From: an uncultured Gemmatimonadaceae bacterium
Lineage (GTDB): Bacteria; Gemmatimonadota; Gemmatimonadetes; Gemmatimonadales; Gemmatimonadaceae
NCBI GenBank assembly: GCA_963781585.1
Contig: CAWAGQ010000006.1
Span: 160,001 to 224,000, forward strand
Direction of reading: 5' to 3'
DNA length: 64,000 nt
Positions 1-64,000 of this stretch are shown here, one piece after another. Under the pieces are notes generated by a model. The model ran no database searches, was not told the DNA's origin, and saw only the letters and a list, made by a program, of their open reading frames with translations. Position 1 is the stretch's first letter. The number at the start of each line of letters is the position of its first letter. The position numbers and the translations under genes are program-made.

Positions 1-821
1 CGGCCGTGGCCAAGATGTGGAACACCGAGATGGGGTGGCGGATCGTCGACGACACGGTGCAGGTGCGCGGCGGGCGCGGCTACGAGACGGCCGACTCGCT
101 GCGCGGACGCGGGGAGAAGCCGATTCCGGTGGAGCGGGCGATGCGGGACTACCGCATCAACCTGATCTTCGAGGGGTCGTCGGAGATCATGCGGCTGTTC
201 ATCGCCCGCGAAGCGGTCGACAAGCACTTCGCGATGGCGTTCCCGATCGTCAGCCCGGATTCCACCATGTCGCAGCGCCTGTCGGCGTTGGGCAGTTCGC
301 TGCCGTTCTACGCCTCGTGGTATCCGGCGCGGTGGCTGTCGGTGCTGCGGCCGCGCTCCTACCGGGAGTTCGGGCGGCTGGCGAGGCACCTGCGGTTCGC
401 CGATCGCGCCACGAACCATCTCGGGCGGGCGCTCTTCCATGCGATGATCCGGTTCGGCCCGAAGCTGGAGCGACGCCAGATGGTCCTGTTCCGGGCAGTG
501 GACATCGGCGCCGAGTTGTACGCGATCGCCGCGGCGTGCGTGCGGGCGCAGATGCTCGCCCGGCGAGGGCAGCGCGAGGCGGTCCGCCTGGCCGACGTCT
601 TCTGCCGCGAGGCGCGTGAGCGCATCCGCAAGCGCTTCGGGGAACTGTACGGCCGGAACGACGTGACAGTGTATCGGCTGGCGCAGGAGGTGCTGCGGGG
701 CGAGCACGCCTGGCTGGAGCACGGGATCGTGGGGACGGGGTCGGACGCGCCGGCGCCCGCGGCCTCGCGTGAACCGGCCGCGTCGCGCGCGGCGCGGGAG
801 CCGGCGGGCGTGGGGGACTAG
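1..821 (+). CDS. Acyl-CoA dehydrogenase family protein, C-terminal part (5' truncated by window edge)
   Basis: AKMW...VQVRGGRGYE...ERAMRDYRINLIFEGSSEIMRLFIA matches the ACAD C-terminal signature, followed by a VLCAD-like extension. Confidence 0.9.
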   Translation, partial: AVAKMWNTEMGWRIVDDTVQVRGGRGYETADSLRGRGEKPIPVERAMRDYRINLIFEGSSEIMRLFIAREAVDKHFAMAFPIVSPDSTMSQRLSALGSSLPFYASWYPARWLSVLRPRSYREFGRLARHLRFADRATNHLGRALFHAMIRFGPKLERRQMVLFRAVDIGAELYAIAAACVRAQMLARRGQREAVRLADVFCREARERIRKRFGELYGRNDVTVYRLAQEVLRGEHAWLEHGIVGTGSDAPAPAASREPAASRAAREPAGVGD

Positions 822-924
822 CCGGTCGTCCGGCACCTCGAATCTGCGTCCCGATCCACCCCCGGGTCGGGGCCCGGCGTTCGTACTGCAACTCGTCAGG
901 CTGCGCCGCTCGGCCGTCCTCCGA

Positions 925-2307
925 TCAGCCGAGGTGGAGCAGGCGGCGCGCGATGCTGAAGTAGGTCACGATGCCGAGGACGTCGACCAGCGAGGCGACG
1001 AACGGCGACGAAGCCACGGCCGGATCGAATCCGATGCGCCGGAGCAGGAGGGGGAGCATCGCGCCGAGGACGGTGCCGGCCAGGATGACCGTGAGCAGTG
1101 TGAGCGCCACCACGATCGCCATGTCCAGGCCGGCGTGCCACATCAACGCGCGCAACAGGCCAACACCGCCGAGGAATCCGCCGAGCAGGAGCCCCTGTCC
1201 CAGTTCGCGCCGCAGCACGCGGAGCACATCGCGCAACTCGATGTCACCCACCGCGAGGCCGCGCGTGATCAGGGTGGCCGACTGTGAACCGGAGTTGCCG
1301 CCGGAGCTGATGATCAGTGGGACGAAGAACATCAGGGCCGTGCTCGCCTCGAGCAGCTGCTGGTATTCGCGGAGCGCCGTGCCGGTGAACATCTCCTCGA
1401 CGAAGAGCAGAATCAGCCATCCGCCCCGCTTGCGCAGCACGCTCCAGAAGCTGGCGGCGAAGTAGGGCTCCTCGAGGGGCTGGACCGCACCGAGGCGCTG
1501 CACGTCCTCGGTCTGCTCCTCCACCATGGCGTCGATGACATCGTCGACGGTGATCACGCCGACGATGCGGCCGAAGCCGTCGACCACCGGGACCGCGACC
1601 AGGTCGTACTCGGAGGTGAGGCGGGCGACCTCGGCGCGGTCGGCGGAGGTGGGAACCGAGAGGATTTCGGTGCGCATCACGTCGGCCACGGTCGCGCCTT
1701 CGGGCGCGGCCACCAGCTCGCGAAGCGACAGCACCCCCACCAGCTGCTCGTCCGTGTCCACGACGTAGATGGCGTGCATGGCTTCGTGACGTCCGCCACG
1801 CGCAGTGGCCCGGACGGTGGCCAGCGCTTCTTCGATGGTGAGATTGCGCGCGACCGAGACGAACTCGGTCGTCATCAGCCCGCCGGCAGTGTCGGGCTCG
1901 TACTTGAGGAGGCGTTCGGTCTCCTGCCGTGCTTCAGCCGAGAGATCGGAGAGGATCTCGTCGGCAGTCTCCTCCTCCAGCTCCTCGAGCACGTCGACGC
2001 GATCGTCGGGATTCATCTCGGCGACGAGCTCGGCGGCCTGTTCGGTGCTCATCCGCTCGAAGAGCTCGGTGCGGAGCTCTTCGTCGAGGTACTCGACGAC
2101 TTCAGCCGCGCGCGCCGCGGGGAGGGCGCGCAGGAATTCGAGCGTGCGTTCCGGCGGCATCGCCTCCGCCACGTCGGCGAGATCGGCCGGGTGCATTTCT
2201 TCGGTCTCGACGGCGACGTCCTGCGGAGACTCGGCGAGCAGGGCGAGAATATCCGGGGCGAGCAGGGCCGCGACGGGACGGTCGGAGCTGTGCTGTGGTG
2301 GCGTCAT
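925..2307 (-). CDS. mgtE: Magnesium transporter MgtE
   Basis: MgtE_N acidic helices (MHPADLADV), CBS pair (TAGGLMTTEFV), TM motifs SSGGNSGSQ, DPAVASSPFV and SLVDVLG; start placed at ATG 2307. Confidence 0.93.
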   Translation of the reverse strand: MTPPQHSSDRPVAALLAPDILALLAESPQDVAVETEEMHPADLADVAEAMPPERTLEFLRALPAARAAEVVEYLDEELRTELFERMSTEQAAELVAEMNPDDRVDVLEELEEETADEILSDLSAEARQETERLLKYEPDTAGGLMTTEFVSVARNLTIEEALATVRATARGGRHEAMHAIYVVDTDEQLVGVLSLRELVAAPEGATVADVMRTEILSVPTSADRAEVARLTSEYDLVAVPVVDGFGRIVGVITVDDVIDAMVEEQTEDVQRLGAVQPLEEPYFAASFWSVLRKRGGWLILLFVEEMFTGTALREYQQLLEASTALMFFVPLIISSGGNSGSQSATLITRGLAVGDIELRDVLRVLRRELGQGLLLGGFLGGVGLLRALMWHAGLDMAIVVALTLLTVILAGTVLGAMLPLLLRRIGFDPAVASSPFVASLVDVLGIVTYFSIARRLLHLG

Positions 2308-2521
2308 ACGTCGTGTCCGGACAGTGGCTTGCGAGGCCGGTGAGGAAGCGCGCGGGCAAGTTAGACGTGTCGCTGCGGCGGTACAAGAACGGCTCATCCC
2401 CGGTTCCCAACCTTTCGCATTGGATCGGTGTCGCATTCACGTCTGGTGCGGGGCGTGGTGGTGGGAGGGGGATCTACAATCCCGTCCGGCCCGACGTCCT
2501 CCCGAATTCATCCCAAGCCCG

Positions 2522-5077
2522 ATGCGCTCTCTCCCGATCGTTCTCGCGGTCAGTCTCGTTGGTGGCGGTCCGGTGGCCGCGCAGCAACTCGTCAGGCATC
2601 CAGCCACCGCTCCCGGCGCTCCGGCGGTTGCGATCGCGCGCGCGGTGAAGGCGCCGGACGCAATCGTCGTCGACGGCAAGGACAGCGATTCGATCTGGCG
2701 GGAGGCGCCGGTGGTGGACGGGTTCCGGATGTTCGATCCGGTGGAGGACGCCAATCCCACGATGCGGACCACCGCACGGTTCGCCTACGATGCGCACAAT
2801 CTGTACGTCCTGGTGCGGGCGTTCGATCCGCACCCGGACAGCATCATGGCGCTTCTCTCGCGACGGGATGAGCGCACCCAGTCCGACTACATCCGGGTGA
2901 TCGTGGACTCATACCACGACAAGCGCACCGGCTACGAGTTCATGGTCAATCCGGCAGGCGTGAAGCGCGATCTCTACCTGTACAACGACACCCAGGAAGA
3001 CGCGTCGTGGGACGCCGTCTGGGATGTGAAGACGACGATCGATTCGTTAGGGTGGGTGGCCGAGTTCCGGATTCCGCTGAGCCAGTTGCGGTACCCGCGC
3101 TCGGAGACACACACGTTCGGCGTGGCGGTGCACCGTGAGGTAGGGCGGCTCAACGAGCGATCCAGCTGGCCCCTCTGGCGCCGGTCGCTGTTCGGCATCG
3201 CCTCGCAGCTGGGCGAGGTGGAGGGGCTGACGGGTATCGCCGCCCCGCGCCGGCTGGAGGTGCTGCCCTACTCGGTGCAGACCAACGAAAGTGTGGTGCG
3301 AAACCAGGGATTCGGCCGAACCCAGCGCGGCACGGTGGGCGCCGACATCAAGTACGGTCTGTCGTCCAACCTGACACTCGACGCCACCGTGAATCCGGAT
3401 TTCGGGCAGGTCGAGGCGGATCCGGCGGTGCTCAACCTCTCGGCGTTCGAGCAGGTTTTCGGCGAGCGGCGCCCGTTTTTTCTCGAGGGTACGGGCATCC
3501 TGCGGTTCGACCAGGACTGTAATGATGGGAACTGCACCGGACTGTTCTACTCGCGCCGCATCGGTCGCGCGCCGCAGCTCTCGGGTCTGAGCGCCGATCC
3601 GAACGCGGTGCCCACGGCGACGACCATCGCCGGAGCCACCAAGCTCACCGGCCGATTCGCAAACGGCCTGTCGGTCGGCATCCTCGATGCCGTCACCCTG
3701 CGGGAGTCGGTGGGCGACACGCTGACCGTCGAGCCCCGGACGAACTATCTAGTGGCGCGGTTCAGTCAGGATCTGCGCCAGGGGAAGAGCGGCATCGGCG
3801 CGATTCTCACCGCGGTGAACCGGGATCTCGACCCGCAGAGCCGGCCGTACCTGCGCCGCGAGGCGTACACCGGCGGCATCGACCTGCGCCATCGCTTCGC
3901 GCGCGGCGGGAACTACCAGTTCAGCGGCAACGTGGTCGGAAGCCTGGTGCGCGGATCGGCGGGCGCGATCGCCATCACCCAGCGCAGCTCGGTGCACTTC
4001 TACCAGCGTCCCGACGACAATCTGCGCTACGACACAACCCGCACCAGTCTCTCCGGATACGGCGTCAGTGTCGGGTTGAACAAGGTTGGCGGCGGCATCA
4101 CGCGCTTCTCCACGGGCGGCTGGTATCGTTCGCCGGGGCTCGAGATCAACGACGTCGGGTTCATGACGAACGTCAACAACATGGGCTGGTCGAACTGGTT
4201 CGCCTTTGTCTTCCAGAAACCGAAATCGATCTACCGCAGCCTGCAGATCAACTTCAACCAGTGGAACAATTTTCTCCCCGACGGCAGGACGACCGGAATC
4301 GGCGGCAACGTCAACGCCAACGCGACTCTCAAGAACATGTGGTTCGTGTATGGCGGCATCGGCGGGTCGCGATCGGCGTATTGTGCGTCGTGTCTGCGCG
4401 GCGGGCCGCTGCTCCGCACGACGCCGCAACTCAACAGCTGGTTCGGGTTCTCGGGCGATTCCCGGCATGCGCTGGTGCCGGGGGTCGATGGGGGATACAA
4501 CCGCGGTGACGACGGCCGGTCGTCTTCATTCTCCTTCGGGCCGTATCTCAATGCCCGGATTGCCAGCCGGTTCTCGATGACGGTCGGAGCGTCGTACAAC
4601 CGCAACGTGAGCGACCGCCAGTGGCTCGGGAACTACGGGGACATCGGGAGCGATACCACGCACTACACGGTGGCGCACCTGTCGCAGAAGACGCTCTCGA
4701 TGACCACCCGGCTGAATTTCACCGTCAGTCCCGCGCTGTCGTTCCAGTTCTACGGACAGCCGTTCGTGTCGTCGGGCACCTACTCGGACTGGCGCGAGGT
4801 CACGAACCCGCGGGCGACGCGCTATGGCGACGCGTTCGTCCCGTTCACCCAACAGGGCGATCCGGGCGCCTTCAACTTCAAGCAGTTCCGCTCCAATACC
4901 GTGATCCGGTGGGAATACCGTCCGGGGTCAACCCTCTTTCTGGTCTGGCAGCAGGGGCGCGAGCAGAGCGACCTCGACCTCGGCGAATTCAGCGCCCTGC
5001 ACGATTACCGGAACCTCTTTGGGGCCCACCCGCGGAACACGTTCCTGGTCAAGGCGAGTTACTGGCTTTCGTTGTAG
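2522..5077 (+). CDS. CBM9-like domain + DUF5916 secreted/outer-membrane protein
   Basis: Signal peptide, VDG...W, WVAEFRIPLSQLRY, LDATVNPDFGQVEAD, ERRPFFLEG, FYSRRIG, C-terminal KASYW. Confidence 0.8.
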   Translation: MRSLPIVLAVSLVGGGPVAAQQLVRHPATAPGAPAVAIARAVKAPDAIVVDGKDSDSIWREAPVVDGFRMFDPVEDANPTMRTTARFAYDAHNLYVLVRAFDPHPDSIMALLSRRDERTQSDYIRVIVDSYHDKRTGYEFMVNPAGVKRDLYLYNDTQEDASWDAVWDVKTTIDSLGWVAEFRIPLSQLRYPRSETHTFGVAVHREVGRLNERSSWPLWRRSLFGIASQLGEVEGLTGIAAPRRLEVLPYSVQTNESVVRNQGFGRTQRGTVGADIKYGLSSNLTLDATVNPDFGQVEADPAVLNLSAFEQVFGERRPFFLEGTGILRFDQDCNDGNCTGLFYSRRIGRAPQLSGLSADPNAVPTATTIAGATKLTGRFANGLSVGILDAVTLRESVGDTLTVEPRTNYLVARFSQDLRQGKSGIGAILTAVNRDLDPQSRPYLRREAYTGGIDLRHRFARGGNYQFSGNVVGSLVRGSAGAIAITQRSSVHFYQRPDDNLRYDTTRTSLSGYGVSVGLNKVGGGITRFSTGGWYRSPGLEINDVGFMTNVNNMGWSNWFAFVFQKPKSIYRSLQINFNQWNNFLPDGRTTGIGGNVNANATLKNMWFVYGGIGGSRSAYCASCLRGGPLLRTTPQLNSWFGFSGDSRHALVPGVDGGYNRGDDGRSSSFSFGPYLNARIASRFSMTVGASYNRNVSDRQWLGNYGDIGSDTTHYTVAHLSQKTLSMTTRLNFTVSPALSFQFYGQPFVSSGTYSDWREVTNPRATRYGDAFVPFTQQGDPGAFNFKQFRSNTVIRWEYRPGSTLFLVWQQGREQSDLDLGEFSALHDYRNLFGAHPRNTFLVKASYWLSL

Positions 5078-5154
5078 AGGCCAAAGCCATAGGCCATAGG
5101 CCAGAGGCCATAGGCCAGAGGCCATAGGGACAAAGGCCATAGGCCATAGGCTGA
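5078..5154. repeat. Tandem heptamer array AGGCCA(T/G), about 11 degenerate units
   Basis: aggccaa-agccat-aggccat-aggccag-aggccat-aggccag-aggccat-agggacaa-aggccat-aggccat-aggctga immediately after the stop codon. Confidence 0.9.
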
Positions 5155-5301
5155 AGGCGTGGCCCTCCGACTTCCGTTGACGATGTCGTGGCGGCGGACG
5201 ACCTTCCCCGGGGAACTCACACTCGCGGCGCCACCAGCTTCTGGCGCTCCGCTCGCGACCACCCGCGGGCAGCGATCCGTCAACGCCTAGTCCCCTACCG
5301 C

Positions 5302-6186
5302 ATGCGCGTCGCCTTCCTCGGCTTGGGGGCCATTGGTGCGCCGATGGCCCGGCACCTCGCCACCTACGAGCTCAGTGTCTGGAACCGCACCGCCGGTACC
5401 GCCGAAGCCTTCGCCAGGGACACGCGCGCGCGCGTGGCCCGGTCACCGCGCGATGCGGCCAATGGCGCGGCCGTCGTTGTCACCTGTCTTCCGACGTCGC
5501 GCGAGGTCGAAGCACTGCTGGATGGCGACGACGGCCTCTTCGAGGCGATGGACCGCGGATCGACGCTCGTGGACTGCACCTCGGGCGACCCCGCGACCTC
5601 GCGACGCATCGCGCGCCGGCTGGCCGACCGCGGCGCGGATTTCCTGGATGCACCGGTGAGCGGGGGCGTGTCTGGCGCCGAGAAGGGGAAGCTCACCGTC
5701 ATGTGTGGAGGCGACGACGACGTCTTCGCACGCGTTCGCCCGGTCCTCGAGACATTCGGCGAGAAGATCGTGCTGTGCGGGCCGGTGGGGGCCGGGCACG
5801 CGGTGAAAGCTGTCAACCAGGCGATGCTCGGCGCGCATATCTGGGCGCTGTCGGAAGGTCTCGTGGCCCTGCAGAAGGCCGGCGTTCCCACGCGGACCGC
5901 GCTCGAGGTGATCAATGCGTCGAGCGGCCGCTCCAACACATCCATGAACCTGTTCCCCGACCGCGTGATGACGCGCGCGTTCCCGCGCACGTTCCGGTTG
6001 GCGCTGCTGGACAAGGATGTGCGCATCGCCGCCGACTTCGCGCGCGAGCACGGAGTTGGATCACCGCTGCTGCAACTCACGGCCGAGCTGCTCCGCGTCG
6101 CCCGACATGAGTTGGGCGAAGACGCCGATCACGTGGAGACGGTGAAGGTGGTGGAGCGCTGGGCCGGGGTAGAGATTGGCCGCTGA
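5302..6186 (+). CDS. NAD(P)-dependent oxidoreductase, 3-hydroxyisobutyrate/beta-hydroxyacid dehydrogenase family
   Basis: FLGLGAIGAPMA Rossmann motif, FLDAPVSGG, GAGHAVKAVNQ with catalytic Lys. Confidence 0.9.
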   Translation: MRVAFLGLGAIGAPMARHLATYELSVWNRTAGTAEAFARDTRARVARSPRDAANGAAVVVTCLPTSREVEALLDGDDGLFEAMDRGSTLVDCTSGDPATSRRIARRLADRGADFLDAPVSGGVSGAEKGKLTVMCGGDDDVFARVRPVLETFGEKIVLCGPVGAGHAVKAVNQAMLGAHIWALSEGLVALQKAGVPTRTALEVINASSGRSNTSMNLFPDRVMTRAFPRTFRLALLDKDVRIAADFAREHGVGSPLLQLTAELLRVARHELGEDADHVETVKVVERWAGVEIGR

Positions 6187-6217
6187 TCGCTGAAGCTGAC
6201 GACCTGCCAGACGAGAA

Positions 6218-7480
6218 ATGACCCACGCCACCGAGCCCGATACGACCGTCGCGACCACCGAACAGATCCGCACCCGCTTCCCGGCGCTCGAGCGGATCCA
6301 TGCCGGACATCCGGTTGCCTACTTCGATGGGCCGGGCGGGACTCAAGTGCCGACCGACGTCGTGGACGCGATGACGGACCACCTCTTCCGGCATAACGCG
6401 AACACGCACTGGCACTATCCGTCCAGCGAAGAGACCGATGCCGCCATCGAGGCGGCGCGCGGCGCGGTGGCCGATTTTCTGGGCGCCCGGCCTGACGAGG
6501 TATCGTTCGGCAACAACATGACCACGATCACTTTTCATCTTGCTCGGGCGCTGGCGCGCCGATGGAAGGCGGGCGACGAGGTCGTGGTGACGGAACTGGA
6601 TCATCACGCGAACGTGGCGCCGTGGCGGGCCCTCGAACGCGAACACGGCGTCGTGGTGCGGAGCATCCCTTTCGATACCGACTCGGGCGAACTGGATCTG
6701 GACACGCTGGCAGGCATCCTGTCGAAGAGGACTCGCCTGCTCGCGATCGGTGCCGCGTCGAACGCCCTCGGCACCATCAGCGATGTGAAACGCGCCGGAG
6801 GGATGGCGCACGATGCGGGCGCGCTGGTGTTCGTGGACGCGGTCCATCTTGCCGCGCACGCCGCCATCGACGTCGCGGATATGGATTGCGACTTCCTGGC
6901 ATGCTCGGCCTACAAGTTCTACGGTCCGCACGCGGGATTTCTCTACGGCAAGGCCGATCTGTTACAGGCCCTCGATGTGCCGAGGCTGGAGCCGGCGCCC
7001 GACACCATTCCCGAGCGTCTGGAGACCGGCACGCAGAATCACGAAGGGATCGTGGGCACGGGCGCCGCGATCGAGTTTCTCGCTGCCATGTCTCCGGGGG
7101 TCACGCGACGCGAACGGCTGCGCTCGACCATGGGGACGCTGCACGACCGCGGAACCGAAATTGCGGCGGCCATGTGGGACGGCCTTGGTCGAATCCGAGG
7201 GGTGAGGTGTTACGGCCCACCGCCGTCGCGCCCGCGCACGCCGACCATCGCGTTCGTCGTGGCTGGCATGTCGTCGGAGGGGGTCGCGGAGTGGCTCGCA
7301 CGGCGCGGTATCTTCGTCTCCCACGGTGACTTCTACGCCACGACCGTCATCGAACGCCTGGGGCACGCGGGTGACGGCGTGGTTCGGGCGGGGGCGGCCT
7401 GCTATACCACCGCCGGCGAAGTCAGCCGGCTTGTCGACGCCGTGGCCGAAGTCGCAACGGCGACCCGTCGTGACACGTAG
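6218..7480 (+). CDS. Cysteine desulfurase-like PLP enzyme (class V aminotransferase, VC1184/Rv3778c-like subfamily)
   Basis: YFDGPGGTQVP, DHHANVAPW, VDAVH, CSAYKFYGPH, ETGTQNHEG; SHGDFYA replaces the Cys-bearing loop. Confidence 0.85.
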   Translation: MTHATEPDTTVATTEQIRTRFPALERIHAGHPVAYFDGPGGTQVPTDVVDAMTDHLFRHNANTHWHYPSSEETDAAIEAARGAVADFLGARPDEVSFGNNMTTITFHLARALARRWKAGDEVVVTELDHHANVAPWRALEREHGVVVRSIPFDTDSGELDLDTLAGILSKRTRLLAIGAASNALGTISDVKRAGGMAHDAGALVFVDAVHLAAHAAIDVADMDCDFLACSAYKFYGPHAGFLYGKADLLQALDVPRLEPAPDTIPERLETGTQNHEGIVGTGAAIEFLAAMSPGVTRRERLRSTMGTLHDRGTEIAAAMWDGLGRIRGVRCYGPPPSRPRTPTIAFVVAGMSSEGVAEWLARRGIFVSHGDFYATTVIERLGHAGDGVVRAGAACYTTAGEVSRLVDAVAEVATATRRDT

Positions 7481-7558
7481 GTGGGGCACAGTCCAATGGG
7501 TCATACGTGGGCGTCGATGATGCCATCATCGTCGCCCGTTCCATACCTACAGCGATCC

Positions 7559-9841
7559 ATGAGATACCTCCCTGTCCACGGCCTCATCGCCGCCCTGCTG
7601 TTCTCCGCAGCGGCTGCGATGCACCCTGTCACAGCCACCGCATCCACCACCCGGTCGCGGTCGGAGGCCGCTGCCGATTCGGTTCACGGCATGGTTACCG
7701 ACAGCGCCAGTCGCCCCGTTGCCGGCGCTCGCGTGGCGCTGGTGGAGCTCGCCCGCGCCGTGGTCACCGACAGCGCCGGTGGCTTCGCGTTTTCCGACGT
7801 GCCGTCAGGGCGCTACACCATCACGATCTCGGCGCAGGGATTCGGGTTGTTCGGTGAGCAGGTCATGGTCGCGGGCGGCATGTCGCCGCTCCGCTTCACG
7901 CTGGCTGTGGGGGAACGCAACCTGCCGCGCGTGACGGTCACCGCGGTGCGGGCGGCGTCGCCGCTCGCCAATTCACCCCTCCCGGTTTCTGAAGTCGGGA
8001 GCGAGGATTTGCGGCGCGAGCATTCGGTGAGCCTGGCGCGCGCCATCGAGCGGGTGCCGGGGGTCCGGAGCCTAACGACGGGCGAGCAGATCGGGAAACC
8101 GGTGATCCGGGGACTGAGCGGCGCGCGGGTGCTGGTGCTCGACAACGGGCTTCGGCTGGAGGACTACAGCTGGAGCGACGAGGACGGCCCGTCGGTGGAA
8201 TCGCGTCTGGCGGACCGGATCGAGATCGTCCGGGGCCCGGCGAGCCTGATGTACGGGAGCGACGCGATCGGCGGCGTGGTCAACGTCGTCCCCGCCGAGC
8301 TGCCTTCGGCGGTCGGCACCGACGGCTTCAAACGCATGGCGGGAGAGCTGTACTTCGCGTCGAACAATGGAGAGTTCGGAACGGCGCTGCGGGCCGAGGG
8401 CGCGAGTGGACGGTGGGGGTGGCGCGGGTTCGTGGTCGGTCGGAGCGCCGAAGATCTCAACACTCCGGACGGCAAGCTCGACAATACAGGATTCGTGGCG
8501 GTCAACGGAGAACTGGCTATCGGGCACCACGGAAGCCGCGGTTCGTCGATGCTGCGGTACGTCCGCTATGGCGGTGAATTCAAGCTCCTCGAGGCCGGTG
8601 GACCGCCTCCCGGAGAGGAGGAGGGGGCAGGGCCGGAGCGAGTGCTGAGCGACGATCGCGTGCAGTTCGCGGGCAAGTACGTGCTCGGCGGGATGCGTCT
8701 GGATGTCCAGGGGCAATGGCAGCGGCACGATCTGATCGAGAAGTCCGACGATCTGGTTCCGCTCGGCGGCCCGCCTGACGCGACGGTCTTCGACCTGCTC
8801 CTCAACACGTTTACCGGAGAGGTGGTGGCCCATCGCGATTTCGGTACGGGGTGGACGGGGACGGCAGGCGCGTCCGGCGAGATTCAGTCCAACGACTCCC
8901 GGGGCATCGAGCCGATCATCCCCGATGCGAACCTTCTGGCGGGCGGCGCGTTCGCCTTCGCCGAGTACACGGCATCGCGATGGAACCTGCTGGGCGGGAT
9001 TCGCGCCGACGCACGCCGGCTGTCGAACGACGCCAACGCCGACCTGAATCGTCCCGCCGCCACGCGGAAGAGCGGAGCGGTGAGCGCGGATCTCGGGGCG
9101 GTATTCCGACTCGGCGGCGGCTTTGCGCTGACGGCGAACGCGGGCCGGGCGTGGCGCGCTCCCACCCTGTTCGAGCTCTACGCCAACGGCCCGCGCATCG
9201 GCGAGAACCGGTTCGAGATCGGCGACTCCAATCTCGACCCCGAAGCGAGCTTCAACGTGGATGGGGGACTGCGGTGGGAGCACGACGAGGTCAGCGCCGA
9301 AGTGTCGGTGTTCCACGACGACATCCAGAAGTTCATCTTCATCGCGCCGACGGGGACGCAAGCGAGTTCGCTGCCGGTCTATCGCTACGAGCACGCCGAC
9401 GCGACGCTGACGGGCGCTGAGGCCGCCGCGGAAGTGCAGGCGACCGCCAACGTGACGCTGCGTGCGCGACATGATTTCGTGCGCGGAACGAACAACGAGA
9501 CCAACTCGCCTCTTCCGCTCGTTCCGCCGGCACGATCCGGTGGGGAGGTGGAGCTGCACGGGGAGAAGCTCGGTGGGTTCTCGAGTCCCTCCCTTGGCGT
9601 GGAGGTCGAATACAACGCCAGGCAGACGAGACTGAGCTCGTTCGATACACCCACGGATGGGTACACGCTCGTGAATCTCGAGGCAGGATTCGGCGCCGCC
9701 CTGGGCGGGCATCAATTGCGGTTGGCGCTGCGCGTCCGCAACCTGACCGACGAGGCGTACCGGTCGTATCTCAGCCGGTACAAGGAGTTCGCGCTGGATC
9801 CGGGTCGCAACATCGTGGTGCGGGTATCGACCGGGTTCTGA
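7559..9841 (+). CDS. TonB-dependent receptor with N-terminal carboxypeptidase-regulatory-like domain
   Basis: Signal peptide, plug motifs KPVIRGL and IEIVRGPASLMYGSDAIGGVVN, RAPTLFELYANG, C-terminal GRN...GF. Confidence 0.9.
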   Translation: MRYLPVHGLIAALLFSAAAAMHPVTATASTTRSRSEAAADSVHGMVTDSASRPVAGARVALVELARAVVTDSAGGFAFSDVPSGRYTITISAQGFGLFGEQVMVAGGMSPLRFTLAVGERNLPRVTVTAVRAASPLANSPLPVSEVGSEDLRREHSVSLARAIERVPGVRSLTTGEQIGKPVIRGLSGARVLVLDNGLRLEDYSWSDEDGPSVESRLADRIEIVRGPASLMYGSDAIGGVVNVVPAELPSAVGTDGFKRMAGELYFASNNGEFGTALRAEGASGRWGWRGFVVGRSAEDLNTPDGKLDNTGFVAVNGELAIGHHGSRGSSMLRYVRYGGEFKLLEAGGPPPGEEEGAGPERVLSDDRVQFAGKYVLGGMRLDVQGQWQRHDLIEKSDDLVPLGGPPDATVFDLLLNTFTGEVVAHRDFGTGWTGTAGASGEIQSNDSRGIEPIIPDANLLAGGAFAFAEYTASRWNLLGGIRADARRLSNDANADLNRPAATRKSGAVSADLGAVFRLGGGFALTANAGRAWRAPTLFELYANGPRIGENRFEIGDSNLDPEASFNVDGGLRWEHDEVSAEVSVFHDDIQKFIFIAPTGTQASSLPVYRYEHADATLTGAEAAAEVQATANVTLRARHDFVRGTNNETNSPLPLVPPARSGGEVELHGEKLGGFSSPSLGVEVEYNARQTRLSSFDTPTDGYTLVNLEAGFGAALGGHQLRLALRVRNLTDEAYRSYLSRYKEFALDPGRNIVVRVSTGF

Positions 9842-9891
9842 CGGGGCGCCTCTGCCGGTCGAGACACGCGCCGCCCGTATATTTGCGGGCA

Positions 9892-11070
9892 ATGATCCCG
9901 GTCCGGCGTGTGTTGGTGCCGCTCGCGATGGCGTGGCTGGCGTCGTGCCGCTCCGGCGCGAGCGTGCGCGCCCCCGCGGCGAATCTGCTCGTGGTCGCCG
10001 GCGACTCCACGTTCTGGATCGCCAATGACACGGGTGCGTTCGACGTCCGCCGATCGCCGATCCTGCTGGCACACTACGGCGGCCGCTTCTACGAGATCTA
10101 CGTCACCGATGACGATCGGTCATTCTACGACGCGGTCATCGTCGGGCAGCGCATCTATCGACGCGATCTGATCGGCGGCGATTCGGCCGCGGTGTTCGAG
10201 GATCCGACCCTCGCCGAACTCGCGGCGTCATACGCATCGGCCCATCCTGGCCAGCGGCCGCTGGCGCCGGACGAAGACGGCGCCGACGATCCGATGATGA
10301 GCTCCACGACTGAAACGGACGTCGTGGACGTACTCGGCCCATTCGCGACCTTCGAACAGCGCGCGGACATGGACCTGCCGGACGGCCGCGAGTTGCTCCA
10401 CACGTCGCGCTCCGTGGTCGATCTGCGCTCGTCGCGAGTCATTGCGCTGGGCGACCTGGTCACGGACAGCGTGCGCCGTCGGATCCTGCGCGACGAGCAG
10501 CGCGCGCTCGCCGCGACGTTTGACTCGGTGCGGAAGTCGAGCGATCCGCGAGCGCGCGTGGCGGCCAGGATGCTGCGCGGCTTCATCGAGGATGACTCCA
10601 GCTTCTCGCTCGTCCTGGTCGACACGGGTCCCGCCGTGGCGTTCCTGGTCCCCGGGCAGGGGGAGCGCGCCGGCGGCTACGCCCTCCCGTTGCCGCCCAT
10701 CCGTATTCCGGCCGGAGAGTGGTGGAACGAGGTGCGCGCCACGCTGCCGTCGCACCGGGGGCCCAACGAGGATGCCTGGGCCGGCCCAGTCTACGACGTG
10801 GTGGTGCGCTACGACTCCGCGGCGGACGCCGCGTTGCTCACCTTGCGTGATGCCAGCGGGAAGGAGTTCCTCGCCATGCCCCTCCCCGCTCCGGTGACGC
10901 GCGTGTACCGCCTGGATAGTCTGGCGCGCGACACCTTGACCATCAACGCGCTCAGACGCGCGTTCGATGAGGCCGCACCCGACGCGAGCGATACGACCAG
11001 GACCATCACATCTATCCGCCCCTCCGGTATCATGCCCGTCTCCAACCGGATACGGCGGCGCCCACCCTGA
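9892..11070 (+). CDS. Hypothetical lipoprotein
   Basis: Lipobox-like WLASC after a hydrophobic stretch; GC3-rich codon pattern. Confidence 0.65.
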   Translation: MIPVRRVLVPLAMAWLASCRSGASVRAPAANLLVVAGDSTFWIANDTGAFDVRRSPILLAHYGGRFYEIYVTDDDRSFYDAVIVGQRIYRRDLIGGDSAAVFEDPTLAELAASYASAHPGQRPLAPDEDGADDPMMSSTTETDVVDVLGPFATFEQRADMDLPDGRELLHTSRSVVDLRSSRVIALGDLVTDSVRRRILRDEQRALAATFDSVRKSSDPRARVAARMLRGFIEDDSSFSLVLVDTGPAVAFLVPGQGERAGGYALPLPPIRIPAGEWWNEVRATLPSHRGPNEDAWAGPVYDVVVRYDSAADAALLTLRDASGKEFLAMPLPAPVTRVYRLDSLARDTLTINALRRAFDEAAPDASDTTRTITSIRPSGIMPVSNRIRRRPP

Positions 11071-11132
11071 CCCGTCATTGCTCTTCGAATCGATGCTCGT
11101 CGCCCACCGGTCCCTCATCACCCCCCCGCCAC

Positions 11133-11651
11133 GTGACAGATCAGTCTTCTCGTCCCACTCGAACGGTCAAGCAGTCGCAGCACGAGACCTCCGAAATCAT
11201 GATGCCCCAGCACGCCAACAACCTCGGGCAGGTCTTCGGCGGCGTCGTGCTCGCCATGATGGACCGTGCGGCCGCGGTGGCTGCGATCCGACATTGTCGC
11301 ACCACCTGTGTGACGGCGTCGATTGATCGGGTGGATTTCCGCGAGCCGATCCACGTGGGTGATCTGGTGGTGATGCGTGCCAGCGTGAACTACGTGGGAC
11401 GGACGTCCCTGGAGGTGGGGGTTCGGGTGGAAGCCGAGGATCTCTTCTCGGGCCGCCGTCGCCACACCAACTCGTGCTACCTGACCTTCGTGGCGGTAGA
11501 CAGCAGCGGCCGGCCCGTGCAGGTCCCCGGTCTGGTTCCGGAGTCGGAAGACGAGATCCGCCGCTCTCATGCCGCGGCTGCGCGCCGCCGCCGCCGGCTC
11601 GAGGAGCGGCAGGCCGAGGAACGAACGCTCCGGGGCGGTGGAGGTGGGTAG
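11133..11651 (+). CDS. Acyl-CoA thioesterase (hotdog fold, YciA-like)
   Basis: MMPQHANNLGQVFGG, VTASIDRVDF, VGRTSLEVGV, YLTFVAVD. Confidence 0.92.
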   Translation: MTDQSSRPTRTVKQSQHETSEIMMPQHANNLGQVFGGVVLAMMDRAAAVAAIRHCRTTCVTASIDRVDFREPIHVGDLVVMRASVNYVGRTSLEVGVRVEAEDLFSGRRRHTNSCYLTFVAVDSSGRPVQVPGLVPESEDEIRRSHAAAARRRRRLEERQAEERTLRGGGGG

Positions 11652-11699
11652 GTGATTCCGGGCTTGACCGGGGCGGGCGCGGCACGACAGCCTTCCCCA

Positions 11700-12107
11700 A
11701 TGACCCAGCGATTCACCGTGGACCAGGCCAACCGCACGCTTCCACTCGTGAGGCGCATCGTGCGCGACCTGGTGGACGCCTTCGCGACCTGGCAGGCCAG
11801 GGTGCGCGAGTTCGAGGTGGCCACGGCGCAGAGCCGCGCCGACCGACCGTCACCGCGGGCGGAGGAGCTTCAGCGCGACACCCAGCGTCTGGCGCAGGAG
11901 ATTCAGGGATTCGTGTCGGAGCTGCGCGGCCTGGGCGTCGAGCCCAAGGGTTTCGACATCGGGCTGGTCGATTTCCCGAGTGAGGTGGGCGGCCGCACCG
12001 TGTATCTGTGCTGGAAGCTGGGTGAAGAGTCGGTGCAATACTGGCACGAAGCGGACGCCGGCTACTCCGGCCGACAACCGCTGGAGTCCATCCTGCAGAA
12101 CTCCTGA
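11700..12107 (+). CDS. DUF2203 family protein
   Basis: FTVDQANRTLPLV...GLVDFP...YLCWKLGE...YWHEADAGYSGRQPL. Confidence 0.88.
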   Translation: MTQRFTVDQANRTLPLVRRIVRDLVDAFATWQARVREFEVATAQSRADRPSPRAEELQRDTQRLAQEIQGFVSELRGLGVEPKGFDIGLVDFPSEVGGRTVYLCWKLGEESVQYWHEADAGYSGRQPLESILQNS

Positions 12108-12130
12108 GCCTTCATCGCCTCCAACTCGTT

Positions 12131-12409
12131 ATGCGCCCCTTTCACGGACCGGACGGCACGACGTGGAGTGTGGACGTAAAGGTGCCGAGCTACAGCAGCG
12201 CGATGGTGGTGTTCAGGAATCCCGACAGCGAAACCGCCCGGCGGGACCGGTACGCGTGGTACAACGCGCACACGCCGGAGGCACGCGATCCCCGGGCACG
12301 ACTCACGCCGAAGGCGGTGCTCGAGTCGCTCACCGACATGCAGATCGCCTTGCTCTTCCGGCGGTCGATGCCGATACACGAGGATCGGCCGGGTTACGTG
12401 GTGACGTAG
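12131..12409 (+). CDS. Hypothetical protein (92 aa)
   Basis: ATG start, co-oriented with the upstream cluster, normal codon bias, converges on rnz. Confidence 0.65.
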   Translation: MRPFHGPDGTTWSVDVKVPSYSSAMVVFRNPDSETARRDRYAWYNAHTPEARDPRARLTPKAVLESLTDMQIALLFRRSMPIHEDRPGYVVT

Positions 12410-12412
12410 ATC

Positions 12413-13372
12413 TCAGCCCGGCGCGACGGCGCCGGTTGGCGCCGGCACGGGCTCGTCCTGGTACGCCACGTCGATCTCCAGACCGTCGCGTGCCACGACG
12501 GTGTTGGGAAAGACCTCGCGCGCCTCACGTTCCAGGTCGCTCACATCCCGGGTGTAACGCGCCGACACGTGAGTGAGCACCAGGCGCGTCACGCCGGCGC
12601 GTGCCGCGACCTCGGCCGCTTCGCGGGCAGTGGAGTGTCCCGTCTCGACGGCGCGCTCCTGTTCCTCGTCGCCAAAGGTCGCTTCGTGGACGAGAAGATC
12701 GGCGTCCCGCGCCATCTCGATCGTGGAGGTCGTGGGACGTGTGTCGCCGGTGAGAACCACGCGCCTCCCGTACCGGCGCGGTCCCACCAGGACGCCGGGG
12801 TCGATCACCCGGCCATCGTCGAGGGTGATCGACTCGCCCCGGTGGATCCGTCCCCAGAGCGGCCCCTCGGGGATGCCGAGTTCCCGGGCGAGGTCGGGAT
12901 TGAAACGCCCCCGGCGCTCGGCCTCCACCAGGGAGTAGCCCAGGGAGGGAGGCCCGCGGTGGTCCAACTCATGGGCAATGATCACATACTCCTTTCGGGG
13001 AATTTCGTCAGCGGGGTTCAGTTCCCTAACATCGAGTGGGAACGCGAGCCGATCTGCACCGAACAACTCCGCCCGTCGGAGAATGCGTGCCGCGCCTCGT
13101 GGTCCCCAGGCCCGCAGGGGTTGGGTGCGTCCCTGGAGTGACATCGTCCGGAGCAGACCCACGATTCCGAGAAAGTGGTCCGTGTGAAAGTGGGTGAAGA
13201 AGACGTCGTCGAGGTTGAACGTGATCCCGAAGCGCATCATCTGTCGCTGGGTGCCCTCGCCGCAGTCGAAGAGAAACGTCTCACCTTCGCGCACGAGGGC
13301 GACCGAGGCGACGTTGCGTTCCACGGTGGGGCGTGAAGCAGAAGTGCCGAGGAAGCGGAGGGTGAGCGACAT
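12413..13372 (-). CDS. rnz: Ribonuclease Z
   Basis: FLGTS, FDCGEGTQRQ, THFHTDHFLG (HxHxDH), exosite GIPEGPLWG, GDTRP, HEATF, GHST, LTHVSARY. Confidence 0.95.
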   Translation of the reverse strand: MSLTLRFLGTSASRPTVERNVASVALVREGETFLFDCGEGTQRQMMRFGITFNLDDVFFTHFHTDHFLGIVGLLRTMSLQGRTQPLRAWGPRGAARILRRAELFGADRLAFPLDVRELNPADEIPRKEYVIIAHELDHRGPPSLGYSLVEAERRGRFNPDLARELGIPEGPLWGRIHRGESITLDDGRVIDPGVLVGPRRYGRRVVLTGDTRPTTSTIEMARDADLLVHEATFGDEEQERAVETGHSTAREAAEVAARAGVTRLVLTHVSARYTRDVSDLEREAREVFPNTVVARDGLEIDVAYQDEPVPAPTGAVAPG

Positions 13373-13590
13373 GGGGCGGAATATAGCGGTACCAGTGGGG
13401 AGGCCGAGTCGTTACCGGACGTGATCATGTTCGACAGGCGTGTGTGATCCATGCCGCAGACGTTATGACCGGTGCGGGTGAAGTTGCGGAGCAAGCACTC
13501 ATCAGGCTGTTCGATCCACGTGCGCAATTCGGCGCACGGCACGAAGCGGGCGGCGACGTGTTCACCGTATCCATGGCTGTGGGAGGGCTT

Positions 13591-13977
13591 ATGAGCGGAA
13601 AGAGCAGGCGAGGATTCGCGTCGATGGATCCATCGCGTCAGCGTGCCATCGCCAGCAGAGGGGGCAAGGCAGCGCATGAGAAGGGGACCGCGCATGAGTG
13701 GTCGTCGGACGAGGCGCGGAACGCGGGACGGAAGGGAGGAGAGGTGGTGAGCCGGGACCGCGTACACATGGCCGCTATCGGCCGTGAAGGCGGCGAGGCG
13801 CGGGGCCGGTCTCGTGCCCGGCAGCTGATTGCCGCGAGCAGCAATCTCGATCGGCTCGGCCGTTATGGCGATCGTGAAGCGCCGGTTGCGACGAGTCGCG
13901 AGATGGGCCCGGCCGCTTCCGAGCAGGAGCGCCAGGTTCCCCGGAGGGAGCCTGTCCGCTACGAGCTGGAGCGGTAG
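13591..13977 (+). CDS. KGG-repeat general stress protein
   Basis: RGFASMD...IASRGGKAAHEKGTAHEW..EARNAGRKGG...HMAAIGREGG; SD GGGAGG before ATG 13591. Confidence 0.85.
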   Translation: MSGKSRRGFASMDPSRQRAIASRGGKAAHEKGTAHEWSSDEARNAGRKGGEVVSRDRVHMAAIGREGGEARGRSRARQLIAASSNLDRLGRYGDREAPVATSREMGPAASEQERQVPRREPVRYELER

Positions 13978-13994
13978 GTAGCCGAGGAGTTTCT

Positions 13995-14033
13995 GTTCGG
14001 CCGCCCCGGCCCGCCCGGGGCGGCCGAACCTTT
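13995..14033 (+). terminator. Intrinsic terminator hairpin
   Basis: Perfect 15-bp stem gttcggccgccccgg / ccggggcggccgaac, 5-nt loop, short T run. Confidence 0.7.
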
Positions 14034-14204
14034 CGCACAGCAGTGCTCCCCGGCGGGGTCGTCAATCCGCAGCTGCATTGGACAGGAGTGTGTGCGCGCG
14101 GACCGGTGGGCAGTGCCCATCGAGGTCGAGGAATGCCGCCGGCCCCTGGTCGGCGGCTCTTCTCTTGGCTGAGGGCTTGGCGCCTCGCGGGCACTCGATC
14201 AGTT

Positions 14205-14250
14205 CTCCGGCCCTCCGGCCCTCCCGCCCTCCGGCCCCCGGCCCGCGGAC
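14205..14250. repeat. Short tandem repeat CTCCGGCC x4 plus degenerate units
   Basis: ctccggcc ctccggcc ctcccgcc ctccggcc cccggcc cgcggac. Confidence 0.75.
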
Positions 14251-14308
14251 CTGCCCTCCACGCGCGTCGCGGTACCCGCCGCCATCTGCGAGCAACCCTT
14301 TCGGGGCG

Positions 14309-14334
14309 TGACATAGTCTATCTATGTTAGACAG
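14309..14334 (+). promoter_or_regulatory. Candidate -10 box and palindromic operator of padR-1 (likely leaderless)
   Basis: ACATAG-N5-CTATGT and GTCTA-N7-TAGAC overlap TATGTT (14323-14328), which ends 6 nt before the ATG; no SD. Confidence 0.5.
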
Positions 14335-14667
14335 ATGCCACCACGAGAAGCGATTCCCCCCGGCACCCTGGACATGCTCATCCTGCGCACGCTGGCGCGG
14401 CACGGCGAGCTGCACGGGTTCCAGATCGCCGAGATGATCCAGCGGACGTCGGCGAGCGTGCTGCAGGTGGAGGAGGGATCGCTGTACCCGGCGCTCCAGC
14501 GAATGCTCGTGAAGGGATGGCTCGTTGGCGAGTGGAGGCGCACGCCCGAGAACCGTCGCGCGCGGTACTACGAGGTCACCGCGGCGGGGACGCGGCAACT
14601 GGAGCGTGAGGTCGCATCGTACCGGCGTGTGACTGCCGCGATCGCACGCATCCTGCAGCCCGCCTGA
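14335..14667 (+). CDS. PadR family transcriptional regulator (acidobacterial type)
   Basis: GTLDMLIL...HGFQI...[12 protein letters not shown]...NRRARYY. Confidence 0.92.
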   Translation: MPPREAIPPGTLDMLILRTLARHGELHGFQIAEMIQRTSASVLQVEEGSLYPALQRMLVKGWLVGEWRRTPENRRARYYEVTAAGTRQLEREVASYRRVTAAIARILQPA

Positions 14668-14688
14668 CGGGAAGGGAGAGGAAGCGAC

Positions 14689-17361
14689 GTGACAAGCACC
14701 CTGGGCGATTATCTGCGACGCTTGCGGTTGCTCCTTGGTCGCGATCGTGCGTTGGCGGAGCTGGAGGACGAGATGCGTGTGCATCTCGAGTACCGCGCCG
14801 ACGCGTTTCGCGAGCGGGGCGTGGACGGGCAGGATGCGGCCCTCGCCGCACAAAAGCGCTTCGGCAACCGTACCGTGATCCAGGAGGAGAGCCGCGACGC
14901 GTGGGGGATGCACCTTCCCGAGCAACTGGCCGCGGATCTGCGCCACGCTGTCCGACGCCTCGCACAGCGGCCGGGGTTCGCGCTCGCCGTGATCGGCGTC
15001 CTCGCGCTCGGCATCGGGGCCACCACGGCGATGTTCAGCGCGGTCGACGCCGCAATGCTGCGTCCCCTGCCGTTTCCGCGGCCGGGTGAGCTGGTAACGC
15101 TACCGCACGTGCAGGTGCCGTTTGATCCCGGTACCGACCGGTTTCCGCCGCCTCCGGTACACATCCTCGACGTGCGCGATGCCGCGGGGTTTCGTGACAT
15201 CTTCGCTCATGTTGCCGCATATGCGGTGGGAGGACTGAACCTCACCGATCCCGACCATCCGTCGCGCGTACAGGTGGGAGTGGTAACCGACGACTTCTTC
15301 GCGACGATGGGAGTACCCCCGCTCCTGGGCCGAGGGTTTTCTCACGCCGAGGGGATCCCGAACGGGCCGCTGGCCACCGTGCTCTCGTTTGGGCTCTGGC
15401 AGCGCCAGTTCGGCGGCCGCGCGATCGAGGGTCTGACCGCGCAGCTCAACGGAAAATCGTACGCCGTAGTGGGCGTGATGCCGGAAGGGTTTGCCTTTCC
15501 GGCGGACTGCGATCTCTGGGTTCCGATGACGGTGCCGACGACGTTCGCGACGTTCGAGGCGTTCCGGGGGTTCCTCCCGTCGACGACGATCGCGCGGGTC
15601 GCGCGCGGCCTGACCCGGCCGCAGGCAGACGCGCGTATGCTCGCGCGTTGGCAGCAGTCGCTGGCCGGCGCGACCAGTGAGACGGATCTTCGGGAGTATG
15701 TGGATGAAATGCGCCGGACCGGGGCGGCCCTGCCGTTGCAGCAGACCCTCGTGGGCGATCGGCGCACGGCGTTGCTGGTGTTGCTTGGCGCCACTGCGGT
15801 CCTGCTCCTGATCGCCTGCGCGAACGTAACGAACCTGCTGCTCTCGCATGCGGCAACACGCCGGCGCGAGATCGCAGTGCGCCAGGTGCTGGGGGCGACG
15901 CCGGGCCGGATCGTGCGCCAGCTGCTCGCCGAGAGCGTGACCCTGTCGGTGGCGGCGGCGGCGTTAGGAATCCTGCTGGCCCCTTTGGCCCTGCGAACGA
16001 TGCGGGTCCTCATGCCGGCGCAGCTGGCCGGGGTGGCGACGGCGCATGTGGACGTCCGGGTGCTGACCTTCGCGACCGCGCTCGCGCTGGTGACCGGCGT
16101 CGGGTTCGGCCTCTGGCCGGCTCTGGGCTCCGGCCGGGAGGACCCTGGCGCGACGATCAAGACCGGCGGTGAGCATGGCGCTACACCGCTCGCCGCCGGG
16201 CGCGTGCTCGTGGGCAGCGAAATCGCCCTCACCCTCATGTTGCTGGTGGGGGCCGGATTAATGCTCCGCAGCTTCGAGCATCTGATGGGACTCGACAAGG
16301 GGATGAATCCGGCCCACGTGGCCACGCTGGAGATGTCGATATCCGATCGTGCACAGCCGTGGAGCGAGCGGCTGCAGAAGCTCGACGCCATCATGGAACG
16401 GCTGCGTGCGTTGCCGGGAATCGACGCCGCGGGCATGGTGAACGATCTGCCGCTGCGGGGGGGCGGCGGGATCGCGCTGCGCGTCGCCGAACCGAAGCCG
16501 GTCGGCAAGACCGATTTCGGCGGTGCCCGCCAGCTCGCTGCCGACGCGGGCTACTTTGCCGCGCTCGGCATTTCACTGCTCGCGGGGCGCCTGTTCACCG
16601 ACGTGGACGACTCTCTGGCCCCACCGGTGGCCGTGATCAGCCACTCCATGGCGAAACTGTTCTGGGGCGACGCGGATCCGATCGGCCGCCAGTTCAAGCT
16701 TTCGACGGCATCCGACGCGACAGGGATTACCGTGATCGGTGTCGTGGCCGACGTGCGTGAGGGCTCGCTGGATCGCGACCCCGGCGCCCAGATGTACACG
16801 CCGATCGCGACCTGGGCGCCGCAGAACGTTGCGCTCGTTGCCCGGGGGACGGTGCCATCGCGGGTGCTTCTTTCCCGGCTGACCGAGGCAGTGCGTACGG
16901 TGGATCCGGGCCAGGCGGTCTTCAATGTGCGGATGATGGACGACGTGATCGGCGCATCGGTGGCTTCGCGGCGGGCGAACACGCTGATGATCACGGCGTT
17001 CGCGGTGCTGGCGCTGCTGCTCGCCTCGTTGGGGGTCTATGCGGTGGTCATGTACGGCGTGGCACAGCGTGGCCGCGAGTTCGGAATCCGGGCCGCCCTT
17101 GGCGCGACGAGATCAGGGCTGATGGCCATGGTCGCGCGAGAGATGGCCTCGGTGGCGGTGGTTGGCGTGGCTGTCGGGCTGGGTGGGGCCTGGGCGCTGT
17201 CGCGTGTGCTGTCGTCGCTCGTGTATGGGGTCGATCTGCACGATGCGGCCATCTTCGTGACGGTACCGCTTGCGATCCTGGTGCCGGTGGCGATTGCGAC
17301 CGTGGTTCCGGCGCGGAGGGCGACGGCGGTGAGCCCTTCGGAGGTTCTGCGGTCCGACTGA
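14689..17361 (+). CDS. ADOP-type duplicated ABC permease (2x MacB-PCD/FtsX)
   Basis: LALGIGATTAMFS, LLIACANVTNL, RRREIAVR.LGA, second repeat REFGIRAALGA, C-terminal PARRA. Confidence 0.92.
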   Translation: MTSTLGDYLRRLRLLLGRDRALAELEDEMRVHLEYRADAFRERGVDGQDAALAAQKRFGNRTVIQEESRDAWGMHLPEQLAADLRHAVRRLAQRPGFALAVIGVLALGIGATTAMFSAVDAAMLRPLPFPRPGELVTLPHVQVPFDPGTDRFPPPPVHILDVRDAAGFRDIFAHVAAYAVGGLNLTDPDHPSRVQVGVVTDDFFATMGVPPLLGRGFSHAEGIPNGPLATVLSFGLWQRQFGGRAIEGLTAQLNGKSYAVVGVMPEGFAFPADCDLWVPMTVPTTFATFEAFRGFLPSTTIARVARGLTRPQADARMLARWQQSLAGATSETDLREYVDEMRRTGAALPLQQTLVGDRRTALLVLLGATAVLLLIACANVTNLLLSHAATRRREIAVRQVLGATPGRIVRQLLAESVTLSVAAAALGILLAPLALRTMRVLMPAQLAGVATAHVDVRVLTFATALALVTGVGFGLWPALGSGREDPGATIKTGGEHGATPLAAGRVLVGSEIALTLMLLVGAGLMLRSFEHLMGLDKGMNPAHVATLEMSISDRAQPWSERLQKLDAIMERLRALPGIDAAGMVNDLPLRGGGGIALRVAEPKPVGKTDFGGARQLAADAGYFAALGISLLAGRLFTDVDDSLAPPVAVISHSMAKLFWGDADPIGRQFKLSTASDATGITVIGVVADVREGSLDRDPGAQMYTPIATWAPQNVALVARGTVPSRVLLSRLTEAVRTVDPGQAVFNVRMMDDVIGASVASRRANTLMITAFAVLALLLASLGVYAVVMYGVAQRGREFGIRAALGATRSGLMAMVAREMASVAVVGVAVGLGGAWALSRVLSSLVYGVDLHDAAIFVTVPLAILVPVAIATVVPARRATAVSPSEVLRSD

Positions 17362-17463
17362 GCCGTTCCTTCGTGACCGGTCCGTAACCAAAGTACTGGC
17401 GGCTCGTGATGTTGCGGCGCGAACCTCAAGTCGTCCTGTAGTTCGTAGTGGACGCGATCCGGG

Positions 17464-17491
17464 TTGACTTCTGGGCCCTGGCGGATAGGTT
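17464..17491 (+). promoter_or_regulatory. Candidate sigma70 promoter for tRNA-Ala
   Basis: TTGACT-16-TAGGTT. Confidence 0.4.
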
Positions 17492-17581
17492 ACAAGCCAG
17501 TGCCGGCCCCGCCCCGAGCGGGGTCGAGTCGTTCACCCGGAGTGCGACCGGAGGAACAATGTGGCGCGCTCTCGGTACGTG

Positions 17582-17654
17582 GGGGCTGTAGCTCAGCTGG
17601 GAGAGCGCTGCAATCGCACTGCAGAGGTCAGGGGTTCGACTCCCCTCAGCTCCA
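17582..17654 (+). tRNA. tRNA-Ala (anticodon CGC), CCA not encoded
   Basis: GGGGCTG/CAGCTCC acceptor stem with G3:U70, anticodon arm CTGCA-ATCGCAC-TGCAG, T arm AGGGG-TTCGACT-CCCCT; followed by TCA. Confidence 0.96.
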
Positions 17655-17800
17655 TCAAGAGAGATCAAAGGCCCGACGTCAGAGGCCCGAGGTCATAGGG
17701 TTCTAGAATTGCCTCAGGGTGTTAGCCCGCCGCCGACCGGTAGGACGTAGAGTTCCAATGGCGGCGCGCGTGGCGAACCCTGGGGAACTGCAGAGAGAGG

Positions 17801-17838
17801 CGCTGCTGATCGGGTGATCGGCGGCGTTTTTTGTTTTT
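17801..17838 (+). terminator. Intrinsic terminator
   Basis: cgctgctgatc-gggt-gatcggcggcg (two G-U pairs) followed by TTTTTTGTTTTT. Confidence 0.85.
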
Positions 17839-17965
17839 GCCAGTCGAGTCGCCTGCTCTCGGGCAGGTCTGGACTGCGGGCTCTCGGCTCGGGTCCTCCA
17901 TCCTCTGCTCTCGCGCGTTCTCGATCGAAGGCAGTTGCGGAGGGTCTGGCCCATGGCCTGTGGCC

Positions 17966-19249
17966 TCATCTCCCCACGTCTGCCCGCAGCGCCGCAAAGA
18001 GTCGCGCCAGGTACCGGTTCTCTTCCGCCTCCACGCGCCCGCTGAAATCGCTGAACGCCGAAGCGCCCAAACGCCCGATCCAGCGCATGATCGCGCTCTC
18101 GTTGACGATCAGGTGCAGGGTGCGGAAGCTGAGTGTCTGCGGCGGGATGTCGTCGCGCACCCCCAGGCGGAGTTCGAGGCCGCGGCCCTGAAACGGGCGA
18201 CGCAGCGGTGAGCGAATGAGCTTGTCGACGGCCAGCGGGAAGTGCCACGCCGGTTCGCGGCGGAATCGGAACATCCACGCGCGCAGGTGCTCGCCGCGCT
18301 CGATGGTGAAGTCGCCCACGAGGTCGGTGTAGCCGATGCGGTAGAAGCTGTGCTTGAACGAGATGTCGCTCTCGACGAGCAGGGAATCGGGAAGCGAGCG
18401 CGCAGGGTCAGCGAGGGCGACGAGAGTGCCGGCGCGGGCGCGGAGCCTGACGACCACGTGGCCGTCGCGGCCGGCGAGCTCGAAGTAGTGCGCTCCCTGG
18501 TGGTCGGCGACGGTGAACCGGTAGACGGTCGGGACGGCATACTTGTCGAGATAGGCGGCGAACGCGGGCAGCGTGCCGCGGATACTGTCGGGGCGGATGG
18601 CTATGCCTAACGTGAGCACGGTGGAACCGTCGTCCGCCACGACCGTGCGGAGGGAGTCGATCGCGAACAGGTGCGAGAGGTATCGCGCGGTGCTCGGGAA
18701 CGCGGTCACGGAGGCGGCCTGCGCCTGGTCGCTGGACAGTCCCGAGGCGCCGGTGAACGTGGCGACGATCGCGGCCGCGATGCCGTCGGGGGTCACGTGG
18801 CCGATGGCATGGTCGACAGTCGTTTCCCACTCGTAGTCGTTGTGGCCGAGCGATCGGAGCCGGAGGAAGTGCCGCTGCTCGCTCAGCTCCGTCGGGTAGG
18901 GGGCGTTGGTGCCGTTGGTGAAGCGGTATCGGCCGTTGGCGCGTGTGCCGTGCAGGTACATCACGCGCGAGCTGTCGCCGTTCGAGACGATGGGCCAGAT
19001 GGCGGTGTCGGCGTAGAGGTGCGAGGGTATGAGCGCTTCGCGCGCCATCTCCATTCGGGCGCTATCGAAATGCGGTTCGCGCTCGGCGTCGGTGAAGCGG
19101 AACTGGAATGCGGCGAAGGTGTCGTCGGCGTTGGCGCGCGCCGATGCAGGGTTCGCGCCGAACGCATCGATTGTATCGCGGCAGGCCGACGCGGCGGCGA
19201 GCGCGATGAGGAACGCGAGTGGGATGTAGCGGATGGGCCTGCGGCGCAA
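17966..19249 (-). CDS. Hypothetical lipoprotein
   Basis: Basic N-terminus, hydrophobic core and ASAC lipobox; 427-aa ORF with coding-like codon bias. Confidence 0.7.
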   Translation of the reverse strand: MRRRPIRYIPLAFLIALAAASACRDTIDAFGANPASARANADDTFAAFQFRFTDAEREPHFDSARMEMAREALIPSHLYADTAIWPIVSNGDSSRVMYLHGTRANGRYRFTNGTNAPYPTELSEQRHFLRLRSLGHNDYEWETTVDHAIGHVTPDGIAAAIVATFTGASGLSSDQAQAASVTAFPSTARYLSHLFAIDSLRTVVADDGSTVLTLGIAIRPDSIRGTLPAFAAYLDKYAVPTVYRFTVADHQGAHYFELAGRDGHVVVRLRARAGTLVALADPARSLPDSLLVESDISFKHSFYRIGYTDLVGDFTIERGEHLRAWMFRFRREPAWHFPLAVDKLIRSPLRRPFQGRGLELRLGVRDDIPPQTLSFRTLHLIVNESAIMRWIGRLGASAFSDFSGRVEAEENRYLARLFAALRADVGR

Positions 19250-19367
19250 AGTGCCGGGGAATAGAGGGTTAGGCCGGGTTCCGAGGGGTTGCCGGGTGAG
19301 TCCGGGGGCGGGTATCTTAGCAACCCGGCCGATGCGGATGATAGTTTGTCGCGCGGGCGGGGAGTGA

Positions 19368-19440
19368 TGCCCCTTGGTGTAACTGGCAACACGCCTGACT
19401 CTGGATCAGGAGAGTCCTGGTTCGATCCCAGGAGGGGCAA
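19368..19440 (+). tRNA. tRNA-Gln (anticodon CTG), CCA not encoded
   Basis: TGCCCCT/AGGGGCA acceptor stem, CCTGA-CTCTGGA-TCAGG anticodon arm, CCTGG-TTCGATC-CCAGG T arm. Confidence 0.95.
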
Positions 19441-19536
19441 CTCGACAAAGCGGCAGGCCGGTGGCCTGCCGTTTGTCGTTGCCTCTCTGGTCTCGGAGTC
19501 TCGCGCTGCGCGCTCGCCACGACCCAGGAGGGGCAA
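19427..19536 (+). repeat. 14-bp direct repeat of the tRNA-Gln 3' end (CCCAGGAGGGGCAA)
   Basis: Copies at 19427-19440 and 19523-19536; imperfect inverted copy at about 19478-19490. Confidence 0.85.
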
Positions 19537-19541
19537 TAGCG

Positions 19542-19571
19542 AGCGGCGGGTCTTCCGACCCGCCGCTTTTC
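19542..19571 (+). terminator. Intrinsic terminator
   Basis: agcggcgggtc-ttcc-gacccgccgct followed by TTT. Confidence 0.7.
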
Positions 19572-19631
19572 GCTCCCGCCCCTTGGGCTCGAAGGCCTGC
19601 TGGCGGCGGCTGATCCAACGCACCGTTCCCG

Positions 19632-20030
19632 TCAGGCCTGCTCCGGGAGACGTTCTCGAAGAAACGTTGCGACAACGTTGTCGTCGGCGCGATTGGTGGC
19701 GACGGCCATTGTAAGCGCATAGAGATCCTTGGGCGCGGTGTGAATGGGCGCGCCGTTGATGGACAAGAACACAAGCGCACAGGCAAGGCCTGTGCGCTTG
19801 TTCCCATCGACGAATCCCTGAGTCCGTGCGAAACCCACGAGGTACGCGGCCGCCAGAGCTGCAAGATCAGCGGATGTGTCGTAGGCCCATCGCTGCCTCG
19901 GGCGTGCAAGTGCGGAGAGCACCACGTTCTGATCGAGCACGCCATGCGAACCGCCGAAGCGCTCTATCTGCTGCGCGTGGATGGCCAGGAGTGTCGGCGC
20001 GGTGATCCACAGGGGTTCTGCGATCGGCAC
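19632..20030 (-). CDS. Doc (death-on-curing)/Fic family toxin with variant active site
   Basis: AIHAQQIERFGG..G.LD...SALARP, LAAAY, motif QGFVDGNKRT. Confidence 0.88.
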   Translation of the reverse strand: MPIAEPLWITAPTLLAIHAQQIERFGGSHGVLDQNVVLSALARPRQRWAYDTSADLAALAAAYLVGFARTQGFVDGNKRTGLACALVFLSINGAPIHTAPKDLYALTMAVATNRADDNVVATFLRERLPEQA

Positions 20031-20039
20031 CTGTGGAAC

Positions 20040-20273
20040 TCACTTCGCCAGCGCTCGAAACACGGAGTCGTACTCCGACATGATCTGTTCATGCGCCTCA
20101 AGCGCTGCGGCGGTCTCGGAGGAGTGCAGGACAACCCGGAACCCACCCATGCCATCCTCGATCCAATCCAGCTCCTGGCCAGGCGGAATGGCCAGGCGCC
20201 GTACGACCTCCGCAGGCAGGGTCGTGACCACAGAGGCCCCTTGGGCTCTGGTCTTGCTCACGAGCGTTCGCAT
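20040..20273 (-). CDS. AbrB/MazE-fold antitoxin (Doc partner)
   Basis: QGASVVTTLPAEV..RL.I..G..L AbrB-like N-terminus; amphipathic C-terminal helix ending FRALAK; 9 bp upstream of doc. Confidence 0.82.
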   Translation of the reverse strand: MRTLVSKTRAQGASVVTTLPAEVVRRLAIPPGQELDWIEDGMGGFRVVLHSSETAAALEAHEQIMSEYDSVFRALAK

Positions 20274-20330
20274 AGGTGTGAATCCAGATAAGTGATTGGC
20301 GGCGCGCAGTTTAGCTGAGTGCCACTCGAA

Positions 20331-20367
20331 TTACATTCAGTATATGTAACTGGAGTTACACTGTCAA
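20331..20367 (-). promoter_or_regulatory. Near-consensus sigma70 promoter of the TA operon with operator palindromes
   Basis: Minus strand TTGACA (20367-20362)-17-TATACT (20344-20339); palindromes TGTAACT-GG-AGTTACA (20345-20360) and TTACAT-N7-ATGTAA (20331-20349). Confidence 0.85.
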
Positions 20368-20451
20368 GACGGCCCGAGCCCTCCTGCGCAACGCAACAGG
20401 GCCTCAGCGAGTGACGAACGCGCGCATGCCTCCGCCTAACCCGCTTGACTC

Positions 20452-20487
20452 GGCCCGCCCGCCGAGCGTACGCTCGGCGGGCGGGCC
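20452..20487. repeat. Perfect 36-bp palindrome
   Basis: ggcccgcccgccgagcgt|acgctcggcgggcgggcc. Confidence 0.9.
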
Positions 20488-20607
20488 CTCCATCGCGCGC
20501 CGCGCACTGATGCACCGCAACGCAAGAAAACGATGATGGGCACCGACGCACGCGCACCCATCCTCGGCCATGCGCGCGGACGACACTTCGCCGAGGAAGG
20601 ATGCCCG

Positions 20608-21147
20608 ATGCAGATGGCGACCAGGACCAAGCGCTGGACGCTCGCGGAGCTGCACAGTCTCCCCGAGGACGGAAACAGATACGAGTTGCTGCGGGGCGAA
20701 CTGTTCGTGACGCCGCCGCCCACCGACGACCACGAGACCATCGCGGCGCGACTCACCCGCCTCATCGATCCGTATGTCGCGGCACACGGACTCGGCTACG
20801 TGTACCACCCCCGCGCGGTCGTCCAGCGCGAGAGCTCGCAGGTCGAACCGGATCTGCAGGTGCGGGCGCCGCAGACGGCCCCGCGCGCCACCTGGAAGAG
20901 TGCTCCCCTTCCGATTCTCATCGTCGAGATCCTCTCGCCGTTCACACGACGGCGTGACCTTGGTGTGAAACGCGATTTCTACTCGGACCTCGGCATCGCA
21001 GAATACTGGATCGTGGATGCGGAGGACCGAACCGTCCGCATCGTCCGTGGAGGCAGGGAGGACGAGGTGGCGAGGGAGCGCTTCACGTGGACGCCGCCCG
21101 GAATGGAGTCCGGCCTGATCATTGAGCTTGACGAGGTCTTCGGGTAG
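20608..21147 (+). CDS. Uma2 (DUF820) family PD-(D/E)xK endonuclease-like protein
   Basis: LPEDGNRYELLRGEL.V.PPP...H, VEPDL, LIVEILSP...D...KR.FY...GIAEYWIVD. Confidence 0.9.
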   Translation: MQMATRTKRWTLAELHSLPEDGNRYELLRGELFVTPPPTDDHETIAARLTRLIDPYVAAHGLGYVYHPRAVVQRESSQVEPDLQVRAPQTAPRATWKSAPLPILIVEILSPFTRRRDLGVKRDFYSDLGIAEYWIVDAEDRTVRIVRGGREDEVARERFTWTPPGMESGLIIELDEVFG

Positions 21148-21324
21148 CGGGCCGGGCCGCGAGCGGGTGCACCGCTACGCGACGGCCTTCGAGTAGCTTG
21201 CGGCATGTTGGGGTCGAGCGACGCCACTGACCACCACCTGCCCACGAACTGCAGCATGGGGGTGAAGGCGTTCGTCGGTATTCAACCAAGACCCGCGTCG
21301 ATCGGCATCCACTCGGAGCGCGCA

Positions 21325-22263
21325 ATGACCGGTATCGTCCGCACCTCACTCCTGCTCGCCGTTCTCACACCGATTGGTTTGCCTCGCGCACTTCGTGCGC
21401 AAACGCCCTACCCGACGCGCTGCGGGACGGGGATCCCGCGCAGCGAGCAATCGGGCTACGTCCCACTTCCCAGAGGCGACGTCTTCTGTCCGCTCGTCGC
21501 CGACCCGAAAGCCGCGACCTCGTTCGCGAGCTATCTGCATGAGCACTCCGACGCCACCACGCCCGACACGTCGATCAACATCGCGTCGGTCGGCATCGGC
21601 GACGCGTTCGGGCTGGGACGGTGGAACGGTGCGCGGCCGGGTGACGGGGTCGAGATCGCTCTCGCGGGCAGCGTGTTCGCCCAGTTCGACCTGAGCAGCG
21701 CGTCGTACGACCTGCTCAACGCCGACTACGTGATCGGGGTGCCGATCACGCTCCGGAGCGGCTGGTTCTCCACGCGCATTCGGGTCTATCACCAGAGCTC
21801 GCACCTCGGCGACGAGTATCTCCTCCGGGAACCGGCGAATCGACAGAATCGGGTGAACCTCTCCTTCGAATCGCTGGAATGGATCCTGTCGGCGGATGCC
21901 GCGGCACTGCGGCTGTACGGCGGAGGCGAGTACCTGTTCCACCGGTTCCCCAAGGATCTGGAATCCTACGTGGCGCACGGCGGCGCGGAACTGCGGCCGC
22001 AATTCCGCATCATCCCACTCGGTTCGTTAGGCGGATTCCGCCTGGTGGCGGCCACCGACCTCAAGGCGTCGCAGGAACACGACTGGAAACCGAGCGTGAG
22101 TGCCCGGGCGGGGCTGGAGTACGACCGGGCCGGACGCGCCGCGACCCCGGCCCGAAGGTGGGGCCTGTTCTTCGAGTACTACACGGGCCCGTCGCCGTAC
22201 GGGCAGTTCTACCGCACGAACGTCCACCACATGGGGGTGGGGATCCACTTCGGGCCGTCGTGA
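21325..22263 (+). CDS. DUF1207 family putative outer-membrane protein
   Basis: Signal peptide, PLVADPK, FAQFDL...LLNADY, YHQSSHLGDE, YYTGPSPYGQFY. Confidence 0.75.
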   Translation: MTGIVRTSLLLAVLTPIGLPRALRAQTPYPTRCGTGIPRSEQSGYVPLPRGDVFCPLVADPKAATSFASYLHEHSDATTPDTSINIASVGIGDAFGLGRWNGARPGDGVEIALAGSVFAQFDLSSASYDLLNADYVIGVPITLRSGWFSTRIRVYHQSSHLGDEYLLREPANRQNRVNLSFESLEWILSADAAALRLYGGGEYLFHRFPKDLESYVAHGGAELRPQFRIIPLGSLGGFRLVAATDLKASQEHDWKPSVSARAGLEYDRAGRAATPARRWGLFFEYYTGPSPYGQFYRTNVHHMGVGIHFGPS

Positions 22264-22310
22264 CCGCCCGCCCCGTGGGAGCCTCGCGGCAGCCACTCGA
22301 TGCATCGAAC

Positions 22311-22904
22311 ATGGACGCCTCCCCAGCGCACTTTCCCAACGCGGCCGCGTTCCGCGCCTGGCTTCGCACGCATCACCGGACGGCGACAAATCTCGTGGTA
22401 CGGATTGCCAGGAACCACGCGGCGCATCAGGGCGTAACGTACGCGCAGGCGCTCGACGAGGCACTGTGCTTTGGATGGATCGACGGGGTACGCCGCAGCC
22501 TCGACCGCGACAGTTTCTCCGTGCGGTTCAGCCCGCGCAAGCCGCGGAGCATCTGGAGCCGGATCAACGTGCGACACGCCGAGCGGCTCATCGAGGCGGG
22601 GCGCATGAGGAGAGCCGGACTCAAGGCCTTCGAGGCGCGCGACGAAGCGCGAACCGGTGTGTACTCGTTCGAGCGGCAGTCGGCCACACTGGCTCCGTCA
22701 TATCAAGCGCGATTCCGGAAGAACAAGAAAGCCTGGCGGTACTTCGAGCACGAAGCTCCGTGGTATCGTCGCACAAGTACGCACTGGGTGATGAGCGCCA
22801 GGCGCGAGGAAACGCGCGAGAGGCGACTGGCAACGTTGATAACGCACTGCGCCAGGGGTGAACGAATCCCACCCCTTCAGCGGACGCCGAAAAGCGGGAG
22901 CTGA
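22311..22904 (+). CDS. YdeI/OmpD-associated family protein
   Basis: FRAWL..HH, ALDEALCFGWIDG, FSPRKPRSIWSRIN, WVMSARREETRERRL. Confidence 0.9.
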   Translation: MDASPAHFPNAAAFRAWLRTHHRTATNLVVRIARNHAAHQGVTYAQALDEALCFGWIDGVRRSLDRDSFSVRFSPRKPRSIWSRINVRHAERLIEAGRMRRAGLKAFEARDEARTGVYSFERQSATLAPSYQARFRKNKKAWRYFEHEAPWYRRTSTHWVMSARREETRERRLATLITHCARGERIPPLQRTPKSGS

Positions 22905-22947
22905 CGATAGGCCCTGCGGTCGGCGCTGTCGATCCCCGGTGGCCGCC

Positions 22948-24312
22948 TCATGGAAGTCGGGTCATCGCGATGTCCCGCCCTCCCTGGTGGAGGACGGCCC
23001 CGGAGATGGCGCCGGCGCCGTTCCGCTGGAAGGTGAGCTGGGCATCTACGACGGTCCAACGCCAGGTGGAATCCGACGTCGCGAAGATCCGGAATCGCTG
23101 CTGTCCGGTCATCTGCGCGTAGAGCTTCGTGCCGGCACGGGTGACGGTCAGGCGCACCCCCGGGGCGACTTCGTACGCACCCGCAAACTGCTGCAGGACG
23201 GCGGAGTCCAGCGGAAACTCCACCGGAGGAGCCGGTGGGGGCTGAAGGTCATTGCGCTCGTCGATCAGGTGGAGCCCGAGGTCGTCGATCGATGTGGCTG
23301 TGTTGGACAGGATGACGACGCCGACGTGTCGCGCCGGATCGAACCCGATGAACGAATGAAAGCCCGCCGTCTCGCCGTTGTGCCAGACAATGTCCGTATC
23401 GTGCGCGTGGAGAATGTGCCAGGCGAGTCCAATGGTCGTATTGGGCAGGGTTGTCGCGCGGCGCGAGGCGTGGGTGGCAAAGAGCGCCGCGCCGAGTGGT
23501 GTCTTCGCGCTATCGAGGTTGGCCGCAAGGAACGTGAGCATGTCGTTCAGCGTCGAGCGGATAGCGCCGGCGCCTGCCAGCGCATCGAAATGCCAGTTCG
23601 CTACGGCGTCGCCGTCGCGGTTGTAGCCCGTCGCGAGCCGCCTCTGCATGCCGGCAGTGCTGGTGATGCGCGTATCAGCCATTCCCAGTGGTGTCAGAAT
23701 CCGCGCCTCGAGGAGCTGTTCGTAGCTCTTTCCGGCGTGCCGGGCGAGCGCGAGGCCGAGCAGGCCCACACCGAGATTCGAGTACTCGTACTGCGCACCC
23801 GGGTCCCGCGACGGTGTGTAGCCCGACAGGAACTGGAACAGCTGCGACGGCCCGTAGTCGACATACGGGTCGTCGGGATTGGCCGGATGGAGGTTTGCCG
23901 GCAGGCGGGGCAGTCCCGAACTCTGCGTCGCCAGGTCGAGCAGCGTGATCGCGCGCCCGTGGGGGACGAGCTTCACCTCCGGCGGCAGGTATCGCGTCAC
24001 CGGATCGTCAAGTGAGACCTCGCCGCGTCGGACCAGGTCGGCCAGAAGGGATGCGGTGAAGGTCTTGGTGACCGAACCGATTTCGAAGACCGTGTTCGGT
24101 CCGAGGGCCACCGTACCGTTGTCCGCCGCGCTCCCGAACTGAAACAGGTGGCGGTGCCCCGTGGAATCGATAATGCCGGCCACGATTCCCACATTGCGGT
24201 GAGTCTCGACGCGCTCTCGAATCAGGCGCTGAACCGCGGTATCAGGCGGAATGGATATCGTATGGAGTACGGCCGTCGCGATGGCGCCGCGAATCAGGTA
24301 CGAAGAAAACAC
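22948..24312 (-). CDS. Serine hydrolase (class C beta-lactamase-like) with DUF3471-like C-terminal domain
   Basis: FEIGSVTK (SxxK), YEYSN, WHNG; SD GGAGGA before GTG. Confidence 0.88.
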   Translation of the reverse strand: MFSSYLIRGAIATAVLHTISIPPDTAVQRLIRERVETHRNVGIVAGIIDSTGHRHLFQFGSAADNGTVALGPNTVFEIGSVTKTFTASLLADLVRRGEVSLDDPVTRYLPPEVKLVPHGRAITLLDLATQSSGLPRLPANLHPANPDDPYVDYGPSQLFQFLSGYTPSRDPGAQYEYSNLGVGLLGLALARHAGKSYEQLLEARILTPLGMADTRITSTAGMQRRLATGYNRDGDAVANWHFDALAGAGAIRSTLNDMLTFLAANLDSAKTPLGAALFATHASRRATTLPNTTIGLAWHILHAHDTDIVWHNGETAGFHSFIGFDPARHVGVVILSNTATSIDDLGLHLIDERNDLQPPPAPPVEFPLDSAVLQQFAGAYEVAPGVRLTVTRAGTKLYAQMTGQQRFRIFATSDSTWRWTVVDAQLTFQRNGAGAISGAVLHQGGRDIAMTRLP

Positions 24313-24349
24313 ACGTCCTCCAGTTCTGGGGGGAATCGTCCGGAATCGC

Positions 24350-24949
24350 TCACGCGCGTGGCTCCCCTGCCGCCGAGACCTCTCCGAGTAGCCGCGAGAG
24401 CTCCTCCAGCCGTGGCTGCAGATGGCGTCGGGCGGCATTCACGTTCATCCGGTAGAGGACCAGCGACAGGAGCGCGACTGCGGCCGCGCAGCCGAAGGTC
24501 AGCCATGATGCGCCGGCGCGTCCGGCGATGATCATGATCACGCCGAGCGAGATCGGCGCCAGATACCACACGAAGACACTCTCGAGGAGCCGGATCTGCG
24601 CTGCCACTCTCGACCGCTCGTGCTCCAGCGCCACCGCCACCGGCAACTCCATGCGTGCCGCGCTCGGTATCCGCCGCGCACGGTACAACCTGACCACCAC
24701 GAGCGCGTACGCCACGATCAACGCCACCACGCCGAGGCGGGTGAGGAGAGTGCCGTGTACCGCCGCGGGAACGATGAGGACGAGACCGACGATCGCCGCG
24801 ATAACCTCCCGGAGGTCGCGGAAGCGAATCCGCTTGTCGAAGCGTCGTGCTTCCGACTTCACGTACAGAAGAATCTCCTCCGGCGACAGCCGAACGACAT
24901 CGGCGTCCCGCTCTGACCACCAGTAGCCCTTCGCGTCGTCCAGACTCAT
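24350..24949 (-). CDS. Membrane protein (about 4 TM), candidate anti-sigma factor
   Basis: ATGA overlap with the ECF sigma stop; four hydrophobic segments. Confidence 0.7.
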   Translation of the reverse strand: MSLDDAKGYWWSERDADVVRLSPEEILLYVKSEARRFDKRIRFRDLREVIAAIVGLVLIVPAAVHGTLLTRLGVVALIVAYALVVVRLYRARRIPSAARMELPVAVALEHERSRVAAQIRLLESVFVWYLAPISLGVIMIIAGRAGASWLTFGCAAAVALLSLVLYRMNVNAARRHLQPRLEELSRLLGEVSAAGEPRA

Positions 24950-25455
24950 GACCGCTCCTCGGCCAGCAGCGTGGCCAGTTCTTTCCTGATGCGATGCAGT
25001 TTGACGCCCACGTTGCTCTCACTGATTCCCAGCACCTCGGCCATCTCGCGGTAGCTCTGTTCGTCGAGGAACATGGTCACGAGGATCTTCTCGATGTCGT
25101 TCAGCCGACCGATCGCCGCGTACAGGCGCTCGAGTTGCTGTGCCGCCTCCAGGCGCTCGTCGGCTCCCGGCGTGTCCGAGGTCGGTTCCGCACGCACATC
25201 GAGCCGCGACTCGCGGCGCGCACGATGCCGGCGCCGGTGGGTGAGCGCGGTATTCAGCGCCACCCGATACAGCCAGGTGCTCGGGAGCGACTGGTTCGCG
25301 AACGACGGCAGGGAGCGCCAGAGCTGCACCAGCACGTCCTGAAAGAGGTCCCTGCGGGCCTCGGCGTCGCGCTCATACACGCGACAGATCTTCCACAGGC
25401 GCGCTTCGTTCCTGCGCACGAGTTCGAGGAAGGTCTGTTCGAGGTCGTTAGCCAC
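24946..25455 (-). CDS. ECF RNA polymerase sigma-70 factor
   Basis: DLFQDVLVQLW, STWLYRVALN, SYREMAEVLGISESNVGVKLHR. Confidence 0.92.
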   Translation of the reverse strand: MANDLEQTFLELVRRNEARLWKICRVYERDAEARRDLFQDVLVQLWRSLPSFANQSLPSTWLYRVALNTALTHRRRHRARRESRLDVRAEPTSDTPGADERLEAAQQLERLYAAIGRLNDIEKILVTMFLDEQSYREMAEVLGISESNVGVKLHRIRKELATLLAEERS

Positions 25456-25484
25456 GCGTCCGCCACGTGAAGGACACCAGTATA

Positions 25485-25510
25485 TGTCGCAGGAGCAGGC
25501 CCGTTCTTAC
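25485..25510 (-). promoter_or_regulatory. Candidate ECF autoregulatory promoter
   Basis: Minus strand GTAAG-16-CGACA about 30 nt upstream of the sigma start (inference from typical ECF promoter shape). Confidence 0.4.
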
Positions 25511-25701
25511 GCGCCGTGGGCGTCGAGTGAGGGAGCCCCGGACAAGATGTAGGGAGAAACCACGAGAGCAGCTTCTCTCCGGGTCTCACGCCTCACGGAT
25601 TCTCACGCCCGGGCGGAGCGGGGTGCGCGCGGAGCCCCACCGATTTGGGAAGGCGAATGGCGCGACATACCTTTAGGGCAGAGCGGCGAGGAGGTATGTC
25701 G

Positions 25702-27051
25702 ATGAGGGGCCGTCTCAGGTGGGTGCTCGTTCTCGCGGCAACCGCGGCCGTCACCAGTAGCGCGGTCGGGCAGCCCGACTCGGCGGCCCGAGGGGAAGCC
25801 GCGCCCGCAACCCAGCATCAGATGCCAGGGCATGATCGGATCCTGGTGATGCATCTCGCGGACGATATCTCACCCGTCACCGCCCAAGCACTGCTCGCCG
25901 CGATCGAGCGGGCCGAGCGGGACGGGTATCGGGCCCTCGTGATCGAGATCGATACGCCGGGCGGTCTCGAGAGCAGCATGCGCACGATGGTCAAGGGGAT
26001 CCTCGTGTCGACGGTGCCGATCATCGCCTGGGTGGCGCCGAGCGGCGCGCGGGCGGCCTCGGCCGGGGTGTTCGTGACGATGGCTGCGGACGTGGCGGCC
26101 ATGTCGCCCGGCACCAACATCGGCGCCGCGACTCCGGTGAACATGCAGGGACCCATGGATTCCACGATGGCGCGCAAGGTGACGGCCGACGCCGCAGCGT
26201 TCGCACGCACCATCGCCGGGCAGCGGGGCCGGAACGCGGCGTGGGCCGAGCGCGCGGTGCGCGAGGCGATCGCCGCCAGCGAGACCGAGGCGGTGGATCT
26301 GCACGTCGTGGATTTCGTGGCCGCGACGCTCCCCGAGCTGCTGGAAAAGGCCGACGGACGGAAGTGGCGGCGCGGGGGTGAGGAACACGTTCTCTCGGTC
26401 AAGGGCTTGCCGGTTGATCGCATTCAGCCGGGGTTTCGCGACCGCCTGCTTGCCATTCTCACCGACCCGAGCCTCGCCTACATCCTCCTCTTGTTAGGCT
26501 TCTACGGTCTGCTGTTCGAGCTGCAGAATCCCGGGGCGATTCTCCCCGGCGTGGTAGGCGTGGTGTGTCTCGTGCTCGCGCTGTTCGCGCTCTCGACGCT
26601 CCCGGTGAATTACGCCGGGGTAGCGCTGATCGTGCTCGCGGTCGGGTTCTTCATCGCCGAGATCAAGATCGTGAGCCACGGGGTGCTGGCCGTGGCCGGG
26701 GTGATCTCGATGTTGCTGGGATCCCTGATGCTGTTTCCGGGTGACGAGATGCGCCTGGCGGGGACGCTGATCGGCGGAGCGACGCTGGTTACCGCGGCGT
26801 TCTTCCTCTTTGTGGTCGGCGCCGGGCTCCAAGCGCAGAGACGCCGGGTGCAGACGGGAGCGCCCGCCCTGATCGGGGCGCGGGCCTCGGTCATATCCCG
26901 CCTCGCGCCGGAGGGAATGGTGCGGGTGGAAGGAGAATTGTGGAGGGCGGTGTCGGACACCGCGGTGGAACCAGGGAGCGAAGTGGAAATCACCGGCGTG
27001 GACCAGCTCATGCTGCGCGTCCGCGCGTCAGGCAAGGAGGCCGGAACATGA
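25702..27051 (+). CDS. nfeD: NfeD long form (ClpP-like serine protease domain + TM + OB fold)
   Basis: [34 protein letters not shown]-terminal [19 protein letters not shown]. Confidence 0.9.
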
Positions 27052-27818
27052 TCGGACCATCGCAGACGCTGCTCCTGTTCGTGATCGTGCTGGGGATCGT
27101 GATCCTGTCCAATGCCATTCGGGTCGTGCGGGAGTACGAGCGGCTGGTGGTGTTCCGGCTGGGTCGTCTGATCGGCGACAAGGGCCCCGGACTGGTGATC
27201 CTGATTCCGATCGTGGACCGGGCGGTGAAGGTCGGGCTTCGGACGGTGGCGATGGACGTGCCCCCGCAGGACATCATCACCCGCGACAACGTGACGGTGA
27301 AGGTGAACGCGGTCATCTTTTTCCGCGTGATGAGTGCGAAAGCGGCGGTGGTCCAGGTGGAGGACTTTCTGTTTGCCACCTCACAGATCGCACAGACGAC
27401 GCTGCGCTCGATTCTGGGCCAGCAGGAGCTCGACCAGCTGCTCGCCGAGCGTGAGAAGCTGAACCAGGCGCTCCAGCAGGTGATCGACCGGCACACCGAA
27501 CCGTGGGGCGTGAAGGTGAGCACGGTCGAGGTGAAGAACGTGGATCTGCCCCAGGAGATGCAGCGGGCGATCGCGCGGCAGGCCGAGGCGGAGCGCGAAC
27601 GGCGCGCCAAGGTGATCAATGCGGAGGGCGAATTCCAGGCGGCGGCGCAGCTGGCGGAAGCGGCCAAGGTGATCGCGGCCCAGCCTGTCGCGCTCCAGCT
27701 CCGCTACCTGCAGACGCTGGCGGAGATAGCGACCGAGAACAATTCGACCACCATCTTCCCGGTACCGGTGGACTTTCTGGCGGCGTTCATGGGCTCGGCC
27801 CTGACGCGAGGGGGATGA
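27048..27818 (+). CDS. Slipin / SPFH (stomatin-like) protein
   Basis: [45 protein letters not shown] overlap with nfeD. Confidence 0.93.
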
Positions 27819-28247
27819 TTGGGGGGTCAGCGAAGACGTGGCGCGTCCGTCAGCGCCACGTGGCGAGTTGCTGATCGCGCCGTTTGCGGGGTCGCTCTGC
27901 TCGCGGGCGCGTGCAGCCACCACGCCAGGCCCGCGACCGACGATCCCCGAGCGGCAACGCGCCAATGCGTCGAGGCGCAGGTCCAGCTTGCCGGCTACCG
28001 CATTCTGAGTCGCGACGAGGGAGGCATCTACGCCGTGAGCGAACCGCCCAGCGGCTCGTTGAATCAGCCCCAGCAGGGCGTATTCGATCGCCTCAGCGTC
28101 CACTTCCTGGCGCACGGCTTCACCACCGAAGGCTCGAGCTGGGCGAGCGATCCGTACGCCGCGCGCGGCGCGGTGCGCCAGGTGGAGGAGTCGATGCGGC
28201 TGCGCGCGCTCGAAGCCACGCTCGAGCGCACCTGTGCGCCGTCGTGA
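27819..28247 (+). CDS. Hypothetical lipoprotein (start uncertain)
   Basis: LLAGAC lipobox; directly follows the slipin gene. Confidence 0.5.
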   Translation: MGGQRRRGASVSATWRVADRAVCGVALLAGACSHHARPATDDPRAATRQCVEAQVQLAGYRILSRDEGGIYAVSEPPSGSLNQPQQGVFDRLSVHFLAHGFTTEGSSWASDPYAARGAVRQVEESMRLRALEATLERTCAPS

Positions 28248-28250
28248 CGG

Positions 28251-29972
28251 TCAGGGCGGCGATCCCGAGACCTCGAGGACGCGAAGCGCAATCTCGCGCG
28301 GCGACATCCGGAGCGTCGTCAGGGTCCGGACGTGATCGCCTTCGGCCGGCAATCCAACGGACAGGGGCGTGGCCGCGGGCACGTTGCAGAAGGTCGCCAC
28401 ACCCGCCGAGTCCGTGATTGCCTGATCGGCGTGCGCGCGGGCCCCGAGGCCGGACCTGCGCCCGCGTGAGACCTGCGCCGTCTCGTTCCAGGTGAGGCGC
28501 AGCGTCACGCCGGGCAACGGAGCGCGGGAATCGTCGTGGATCAAGGTGAGCCTCAGCGTCGCCTCGCTCGCACCGGGCATGCGCCCGTCGCACATGGCGA
28601 ACGCGATGCCCGCAGCATTTGGGGCACGGAAGGAGAGTTCGCGGCGCGCTCCCTCCTCCAGCACGATGTCGGTCCGGCCGATACGCACTCCGTAGCGCGC
28701 GTAGTCGGCGTGATCGGCCGCCACGGCGTAGACACCGGGCGGAAGGCTGTCGAACCGGAACCTGCCTGACGAGTCGATCATGGTACGCCACGACGTGCCC
28801 AGCAGCGTCAGGCGCGCACCCGCAAGTGGCCGGCCGGTGCTATCCCGCACGATGCCGGTGAGTTCGGCCGGCTCCTCCGACCGCGCGAGCTCCGGTGAAA
28901 AGACGAAGCCGCCCTCCTCCTCGAGCCCGACCTGCACCGGACGCACACCACCATTCGGCGCCGGCGCGATGAACAGCGAGCGAGGGATGCGCAGATACCA
29001 GCGCCGCACGATCCACGGCCCGCCCGCCAGCCGCGTGAAGAACACCCGTCCGCCCGTTCGCTCGCCCGACGCGTTATCCGGGAGGCGCAGCCACGAGAAC
29101 TCGACCCACTGCAGTTCCGAGGTTCGCGCGTCCAGCCAGACCGTGCCGCGAATCTCCGGTACGGTGCGACCGCGGACCGGCTCGAACGACAGGCCGACCA
29201 GACCACGCCGATCGCCGGTGCCGTCGGAGACGGTGAAGCAGTGGTCCCGCACGAATGCGTCGGAGAGCAGTGCGTTCGCGTCGAGCCCGTAGAAGATTGT
29301 CGTCATCTCGTTCACCGGCTGCCAGTAGCCGATCGTGGACAGCGAATCGCCGCGCAGACTTGTGAAGACGGGCGGCATGCTGTCGCTTGCGGCGCCATAG
29401 GCGCGGTGTGTCTCGTCGAGCACGGCGAGGTTGGTCGGATCGAGGGCCCGGCTGTAGCGCACCAGCTCGTAGCGCGCCAACCTGTCACGGGTTGTGATCT
29501 GCGCCGCGGTAAGGGCAGCGCGCGCGTCGTCCCAGAGCTCCGCCAGGCGCGACGCGTCGGCGAGACGGGTTCCGCACAGCGATTTGCCGGTGACCGCGAT
29601 ACCAGGAAGCGAGGTCGCAACGCGATCGAGCGCGACGTCCATGTGGCGCGCTTCCCCCGGCGCCAGCGGGAACGCATCGGACGTATAGCGTCGGGAGCCG
29701 ATGCGCTTGATCGACAGCCGGAAGCGTCCCGCTCCGGGCGCGCTCACAGTGAAGTCTCCCGTCTCACTGGTGAGCACGTTTCGCAGGCTCGCCGTGTCGG
29801 CCGCGGAGGCCGGGCTCTCGCGCTCGAGCGTCACGAGCGCGCCGGCCACGGCGGCGCCGGTCGCCCGGTCTGTGACGGTGCCGCGCACCATCTGCCCGCG
29901 AATGCTCGAGGGGCCGACCGCCAGCATCAGCAGAACGAGCAGTGAAGCGTCTCGTTTGCTTCCTCCCCGCAT
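28251..29972 (-). CDS. Secreted protein with multiple carboxypeptidase-regulatory-like domains
   Basis: Signal peptide; repeated VRGTVTD...GA.V.L, LTGIVRDSTGRPLAGA and TDSAGVATFCNVP modules. Confidence 0.75.
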   Translation of the reverse strand: MRGGSKRDASLLVLLMLAVGPSSIRGQMVRGTVTDRATGAAVAGALVTLERESPASAADTASLRNVLTSETGDFTVSAPGAGRFRLSIKRIGSRRYTSDAFPLAPGEARHMDVALDRVATSLPGIAVTGKSLCGTRLADASRLAELWDDARAALTAAQITTRDRLARYELVRYSRALDPTNLAVLDETHRAYGAASDSMPPVFTSLRGDSLSTIGYWQPVNEMTTIFYGLDANALLSDAFVRDHCFTVSDGTGDRRGLVGLSFEPVRGRTVPEIRGTVWLDARTSELQWVEFSWLRLPDNASGERTGGRVFFTRLAGGPWIVRRWYLRIPRSLFIAPAPNGGVRPVQVGLEEEGGFVFSPELARSEEPAELTGIVRDSTGRPLAGARLTLLGTSWRTMIDSSGRFRFDSLPPGVYAVAADHADYARYGVRIGRTDIVLEEGARRELSFRAPNAAGIAFAMCDGRMPGASEATLRLTLIHDDSRAPLPGVTLRLTWNETAQVSRGRRSGLGARAHADQAITDSAGVATFCNVPAATPLSVGLPAEGDHVRTLTTLRMSPREIALRVLEVSGSPP

Positions 29973-30170
29973 TCGCCGATCCGACCGGCAGCTGGACACC
30001 TGGCTGATCTCCCTGACGCACTTCGGCGATGACGATGGGCGGCCGCGCACGGCCCGCAGCCGGAAAATGTGGGGACTCGCGAGGGTTGGCCAGCGACCGG
30101 GTGCGCCGGAGTTTCGCTGCCGGATGGATCGCCACTTCCTCAGGCAAGGCTCGCGGTCTATCATGGGGAT

Positions 30171-30270
30171 ACTCGTCCGGGGTGCCCGACCGCGGAACAC
30201 CGTCCGCGTGAAGGCTGAGAGAGTCCCGTCGAACCTGATCCGGTTAGGACCGGCGTAGGAAGTCGCGAGT
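30171..30270 (+). ncRNA. TPP (thiamine pyrophosphate) riboswitch
   Basis: GGGGTGCC...GGCTGAGA...CCC...GAACCTGATCCGG-TTAGGA-CCGGCGTAGGAAG matches the THI-box consensus. Confidence 0.92.
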
Positions 30271-30458
30271 GACTCGGCGTTCGCTGACGCCGGGTCCGCC
30301 TGGGAATCGATGCCGTCGCGCCTGGCGCGCGAATGGTGTGTGTGGCGCGGAATGCACCGCGCCCTCGTCCCGGCAGCGGGTCCATCGCCAGTGCGCACTG
30401 GTGCGGGCGACGGGTCGATCGGCTCCGGCGAGCCTCGACCTTCTGCCTGACGATTCCC

Positions 30459-32831
30459 ATGCTGTCCCCACATATCCGCGCGATGCTGGTCGCGCTCTTC
30501 GCTCCATCACTTGGCGGGATCTTCGCCGCTGGCCGGTCACTCGAGGCGCAGGCGACGACGCCGTTCGTTGTCGCGGGCGTGGTGGTCGACGCGTCCACCG
30601 GGGCGCCACTGGACAGCGCTCGCGTGTACGTGGCCGGAACGACACCGTTGCGGTCATACCAGATCGGGACGGGCGGGCGGTTGTACGGTCCCGAGCGTGT
30701 CGGAACCGCCCCCTTGGCGGTCACCGTTACCGGTCCCGATGGTCGCTTTCGCCTGACGCTTCCGCGGGCCACAACGCTCGTTGTGGATCGTTTCGGCTAC
30801 GCCGCGAGCGAGCGCGACGTCTCACGCGGAGACACCACGCTGGTCATCGCGCTTGCGACCCGCGTGCTGGCCCGGGCGCGTACGCTCGAGGGGCTGACGA
30901 TCACCGCGGTCCGCGCGGGCAGCGACGCACCGATCGCGCAAACCACGCTCGACCGCGCACGTCTCGAGCGGGACTACACCGGACAGGACATACCGCTCAC
31001 CCTGCGTCAGGCGCCGTCGGTCACCGCGTATTCGGAGAGCGGATCGCTGCTCAACTATTCGTACTTCCGCCTCCGCGGCGTCGACCAGTCACGCATCAAC
31101 ATCACGCTCGACGGCGTGCCGCTCAACGAACCCGAAGATCAGCAGATCTACTTCTCCGACTTTCCGGACTTCACGAGTTCGGTGCAGAGCATGCAGATAC
31201 AGCGCGGCGTGGGCACGAGCAGCTATGGCCAGGCCGCGTTCGGCGGGTCGGTGAACTTCGCATCGACGTCGCTTGCCGGGTCGCATCAGGCGACTGCCCT
31301 GGAGCTCGGCGGCGGTTCGTTCGGGATGGCCCGGGGAATGCTCGAGGCGCAAAGCGGCCAGCTCGCCAATCGCTTCGCCTTCGCCGGTCGTGTCTCCGGC
31401 GTGCGTTCGGACGGGTATCGCCAGGGCGCGACCACGGCGGCCAACAGCGCATTCATGAGTGCGGGCTACTTCGGCAACCGCAACCTGGTGAAGCTCACCG
31501 CCGAAACCGGACTCGAGCAGAACGGCCAGGCATACGAGCCATTGCCCGACAGCACGCTGCGCCGCGATCCGCGGGCGAATCCGCTGGCCGGCGTGGGCGA
31601 TCACTACCGCGAGAGCTTCGCGACGCTGAACTACACGCGCTTCCTCTCGCCTGCCGCGTCGGCGGGACTGACGGCGTACGGGTTTCTGACCAGGGGCTAC
31701 TATGACTATCCGTCGGGGGCACCGGGTCCGGCACTGCGCTACCGGTCGGCATCGCGCTGGGCCGGGGTGATTGCGGCGGCACACGCAGCGGCGGGACGCC
31801 TGATGCTGGACGGCGGCGCGCACGCGGAGACGTACTCCAAGGATCATCAGTTCGACGACCGTCCGGACCTGCAGTATCCGGGGTACTCGAACACCGGCCA
31901 CAAGACCGAAGCGTCCGCGTTCGGCAAGGCGAGTCTCGCGTTAGGTGCGGCGACCCTGTTCGGCGATCTGCAGCTTCGCACCGCCGAGTTCCGGTATCAC
32001 CCTTCGGCGGGGTACGGGCTGGACGACGCCAGCCAGCGATGGAGCTTCGCGAACCCACGGGCCGGCGTGACGGTGCGCGCGGCGCCGCAGGTGACGCTGT
32101 TCGTGTCATACGGCACCACCGGCCGGGAGCCAACGCGCAACGATCTGTTCGCCGGTGCGGACGACGTCACGCCTGACGACGCCCCGACGCTGCTGCCGCT
32201 CGCCCGCGTGCGCCCGGAACACGTGAACGACCTGGAGGCTGGTACCACGCTCGTCGTTGGGCCGGCCGGATTCACGCTGAACATCTATGATATGCGGTTC
32301 CGCGACGAAATCGCGCGCACCGGCGCCACGACGCCCCTCGGGTATGACATCCGCGCGAACGTGGGGCGGAGCTACCGGCGCGGCGTGGAGCTCGACGGCT
32401 CGTGGACCGTCACGCCGTCGCTGGATCTGGGCGTATCGGCGGCCGTGAGCCGCAACCGGATCGTCGCGTATCACGACGAAGCGAGCGGGATGACCTTTCG
32501 GAACGTCGATCCGATCCTCACCCCCACGGTCGTCGCCAGCCACCGCCTGAGCTGGCACGCCGCGCCCGGGGTGTCGTTGACCGCCGACGGCCGGTATCAG
32601 GGGCGCACGTTTCTCGCGCCCACCGGTGACGACCGCCTGACGACTCCAGGGTTCTACGTCCTCGACGGGGGAGTGACGATTGCAGTGGGTGGGCGGACGC
32701 TGCTGGTGCAGGGGCGCAACCTGCTGGACCGGCGCGCCTATCCGTCGGGAGACGTGAGCAGTGACGGCGAGGCCCGGTATTTCATCCTGGCGCCGCGAAG
32801 CGTCGACGTGACGCTGCGGATCCGGATGTAG
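30459..32831 (+). CDS. TonB-dependent receptor, probable thiamine/precursor uptake
   Basis: Plug RLRGVDQSRINITLDGVPLNEPEDQ, QIQRGVGTSS.G.AAFGGSVN; located downstream of the TPP riboswitch. Confidence 0.85.
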   Translation: MLSPHIRAMLVALFAPSLGGIFAAGRSLEAQATTPFVVAGVVVDASTGAPLDSARVYVAGTTPLRSYQIGTGGRLYGPERVGTAPLAVTVTGPDGRFRLTLPRATTLVVDRFGYAASERDVSRGDTTLVIALATRVLARARTLEGLTITAVRAGSDAPIAQTTLDRARLERDYTGQDIPLTLRQAPSVTAYSESGSLLNYSYFRLRGVDQSRINITLDGVPLNEPEDQQIYFSDFPDFTSSVQSMQIQRGVGTSSYGQAAFGGSVNFASTSLAGSHQATALELGGGSFGMARGMLEAQSGQLANRFAFAGRVSGVRSDGYRQGATTAANSAFMSAGYFGNRNLVKLTAETGLEQNGQAYEPLPDSTLRRDPRANPLAGVGDHYRESFATLNYTRFLSPAASAGLTAYGFLTRGYYDYPSGAPGPALRYRSASRWAGVIAAAHAAAGRLMLDGGAHAETYSKDHQFDDRPDLQYPGYSNTGHKTEASAFGKASLALGAATLFGDLQLRTAEFRYHPSAGYGLDDASQRWSFANPRAGVTVRAAPQVTLFVSYGTTGREPTRNDLFAGADDVTPDDAPTLLPLARVRPEHVNDLEAGTTLVVGPAGFTLNIYDMRFRDEIARTGATTPLGYDIRANVGRSYRRGVELDGSWTVTPSLDLGVSAAVSRNRIVAYHDEASGMTFRNVDPILTPTVVASHRLSWHAAPGVSLTADGRYQGRTFLAPTGDDRLTTPGFYVLDGGVTIAVGGRTLLVQGRNLLDRRAYPSGDVSSDGEARYFILAPRSVDVTLRIRM

Positions 32832-32899
32832 CCGACGTCCGGTGTGAAGCGCGCGGAACGCGGGCCGGAACGAACCAGCCGGGGCCGCCCGGCGCGCTG

Positions 32900-32955
32900 C
32901 TCTGGTTGACATTCTACCCGAGGAGGTTCATACTCGGGTCGAATGTCAACCAGAG
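32900..32955 (+). promoter_or_regulatory. Promoter of padR-2 embedded in a 23-bp inverted repeat
   Basis: TTGACA (32906-32911)-17-CATACT (32929-32934); arms 32900-32922 and 32933-32955 with one mismatch. Confidence 0.8.
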
Positions 32956-33302
32956 AGCTCGAATCGGATCGCGACGCCCTTCTGCAGGGGACGCTCGATC
33001 TCCTCGTCCTGCGCATCCTGGCCCTCGGACCGCACCACGGGCAGGGGATCGCGCGCACCATCCAGGTGCGCTCCGGCGACACGCTGCTGGTTGATCACGG
33101 ATCGCTCTATCCGGCGCTCCAACGCCTGGAATCGCGCGGCTGGATCAGGGGATCATGGGGCACGTCGGACAACAACCGGCGAGCCCGCTTCTACGCGCTG
33201 ACCGCCGCCGGGCGCAAACAATTCCTCGCCGAGTCGGGCCGCTGGAACCGCCTCGTGACGTCGATCGCCCGTGTGCTCGCGCCCGGGCTCGCGGAGAGCT
33301 GA
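32943..33302 (+). CDS. PadR family transcriptional regulator (acidobacterial type)
   Basis: [11 protein letters not shown]...HG..I...[14 protein letters not shown]...NNRRARFY. Confidence 0.92.
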
Positions 33303-33305
33303 TAC

Positions 33306-35972
33306 ATGCGCCGTCACCCGCGGAGTCAACGGGATTTCGAGGACGAGATTCGCGCCCACCTCAACCTGGAGACGGATCGACTCGTCCAGGAGGGACACTC
33401 GCCGGCCGAGGCGCGCGTGCTGGCACGCAAGCGGTTCGGCAATGTGGGGGCCTCGCAGGATCAGTTCCACGAAGCGCGCCGCGTCTCGCGGCTGGAAGAT
33501 CTCCTGAAGGACGTCCGCTACGCCGCGCGCATTCTCAGGAAGGCTCCGGCGTTCACGATTCTGGCAATCATGACCCTCGCCCTGGGGATCGGGGCCAACA
33601 CCGCGATCTTCTCCGTCATCAACGGCGTCGTCCTCAAGCCCCTCCCGTATCCAAAGCCGGAGCAACTGGTTTTCATCACCAGCCAGTTCCCCACGCTGGG
33701 ATTCGACCAGTTCTGGGTGGACCCGGTGGAGTACCTCGAGTTCCGGGAGCGGAACCGCTCTTTCCAGGAGGTGGGGGCGTATGTGACGTCGGCGGTCAAC
33801 ATGGGCGCCGGCGGAACACCCCAGCGCGTCACGGCGGCGGTTGCGACCTCGACGTTGTTTGGCGCCCTGGGTGTGCGACCCCGCGTGGGCCGGACGTTCA
33901 CGCCTGACGAGACGCTGCCGAATGCGCCCCGCACGGTGGTGCTCTCGTCGGAGCTGTGGAAATCGGCGCTCGGAAGCGATCCGGCGATCCTCGGCAAGGA
34001 GCTGGAGATCGACGGCGTGAAGCGCACCGTCATCGGCGTGATGCCGGCGGGCTTCGACATCCACGACCAGGGAGTCCGGATCTGGCTTCCGCTCCCACTC
34101 GACCCCGCCGAGCGCACGCAGGGACGAGGGGGGCACTTCCTGTACATGGTGGGGCGTCTCAAGGCGGGGGTGACGCTGCCGAATGCGCGCGCGGCCCTCA
34201 AGACGCTGCTCGGGCAGTGGCCGGCGATGGACGGCACGTCGCCGACCCTGAAGCCGGGACAGCCCGGCTTCGTGCACACGCCGAACAACATGACGCACCC
34301 GCTGCGGTTCGACGATCTGCAGACCGACATGATCGGCGGCGTGCGGCGGGCGCTGTGGGTGCTGCAGGCCGCGGTGGCGCTGGTTCTCCTGATCGCCTGC
34401 GCCAACATGGCGAATCTGCTGCTGATCCGCGCCGAAGGCCGCCACAAGGAGCTCGCGGTACGATCGGCGTTAGGCGCCGGGCGCGGGCGGTTGATGCGCC
34501 AGTTCATGACCGAAAGCGTACTGCTGTCGGTGGCGGGCGGGATCGCCGGCGTGCTGCTGGCGAACTGGGGGGTGAAGTCGCTGCTGGCGGCGAATGGCGG
34601 CAGCATTCCGCGGGCGTCGGCGGTCGGCATCGATCCGGTGGTCATGGGCTTCACGCTCCTCCTGGCAGTCGGCACCGGGCTCCTGTTCGGGCTCGCGCCG
34701 GTGCTTCACCTGACCGCACCGGGCGTGGGGCTGGCCCTCCGCGACGCGGGAAGCCGGACCACCGCCACGTCGGCGCGGCATCGCGTACGTCGCGGACTGG
34801 TGGTGACCGAGATCGCGCTCGCGATGATGCTGGTGGTTGGCGCCGGACTGCTGGTGCGGAGCTTCTGGAATCTGATGCGGGTCGACGCCGGATTCGACCG
34901 CACGCATCTCACCACGTTCGGGGTCGTCCTGCCGTCGGCGGCCTACGCGGACAGCACCCGGCGGGTCGCGTTCTTCTCCGACCTCGACCTGCGGCTGGCC
35001 GCGATCCCGGGGGTGCAGGGCGTGGCCGCGATGAGCGGGCTCCCGCCGCGTCGTCAGGTGAACGCGAACGACACCGATATGGAGGGATACGTTCCCGCGC
35101 CCAACGGCTTTCCGCCTAACGTCGATTACTACCAGTACGTTACGCCCGACTACGCGTCCACCATGGGCATCAAGGTGGTGGAGGGGCGCGGGTTCGAACC
35201 GACCGACGTCGCCGGTGCGCCGCCGGTGGCGCTGATCAACCAGACGCTGGCCCGGGTGTTCTACCAGAATCAGAGCCCGATCGGGCGCCGCATCCGACCG
35301 AGCGGCAACACCGTGTGGTGCACGATTGTCGGGGTGTTGAAGGACGTGAAACAGGGCGGCGTGGACCAGAAGACGGGGACGGAACTGTACTTCAGCTACC
35401 CGCAGACCCCGGAGACGCAGGGCTACGCCCCGCGGAGCATGAACGTGGTGCTCCGCGCCACGCTGCCGGCGTCGGCCCTGGCGTCGTCGATTCGCCGGGC
35501 GGTGAGCGGGCTCGATCCGGCGCTCCCGATCGTGAGCCTCCGCAGCATGGATGACGTGTTCAGCGATTCAGTGAGCCGGCCACGCTTCCTCGCCCAGTTG
35601 CTCGGCGTCTTTGCGAGCGTCGCGCTGATGCTGGCCGCGATCGGCACCTACGGGGTGCTCGCCTATACGGTGGCGGAACGGCGTCGCGAGATCGGCATCC
35701 GTATGGCGTTAGGCGCGATGGCGCAGGGCGTGGTCGGGATGGTCCTCCGCGAGGGGATGTCGCTCGCCGTGGTGGGCGTGGCGGTGGGGGTGGCCGGCGC
35801 ACTCGCCCTCACCCGGGTCGCGTCGACGCTCCTGTTCGGGGTGAAAGCGGCCGATCCGCTCACGTTCATCGCGGTTGCCGGGTTCATGCTGGTGGTGGCA
35901 CTGCTCGCCTGCGCGGTACCGGCCCGGCGCGCCACCCGGGTCGATCCCCTGGTGGCCCTGCGGCAGGACTAG
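33306..35972 (+). CDS. ADOP-type duplicated ABC permease
   Basis: EDEIRAHL N-terminal helix, LALGIGANTAIFS, LLIACANMANL, RRREIGIRMALGA, PARRATRVDP. Confidence 0.93.
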   Translation: MRRHPRSQRDFEDEIRAHLNLETDRLVQEGHSPAEARVLARKRFGNVGASQDQFHEARRVSRLEDLLKDVRYAARILRKAPAFTILAIMTLALGIGANTAIFSVINGVVLKPLPYPKPEQLVFITSQFPTLGFDQFWVDPVEYLEFRERNRSFQEVGAYVTSAVNMGAGGTPQRVTAAVATSTLFGALGVRPRVGRTFTPDETLPNAPRTVVLSSELWKSALGSDPAILGKELEIDGVKRTVIGVMPAGFDIHDQGVRIWLPLPLDPAERTQGRGGHFLYMVGRLKAGVTLPNARAALKTLLGQWPAMDGTSPTLKPGQPGFVHTPNNMTHPLRFDDLQTDMIGGVRRALWVLQAAVALVLLIACANMANLLLIRAEGRHKELAVRSALGAGRGRLMRQFMTESVLLSVAGGIAGVLLANWGVKSLLAANGGSIPRASAVGIDPVVMGFTLLLAVGTGLLFGLAPVLHLTAPGVGLALRDAGSRTTATSARHRVRRGLVVTEIALAMMLVVGAGLLVRSFWNLMRVDAGFDRTHLTTFGVVLPSAAYADSTRRVAFFSDLDLRLAAIPGVQGVAAMSGLPPRRQVNANDTDMEGYVPAPNGFPPNVDYYQYVTPDYASTMGIKVVEGRGFEPTDVAGAPPVALINQTLARVFYQNQSPIGRRIRPSGNTVWCTIVGVLKDVKQGGVDQKTGTELYFSYPQTPETQGYAPRSMNVVLRATLPASALASSIRRAVSGLDPALPIVSLRSMDDVFSDSVSRPRFLAQLLGVFASVALMLAAIGTYGVLAYTVAERRREIGIRMALGAMAQGVVGMVLREGMSLAVVGVAVGVAGALALTRVASTLLFGVKAADPLTFIAVAGFMLVVALLACAVPARRATRVDPLVALRQD

Positions 35973-35981
35973 TCGGACCCG

Positions 35982-36863
35982 GTGCGTCGGAATCAACCCA
36001 GTCGCACCGCCTGGCGGGTGGCCATTCGCCGGGCCGCGCACCAGCTGCTCGACGCGCCCGTTGTCTTCGCGGATCCGGTGGCGCTCAGGATTCTCGGACC
36101 GGAACAGGCATTGGCGCTTCGCGCAAACGCGGCCGCACAGGAGCGGGGGCCGATCGCGCGGGCGCTGCGGGCGTTCCTGGCCGCGCGGAGCCGGGTCGCG
36201 GAGGAGACGCTGGCCCAACTCGTGGCCGCGGGGGGCGTCCGCCAATACGTGATTCTCGGTGCGGGACTCGACACGTTCGGGTACCGGAATCCCTACCCGG
36301 CGGACCAGCTCCGGGTGTTCGAGGTGGACCACCCGTCCACCCAGATCTGGAAGCGCGAACAGCTCGAAGATTCGGGAATCGACGCGCCGGACACGCTGAC
36401 GTTCGTTCCGGTGGACTTCGGGCAGCAGGATCTGACGGCGCAGCTGCGTGACGCCGGATTGCTGGTGGGAGAGGGGGCGTTCTTTTCGTGGCTGGGTGTG
36501 GTGCCGTATCTCGACGAAGCGTCGGTGTGGACGACCCTGAAGTCGATCGCGGAACTCAGTCGTACCGGTGGCGGCGTGGTGTTCGACTACGCGATGCCGC
36601 CGGACGCGCTGACCCCGCTGCAGCGAACGGCGTTCGAGTCAATGGCGGCCCGCGTGGCCGCGGCGGGAGAACCGTGGCGGAGCTTCTTCGTGCCGGCGGA
36701 TCTGGAGCGCGAAGTGCGGGCGATGGGCTTCGGCCAAGTTGACGACCTCAGTGGCGATGAAATCAATCGGCGGTACTTCGCGGGTCGGCACGACGGACTG
36801 CGGGTTGGCTCGCTCGGCAGGATCCTCAGGGCCCTGTCGCTTAACGGCCGGAAGGTCGTATGA
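35982..36863 (+). CDS. SAM-dependent methyltransferase (leucine carboxyl methyltransferase-like family)
   Basis: SRTA..VA..RA, QYVILGAGLDT, VFEVDHP.TQ..K, WLGVVPYL. Confidence 0.88.
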   Translation: MRRNQPSRTAWRVAIRRAAHQLLDAPVVFADPVALRILGPEQALALRANAAAQERGPIARALRAFLAARSRVAEETLAQLVAAGGVRQYVILGAGLDTFGYRNPYPADQLRVFEVDHPSTQIWKREQLEDSGIDAPDTLTFVPVDFGQQDLTAQLRDAGLLVGEGAFFSWLGVVPYLDEASVWTTLKSIAELSRTGGGVVFDYAMPPDALTPLQRTAFESMAARVAAAGEPWRSFFVPADLEREVRAMGFGQVDDLSGDEINRRYFAGRHDGLRVGSLGRILRALSLNGRKVV

Positions 36864-36869
36864 TCCGTG

Positions 36870-38780
36870 ATGCGCGAGAACCAGGACTACGTATCCGGAT
36901 TGCCATCGCGTGAAGAGCGGACGCCAGCCGCCGGTCGTGCGACGTCGATCGTTCGATTCGGCCAGTTCGAGATAGACCCCGGACCGTGGGAGCTGCGAGC
37001 CGGCGCAAAGCGGGTCGCGCTAGGACCGAATCCCGTCCGCTTGTTGCACCTTCTGGTGAGCCGCAGAGGAGAACTGGTCACGCGCGACGAGATCTACCGT
37101 CTTCTGTGGCCGGATGGAGAGATCGACGTCAATCGCGGCACCAACACGTGCATCCGCCAGATCCGGCGGGCAATCGGGGACCGGGTGGGCGCCGAAGCGC
37201 TCATCCGAACCTATCCCGGACGCGGATACAGGTTCGTTGAAGACGTGCGCGTGACAGAACACGACCAACGCGGTCCGCGTTTGCGATGGAAGCGGCCAGG
37301 CTGGCGCCGCTCCGCGGCGGCGGTCGCTCTCCTGGCCGCCGTGCTCGCCTTCGGCATTGCGCGCGCTCGGGATCGAATTCCCACGATCTGGGTCCTCCCC
37401 TTCTCGACTACCGGGTTGGATTCGGCGCCCCTCCGCGGTGAAGGGATCGCGGCCGAACTCATCACCGTTCTGACGCGGATCGATCCAGCGCACCTGCGGG
37501 TGCTGGCCAGCGGCTCCGCTCGCTCGGCGGCCGCGCATGGCGCTGCGGACTACGTACTCGACGGAACGCTGCGGATGGACTCGACGGGCTCGGTCGTTAC
37601 CGCGAGCCTGGTTCGGGTGCGCGATGGCATGACGCTGTGGGCCGATCGCTTCGAGCGCGTCGGGGAAGGGCCGCTCGTGCTCCAGCGCGAAATCGCGGAA
37701 CGCATCGTCCAGGTGATCGCTCCGGCGATGGCTCCGGAAATCCACGCGACCTGGCAGCGTGATCCGGCCCCGGCCGCGCGCGACGCGTTTCTGCGCGCGG
37801 GCTATTTCGTCAGGCAGGGTCGCGAACTGCGCCTGGCGCTGTCGTACCTGGATACCGTGATCGCGCGCGACCGTCGCTTCGCGCCCGGTCACGCGTTGCG
37901 CGCGGATGCCCTGTTCCTGCTTCACGACCGTGGCGCGGCTCGCGCGGCGGCCGAGCAGGCGCTGCGCCTTGATTCGGCAGAGGCGCATGCGCACTTCATC
38001 CTCGGCAACGTCGATCTCGTGACCGACTGGCGTTGGAGCGCCGCGGAAGTGGAGTTGCGGAAAGCGATCGAGCTGGCTCCGGGGACGGCGCTGTACCATC
38101 TCGGGTACGGCTTCTTTCTCGCGGCCGCTGGCCGATCTGACGAGGCCATTCGCGAGGCGGAGCTCGCCGTGGCGCTGGATCCACTGTCGCCGGCGATGCT
38201 GACCGAAGCGGGCATGGTCTTTCTCTTCAGCCGGGCCTTTGATCGCGCCGCGCGCAGTTGCGATCAGGCGCTCGAGCTGGACAGCACTACCGGCTACGGG
38301 GCGGAGTGCGCCACGCAGGCCCATGCGCTCGCGGGTGACGTCACCATCGAGCTAGCCGATCGCCTCGCGCGCGCCAGCGGTGCCGACCCCGGCACGCTGT
38401 TCGCAAACGCCGGCCAGAGCGTGGCCGATCGACTACATCTGCTCCGCCAGTGGCGGCTCCGGCGTCTCGAAGCGCGGGCGAGGGTGTCCCCGGACTCACT
38501 CGGCGGACACGGCTGGTACGATCTGGCTGTCGCGTACACCGAAGCGGGACGTAGCGACGAAGCGCTGGCCGCCCTGCAGCGCTCGGCCGGGGAGCGCGCG
38601 ATCGCCTTCGTTGCCATGCGGGTGGACCCGCGACTGCACGCCCTTCGGACGGAGCAGCGATTCCGGGCTCTCGAGCGGGACCTGGCGGGATCGGATTGTC
38701 GCTGGGATGGCAATCGCGTCTGGCGCTGTCCCTCCGAAGCGGCTGGCGCGACGCGACGAGGAGCGACTGCGGCGGGTTGA
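36870..38780 (+). CDS. OmpR/CadC-type winged-helix regulator with TM, TolB-N-like and TPR domains
   Basis: LL.LLV...GELVTRDEI...LW, IRQIRRAIGD...IRTYPGRGYRF, VLPF, TPR-like repeats, C-terminal VDPRL. Confidence 0.85.
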   Translation: MRENQDYVSGLPSREERTPAAGRATSIVRFGQFEIDPGPWELRAGAKRVALGPNPVRLLHLLVSRRGELVTRDEIYRLLWPDGEIDVNRGTNTCIRQIRRAIGDRVGAEALIRTYPGRGYRFVEDVRVTEHDQRGPRLRWKRPGWRRSAAAVALLAAVLAFGIARARDRIPTIWVLPFSTTGLDSAPLRGEGIAAELITVLTRIDPAHLRVLASGSARSAAAHGAADYVLDGTLRMDSTGSVVTASLVRVRDGMTLWADRFERVGEGPLVLQREIAERIVQVIAPAMAPEIHATWQRDPAPAARDAFLRAGYFVRQGRELRLALSYLDTVIARDRRFAPGHALRADALFLLHDRGAARAAAEQALRLDSAEAHAHFILGNVDLVTDWRWSAAEVELRKAIELAPGTALYHLGYGFFLAAAGRSDEAIREAELAVALDPLSPAMLTEAGMVFLFSRAFDRAARSCDQALELDSTTGYGAECATQAHALAGDVTIELADRLARASGADPGTLFANAGQSVADRLHLLRQWRLRRLEARARVSPDSLGGHGWYDLAVAYTEAGRSDEALAALQRSAGERAIAFVAMRVDPRLHALRTEQRFRALERDLAGSDCRWDGNRVWRCPSEAAGATRRGATAAG

Positions 38781-38893
38781 CACGACGGCGTGGACGCGTG
38801 ACGACCGCGTGTTCACCTCGTGCTTACACGGATTCCATTGCTCATGCGAGCCGGGATCTCAGATTGGGCGCCCGTCGTTCACGAGGAGATCGC

Positions 38894-39508
38894 ATGTGGC
38901 GTGTAGTGCGCATCGGTTCGGTCGTTCTGTCCCTGGCAGGGCTCGCACCGGCGGTGGTCCGCGGGCAGACTCAGGCGTCCGTGCGTGGTTATCTGGCGGA
39001 CAGTTCGCTCGCGCTTCTGCGGCCGTTGATCGGGCGCTGGCGACCGCTGGTGGTGATCAGTACCTCCGCGCAATCAGCAGGCGCGAGCATCGTCGCCGAG
39101 GAGTATCGCTGGGTGGTGGGCGGCAAGGCGATCCGATACGTCGAAAACTATCCGCTGGCGCATCCGGACTCGGCACAGGTGCAGGGACTGATCTACTGGA
39201 ATCCGGCGACCGAGCGGGTGGAGTTCGTGTCCGTTGCAGGGACGGGACCCGGACAGGGGCATTTGTACCAGGGTGAATTTCATGAGCTCGCGGACGGGGA
39301 TGTGGAGCGCGTGTTCGAGGGATTCTACCGGACGCCGGAGGATATTCCGGGCGACTCGTTCGGCGGGATGCGCCGGCGTTATCGCCAGCGCTTCCACATT
39401 ATCACCGCGGACAGTGTGGCCTTCACGCTGGAGTGGTTTCACGATGGGGCGTGGCGTCCGTTCGGCGGCCAGCGGGCGAGCAACACGCTGGTTCGCATCC
39501 CTGGGTAA
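38894..39508 (+). CDS. Hypothetical secreted protein (possibly a DUF1579-like beta barrel)
   Basis: SD GAGGAG, signal peptide, LRPLIGRW and IYWNP motifs. Confidence 0.6.
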   Translation: MWRVVRIGSVVLSLAGLAPAVVRGQTQASVRGYLADSSLALLRPLIGRWRPLVVISTSAQSAGASIVAEEYRWVVGGKAIRYVENYPLAHPDSAQVQGLIYWNPATERVEFVSVAGTGPGQGHLYQGEFHELADGDVERVFEGFYRTPEDIPGDSFGGMRRRYRQRFHIITADSVAFTLEWFHDGAWRPFGGQRASNTLVRIPG

Positions 39509-39642
39509 ATTCCGGGTCGGCAGCGGCGGCCAACGGACTCGCGGGAGTGCTCCCGGAGCACAAGTCGCGCGGTTTGCACCGACGCCCGCGCGTGCCTTCA
39601 CAGAGCGGGAACGGAGCAACCGATCCAATGAGGAGGTTACGT

Positions 39643-40299
39643 ATGACGAATGCATCCATTCGTTTGCCGATCATCATGATGCTCGCACTCTTCTTCCCGA
39701 GCGTCGTCGTGGCGCAGCGCGGGAATGGAGGGCAGGCGCCGCGACCCGAAGTCCTGCCGCGGGCGCAGGAAATGGAGCTCGCGTTGAGCGCCGCGCCGGA
39801 ACAGCTGCGGCCGGGCGCCGGTGTGTACGTGCTGGAGGACCACGGGTACGTACAGGTCCGCTCGAGCTCGAACGGATTCACCTGCATCGTCAATCGCGAT
39901 GCGCCCAAGGCCATCAAGCCCACCTGTTACGACGCGGAGGGAACAGCCACCATCATTCCCAAGGTGCTTCGCGTCGGTGAGATGCTGATGCAGGGGAAGT
40001 CGGCTGGGGAGATCGATGCCATGGAGGAGGAGGGATTCCGAGATGGGACCTTCATCGCCCCGCGGCGTCCGGGCGTGGCGTACATGCTCTCCGAGCATAT
40101 TCGGAACGAGGACCCGGCCACGGGCCAGACCAGCGGTTTCCCGCCGCACATCATGTTCTACGCCCCCAACCTGACGAATGCCGATCTGGGAGTGACGCCC
40201 GAGGCCATGCGCGCGTATCCGTTTCTTCCGTTCATCGCATATCAGGGCCCGCACGGGTTCATGGTCGTGGTCCCCGACTGGAAGAAGGGATCGGGGTAG
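39643..40299 (+). CDS. Hypothetical secreted protein
   Basis: SD AGGAGG, signal peptide, ALSAAP, NGFTC, PTC, GVAYMLS, PPHIMFY. Confidence 0.7.
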   Translation: MTNASIRLPIIMMLALFFPSVVVAQRGNGGQAPRPEVLPRAQEMELALSAAPEQLRPGAGVYVLEDHGYVQVRSSSNGFTCIVNRDAPKAIKPTCYDAEGTATIIPKVLRVGEMLMQGKSAGEIDAMEEEGFRDGTFIAPRRPGVAYMLSEHIRNEDPATGQTSGFPPHIMFYAPNLTNADLGVTPEAMRAYPFLPFIAYQGPHGFMVVVPDWKKGSG

Positions 40300-40416
40300 C
40301 TTCAGCCCGTCGCTGACCAGAGCGGATTCGCGCTTCTGGCATCCTCCGACGTACGTTGGACAGGTCATTCATGTCCCGCGGCACGACGAGTTCGGACGCG
40401 GAACCGGAGTAGCGTC

Positions 40417-41547
40417 ATGCCACGTGCAGTCATCCTCGCTTGTCTGCTCGTGCCTGTGGTTGGCTCAGGGCAGCTCGCGTGTCGCGGCATGCCCGGCGGT
40501 GCACCGGCGCCCGCACTCGCTCAGACCGAAACCTGGCCGGCGCTTGGCGACGAGCTTGTTCTCGGTCGCGATGTGCGCGCCGACCTGCTCTCGGATGGGA
40601 GCGCCGTCGTCATCGACCGCTCGAAGCTGGAGCTGCTTCGGGTTGACCGAAAGAGCGGCCGCGTGACGACTCTCGCACACAAGGGGCCGGGGCCGGGAGA
40701 GATCGGATCGGTTGTCGGTGTAGTCGTCACGGTCGGCGACACGATTGTGGTGCTCGATCTCTCGAAGCGGCGAGCGATGCGCCTGGACATACAGGGGAAA
40801 TTGATCGCGGCGCCCCCATATCAACCTGTCGGCCTGCCGTTTCCGGTACTGCTCGCCGCCAGCGGCGGCGACGTCATCGAGGTGACTCGGAATCGCCCTC
40901 AACGAGGCAAGGCGGAGCCTCCGGTGATGATTATCCGGACTCTGGATCGGGACTCGGCGCGCGTCGCGCGTACGGTCGAGTTGAGCGATCCCCCTTCGGA
41001 GCCTGGCATCTTCACACCCAATGGGGTCGCCGCGCCCGCGGGCGACGGGCACGTCCTCCTCGCCTCTGGTGCGAGCGGCGACGTGCTCGTGGCCTCGCTG
41101 CGTGACACTACCGACAGCGTGGTCCATCTCGGAATCGGACCGCCGCAGAGACTCACGCGCGACTTCGCCGAGCGTGTGATGACGCAGGCGATGACGCAGC
41201 TTCCTGCTCAGGATCGTCCTCGAGCAATCGCCGCCTTGCTCGGAGCGCTGCCGCTCGCTCCGTTCTATCCGATGTTCTCCCGCATCCTGGTGGGGACATC
41301 AGGTTCCCTGTGGGTGCAACGCACGTACCCCGCAGCCGGCGACACGGCATCCTCCGACGCCCCGGCCACGTTTTCGATGGACGATCTGGGCGGCTTCGTG
41401 TGGCAGCAATTCGGACGTCAGGGTGCACTCTCGGCGGAGTGTCGTACTCCTTCGGAATGGCGGGTCGTGCTCGCGCGCCGGAGCGAAATCCTGTTCGCGG
41501 AGGATGACGCGACCGCGACGCGATTCTTCACCTGGCGACTGCGGTGA
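40417..41547 (+). CDS. Putative 6-bladed beta-propeller lipoprotein
   Basis: QLAC lipobox-like motif, KGPGPGEI propeller motif, GSLWV. Confidence 0.55.
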   Translation: MPRAVILACLLVPVVGSGQLACRGMPGGAPAPALAQTETWPALGDELVLGRDVRADLLSDGSAVVIDRSKLELLRVDRKSGRVTTLAHKGPGPGEIGSVVGVVVTVGDTIVVLDLSKRRAMRLDIQGKLIAAPPYQPVGLPFPVLLAASGGDVIEVTRNRPQRGKAEPPVMIIRTLDRDSARVARTVELSDPPSEPGIFTPNGVAAPAGDGHVLLASGASGDVLVASLRDTTDSVVHLGIGPPQRLTRDFAERVMTQAMTQLPAQDRPRAIAALLGALPLAPFYPMFSRILVGTSGSLWVQRTYPAAGDTASSDAPATFSMDDLGGFVWQQFGRQGALSAECRTPSEWRVVLARRSEILFAEDDATATRFFTWRLR

Positions 41548-41553
41548 GGTCTC

Positions 41554-42102
41554 ATGCGAGGACGGAGCGACAACCATCGCGGTACCATCGAGTGGTTGAG
41601 GTGGTCGGCAGGCATTGCACGCCGCCCGGCCGGTACCCTGTTGCTCGCGGCCGGCGCGTGCATGCCGTTCGTTCAGCCGGTCGGCACGCTCAGTCCCGTT
41701 CTGGGCCCACGCGACTCGCTCGCCCTCGCCTACGACACCGGACGGTGCGACGGGTTGATAATCTATCCAAGCCATCGCCCGGGCATCGTGTTCTATCTGG
41801 CCGTGCCGGTGGGTTTGATGGTCGCCAATCGGACCGGCAACTACTGGATGGTGCCAGTCTCAATGACGGCGGCGCGGTTCGGTGAGGCGCTGGGGTCGTA
41901 CGGAAGAACGCGCGCTGCGGTACCGGCGCCACCCGATTCCATGCGCTCCCGCTACGGACTGAACTCCCCGGTGCTGTGGAATCAGTACGGCCGTGGATTC
42001 GGCAGAGCGGTCGAGGATCGGCGACGTGCGGACCTCAACGGCAGCCTTCGATCCGCGCTAATCGGTGCGTTCATCCTGATCCCGTTGCTGGCACGGCGCT
42101 GA
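41554..42102 (+). CDS. Hypothetical membrane protein/lipoprotein (start uncertain)
   Basis: LLLAAGAC and hydrophobic segments; co-oriented, 6 bp after the previous stop. Confidence 0.45.
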   Translation: MRGRSDNHRGTIEWLRWSAGIARRPAGTLLLAAGACMPFVQPVGTLSPVLGPRDSLALAYDTGRCDGLIIYPSHRPGIVFYLAVPVGLMVANRTGNYWMVPVSMTAARFGEALGSYGRTRAAVPAPPDSMRSRYGLNSPVLWNQYGRGFGRAVEDRRRADLNGSLRSALIGAFILIPLLARR

Positions 42103-42341
42103 CGCGGCCGGGCAGGTCGGTACCGGCTCGGTGCGCGAGGCCCCGGGGAAGGGTTCCGTTTGGAGCGCGCGTGGGCCCGCCCTGTCGCGCACCTGGTGGG
42201 GCCGCGGCGTTCCTTCGGGCGCCGGGACCTCTCACGCGGGCGCGAGAGAGCGCCGGGTATTAACATGCCACGGATGACCGACTGCCTGGCGCTTCGCCCG
42301 AAGTGGCTGCGGACTGCGCGCAAGGACGCCATCGCGCCCTC

Positions 42342-43229
42342 ATGACCAGCGCCATTGCGATTGCCACGTTAGGCTTCTTCCTCGGCATGCGGCACGCGAC
42401 CGACGCCGACCACGTGATCGCAGTGACCACGATCGTGGCGCGGCATCGGAGCCTGAAGAGCGCGGCCTGGATCGGCGCCGTGTGGGGGATCGGGCACACC
42501 GTCACGATCCTGGTGGTGGGCGGCGCGATCATTCTCTTCAGCTGGGTCATCCCGCCGCGTATCGGATTGTCGATGGAGCTGGCGGTCGGACTGATGCTGG
42601 TCGCGCTGGGCGTGATGAATCTCGGCGGGTTCTGGCAGCGGGTGCAGGAAGTACAGCCTGCGCCGGAGGCGCCGGCGCATGGGCACGCGGCCGCACCTCC
42701 GGCGCAGGCGCCGTCGTGTCCTGCCGTGGATCCCCGTGGGCACGCGCACGAGCTCCCGCACGTCCACTCCCATGCGCACCGCCACGGCGACTACATCCAC
42801 ACCCATGCGCACGAGCACGACCCCGAACGTCACCCGCATGATCCCGATCGAACGCCGTTGAGCCGCCTCGACCAGCGACTGGGATCCTTGCGCCTGTACC
42901 AGCTCGCGCGCCCGCTGGTTGTGGGCGTTGTGCATGGGCTGGCCGGGTCAGCCGCCATTGCCCTGCTGGTGCTCACCACCATCCGGAGCACGACCTGGGG
43001 CGTCGTGTATCTGCTCATCTTCGGGCTCGGCACCATCGCCGGCATGATGCTCGTCACCGCCGTGGTCAGCGTCCCGTTCGCCATGACCGGCGCCCAGTTC
43101 GGCCGCCTGAATCGGCAGCTCCGGATCGCATCCGGCGTGGTGAGTCTCGCCTTCGGACTGTTCATTGCCTGGCGGATCGGCATCGTCGGCGGGCTGTTCA
43201 CCGGCCATCCGCAGTGGACGCCGCGGTAG
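42342..43229 (+). CDS. High-affinity Ni/Co transporter (NiCoT/UreH-like) with His-rich loop
   Basis: GMRHATDADH signature, WGIGHT, HVHSHAHRHGDYIHTHAHEH, GVVHGLAGSAA. Confidence 0.88.
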   Translation: MTSAIAIATLGFFLGMRHATDADHVIAVTTIVARHRSLKSAAWIGAVWGIGHTVTILVVGGAIILFSWVIPPRIGLSMELAVGLMLVALGVMNLGGFWQRVQEVQPAPEAPAHGHAAAPPAQAPSCPAVDPRGHAHELPHVHSHAHRHGDYIHTHAHEHDPERHPHDPDRTPLSRLDQRLGSLRLYQLARPLVVGVVHGLAGSAAIALLVLTTIRSTTWGVVYLLIFGLGTIAGMMLVTAVVSVPFAMTGAQFGRLNRQLRIASGVVSLAFGLFIAWRIGIVGGLFTGHPQWTPR

Positions 43230-43234
43230 GCGCG

Positions 43235-43534
43235 ATGCTTCTGGAACTGCGACCTGTGTCGCGCAAGACGCCACTCGACGGCAAACTCGAGATCACGGCG
43301 GCGGCTGCCGATCGGCTGGCGGCGCTGGGGCCGGAGTTTCTGCTCTCGGTCGACGAGCGCCAGACGACCGGATGTCTGCGTGCGCTCGCATGCACTTGCG
43401 CGAAGGGGGCCGGACCGTCGCACGTGCACCACTTTCTCGAGAGTCCCGCCCTCCGTGCACTGTTGCCTGGGGTCGAGGTGCGGGTCGAGCTGGACGAGGC
43501 GGCGGGCATTGTGCGAGTCGGAACCCGGGGCTGA
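43235..43534 (+). CDS. Small hypothetical protein with CxC...HxHH motif
   Basis: ATG 5 bp after the transporter stop; ACTCAKG...SHVHHFLES. Confidence 0.65.
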   Translation: MLLELRPVSRKTPLDGKLEITAAAADRLAALGPEFLLSVDERQTTGCLRALACTCAKGAGPSHVHHFLESPALRALLPGVEVRVELDEAAGIVRVGTRG

Positions 43535-43548
43535 CGTGCCCGTTCCCG

Positions 43549-43571
43549 TAATTGGGGTCAGACCCCAATTA
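43549..43571. repeat. REP-like palindrome TAATTGGGGTC-A-GACCCCAATTA
   Basis: Perfect 11-1-11 palindrome; related copy at 49149-49171. Confidence 0.85.
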
Positions 43572-43671
43572 GTCCAACTTCACTTGCCGCGGCCCCGTGA
43601 CAATCCCCGCCCGCGGCATCAGCTTAGGGAAGCACCCCCCAACCATACCACCACCCTTCAGGAGTCTGAGG

Positions 43672-45360
43672 ATGAAGCTCACCGCTCTCGCTGGCGTCCT
43701 GACGATCGCCGCGGCCAACACGGTGTGCACGCTGCCACTGGCGGCGCAAGAGAAGGTCGACGTCGCCACGGTCCAGCGCATCAAGGCCGAAGAGATGCAG
43801 CACTCCCAGGTCATGGACATCATGAGCTGGCTGTCCGATGTCTACGGCCCGCGACTCACCTGGTCGCCGAACCTCACCCGAGCAAAGGTGTGGGCGATGG
43901 GCCAGATGAAGTCATGGGGCCTGGCCAACGTCCATGAGGAGATGTGGGACACGCCCCCGGGACTCGGCTGGGAGAACGAGCGGTTCTCCTTCATGGCGAC
44001 GTCCCCCATGCCGTTCATCGTCGAGGCGGTGCCGCGCGCGTGGTCGGCGAGCACGAAGGGTACGGTTACCGGGCCGGCACTGATGGTGAGCGCCGAATGC
44101 TCGGACGAGCTGAAGCAGATGTACGCGGGAAAACTGCATAACGCATTCGTGATGACGTCGCCGCCGGAAGAGCAGGCCGTGAACGACTTCGAGCCAACGG
44201 CGTCACGCTACTCCGATTCCGCCTTGGCAGTCATGGCGGCCGCGCAGCCGGCCGCTGCGGGCGGTCGCGGTGGTCGGGGCGGAGGCGCTCCGCCGCAGCG
44301 CTCGGCGGTGTGCCAGGCGCAATTCAAGCGTGACTCGATTGCGACGGCCGCATCCGGCCGCGGTGGGGGACGGGGTGGATTCTTCGGCGGGCGCGGCGGA
44401 CTCAACATGAGCGACACCACCACGCTCCGATGGATGGAAGCACAAGGGACCGCGGCCGTCCTGCTGGAGGACACGCGGCATGTCGGCGGCGACATCGGCA
44501 CCGACAACGGCGCGTCGCGCGCTGCCGGCGCGCCCCAGGTCCCGTTCGTGCACGTCGCGCGGGAATCGTATGGACGCATCGCACGCATGGTGGAGAAAAA
44601 GGTCCCGGTCGCACTCGAGCTGAACATGCAGAACAGGTTCTTCCCCGAGAACAAGACCTCGTTCGACATCATCGGCGAGATCCCCGGAACCGACCCGCAG
44701 CTCAAGGACCAGGTGGTGATGATCGGCGCCCACTTCGATTCGTGGCACTCCGGAACGGGTGCAACGGACAACGGCGCGGGCTCCGGTGTGATGCTCGAGG
44801 CGATGCGGCTCCTCAAGTCACTCAACCTGCAGCCTCGGCGGACGATCCGGATCGGACTCTGGACCGGAGAAGAGCAGGGACTTCTGGGATCGCGCGCGTA
44901 CGTCGCGAAGCACTTCGGCACCACCGACGCGAGCGGGTTCCACCCCACCGCGGAGCAGGCAAAGTTCGCCGCCTACTTCAACGTCGATAACGGAAGCGGC
45001 AAGATCCGCGGCGTGTACCTCCAGGGGATTGAAGCAGAACGTCCGATCTTCGATGCCTGGATGGATCCGTTCAAGGGAATGGGGATGAATACGCTGACGA
45101 TCCGGAACACCGGTGGTACGGATCACCTCTCGTACATCGGCGTGGGACTCCCCGGCTTCCAGTTCATCCAGGATCCGCTCGACTACGGCAACGTCACACA
45201 CCATACCAACCAGGACGTCTACGAACGGCTACAGCCTGACGACATGAAGTTCAACGCGGCGGTGGTGGCCAGCTTCGCCTGGTTGGCCGCTCAGCGCGAT
45301 GAGATGCTGCCCCGGCCACCGCTACCAACGGCGGTGCAGGGCGGTCGCGGAGGCCGGTAG
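43672..45360 (+). CDS. M28 (M20/M25/M40 clan) metallopeptidase, secreted
   Basis: GAHFDSW, GATDNGAG, WTGEEQGLLGS, NVDNG, GGTDH, THHTNQD; GGRGG low-complexity inserts. Confidence 0.9.
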   Translation: MKLTALAGVLTIAAANTVCTLPLAAQEKVDVATVQRIKAEEMQHSQVMDIMSWLSDVYGPRLTWSPNLTRAKVWAMGQMKSWGLANVHEEMWDTPPGLGWENERFSFMATSPMPFIVEAVPRAWSASTKGTVTGPALMVSAECSDELKQMYAGKLHNAFVMTSPPEEQAVNDFEPTASRYSDSALAVMAAAQPAAAGGRGGRGGGAPPQRSAVCQAQFKRDSIATAASGRGGGRGGFFGGRGGLNMSDTTTLRWMEAQGTAAVLLEDTRHVGGDIGTDNGASRAAGAPQVPFVHVARESYGRIARMVEKKVPVALELNMQNRFFPENKTSFDIIGEIPGTDPQLKDQVVMIGAHFDSWHSGTGATDNGAGSGVMLEAMRLLKSLNLQPRRTIRIGLWTGEEQGLLGSRAYVAKHFGTTDASGFHPTAEQAKFAAYFNVDNGSGKIRGVYLQGIEAERPIFDAWMDPFKGMGMNTLTIRNTGGTDHLSYIGVGLPGFQFIQDPLDYGNVTHHTNQDVYERLQPDDMKFNAAVVASFAWLAAQRDEMLPRPPLPTAVQGGRGGR

Positions 45361-45384
45361 CGCAGATGTCGATGGGGAGATGCG

Positions 45385-45430
45385 CGGTTGCGGCGAAGGG
45401 GCGGCTCAGGCCGCCCCTTCGCTGCAACCG
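45385..45430. terminator. 21-bp hairpin between convergent genes
   Basis: cggttgcggcgaaggggcggc-tcag-gccgccccttcgctgcaaccg (one G-U pair). Confidence 0.7.
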
Positions 45431-45472
45431 GCGCTGCCGCACGCCACGTGCCCATGAGCCATGACCTCCGGG

Positions 45473-46888
45473 CTATAAGCTGTCCTTCTCGGGCAACGGG
45501 AGGCTGACACGGAATTCTGTGCGCCCAGGCCGCGTTTCCAGTTCCACGCTTCCACCGTGCTGCTGAACCTGACGACGCACGATGTCGAGTCCCAGGCCCG
45601 TGCCCTGTCCGACGGGTTTGGTGGTGAAGAAGGGGTCGAAGATGCGACCGGATATCTCATCGGGGATTCCGGGGCCGTTGTCGATGACACGGACCACCAC
45701 CCAGCCGCGCTCGTGCTGCGCCGTGACGGTCACCTGCCCCGACGCCGGCACCGCATCGATGGCGTTGTCGATGAGATTGGCCCACACCTGATTCAGCTCG
45801 CCGCCGGACCCCATCACCCGCGGCAATTCAGGCTCCAGCTCGAGTCGCACTCCCACCGATTTCTGGCGTGCCTTGGAGCTGAGGACCGCGATGGTGTCGG
45901 AGAGCCCTCGCCCGACATCGAGCGGTTCCGGCGTGGAGGGGCGATCCATATGGGTGAAGCCCTTGACCGCGCTCACCAGAGTGTAGACGCGTGACGCCGC
46001 CTTCTCGATGTCCGACACCAGTCCACGCGTGGCACAGCCTGATGCGATCCAGCGAACGGCCGCGTCGAGCGCGGTGCCGTGGACGACCTGCGCCATGTCA
46101 TCGAGCATCGGCAAGGTGACGGCGGAGTCGGCGAGCGCGTGTGCCGCCCCGACATCGAGTTCGCGCGCCACCAGCCACTCGGCGATGGAGTCCTCGCGGT
46201 CTGCGCGCTCGAGGGGCGACTGCACACCGGCCGGCGCCCCCACGCACAACTCGCGCACGTGCTTCAAGGCGCCAAGGGCCGCGTCCGAGAGTCCCGCCGC
46301 ACCCAGTACCAGCGCGGCTTCGTCCGACTCCGCCAGCGTTCCCGCCAGCAGCGTGGCGCTTCGCGCCGCGGCCGATGCCGGATTGTTCAACTCGTGCGCG
46401 AGCCCGGCGGCCAGCTTTCCCAGCGACATCATCTTCTCGACCTGCGAGTCGTCCGCGCGGAAGACACGGGCGCGGTCGAGCATGACGTGCACCAGAAGGG
46501 TGGCGATCTCGGGACATTCCCGGATCAGAGCCGGGAAATGTCGGCGGTGAATGGCCAGTGCCTCCGACACCTCTTCGGAGTAAACCTGGCCAGGCGAGAA
46601 CTTCATGCGCGAGTAGGGGAGGTTGCCCACCACATCGCCGCCGACCCACTCCATCACCTTTCGCCGGGCACCGCCGCGATCGAGGTAAATTGCGATGTGG
46701 CCCGAGAAGAGCACGTAGAGATAGTCGATGGCATTCGCCACCGCCGTGACGTTGTCGCCCTTGCCGAACTGCACAAGACCGCCGTGCGACACCAGCCAGG
46801 CGAGCTCCTCGCGCGGGGCGCTGCCGAGGGTCCGGTGCGTCTGCAGACGGTCGATGAGATGCGCGGTGGTGTAAGCGGTTCCGGTCAT
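45473..46888 (-). CDS. Sensor histidine kinase with N-terminal cNMP-binding-like domain
   Basis: [16 protein letters not shown]-box, [36 protein letters not shown]. Confidence 0.92.
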
Positions 46889-47065
46889 GGCGGTTCGCGG
46901 AAGTCTGCCGGCCTGCTCGCGCTGCCACAAGGCGAACAGGTCGTCGTGGCATCATTATTCTCCGAGGGTCACCCGCCGCCAGCGCGTTCCCTGGCGGGCG
47001 CCGCGGCTCCATTGCCCGATGTGAACGGGTGACAGGCAGGGCAGTTCGAACCCGAGGAGATCGCC

Positions 47066-49111
47066 GTGCGTAATCGTTCCACTCGATCCCCGTTTTCCAT
47101 GGGGCCCACGATCGCAGCCCTGACGATGAGTCTGGCGCACCCGCTGGCCGGGCAGACGCGCCCGCTGCCGCTACTCGAACCGTCCGTCAGCGTACAAACG
47201 GGCCGACCGCTGCCGGGGCCCGTTTACGAAACCTCCGCCTTCACTCGCGCCGTGGAGCGGCGAACACGCACGCGCAACGGTGCCCCCGGTGAGGCGTCGT
47301 GGACCCAGTATGCCCGCTACTATATAGATGCGCGTCTGGATCCGGCGGCGACGCGAGTGTCGGGCAGCGAACGCGTCGTCTATCTCAACAATTCGCACGA
47401 CACGCTGACGCGGGTCGCGGTTCACTTGAGACAGAACGCGTTCGCGCCCGGAAACGCGCGCCGTACGGCTGTGCCCACCACAGGCGGCATGACGCTGAAC
47501 CGGGTGGCGGTGCGCGGAACCACCGTTGCGCCGCCGTCCGGCGCACCGAACAGCAGTTCGTCGCGCACCGCCGCGTCGAGGGACAGCTACCTCGTCGACG
47601 GAACGGTCATGTGGATCACGCTGGCCACGCCCCTGATGCCGCGCGACAGCATTCGGCTCGACTTCAGCTGGTCGTACTCGCCGGCGCCGGCTCCATCCGA
47701 CGGGCGCGAGGGACGCGAGTCAGACGTCTTCTTCATGGGCTACTGGTATCCGCAAGTCGCCGTGTACGACGACGTGAATGGGTGGGTCGCCGATCAGTAT
47801 CTGCTGCAGGCCGAGTTCTACATGGACCCGGCGGACTACGACGTGCGCCTGCAGGTGCCGCGCGAGTGGGTCGTGGGCGCTACCGGTCAGCTGCAGAACC
47901 CGGACTCGGTGCTGAGCAGCGTCACGCGCGCGCGGCTTGACGAGGCGCGGCGCACCGGGAGTGTGGTCCATGTGGTGACGCCTGGACCCGAAGCATCACG
48001 CGCGCTCGCCGGCACGGGTCCGTCGCTCACCTGGCACTTCGTGGCGCGCGACGTGCGCGATTTCGCCTGGGGCGCGGGCAACGCCTACGTGTGGGACGCG
48101 ACCCGCGCAATCATCACCGGCGCCGGCGGCCGTCCCGACACCGTCACCATCAACAGCTTCTATCGGCGTCACCCGCCGGCGTCAGCCTGGGCGACGGGCG
48201 GCGCGCGCTACACCCGCGACGCCATCGAGCAGCTCTCCGCGTACCTCTGGCCGTATCCGTGGCCCCAGATGACCTCGATGGAGGGGATCCTCGACGGCGG
48301 CGGCATGGAGTATCCGATGATGACCATCATGCAGCCCTGGGCGGACACGCTCTCGCTGGCGGGCGACCTGATGCACGAGACGGGACACATGTGGTTCCCG
48401 ATGCAGGTGGGATCGAACGAGACCCGGTATCCGTGGATGGACGAGGGCTTCACGCAGTTCGACGATGCCCAGGGAATGCGCGTGCTGTACGGCGAGCCGC
48501 GTAGTGGCGGGCGGCCTAACGATTCTGAACCTGGACAGCGGCGCCTCTATCTGGACGCGGCGCGCGCCGGCAACGATCAGCGGCTGATGGTACCGGGCGA
48601 TCTGTATCCCGCCGAGTGGTACTTCATCATGTACTACGACAAGACCGCGCAGGTGCTGGCGGCGCTGCGCGGGATGCTGGGAGAGGAGACGTTTCATCGC
48701 GCGTTCCGCGAGTATGGCCACCGCTGGATCGACAAGCACCCGTACCCGTACGACTTCTTCAACGCGATCGCCGATGTCTCCGGGCGCGACCTCTCCTGGT
48801 TCTGGACGACCTGGTTCTACGAGCCGTGGTCGCTGGATCAGGCGATCGCATCGGTGTCCACCGTGGGCGATTCCACGGCGATTACGATCGAGGATCGCGG
48901 GCTCGCGCCGATGCCCGTGCGCGTCGCCATCACCCGCGCCGACGGTACCGTACAGCGACTGGATCTGCCGGTGGACATCTGGTTGACCGGAGCGCGCCGC
49001 CACGAGGTGCGCGTGGCCGGCTCCCCAGCCATTACACGCATCGAGATCGATCCCGACGCGGCCTTCCCCGACATCGAGCGCCGCAACCAGGCTTGGACAG
49101 TGCCCCGATAG
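47066..49111 (+). CDS. M1 family aminopeptidase, secreted
   Basis: GGMEYP exopeptidase motif, HETGH...WMDEG (HExxH-18-E); SD GAGGAG before GTG. Confidence 0.9.
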   Translation: MRNRSTRSPFSMGPTIAALTMSLAHPLAGQTRPLPLLEPSVSVQTGRPLPGPVYETSAFTRAVERRTRTRNGAPGEASWTQYARYYIDARLDPAATRVSGSERVVYLNNSHDTLTRVAVHLRQNAFAPGNARRTAVPTTGGMTLNRVAVRGTTVAPPSGAPNSSSSRTAASRDSYLVDGTVMWITLATPLMPRDSIRLDFSWSYSPAPAPSDGREGRESDVFFMGYWYPQVAVYDDVNGWVADQYLLQAEFYMDPADYDVRLQVPREWVVGATGQLQNPDSVLSSVTRARLDEARRTGSVVHVVTPGPEASRALAGTGPSLTWHFVARDVRDFAWGAGNAYVWDATRAIITGAGGRPDTVTINSFYRRHPPASAWATGGARYTRDAIEQLSAYLWPYPWPQMTSMEGILDGGGMEYPMMTIMQPWADTLSLAGDLMHETGHMWFPMQVGSNETRYPWMDEGFTQFDDAQGMRVLYGEPRSGGRPNDSEPGQRRLYLDAARAGNDQRLMVPGDLYPAEWYFIMYYDKTAQVLAALRGMLGEETFHRAFREYGHRWIDKHPYPYDFFNAIADVSGRDLSWFWTTWFYEPWSLDQAIASVSTVGDSTAITIEDRGLAPMPVRVAITRADGTVQRLDLPVDIWLTGARRHEVRVAGSPAITRIEIDPDAAFPDIERRNQAWTVPR

Positions 49112-49148
49112 GCACGGCGGACGCCCCGTCGTGCCAGGGCGAGCGCCG

Positions 49149-49171
49149 AAAATCGAGTCTGACCCCAATTA
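49149..49171 (-). repeat. Second, imperfect REP-like palindrome TAATTGGGGTCAGACTCGATTTT
   Basis: Shares the first 15 nt with the 43549 element; its TAA is the stop codon of the amidohydrolase. Confidence 0.75.
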
Positions 49172-50014
49172 CGCCACTCCGTCCGCCAGCACGCGCGTGA
49201 GTCGCAGCAGGGCATCCTGCAGCGGGCCGAATCCCGCCGTCTTCTCCACGCGAAGCTCGTCGAGGTACAGCGCGCGATTGATCTCAATCTGCACGCTGTG
49301 AATGCTGTCGCCGGGCCGGCCGATGCGCCGGACGATTGCCCCGCCCTTGTACGGGTGGTTCACCGAGACCGCGTAGCCGAGGGATCGAAGCGTCTCCACG
49401 ACCAAGTGCGAGACCTGCGGCGAGGCGGTCGTCCCATCGCGGTCGGAGACCACGAAGTCGGCTCGCCGGTCGCCGGCGCCGTCCGGGGTCATGGTGTTGC
49501 CGGCGGACTTCATGGAGTGCCAGTCGACGTGCAACACCGGCGTCCCGCGCGAGTGCAATTCCGCCACCAGACCATCCAGCGCCTCGTGATAGGGTACGTA
49601 CACGTCCTCGAGACGCCGCTCTACTTCGGAGACGCGCAGCTTCCGCGCGTTCACGGGGACGCCCGGCGTCGCGAATCGCCTGATGAGGCCGAGCCCGCGC
49701 GCGGACTTCTCCGTGGGATTGAGGGGGAAGGGCCATGGTTCGGCGAGCAGGTCGGCATCGATGTCATCGGGGGGTCGATTGAGGTCGATGTAGCAGCGGG
49801 CGTAGGTCGCGGTGAGCAGGACGGCGCCCACGTCCACCGCCGGTGCGAGCAGCTCGTCGACGTACGCATCCTCGGCGCGACGGAGTTCCTCGATGGCGGC
49901 GCCCGCGGCCAGGTCGTCGGGATAGACGCGTCCGCTGTGCGGCGAGTCGTAGAGCAGTCGCGCCGGTCCCGAGGGTCGACGAATCTCGCAAGGCGGCGGC
50001 TCGCGCATCGCCAT
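49169..50014 (-). CDS. N-formylglutamate amidohydrolase family protein
   Basis: DSPHSG..YP, EDAYVDEL, RCYIDLNR, DWHSM, NHPYKGG, VQIEINRALY. Confidence 0.9.
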   Translation of the reverse strand: MAMREPPPCEIRRPSGPARLLYDSPHSGRVYPDDLAAGAAIEELRRAEDAYVDELLAPAVDVGAVLLTATYARCYIDLNRPPDDIDADLLAEPWPFPLNPTEKSARGLGLIRRFATPGVPVNARKLRVSEVERRLEDVYVPYHEALDGLVAELHSRGTPVLHVDWHSMKSAGNTMTPDGAGDRRADFVVSDRDGTTASPQVSHLVVETLRSLGYAVSVNHPYKGGAIVRRIGRPGDSIHSVQIEINRALYLDELRVEKTAGFGPLQDALLRLTRVLADGVA

Positions 50015-50015
50015 G

Positions 50016-51410
50016 TCAGTGGCCGGTGACCACCGCGAGCGCCGTGGCAACCAGGCAAAGCACCCCCAGCACGGCCGCCAGGGGCGCGATGAAGCGCAGC
50101 CACGCCCCGTATCCGACCTTGCCGGTGGCCAGGTAAGCGAGCAGCATCCCCGACGTGGGGGTGATGATGTTCGTGAGGCCGTTACCGAAGAGAAAAGCCT
50201 GCACCGTCACCTGGCCGCTCACACCCGCGATCTGTCCGAGCGGGCCGAGGATGGGCATGGTGACGGCGGCCTGCCCGGAGGTCGAGGGGATGAAGACGTC
50301 GATCACCATCTGGATCGCGACCATCAGTTGGCCGACAACGACCGGGTGGCGCCCCTCCACCGCGCGTGCCAGGAACGCGATGATCGAATCGAGCACGAGG
50401 CTGTTGCGCAGCACGATCTCCACCGCGGACGCGAGCCCGACCAGCAGCGCCGCGAGCATCATGCCCTGCGTCCCCTTGAGGAAGGCCTGTGCGGCGCGAC
50501 GGGAATCGAGTCCGGCGATCACCGCGAGGACGAGTCGAGACCGCGAGATACATCGCCGCGAGCTCGCGATTCCCCCATGCCAGTTGCTGCGCGCCATAGA
50601 CCATCAGCCCCACCGACAGGCCGAGCACCGCAAGCATGGCCGACGTGCCGCGCGGGAGAGCGGGCGACCGCGTCGGGGCGGACGCCGCGGTTGCGCCGCC
50701 ACTGTGGCCGCGCGCGTACCGCAGGAGGTACGCGATGCCGATTGGCAGGAAGATCGCGAACGTCGCGAAGCCGGAAGCCGGCCCCGCTGAACACGGGCAC
50801 GCCCACGATCGGCTGCGCGATGACGAGCGGCAGCGGATTGGTCACCGACGTCAGGTAGCCGATCTTCGCGGCTATGGTCACCATTGCCACACCGACGAGC
50901 GCGTCGTACCCCAGCCGCTCGGCAAGCAGCACCACCATCGGGATGATGACCAGATACTCCGAGATGAGTCCGAGGAAGGTGCTGCCGCAGGCGATCACCA
51001 GCATGAGCACTGGGGCGAGGACGTTGATGTTCCCACGCGTGGCCGTGAGTAACCGGTCCACCCCGGCCTTCAGCGCCCCCGACTCCTCCAGCACGCCGAA
51101 CATGCCCCCGATGAAGAGGATCATGAAGATCAGCGCAGCCGACTCGGACCATGCCCGCCGGAACGGAGGACACAATGGCAACCGGGCTTGCCGGATACGC
51201 CAGCGAATCGGTGCTCCGCATCGGGCGACGCAATCCGGCCGCGAAGTCCTTGGGGATGGTGTGGTACGTGCCCGGGATGACGAGTCCGTCCTTTGTGCGC
51301 TCGAACGTGCCGGCAGGGACGAGCCAGGTCAGCGCCACCGCCGCCGCAATGATGAGCAGCATCATCACCAGCGCGTGTGGCATGCGAACGCCTTGCGTGG
51401 GCAGGGGCAT
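50016..51410 (-). pseudogene. YfcC/DcuC-like transporter split by three +1 frameshifts (possibly sequencing errors)
   Basis: MPH...LTWLVPAG.FER, FIGGMF, TNP...IAQ...GVPVFSG, IPSTSGQA..TMPILGPL..., FLFGNG..N.ITPTSG; removing single bases near 51146, 50768 and 50535 gives a 463-aa ORF. Confidence 0.8.
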
Positions 51411-51728
51411 CTGAGGAGCGACGGGTGGTGTCCGGGTCGGCAGAGACCTTGCGATCGTGTCTGTTGGGACGGTCCTGCTCGACGGGAGCCGCGGAGTCGA
51501 ACATGGTTGCCGGACGATGCGCGGGCAAATCGGGCCGCGCCACTTGCCACGGGGCGCGTGGGCGAAGCACTTTCGCAGCTCACGGGTGCCTCACGGGGGT
51601 CTCGATGCTCGCTCTTTCCGGTTCGTTCGCACATTGTCGCCCGACCGTTCGCTCGTGCGGCCAGCACTCTGGCGGGACGGCATGAATTGCTCGGCGCTGG
51701 TCTCTTCACGTCGCTGCTCTCGCTGGCC

Positions 51729-52989
51729 ATGCTCGCGGCTCAGGTGGCGGCGCCCCTGGCAGCGCAAGGACGCTACTTCCCGCCGCGCGGCGAATGGGAG
51801 AAGCGATCACCCGCGCAGGTCGGCCTGAACCCGGCTGCCGTGGACTCCGCGGTCGCGATCGCTCTCCGCAGCGAATCGACGGCGCCGCGCGATCAGCTCG
51901 AGATGCAGCGCGGATCGTTCGGAAGGGAACCGCACGGCGAAGGGATCGGTCCGTTCAAGCCCCGCGGTGGCCCAGCGGGACTGATCGTGCGCCACGGTTA
52001 CATCGTGGCCGAGTGGGGCGATCCCGACCGCGTCGATCTCACGCACAGCGTCACCAAGAGCTTTCTCTCCACCACCGTCGGGCTCGCGTACGACCGCAAG
52101 TTGATCCGCGACGTGCACGACCCAGTGCGCCAGTACATGTCGCCGATCGTGGCGCTAAAGGGACCGCCGGGCAACGGCGCCGCCCTGGTGCCGATGCCGG
52201 CCGACGTGATGGGCGCCAACGTGAGCGACAGCGCCGCGCCGCCGCCGCCGGCGGGCGTAGCGTTCGACGCCTTCGAGGTGCTCCAGCCGTTCGAATCGGA
52301 CCACAATCGCAAGATCACCTGGGATGAGATGCTGCGGCAGACGAGCGAGTGGCAGGGGACGCTCTGGGGGAAGCCCGACTGGGCCGATCGGCCGCGCGGC
52401 GATATCGAGCAGTGGAAGCGCCGCGAACGTCCCGAGCCCGGCACCGTGTACACATACAACGACGTGCGGGTGAACCTGCTCGCGCTCGCGGCGCTCTATG
52501 GTGTGGCGCCGTCCGCTGCCGCAGGTGCTGCGCGACTCGGTGATGGATCCGATCGGCGCGTCGAACACCTGGCGGTGGTCCGGCTACGACAACTCGTGGG
52601 TGGTGCTCGACGGCCAGCTGGTGCAGTCGGTGACCGGGGGCGGGCACTGGGGCGGCGGCATGTGGATCAGCGCGCGCGACATGGCGCGCTTCGGGTACCT
52701 CACGCTGAACAGGGGACGTTGGGGGAACCGGCAGGTGCTCTCCGAGGCGTGGATCCGCATGGCGACCACGCCCGGCGTGAACCCGGGCTACGGCTTCTGC
52801 AACTATTTCCTGAACACCGGGCGGCGCGCGCTGCCGGACGCTCCGGAGCAGGCGTTCTACCACCTGGGGAACGGCAACAACATCATCTACGTCGATCCGG
52901 TGAACGACCTGGTGGTGGTGGCGCGGTGGATCAACAGCACGCGCTCCCTGGATGCGATGCTGAAGGCGCTGCTGACCGGTGCGCGTTAG
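51729..52989 (+). pseudogene. Serine hydrolase (class C beta-lactamase/NylB-like) with one +1 frameshift (possibly a sequencing error)
   Basis: HSVTKS (SxxK) and YND in frame 1; VWRRPLP...GGGHWGGG..ISARDMARFG in frame 2; extra G at 52500/52501; start uncertain. Confidence 0.8.
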
Positions 52990-53217
52990 GCGCCGGACCG
53001 ACGCGAGGCCGGGGTGCCGCGCCTCCAGGCGCAGGGCCGCCAGCGCGAACCCGTCCTGCTCACGGATCAGCAGCGCGCGCCGGAGACCGGGCCTAACGCG
53101 GACCGGAATGTGACGCCGGACACGATCCCGGTCTCCTGCGGCTGACGCTGTCGGCGACTCGACGCGCGGGTGCCGGTGTATCACCCGCGCCAGACAGTAC
53201 GCAAACCAGGAGGTCAC

Positions 53218-53859
53218 ATGCGGAAAGCAATCCCGGCCGCAATGATAGGCGGCCTGATGTTTGTAGCCTGCGCGCGTCAGGCGCGCATCGAGTCGGGCGG
53301 AGACGTCGATCTCAGCGCCACACCGCTCGACGCCCGCACGCTGCCAAGCGGGATCGCGGTGGACGTGCGTCTGGACAAGGAAATCGGCACCAAATCCAGC
53401 AGGGTGGGCGACCAGTTCAGCGCGACCGTCGAGCACGCCGTGGTCGCGCAGAACGGGGAGACCGTGGTGCCCGAGGGTGCCAGGGTCTACGGGACGGTGA
53501 CCGGGCTCGATAACTCCGAGCACGTCGGCGACCCAGCTGCCATCCGGATCGACTTCGATCACCTGAACATGCGGGGCAGGAACTATCCGTTCGAGGCCAA
53601 GGTGACGGCGACCAATCTGGCCACCCGCGGCCAGGACACGAGGAGCGAGACGCTCAAGAAGGCCGGCATCGGGGCCGCGGCGGGCGCCGCGATGGGGGCC
53701 ATTCTCACCGGCGGTGACCTCGACAAGATCCTGCTCGGCGGCGCGATCGGCGCCGCCGCCGGCACTGTTGTTTCGTTAGGCACGGGCGAAGTGGAGGGGG
53801 TCCTCCCGGCCGGCACCCACATGACGCTGCAGACCACCCGGACCATCGCGCTTCGTTAG
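53218..53859 (+). CDS. Hypothetical lipoprotein with TrbI/VirB10-like beta domain and glycine zipper
   Basis: SD AGGAGG, FVAC lipobox, VGDQFSATV...VVPEGARV.G.V, GAAAGAAMGA..G / GGAIGAAAG. Confidence 0.7.
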   Translation: MRKAIPAAMIGGLMFVACARQARIESGGDVDLSATPLDARTLPSGIAVDVRLDKEIGTKSSRVGDQFSATVEHAVVAQNGETVVPEGARVYGTVTGLDNSEHVGDPAAIRIDFDHLNMRGRNYPFEAKVTATNLATRGQDTRSETLKKAGIGAAAGAAMGAILTGGDLDKILLGGAIGAAAGTVVSLGTGEVEGVLPAGTHMTLQTTRTIALR

Positions 53860-53880
53860 GCACGCCGGTCCCTGAGGCAA

Positions 53881-53921
53881 GCGCCGTCCGCCGCGATCCA
53901 GGTCGCGGCGGACGGCGTTTC
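53881..53921 (+). terminator. Intrinsic terminator hairpin
   Basis: gcgccgtccgccgcga-tccagg-tcgcggcggacggcgt followed by TT. Confidence 0.7.
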
Positions 53922-54028
53922 GCACGCCCGGCGACGGGCGCCGCGCGGGTCGTACGGGAATGCCCAACCGGAGTCGCCCCGCGTCGGGGCCAGGCCGACC
54001 TGGGCTCAGGGAATAGATGACAAGGACG

Positions 54029-54079
54029 CCAGGCATATTGCCTAGTATACTTGACACCAGGCAATCGCGTCCGTACTCT
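54029..54079 (+). promoter_or_regulatory. sigma70 promoter with operator-like repeats upstream of the XRE gene
   Basis: TTGACA (54051-54056)-17-TACTCT (54074-54079); inverted repeat ATTGCCTAGT-N9-ACCAGGCAAT spanning -35; CCAGGCA repeated at 54029 and 54057. Confidence 0.7.
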
Positions 54080-54129
54080 TCCGGTCACCAGAGAAACGCA
54101 CCCGGCAGGCCCAAGCGGAGGATTCGCCA

Positions 54130-54348
54130 ATCGCTGCGCCACGCCTGGAGAATCGCCTGAAGGTCGCACGCGCCGAGCGCGGGCTGTCGCAAACCGACCT
54201 CGCCCGCCTCGCCCACGTCACGCGGCAGACGATCAGCTCGATCGAGACGGGCCAGTACATCCCGTCCGCACTGCTCGCCTTCATCCTCGCGAAGCGGCTG
54301 GGCCAGCGCGTCGACGAGTTGTTTACCCTGCACGGAGACGATGCATGA
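54130..54348 (+). CDS. Small XRE/Cro-CI HTH transcriptional regulator (not in the ORF track; non-canonical start)
   Basis: Manual translation (I/M)AAPRLENRLKVARAERGLSQTDLARLAHVTRQTISSIETGQYIPSALLAFILAKRLGQRVDELFTLHGDDA*; SD GGAGGA 7 nt before ATC. Confidence 0.88.
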   Translation: MAAPRLENRLKVARAERGLSQTDLARLAHVTRQTISSIETGQYIPSALLAFILAKRLGQRVDELFTLHGDDA

Positions 54349-54638
54349 AAGACGAAGACGTTGAACGCGACGAACGGACCGTCGCCACCGAGAACGTCAG
54401 CTATCGCTGGGCTTATCTGCTGCTGAGTTTCGGGTTGCTCGCGTCCACGGCGTATCGCGCATTCGTGACGAAGGAGGCGGCGTGGGACCTTCTCGGTCTT
54501 GTGATTCTCGGCGGCGTCGTCAGCTCTTCCTATCAGGCGACGCATCGCGTACTCGGCAAACGGTGGGTGCGCGGCAGTCTGCTGACCATGGCCGCTGCCG
54601 CGGTGGTCGCGGTGCTGATGTGGCTCGTGCTGCGCTGA
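54345..54638 (+). CDS. Small membrane protein (about 3 TM) coupled to the XRE regulator
   Basis: ATGA overlap with the XRE stop; ERDER motif followed by hydrophobic helices. Confidence 0.75.
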   Translation: MKDEDVERDERTVATENVSYRWAYLLLSFGLLASTAYRAFVTKEAAWDLLGLVILGGVVSSSYQATHRVLGKRWVRGSLLTMAAAAVVAVLMWLVLR

Positions 54639-54817
54639 TTTCGAGTGCGTGGCCGCCACGGTTGCGCGACGGCCGCTGTTCTGGCGTCGCCGCACGTCTG
54701 TTGGGGATGTGACGAGCCGCTGGCCCCGTGCGCGATGGTGCGGTGCGATCGCGCGCCAGTAGCGGCGAACGCGGCCCGCGCGCACGTTATCGGGCTTCGT
54801 GACCCGCGCGCCAGTCC

Positions 54818-55525
54818 ATGACTGCAACGGTAAAGTCCACCACAGGCCGTCTCACCCGCCTCGTCAGGCAGCTCCGCGCCCTCCATGGCGCGCCGGTCGC
54901 GCCCCCGACGCGCGATCCGTATCGGCTGCTGCTCTGGGAACAGGTCGGGTATCTGGCGGACGATGCAACACGGCTGGCGGCCTGGCGGCTGCTCGAGGAA
55001 CGGGTCGGCACGAAGCCCGACGAAATCCTCGCCGCGTCCACCAGTGCGCTGCGCGCCGTCGCGCGGCGCGGCGGATCGATCGCGGTGGCGCAGCGCGCCG
55101 AGCGATTGCGCACCGTCGCCCGTCGAGTCCGGGATGTATGGAATGGCACGCTACGCGCCGCGGTGCGTCAGCCGCTCGATCAGGCCCGCCGCGAACTGGC
55201 AAAGTATCCATCCATCGGCGTCCCCGGCGCCGAGCGGATTCTGCTCCTGAGCGGCGTGCACCCCGTTCTTGGTCTCGACTCGAATGCGTTGCGCGTTCTC
55301 CAGCGCCTCGGCTACGGACGCGAGTATCCGCAGTGGGCCCGGACGTATCGCAGCGTTCAGGAGGCCGCCGAGCGTGAGCTTTCGCGCACGGTGCCCGCGC
55401 GGCGAGCGGCCTATCTGCTGCTCCGATACCACGGTCAGACGCTGTGTCGTCGCTCCGCGCCGCTGTGCGAGGGCTGCCCGCTGCGGCCGGACTGTCCGAC
55501 CGGTTCGAAGGGTCGCGCCAGCTGA
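54818..55525 (+). CDS. HhH-GPD / endonuclease III-like DNA glycosylase with [4Fe-4S] FCL motif
   Basis: HhH-like LAKYPSIG..GA, LDSN..RV..RLG, C-terminal CRRSAPLCEGCPLRPDC (Cx6Cx2Cx5C). Confidence 0.8.
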   Translation: MTATVKSTTGRLTRLVRQLRALHGAPVAPPTRDPYRLLLWEQVGYLADDATRLAAWRLLEERVGTKPDEILAASTSALRAVARRGGSIAVAQRAERLRTVARRVRDVWNGTLRAAVRQPLDQARRELAKYPSIGVPGAERILLLSGVHPVLGLDSNALRVLQRLGYGREYPQWARTYRSVQEAAERELSRTVPARRAAYLLLRYHGQTLCRRSAPLCEGCPLRPDCPTGSKGRAS

Positions 55526-55645
55526 AGCGAGCCTGCCGCCTTGCCCGAACTCACGCCCTGAAACGGAGAGAAGGTCTGTGCGCTCGCGTAGCGAGCGCGC
55601 GTCCGCAGGCCTACATTCTGCCGACGTGATCCATTGCACGGCGGG

Positions 55646-58600
55646 ATGAGCACCGACCTGCGCGAGCAGCTCCAGCAGACGCTGGGCAGCGCGTACACGC
55701 TCGAGCGTGAGCTCGGCGGCGGCGGCATGTCGCGCGTCTTCGTGGCAGAGGAGACCAGGCTTCACCGCAAAGTCGTGGTGAAAGTGTTGTCCCCCGAACT
55801 CGCGGCCGGCGTCAGCGCCGAGCGCTTCGAGCGCGAGATCCAGCTCGCGGCCTCCCTGCAGCAGGCGAACATCGTGCCTCTGCTCTCGGCCGGCGAGACG
55901 AATGGACTGCCGTACTTCACCATGCCGTTCGTTGAAGGGGAATCGCTGCGAGTCCGGCTGGGGAAAGGGCCGCTGAGCGTGACCGAGGTGGTCGGCGTGT
56001 TGCGCGATGTGTCGCGGGCGCTGAGCTACGCGCACGAGCGTGGCGTGGTGCACCGGGACATCAAACCCGACAACGTGTTGCTCTCGCATGGCACGGCGGT
56101 GGTGACGGACTTCGGCATCGCCAAGGCGCTGTCCGCGTCGCGCACGAAGAGCGGCGACGCCACGCTCACGCAGCTCGGAACGTCCATCGGCACGCCGGCC
56201 TACATGTCGCCGGAGCAGGCGGCCGGGGAGACGGAGATCGATCACCGGGCCGACATCTACGCCTTCGGGTGCATGGCGTATGAGTTGCTCGCCGGCCATC
56301 CGCCTTTCCATGGACGGACCCCCACGCGCGTGCTCGCCGCCCAGATGAGCGAAACGCCGCCGCCGGTGAACGATCTGCGCCCCGACACGCCGGTGGTCCT
56401 CGGCGAGCTGGTCATGCGCTGTCTGGAGAAGGATCCCGGGTCGCGGCCGCAGTCGGCGAACGACCTCGCGCGGACGCTCGACAACGTCACCAGCGGCGCG
56501 GGCATGCCATCGATGCCCGCCGTGCTGCTGGGAGGGCGGGGCATGCTCCGCCGCGCCCTGCTCGTCTATGCGGCCGCCTTCATTGGCGTAGCGGTCGTGG
56601 CCAAGGCGGCGATCATCGCCATCGGACTGCCGTCGTGGGTATTCCCGGGGGCGCTCATCGTCATGGCGCTGGGCCTGCCGGTGATCCTGTTCACGGCCTA
56701 CGTGCACCGGGCCACGCGACGGGCCCTCACCGCCACACCGACGCTCACGCCGCGGGGCACCCAGCCGGCGGCGGCGGGAACGATGATGACCATCGCGCTC
56801 AAGGCGAGCCCGCACCTGAGCTGGCGCCGCGCCGCGTTCGGCGGACTGTATGCGTTAGGCGCTTTCGTGCTCCTGGTCGGGGCCTACATGGTGCTCCGGA
56901 TGTTCGGGATCGGACCGGAGGGCTCGCTGCTCGCCGCGGGCAAGCTGTCGAGCCGGGACGAGGTGCTGATCGCCGATTTCGCCGTGCCGGGATCGGACTC
57001 CTCCCTCAGTACCGCGCTCACCCAGGCCCTCCGGTCGCAGCTCGAACAATCGACGGCCGTCTCGGTGATGCCGGTCAGCTCGGTGACCGCGGCGCTCGAG
57101 GAATCGCGTCGCCCGGCGAACACGCGGATCGACCTCGACGTCGCCAAGGACATCGGACTGCGGCGGGGCGTGAAGGCGATCGTGGCGGCCGATGCGACGC
57201 AGCTCCCCGGCGGCGGCTACCTGGTGACGACGAAGCTCGTGAACACCCGCACCGGCGACGTGCTCGCGAGCTATCAGGAGACGGCGCAGGACGCGGCCGG
57301 GCTCCTTGGCGCGATCGACGCCGCGACGCGCAAACTGCGGGCGCGGATCGGCGAGTCGCTCAAGACCATCCAGGCCGAGGCACCGCTCGAGCAGGCGACG
57401 ACGTCCTCGTTGGAGGCGCTCCGCAAGTACGCCGAGGGGGTGCGCGCCAATGACGTGGAGGGCGACTACCTGAAGGCGGTGACGGTGCTGCGCGAAGCGA
57501 TCGCAATCGACAGCACCTTCGGCATCGCCTATCGCAAACTTGCGGTGGCGCTCAGCAATGCTCTGGAGCCGCCCAGTCTGCAGCGTGCGGCAATCGAGAG
57601 AGCCTACCAGCTCCGGGACCGGATGTCGCCGCGCGAACGCGATCTGGCGATGGGTGTCTACTTCAACACCCGGCCCTACGTCGATCGCGCCAAGGCGATC
57701 GAGGCATACAGTGACGCGCTGCGACTCGATCCGCGGTCGTACACCGCCAGCGGAAATCTCGGGCAGCTCGCGGCGTCGAAACGGGACTGGGAGGGGGCCC
57801 TCCGATATGGGCGGCTGACGGCGGAGCTGCTCCCGATGTCGTCGTTCGGCTACTGGTACGTGGTCGACGCGCTGGCGTCGACCGGGCGGTTTGCCGAGTC
57901 AGCCGCCATGCTCGATACGCTCGCCCGCGTGGACAGTACGAGCAGTACGTGGGTCCTGGCCAACGTTTCGCTGCTGGTGGCTCGACAGGACTACGATTCA
58001 CTGCGCGCGCTGCTCCGACGCCAAGTCACGGCCCGGGATCGCGACGCGCGTCTGGCAGCGATGCAGAACCTGGCCAACGTTGCGGCGGTTCAGGGTCGTG
58101 TCGCCGAGGCGCGGCGCTGGCTCGACTCGCTCAATGCGGGCCTGCACCTCCGGACCCGGGCGGATTCGGCGACGGCGACGCTGGGCCAGGCGTTCTTTGC
58201 TGCGGCGTACGATCTCGACCGCCCCGGCGCGATCGCCATGACCGATCGCATCTCGTCGCCGGAGTACCTGGCCGGGATTCCCTTGCCAGACCGTCCGTAC
58301 CTCGGCATCGCCGCCGTGTATGCGCGCGCCGGCGACGCGACGCGAGCCCGCGCGATGCTGTCACGCTATGATGCGGAGGTGCGTGACAGCGCGCTGCTGC
58401 GGCAGGACGGGGCGACCCGGCACGGCGTCCTCGGGGAGGTGGCACTCGCCGAGCATCAGCCGGACGTCGCGATCCGGGAGTTCCGTCTGGCCGACGTGCA
58501 GTCCGACGGCGCACCCGATCCCTGTGCGGACTGCCTCGACCTCGACCTGGGGCGCGCCTACGATCTCGCGGGGAAGGCCGATTCGGCGATCGCGGCCTTC

Positions 58601-58834
58601 GATCGCTATGTGCACAGCCCCTTCAGCGGCCGCATCCTGACGGACCAGTACTTCCTTGGTCCGGTCGTGAAGCGGCTGGGAGAGCTGTATGAGGCGAAGG
58701 GGAATCGCCAACAGGCCATCTCATCGTACACGCGTTTCACCGATCTCTGGAAGAATGCGGATCCACTTCTGGAACCCATGGTGAGCGACGTCAGGCAGCG
58801 GATCGCACGGCTGTCCAGGGCTGAGGGGCGTTAG
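55646..58834 (+). CDS. Hanks-type Ser/Thr protein kinase with TM segments and C-terminal TPR region
   Basis: LGGGGMSRVF, VVVKVL, HRDIKPDN, DFG, GTPAYMSPEQ, DIYAFG; C-terminal WKNADP. Confidence 0.93.
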   Translation: MSTDLREQLQQTLGSAYTLERELGGGGMSRVFVAEETRLHRKVVVKVLSPELAAGVSAERFEREIQLAASLQQANIVPLLSAGETNGLPYFTMPFVEGESLRVRLGKGPLSVTEVVGVLRDVSRALSYAHERGVVHRDIKPDNVLLSHGTAVVTDFGIAKALSASRTKSGDATLTQLGTSIGTPAYMSPEQAAGETEIDHRADIYAFGCMAYELLAGHPPFHGRTPTRVLAAQMSETPPPVNDLRPDTPVVLGELVMRCLEKDPGSRPQSANDLARTLDNVTSGAGMPSMPAVLLGGRGMLRRALLVYAAAFIGVAVVAKAAIIAIGLPSWVFPGALIVMALGLPVILFTAYVHRATRRALTATPTLTPRGTQPAAAGTMMTIALKASPHLSWRRAAFGGLYALGAFVLLVGAYMVLRMFGIGPEGSLLAAGKLSSRDEVLIADFAVPGSDSSLSTALTQALRSQLEQSTAVSVMPVSSVTAALEESRRPANTRIDLDVAKDIGLRRGVKAIVAADATQLPGGGYLVTTKLVNTRTGDVLASYQETAQDAAGLLGAIDAATRKLRARIGESLKTIQAEAPLEQATTSSLEALRKYAEGVRANDVEGDYLKAVTVLREAIAIDSTFGIAYRKLAVALSNALEPPSLQRAAIERAYQLRDRMSPRERDLAMGVYFNTRPYVDRAKAIEAYSDALRLDPRSYTASGNLGQLAASKRDWEGALRYGRLTAELLPMSSFGYWYVVDALASTGRFAESAAMLDTLARVDSTSSTWVLANVSLLVARQDYDSLRALLRRQVTARDRDARLAAMQNLANVAAVQGRVAEARRWLDSLNAGLHLRTRADSATATLGQAFFAAAYDLDRPGAIAMTDRISSPEYLAGIPLPDRPYLGIAAVYARAGDATRARAMLSRYDAEVRDSALLRQDGATRHGVLGEVALAEHQPDVAIREFRLADVQSDGAPDPCADCLDLDLGRAYDLAGKADSAIAAFDRYVHSPFSGRILTDQYFLGPVVKRLGELYEAKGNRQQAISSYTRFTDLWKNADPLLEPMVSDVRQRIARLSRAEGR

Positions 58835-58946
58835 GCAGTACGCCTGCCTCCACCGCCGCGTTCGCCGTCGGGAAGAGTGGTCGACGCTCCGCGGTCGCAC
58901 GCACGTCCCCCGCTCACCCGAGGCGTTCGGCAACATACTCATTCAA

Positions 58947-59777
58947 ATGGTCATTCACCTCGTCGACGGCACCTACGAACTCTTCCGCCACTTCTACGGC
59001 CTGCGTCACTCTCCAGATAGCGGCGACCGTCCCTTTGGCGCCGCGACCGGCGTACTGCACACGGTCCTGCAGATGATCGAGTCCGGCGCCACGCACATCG
59101 GTGTCGCGACCGATCACGTGATCGAGTCGTTCCGCAATGCGCTCTGGGCCGACTACAAGACCGGCGATGGCATCGACCCTGCGCTGTGGGCGCAATTCCA
59201 TCCGCTGGAGGACGCGCTGCGCGAGATGGGGGTCGCCGTCTGGCCGATGACCGAACTCGAAGCCGACGACGCGCTCGCCTCGGCCGCACATCTCGCCGCA
59301 GCGGACGAGCGAGTGCAGCAGGTGTGCATCTGGACCCCCGACAAGGATCTGGCGCAATGCGTGATCGGGGACCGCGTGGTGCAGGTGGACCGCAGGAGCG
59401 GGCGCATCCGCAACGCGGAAGGCGTGCGCGAGAAGTTCGGTGTGGAGCCACGGCTGATTCCCGACTATCTGGCGCTCGTCGGTGACGCCGCGGACGGGTA
59501 TCCGGGAATGCCGGGCATCGGCGCTGTCACCGCGGCCCGACTGCTCAATCGCCATGGCGCGATCGAGGAGTTTCCGCCCGACGTTCTCGGCGACGGACGC
59601 GATCGCGCACTGCTCTTCAAGCAGCTGGCGACGCTGAGGACCGACGCGCCGCTGTTCGACGACGTGAGCGCCCTTGGATGGCAGGGTCCGACGCCAGACT
59701 TTGGTGGACGTGCTGAGCAGCTGGGCGACGTGAGGCTGGTCGAACGAGCCCGGCGCGCGGCAAGCCGGGCCGGGTAG
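58947..59777 (+). CDS. Stand-alone 5'-3' exonuclease / flap endonuclease (PolA N-terminal-like)
   Basis: LVDGT, FRN.L...YK, EADD, DKDLAQ, LVGDAADGYPG.PGIG. Confidence 0.9.
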   Translation: MVIHLVDGTYELFRHFYGLRHSPDSGDRPFGAATGVLHTVLQMIESGATHIGVATDHVIESFRNALWADYKTGDGIDPALWAQFHPLEDALREMGVAVWPMTELEADDALASAAHLAAADERVQQVCIWTPDKDLAQCVIGDRVVQVDRRSGRIRNAEGVREKFGVEPRLIPDYLALVGDAADGYPGMPGIGAVTAARLLNRHGAIEEFPPDVLGDGRDRALLFKQLATLRTDAPLFDDVSALGWQGPTPDFGGRAEQLGDVRLVERARRAASRAG

Positions 59778-59874
59778 CACGCGCATCGTTCAGCTGCCGC
59801 GCTCTGCTGACCTGGGATACGGGTCGGCGCCATGCCTTGGCTCTCCGACTGCTCTCCTTCGCCGCGATGAGAGA

Positions 59875-62538
59875 CTACGTGGCGTCGGACAATACGGACG
59901 TCGGCGCCATCGTGGCCGCCCGACGCGCGGGCACCAGAGCCGCCGCAACGCCGGTCGCGATCAGCACCGCCACCACGAGCAGGTACGTCACTGGGTCCCG
60001 CTGCGTGATGCCGACCAGCAACGTGGACAGGATCCGCGACGACGCGAGAGCGGCTGGAATGCCGATCACGAGCCCGATCGCCACCACGCGCAGGCCATGC
60101 CGCAGCACGAGCCCCAGCACCTGCGCCTGCTGCGCACCGAGCGCCATCCGGATGCCGAGTTCGTGACGACGCCTTCCCACCACGTACGACACCACCGCGT
60201 ACACCCCGCTCACTGCCAGAAGGAGCGCGAGCGCCGCGAACAGGGTGAGGGCCCCCACCAGGGTGCGCTGCCTGACGAGAGACTTGTCGAGCTTGTCGCG
60301 CATGGTGCCGGGGTCGTAGACCGGCAGCTCCGGATCGAGCTCCTGGATCGCGTGCCGCATGGACCCGAGCAGTGTCGCCGGGTCGCCGTGGGTGTACACC
60401 GTGAAGCGCATGGAATTCACGTCGTCCGTCTTCCGGATCGCCTCCAGGGGAATGTACACGCCCGGACGCGGCGGCTGGTCGAGTCCGTAGTGCCGCTCAT
60501 CCGTCGTCACGCCGACGACGGTGCGCCAGTGGGCGGCGGTGTCCCCGCGGAAGCGGACCCGTTTCCCGATCGGATCGGTTCCGGTAGGCCAGAACCGCCG
60601 GACGAAGCTCTGGTTCACGACGATCGGCATGAACCCGTCCGGGTCGCCCTCGCGGTCGCGATAGAAGCGTCCGTGCACGAGCGGGGTGCCCATCGCCGCG
60701 AAGTAGCTGCCTGACGCGACGCGAAAGAGAATGACCGGATCGGGCTGTCCGGCGGCGAGCGGGGGTTGTCCCTCGGCCTCCATGAACCCGCCCCAGTGGC
60801 AGGTGAGCGGTGGGCAGCTGATGGCGCCGGCCGCGACGACGCCGGGGAGGGCCTTCAGTCGCTCCTGTACGGATTCGAAGAACGCCCGCTGTGCGAAGCC
60901 GTCCGCGTATTTCACCTTCGGCAACGCCACGCCGAAGCCGGCAACGCCGTCGACGCGGAAGCCGGTCTCCACACTCGTGAGGTTGCGGTAGCCGCGCACC
61001 AGCAGCCCGCCGCCCACCAGCAGCACGGCGGCGAGCGCCACTTCGATCGCGACCAGCGCATCGAGCAGCCGGCGCTGCGGCACCGACGCCGTGGTCCTCG
61101 TGCCGACCGACGACAGCGCAGCGCGCAGATCGAGCCGGCGCGCCTGCAGCGCCGGCACGAGCCCGAACAGAATGGCCGTCACCAGCACCACCGAGACCGC
61201 GAACCCCAGGCTGCGCGCATCGAGGGTAAAGCGTGCCCAGGCGGGAAGCTCGTTAGGCGCCGAGGCGACCAGGAGGCGCAATCCCCACCAGCCGAGCGCC
61301 ATGCCGGCGATCCCCGCTACCATGGCCAGGAGCAGGCTCTCGGTGAGCATCTGTCGTGCGACCCGCCTCCCGCTGGCGCCCAGCGCCATGCGGATTCCCA
61401 TCTCGGCGCGGCGAAAGACCGAGCGCGCGAGCATCGCACCGGCCACGTTCACGCAGGCGATGAGCAGCACCAGCACCACCGCCGCGCCCAGCGTGCGCCC
61501 CATCACGCGCATCTGCCCGACGTACTTCTCGCGGAGCGGCATGATGCGCGGCACCACCACGTGCGAGGAATCGCGCTGTCGCCAGATAATGTCCTGCGCC
61601 TGGTCGAGATCCGTGTGCGCCGCCTCGATGGTCACGCCGGGGTTGAGGCGCGCGACGCCATCATAGGCGTACGACTGCCCTTGCTGATTGGGCTTCTCGC
61701 CAAGCGGCGTCCACAGCTTCACCGAGCCCGGGAACTCGGCGGCCGGCGGCATCACGCCGATGATCGTGGTGGACACGCTGTTGATGCGGATCGTGCGGCC
61801 GACGACATCGCGCGCACCGGCGAAACGCGACTGCCAGAGCCCGTAGCCGATCACCGCGACCGCGGGAGGATCTGGTCGATCCTCGTCCTTCGTGAACGTT
61901 CGCCCGAGCAGAGGATGGAGGCCTAGCGCGTCGGGCAGATCGTACGTGATCCTCGCGCCGTCGATTCGCTCGGCCGAAGTCCCATCGGAGACATTGAACT
62001 GCGTCTCATCGAAGAGCCCCATGGCAGCGAACGACGTGGTGTGCTCACGCCAGGCGAGGAAATCGTCGTAATTGATGCCAGTGTAGTCCAGGTTCCACTT
62101 CGGCGCTTCTTCGTTGAGGTACACGAGACGTTCAGGTTGCGGAAACGCCAGAGGACGGAAGAAGAGACCGTCCAGGAGGGCGAAGACCGTGGAGTTGACC
62201 GCCACCGCCAGCGTGAGCGTGAGGAGGATCATCGCGGTCGCGCCCTTCTGGCGGGAGAAGGCGCGCACGGCGAAGCGGAGGTCGGACAGGAAGGACTGCA
62301 TGGAGCGCTCCCGTGGTCGCGGCAGGTGCCGGCGGCGCCAGTGTTCGTAGGGTGCGTGTCGCACCACGTCCCAGGTGATCGCCATCGCCGTGGCGCAGAA
62401 CGCCACGAAGCCGCGTCGGCGCGCGCTGTCGAGCTCCTGCCTGACGAGGTCGACCATCTCGTCCTCGTGCTGGAGTCGGAAGCCCTCCGGAAGGAGACGG
62501 ATCAGGATCCGGTAGAATCGCAGGGGCAGGCTCCTCAC
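59875..62538 (-). CDS. ADOP-type duplicated ABC permease
   Basis: LLIACVNVA, RRAEMGIRMALGA, RRHELGIRMALGA, PARRA; GTGA overlap with the padR stop. Confidence 0.92.
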   Translation of the reverse strand: MRSLPLRFYRILIRLLPEGFRLQHEDEMVDLVRQELDSARRRGFVAFCATAMAITWDVVRHAPYEHWRRRHLPRPRERSMQSFLSDLRFAVRAFSRQKGATAMILLTLTLAVAVNSTVFALLDGLFFRPLAFPQPERLVYLNEEAPKWNLDYTGINYDDFLAWREHTTSFAAMGLFDETQFNVSDGTSAERIDGARITYDLPDALGLHPLLGRTFTKDEDRPDPPAVAVIGYGLWQSRFAGARDVVGRTIRINSVSTTIIGVMPPAAEFPGSVKLWTPLGEKPNQQGQSYAYDGVARLNPGVTIEAAHTDLDQAQDIIWRQRDSSHVVVPRIMPLREKYVGQMRVMGRTLGAAVVLVLLIACVNVAGAMLARSVFRRAEMGIRMALGASGRRVARQMLTESLLLAMVAGIAGMALGWWGLRLLVASAPNELPAWARFTLDARSLGFAVSVVLVTAILFGLVPALQARRLDLRAALSSVGTRTTASVPQRRLLDALVAIEVALAAVLLVGGGLLVRGYRNLTSVETGFRVDGVAGFGVALPKVKYADGFAQRAFFESVQERLKALPGVVAAGAISCPPLTCHWGGFMEAEGQPPLAAGQPDPVILFRVASGSYFAAMGTPLVHGRFYRDREGDPDGFMPIVVNQSFVRRFWPTGTDPIGKRVRFRGDTAAHWRTVVGVTTDERHYGLDQPPRPGVYIPLEAIRKTDDVNSMRFTVYTHGDPATLLGSMRHAIQELDPELPVYDPGTMRDKLDKSLVRQRTLVGALTLFAALALLLAVSGVYAVVSYVVGRRRHELGIRMALGAQQAQVLGLVLRHGLRVVAIGLVIGIPAALASSRILSTLLVGITQRDPVTYLLVVAVLIATGVAAALVPARRAATMAPTSVLSDAT

Positions 62539-62864
62539 GACGATTCTCCGGAATGCGCGAGCCGGCGCTGGGCGACCCTGACCATCGACTCGGTGCGGGC
62601 CACCTCGGCCGAGAGGGCACGGCGTCCGGCCGGGGTGATGCGAAACCATCGGCGCCGCGCGCTGTCGTTGTCTGCATCGACCGGCGGAGCGTCGAGCTCG
62701 CGGATCCAGCCATGTTCGCGGAGTTCGTCGAGGGCGCCGTAGAGGCTTGCGGGCCAGAGGCGCAGGTCGCCCGCGGTGAGCTCGAGCACGTCGCGCATGA
62801 TGCCCGACCCGTGGCGCTCGCGTTCGGCGAGTGAGAGGAGGATGAAGAACCAGTGGCGGCGCAT
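62535..62864 (-). CDS. PadR family transcriptional regulator
   Basis: ILLSLAE.ERHG..IM..V...T.G...L.PASLYGAL..L...GWI...RRR.F.IT..G. Confidence 0.9.
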   Translation of the reverse strand: MRRHWFFILLSLAERERHGSGIMRDVLELTAGDLRLWPASLYGALDELREHGWIRELDAPPVDADNDSARRRWFRITPAGRRALSAEVARTESMVRVAQRRLAHSGESS

Positions 62865-62886
62865 GGATGGCTGGTGAAGTCGGCAG

Positions 62887-62917
62887 CTACTATATCATTT
62901 GATATAATAGAGCGCAA
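62887..62917 (-). promoter_or_regulatory. Promoter and palindromic operator of padR-3
   Basis: Minus strand TTGCGC (62917-62912)-17-TATAGT (62894-62889); palindrome CTAcTATATCA-TT-TGATATAaTAG. Confidence 0.75.
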
Positions 62918-63229
62918 GAAGGTTGCGTGGTGGCCGCTGGTCCGGGCCGAAGCGCCGACCGGCGGGCCCGGTGGGGGCCCGGTCTCGTGGCCGAGACGAG
63001 ACACGAAGTCCCCGCGTTGAGGGAGGCAGGCGCCTGGGACGCACCGATTGCCTGGCCGTCCAGTGCGCGTCGCGGCCGCGCTAGCGGAGGTGCGTGGGAC
63101 CAGCCGACGCACCGGCTGTACCCTCGCGCTGCGTGTTGCTGTGGCGGATCATAGGTTGGAGCAGGCACTGCCACCCTCGCCGCGCGCGTGACCGGCACGT
63201 GCGGGGCGGTCATGGCGCAGGATGTGTTC

Positions 63230-63718
63230 ATGTCGCAGCATCATGTCCGACGTTCCCCGGTCCGTCGCAGAAGGGTGGCGATTGCCCTCGCAGTATTCGT
63301 TAGGCTGGGGATGACCGTGGCGTGCGGCGACCCGGCAGGACCGAATGCGCTTTTTCCCGCCGGGGCGGTCCGCGTGCTGCCCGTCCCCGCGGAATACCTC
63401 CAGTGGTGGATGGAGGTGGAAGGGTGCTCGGGCCTGGGCGGGGATGTGCGTCGGGTACGGTTCTATGTGATGCCCGACGTGTACGCCTGGTGGGCACAGG
63501 ACCTTGGGGCATATGTGATGGGAGGCTGGACCGCGCGGGGCAATCGCATCACCGTGGGCGCCTTCCTGAAAGACGACGCGGGCCTGGTCCGCCACGAGAT
63601 GTTGCATGCCCTGCTGCAGCGTGGCGATCATCCCGTCGTGTATTTCGTGAAGCGCTGTGGGCCGCTGCTGGCGTCCGCCAGGGATCCGCTGTTCGGTGCC
63701 GGTGCGGTCGTGCGCTGA
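63230..63718 (+). CDS. Hypothetical lipoprotein with HExxH motif (minimal zincin-like)
   Basis: TVAC lipobox-like motif, WW..VE.CSG, VRHEMLHALL..GDH; start uncertain. Confidence 0.6.
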   Translation: MSQHHVRRSPVRRRRVAIALAVFVRLGMTVACGDPAGPNALFPAGAVRVLPVPAEYLQWWMEVEGCSGLGGDVRRVRFYVMPDVYAWWAQDLGAYVMGGWTARGNRITVGAFLKDDAGLVRHEMLHALLQRGDHPVVYFVKRCGPLLASARDPLFGAGAVVR

Positions 63719-64000
63719 CGGGATGCTCGGACAATCCTCGCTCGCCCTTGACCGGTGGACCCCTGGAGGACGCCTTTCTGCGCTGAAGCCGATTCCGGGA
63801 AGATTCACCGCTCGTTCCGGGCTGCGATCGGATGTATCGTATGTGCGGGGGTACGCCGGAGGCGCGTCAGGCGAGCGAACTCGGCGAGCGGCCCGTACGT
63901 CCGGGACGGCGCCCGAACATGCCACCGAAGCGGTGCGAGTGAACCCACGACCCGTCGTGCAACATCCTGCCGTAGCAGCTTTCCTGATGTCGGCGGTCAC

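Follow-up and report, generated by a model that had tools for sequence, protein, structure and literature searches.

Is the octamer CGTTAGGC a DNA signal in its own right, and if so, what could read it? The question is raised by a 64,000-nt stretch of a Gemmatimonadaceae genome (the window, on which gene and site coordinates given without a contig are based), where a sequence-only reading had counted 16 exact copies, 11 on the plus and 5 on the minus strand. All 16 are there, whereas 100 dinucleotide-preserving shuffles of the window, whose GC content is 0.66-0.69, yielded 1.01 copies on average and never more than 3.

Several copies are read in the sense direction as xCG-TTA-GGC, namely 18605..18612 (-) in gene 17966-19249(-), 22025..22032 (+) in gene 21205-22263(+), 34468..34475 (+) and 35707..35714 (+) in a MacB/FtsX permease gene, 33306-35972(+), 42367..42374 (+) in gene 42303-43229(+), 53774..53781 (+) in gene 53170-53859(+), and 56853..56860 (+) in a Ser/Thr kinase-TPR gene, 55634-58834(+). 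The copy at 63298..63305 (+) is also sense, in the called ORF 63188-63718(+), and reads xxC-GTT-AGG-C. Antisense copies are found at 8070..8077 (-) in gene 7481-9841(+), reading xGC-CTA-ACG, at 35114..35121 (-) in the permease gene 33306-35972, reading xxG-CCT-AAC-G (Pro-Asn), and, also in the Pro-Asn frame, at 48514..48521 (-) in an M1-peptidase-domain gene, 47066-49111(+), and at 61251..61258 (+) in a second MacB/FtsX permease gene, 59875-62649(-). As had been noticed, CGT-TAG-GC ends three genes, here according to our own gene calls: the copy at 52984..52991 (+) gives the TAG stop at a gene end, 53854..53861 (+) gives the stop of gene 53170-53859 and 58829..58836 (+) that of the kinase-TPR gene. 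The copy at 53091..53098 (-) lies outside called genes.

The related words listed with the octamer were also recovered, with CGTTAGGN variants at 3045, 15962 and 31939 and GTTAGGC heptamers at 19268 and 26493; at 20434 the sequence reads as the reverse complement GCCTAAC. The share of TTA codons supplied by the word, first put at most of those noticed, comes to about half, with 7 of 16 inside CGTTAGGC in the window's called genes and 689 of 1311 genome-wide.

A genome-wide word imposed on coding sequence

The assembly, a Gemmatimonadaceae MAG of 5.72 Mb in 17 contigs (93.5% complete), contains 1442 copies of CGTTAGGC, 724 on the plus and 718 on the minus strand, with a density of 0.19-0.34 per kb on every one of the 17 contigs. 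When all 8-mers were counted under an order-3 Markov model, the word ranked first, at 28 times the 50.6 copies expected (z = 196). A maximal-order Markov model does not single it out, because the 7-mers of the word themselves carry the excess. Called genes hold 725 + 314 = 1039 copies, compared with 18.6 + 26.4 = 45 in 20 within-gene synonymous shuffles; genome-wide, the word encodes 15.5% of all [A/S/P/T]-Leu-Gly tripeptides and 24% of those of the type Pro-Asn-[G-start codon]. In a sister species with 87.7% nucleotide identity, 56 of 69 and 56 of 64 sites are kept (81-88%), compared with 43% for any 8-mer (p ~1e-10). The excess thus survives the codon-aware null and orthologous sites retain the word, which upholds the proposal that coding sequence carries a signal acting at the level of DNA and regardless of frame.

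The word is exactly 8 bp long, and its flanks carry at most 0.3 bit per position and reveal no repeat family, in agreement with the short motif with varied flanks first described. Some of its single-substitution variants are mildly enriched (3.5-5.4x), including the transition variant CGTCAGGC (1519 copies, 3.5x), and others are depleted (0.2-0.7x). This pattern, together with the sharp 8-bp definition, fits the mutational decay of a selected or driven word.

We also found that CGTTAGGC often alters amino acids, overriding protein sequence. No more than 3 of the 33 main-class sites compared with a word-poor relative had the same tripeptide there. In rpoB, the word sits on conserved Ala-Leu-Gly and Gly-Leu-Thr tripeptides in word-rich genomes only, and one Verrucomicrobiae genome has Ser, creating T-CGTTAGGC, where the seven other aligned genomes have Ala. 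CGTTAGGC is probably a tag with a protein reader. We found no paper containing the word, and the impression that it had not been described in this lineage was borne out in the literature searched.

Spacing, distribution and a possible uptake tag

Copies of CGTTAGGC avoid each other within 500 bp: gaps shorter than 100 bp number 8 against 35.5 expected under a Poisson model, and those shorter than 500 bp number 68 against 169. Relative G009 shows a similar short-range avoidance (11 versus 45). The word also follows base composition, its share of permissive tripeptides rising from 3% to 26% as gene GC3 rises and its density climbing with regional GC (Spearman 0.46), as a recombination-coupled process would give. 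Density is 7-fold lower in low-GC3 genes, but the largest stretches free of the word are housekeeping and not foreign DNA, as judged from five stretches scanned in three of the largest deserts, which contain the dnaA/gidA origin regions of contigs C5 and C8 and a recA-ftsK-tol/pal block. In the two related origin regions, about 40 kb (C5) to about 50 kb (C8) of lower-GC DNA beside dnaA is without copies.

The distribution among genomes is patchy and dialect-like. Seven of 31 relatives are clearly word-rich, G009 being the highest (6360 copies, 1.25 per kb), and density among word-rich genomes varies about 30-fold, from 37-54 to 1247 per Mb, and there are close relatives that lack the word. Class-wide, 3 of 301 genomes, the window's own included, have more than twice as many copies of the word as of its reversed control. 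A new observation is that the same word is hyper-abundant in a second phylum, in a Verrucomicrobiae order where the 9-mer dialect TCGTTAGGC abounds in 15 of 151 genomes.

Our best reading of these patterns, which we put forward tentatively, is that of an uptake-sequence-like tag spread by transfer-coupled drive. A protein would recognise CGTTAGGC in duplex DNA throughout the genome, and the word would have entered the chromosome by single substitutions wherever the protein sequence tolerates them. Word-bearing DNA would be favoured during passage between cells and recombination, as for the DUS and USS of Neisseriaceae and Pasteurellaceae, and this transfer bias would act as a molecular drive. 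The excess of the word, its action at the DNA level, its conservation, strand symmetry and spacing and its occurrence among genomes are observed, and the transfer step and the reader are inferred, with the same reserve.

The genome does encode a DNA-uptake toolkit, consisting of ComEC, a ComEA-like protein, DprA, two secretins and 17 type IV pilin-like ORFs. ComEC, the one uptake gene searched in the relatives, is present in 30 of 31, word-rich and word-poor alike, so competence genes do not discriminate between them. The DUS of Neisseriaceae is read by the minor pilin ComP and the USS is the Pasteurellaceae word. The ComP_DUS receptor family (PF16732) came over the cut-off in 1 of 31 genomes, the word-poor G011, with G000 reaching only E = 0.006 and the other pilin-like matches sub-threshold and without relation to word abundance. 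We came across no publication on competence in this lineage. An arbitrary uptake tag should not match across two phyla or equal the core of the integron attC site, as this word does, and this counts against the uptake reading. Further observations were also counted against it: the scanned deserts hold housekeeping genes rather than foreign DNA, divergence from the sister species neither rises nor falls with distance from CGTTAGGC sites, the short-range avoidance of copies is absent from the Verrucomicrobiae genome, and the word is shorter than DUS or USS.

Integron attC cores and other candidate readers

A second new observation is that, in both phyla, integron attC sites have CGTTAGGC as their 3' core (GTTRRRY), the attC consensus being GTTRRRY/RYYYAAC according to PMC3053210. 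In the Gemmatimonadota cassette array L001, all 23 plus-strand copies end a conserved imperfect palindrome GCCTAAC...GTTAGGC, and in Verrucomicrobiae integron arrays the word likewise ends attC sites (28 sites). The word could accordingly be an R-box half-site for the integron integrase or for a different tyrosine recombinase. Copies elsewhere in the genome would then serve integrase activity or result from it, for example as landing, decoy or titration sites or as conversions from aborted exchanges between attC and the genome. One hyper-abundant word in two integron-bearing phyla would be natural for a cross-phylum reader (PMC8618304). In four of five Verrucomicrobiae genomes with arrays, T precedes the word at 18 of 20 attC sites, in agreement with that order's 9-mer dialect, and G000 and G319 carry an intact IntI. 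In Gemmatimonadota, however, the preceding base is C in 20 of 23 attC sites, but dispersed copies have C least often at this position (0.12).

The attC palindrome RYYYAAC...GTTRRRY (about 57-141 nt) is absent at dispersed copies, the flanks of all 1442 copies giving a flat profile. Only 8 pairs of neighbouring copies in -/+ orientation are less than 200 bp apart; of six that were folded, a few look attC-like (for example C13:335129). Nor does word abundance track the integrase. Of 31 relatives, 18 had IntI over the cut-off, among them the word-poor G002, G003, G004, G006 and G011, and it fell short in G005, G009 (fragments only), G013, G015 and G016, which are richer in the word; the word-poor G320 has it as well. 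We know of no integrase reaction that writes an R box into its target. Known genome insertion sites require GWT only, according to bioRxiv 10.1101/2022.09.11.507474, and altogether we consider an integrase reader improbable.

A related proposal, to which we give comparably little weight, is that the word is not arbitrary: an uptake receptor or integrase-like reader in some soil Gemmatimonadaceae and Verrucomicrobiae may be tuned to the attC core. DNA bearing cassettes would then be imported or acted on in preference to other DNA. Over time this bias would also have placed thousands of copies of the core in the cells' own chromosomes, either independently in the two phyla or by cross-phylum transfer of the reader.

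A site for a nucleoid-associated or chromosome-maintenance protein, with copies under weak selection and no transfer drive, would agree with the even short-range spacing, the conservation and the similar density on all contigs, and the copy-free DNA beside dnaA (C5, C8) could reflect domain organisation. The roughly 30-fold density range and the word-free close relatives are odd for a housekeeping function and we know of no candidate protein, making this explanation unlikely.

Less likely still is a mobile methyltransferase with very-short-patch-like repair correcting near-cognate sites towards the word, an origin that has also been suggested for the cyanobacterial HIP1. Horizontal mobility of such a system would suit the patchy distribution across phyla, and transition variants such as CGTCAGGC are enriched, but all eight positions are equally sharp, whereas a patch-repair enzyme fixes one mismatch position, and such a system would not lead one to expect short-range avoidance.

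A polar site of the Chi or KOPS type, guiding recombinational repair or FtsK, was rejected as very improbable. The asymmetric CGTTAGGC does occur about once per 4 kb, a density like that of Chi in E. coli, and an FtsK with gamma domain is present, but the replichore skew that was looked for vanishes once gene orientation is considered. With 590 of 1442 sites set aside in weak-skew regions, the leading:lagging ratio was 456:396 overall (53.5% leading), explained by gene orientation, and 82:87 (48.5%) for the intergenic class in the present gene calls. Genic sites track gene orientation alone, with 60% of the main genic class on the leading strand compared with 61% of coding bases. In this 93.5% complete genome, RecC had no match, nor had an AddAB-sized nuclease, since PDDEXK_1 matched just two ORFs, of 557 and 576 aa, both weakly.

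Significance and comparison with known systems

A word with an uptake-tag-like population-genetic signature marks many uncultured soil genomes in two further phyla, overriding codon usage in half of TTA codons and even changing RpoB residues. If an uptake receptor reads it, sequence-biased transformation would extend to abundant soil phyla and be tied to the integron cassette pool; in Vibrio cholerae, natural transformation feeds cassette recruitment, as indicated in PMC12614218. If the reader is something else, CGTTAGGC would belong to a new genome-wide DNA-reading system. With rich and poor genomes known in two phyla, phylogenetic profiling offers a direct way to the reader gene, and in practice word density helps separate contigs of word-rich and word-poor genomes in a bin.

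Chi (GCTGGTGG, RecBCD) and KOPS (GGGNAGGG, FtsK) resemble CGTTAGGC as asymmetric 8-mers scattered at kilobase spacing, but they are polar relative to replication and it is not, and RecBCD was not found in this genome. HIP1 (GCGATCGC) is likewise a hyper-abundant octamer, spread by substitution in coding and non-coding DNA and patchy among relatives; it is palindromic, whereas CGTTAGGC is asymmetric and not its own reverse complement. The attC R' box (GTTRRRY), bound by IntI, has the same letters as CGTTAGGC in the arrays of both phyla, but the dispersed copies lack the R''/L''/L' palindrome, lie in frame inside conserved genes such as rpoB, and do not track IntI presence in number.

To our knowledge, sequence-specific self-tags for DNA uptake are established in two proteobacterial families only. 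DUS and USS are longer than CGTTAGGC, which is a different word of only 8-9 bp in other phyla; here no ComP-family receptor is over the cut-off, one core is common to two phyla, and word-free stretches are housekeeping and not mobile DNA. Like DUS and USS, CGTTAGGC is a short asymmetric word present in hundreds to thousands of copies, equally on both strands, placed inside genes in the frames that cost least and where the protein tolerates it, conserved between species, spaced more evenly than chance and diversified into lineage dialects.

Excess and genomic arrangement of the octamer

Sixteen exact copies of the octamer CGTTAGGC (11 on the + strand and 5 on the - strand) had been reported in the window by a sequence-only reading, and each lies exactly where it had been placed, vs a mean of 1.01 and a maximum of 3 copies in dinucleotide-preserving shuffles of the window (GC 0.66-0.69). 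The heptamers and CGTTAGGN variants listed with them are also present, except that the one at 20434 is the reverse complement, and CGT-TAG-GC does end three called genes. MacB/FtsX-type ABC permeases are encoded three times in the 64 kb of the window, by paralogous genes of ~890-920 aa (14689-17361, 33306-35972 and 59875-62649), and a tandem heptamer array, (GGCCAWA)n, lies at 5078-5140, immediately after a gene ending at 5077.

We also counted the octamer in the whole genome of the window (G000; 5.72 Mb, 17 contigs, contamination 7.2%, the window being C6:160001-224000), whose RpoB is nearest to those of Gemmatimonadaceae and Gemmatimonas MAGs (identity up to 86%). Results showed 1442 copies (724 on + and 718 on -), with a density of 0.19-0.34 per kb in all contigs, and the top rank among 8-mers under an order-3 Markov model (50.6 expected, 28.5x, z = 196); a maximal-order model is a poor null and misses the word, since the 7-mers within it are in excess too. 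The length of the word is exactly 8 bases, and the 3-base periodicity of its flanks reflects the preferred reading frame only. As the flank positions carry at most 0.3 bit each, a repeat family or mobile element is ruled out and the early description as a short motif holds. Single-substitution variants are enriched in part (CGTCAGGC 3.5x, CGTTAGGT 5.4x, CGTTATGC 4.7x, TGTTAGGC 3.5x), and every possible substitution at position 2 or 7 is depleted (0.2-0.7x). The second most over-represented word family, AGGCCAAA/TTTGGCCT (331 copies on both strands, 11.9x under the order-3 model), is near the top also in the sister species G001 and lies outside called genes at 173 of 255 tallied places; the family is similar to the short tandemly repeated repetitive (STRR) sequences.

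Among the 852 sites with clear GC skew (590 weak-skew sites were set aside), the leading strand carries 53.5% of the copies; intergenic copies divide 82:87 between leading and lagging strand, and the leading strand has 60% of the main genic class vs 61% of the coding bases. Neither RecC nor an AddAB-sized nuclease was found in this genome, which is 93.5% complete. A Chi- or KOPS-like site, one of the signals suggested at the outset, is rejected on this lack of polarity and on the negative nuclease searches.

Neighbouring copies avoid each other, with 8 gaps below 100 bp vs 35.5 expected and 68 below 500 bp vs 169 expected (Poisson), and counts per 10 kb are Poisson-like. Density and regional GC are positively correlated (Spearman 0.46, 278 bins), and the share of permissive Ala/Ser/Pro/Thr-Leu-Gly sites carrying the word goes from 3% to 26% as GC3 rises. 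The largest word-free stretches are origin-proximal on contigs C5 and C8 (GC 0.62) and a recA-ftsK-tol/pal block on C4. Next to dnaA, 40-70 kb of housekeeping genes (arg and his biosynthesis, murB, ispG, gidA) at C5:276646-324259 and C8:283862-357436 are nearly devoid of the word, with a drop in GC from 0.67 to 0.62. At C4:866742-905435, 38.7 kb lack any copy, vs a longest chance gap of ~29 kb, in a block with recX, recA, ftsK, accBC, a PilT-like ATPase, lptD and tol-pal genes. Prophages had been expected in these deserts, but the stretches scanned, from three of the largest, hold housekeeping genes and the two origin regions and are not mobile DNA.

These origin regions (C5:270000-330000 and C8:280000-360000) are homologous: they are syntenic, their nucleotide identity is 80-89%, and in each the GC-skew switch coincides with dnaA and gidA. 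This points to the probable presence of part of a sister genome in the bin, in line with the 7.2% contamination. Word density is usual in both versions. A tyrosine-recombinase gene (~302 aa) occurs three times in G000 (C7:172353-174475, C7:182952-185074 and C13:309021-309851), each time directly followed by a word copy, and a 390-aa ORF follows both C7 copies; this three-copy unit is probably an insertion element.

Reading frames, conservation and protein sequence

According to rough gene calls made for this analysis (3797 genes; 79% coding), 689 of the 1442 sites are read in sense as xCG-TTA-GGC and 36 as xxC-GTT-AGG-C, 250 in antisense as xxG-CCT-AAC-G and 64 as xGC-CTA-ACG, 96 straddle a gene end, where most supply a TAG or TAA stop, and 307 fall in an intergenic class that includes missed genes. 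The word contains 689 of the 1311 TTA codons of G000 and supplies 62 of 1181 TAG and 48 of 292 TAA stops. A codon-aware null had been proposed as a check, and the excess survives it: synonymous shuffling within genes (20 runs) left 18.6 + 26.4 copies and codon-order shuffling 13.4 + 16.8 copies, vs 725 + 314 real ones (1039 in genes vs 45 after synonymous shuffling), and both shuffles rule out a codon or dicodon artefact. Sense copies outnumber antisense ones (780 vs 355). Of the [A/S/P/T]-Leu-Gly tripeptides 15.5% are spelled with the word, vs 24% of the Pro-Asn-[G...] ones. With use per permissive tripeptide thus higher in the antisense Pro-Asn frame, the sense bias reflects coding opportunity, and an RNA-level signal is ruled out.

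Retention at orthologous sites, also raised by the sequence-only reading, was evaluated against G001 over 244 kb aligned at 87.7% identity. Word sites were kept in 56 of 69 cases for G000 and 56 of 64 for G001, vs 43% for any 8-base window, and no divergence gradient was seen around the sites (0.889 near, 0.878-0.892 far). In the word-poor relative G002, whose orthologues are on average 56% identical, the tripeptide under the word is unchanged at 3 of 33 main-class, 5 of 15 Pro-Asn and 4 of 5 Leu-Thr sites. The word often alters the protein.

In an rpoB alignment, the word sits on conserved tripeptides, of which one differs at its first residue in a single genome. It was found at Ala-Leu-Gly, column 906, in G000 and G009; at column 1575 in these two as well as in the Verrucomicrobiae genome G319, where Ser stands for Ala and gives T-CGTTAGGC; and at Gly-Leu-Thr, column 629, in G009 and G030. 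The same residues are encoded by other codons in the aligned word-poor genomes and also in the word-richer G015 and G016. An in-frame TAG interrupts the rpoB of G001 (C8:72190-76827), which the search returned in pieces; the disruption may be genuine or may stem from faulty assembly.

Distribution among genomes and the link to integron arrays

Among 31 genomes (30 relatives and G000), 7 are clearly rich: G000 (1442 copies), G001 (915), G005 (605), G009 (6360, or 1.25 per kb), G014 (460), G015 (516) and G030 (345). Counts in G013 and G016 are intermediate; all others have 6-65 copies. Among 301 genomes of the class, from 129 genera, only G000, G243 (709) and G267 (452) exceed twice the count of the reversed control word; the unpublished genomes G008, G045, G048, G053 and G163 serve as word-poor rows only and support no claim. 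A quick RpoB tree unites G000, G015 and G016 in one clade, leaves G009 unplaced, and puts G030 among word-poor genomes from a different family. This holds for the 17 rows read: 8 of 25 lay on branches of ~5 changes per site, most likely having entered with the longest ORF and not rpoB, and the tree left out G001, G002 and G014 (fragments below 1000 aa) and G005, G010 and G011 (no rpoB match).

In G009 and G001 the word is again 8 bp long with similarly weak flanks, and short-range avoidance as in G000 recurs in G009. A search for another dialect in 400 kb of G002 (loci L046-L065) gave nothing comparable, the top word being GGAATGAC at 4.2x (74 copies, inside GCCGGAATGACA-like words); a 50-kb sample of G011 was too small for this search. 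Among the RpoB loci from outside Gemmatimonadota (L125-L191), one from a Verrucomicrobiae MAG had 18 copies in 23.8 kb, vs 13 in 1.24 Mb for the other 66. The genome of this MAG, G319 (3.8 Mb), has 3272 copies, equally on both strands, and there the word is a 9-mer (T precedes in 92% of 157 copies); short-range avoidance is absent in this genome, and some 20-kb stretches are empty. In its order, 15 of 151 sampled genomes have 150 to 2951 copies of TCGTTAGGC, vs at most 121 of the reversed control word.

In word-poor genomes the few copies are clustered on one strand, every ~550 bp, in integron cassette arrays. At locus L001 (G021:C95:1-20000), all 23 + strand copies end a conserved, imperfect palindrome, GCCTAAC...GTTAGGC, of ~95 nt between short ORFs, and arrays in five Verrucomicrobiae genomes look alike (28 sites). 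PMC3053210 gives attC, the cassette recombination site, an inverse core RYYYAAC and a core GTTRRRY; the array palindrome is such an attC structure. PMC8618304 reports integrons from both Gemmatimonadota and Verrucomicrobiae. L001 and L202-L209 are large chromosomal arrays from these two groups with highly uniform attC of ~95-110 nt, and integrase fragments on the cassette strand of G021 contig C80 correspond to an inverted-integrase arrangement. Rfam gave no match on three cassette-array loci.

We asked whether the dispersed copies are directly linked to integrons, through a reader of the integrase family or tuned to attC. This explanation stays alive, as an arbitrary tag predicts neither the identity of the word with the attC core nor its recurrence in a second phylum. 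Against it, the integrase IntI is above the family cut-off in 18 of 31 relatives, unrelated to word abundance, and occurs in word-poor G320 as in word-rich G319; an integrase as sole cause is ruled out by this lack of co-occurrence. Moreover, dispersed copies have no attC flanks, and the IntI of G000 (C7:185858-186859) with its few attC-like hairpins explains at most some tens of copies. Of 23 attC sites in Gemmatimonadota, 20 have C before the word, whereas dispersed copies have C there least often of the four bases. The attC sites of Verrucomicrobiae have T at this position in 18 of 20 cases (four genomes), as in the 9-mer dialect, and A in all 8 sites of G320. Known cassette insertion sites in genomes, according to bioRxiv 10.1101/2022.09.11.507474, need only GWT, which also counts against a direct link.

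Uptake genes and comparison with DNA uptake sequences

G000 encodes ComEC, a ComEA-like protein, DprA, two secretins and 17 pilin-like ORFs. ComEC, present in 30 of 31 relatives, does not discriminate by word abundance, and a ComP-type receptor was not found, matches to ComP_DUS being sub-threshold only. In the literature searched, we found neither the whole octamer, nor anything joining Gemmatimon* with 'DNA uptake sequence', nor anything related for GTTAGGC with integron. Natural transformation delivers cassettes to a chromosomal integron, according to PMC12614218.

The uptake-type reading is preferred, tentatively and at somewhat less than even chances: a drive coupled to DNA transfer would maintain the word by acting through a putative reader of it. 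The properties of DNA uptake sequences (DUS/USS), HIP1 and Chi used in these comparisons are general knowledge. The preference comes from seven traits that jointly match the DUS signature, namely excess, sharpness, strand symmetry, spacing, conservation, protein overriding and a patchy, dialect-like distribution.
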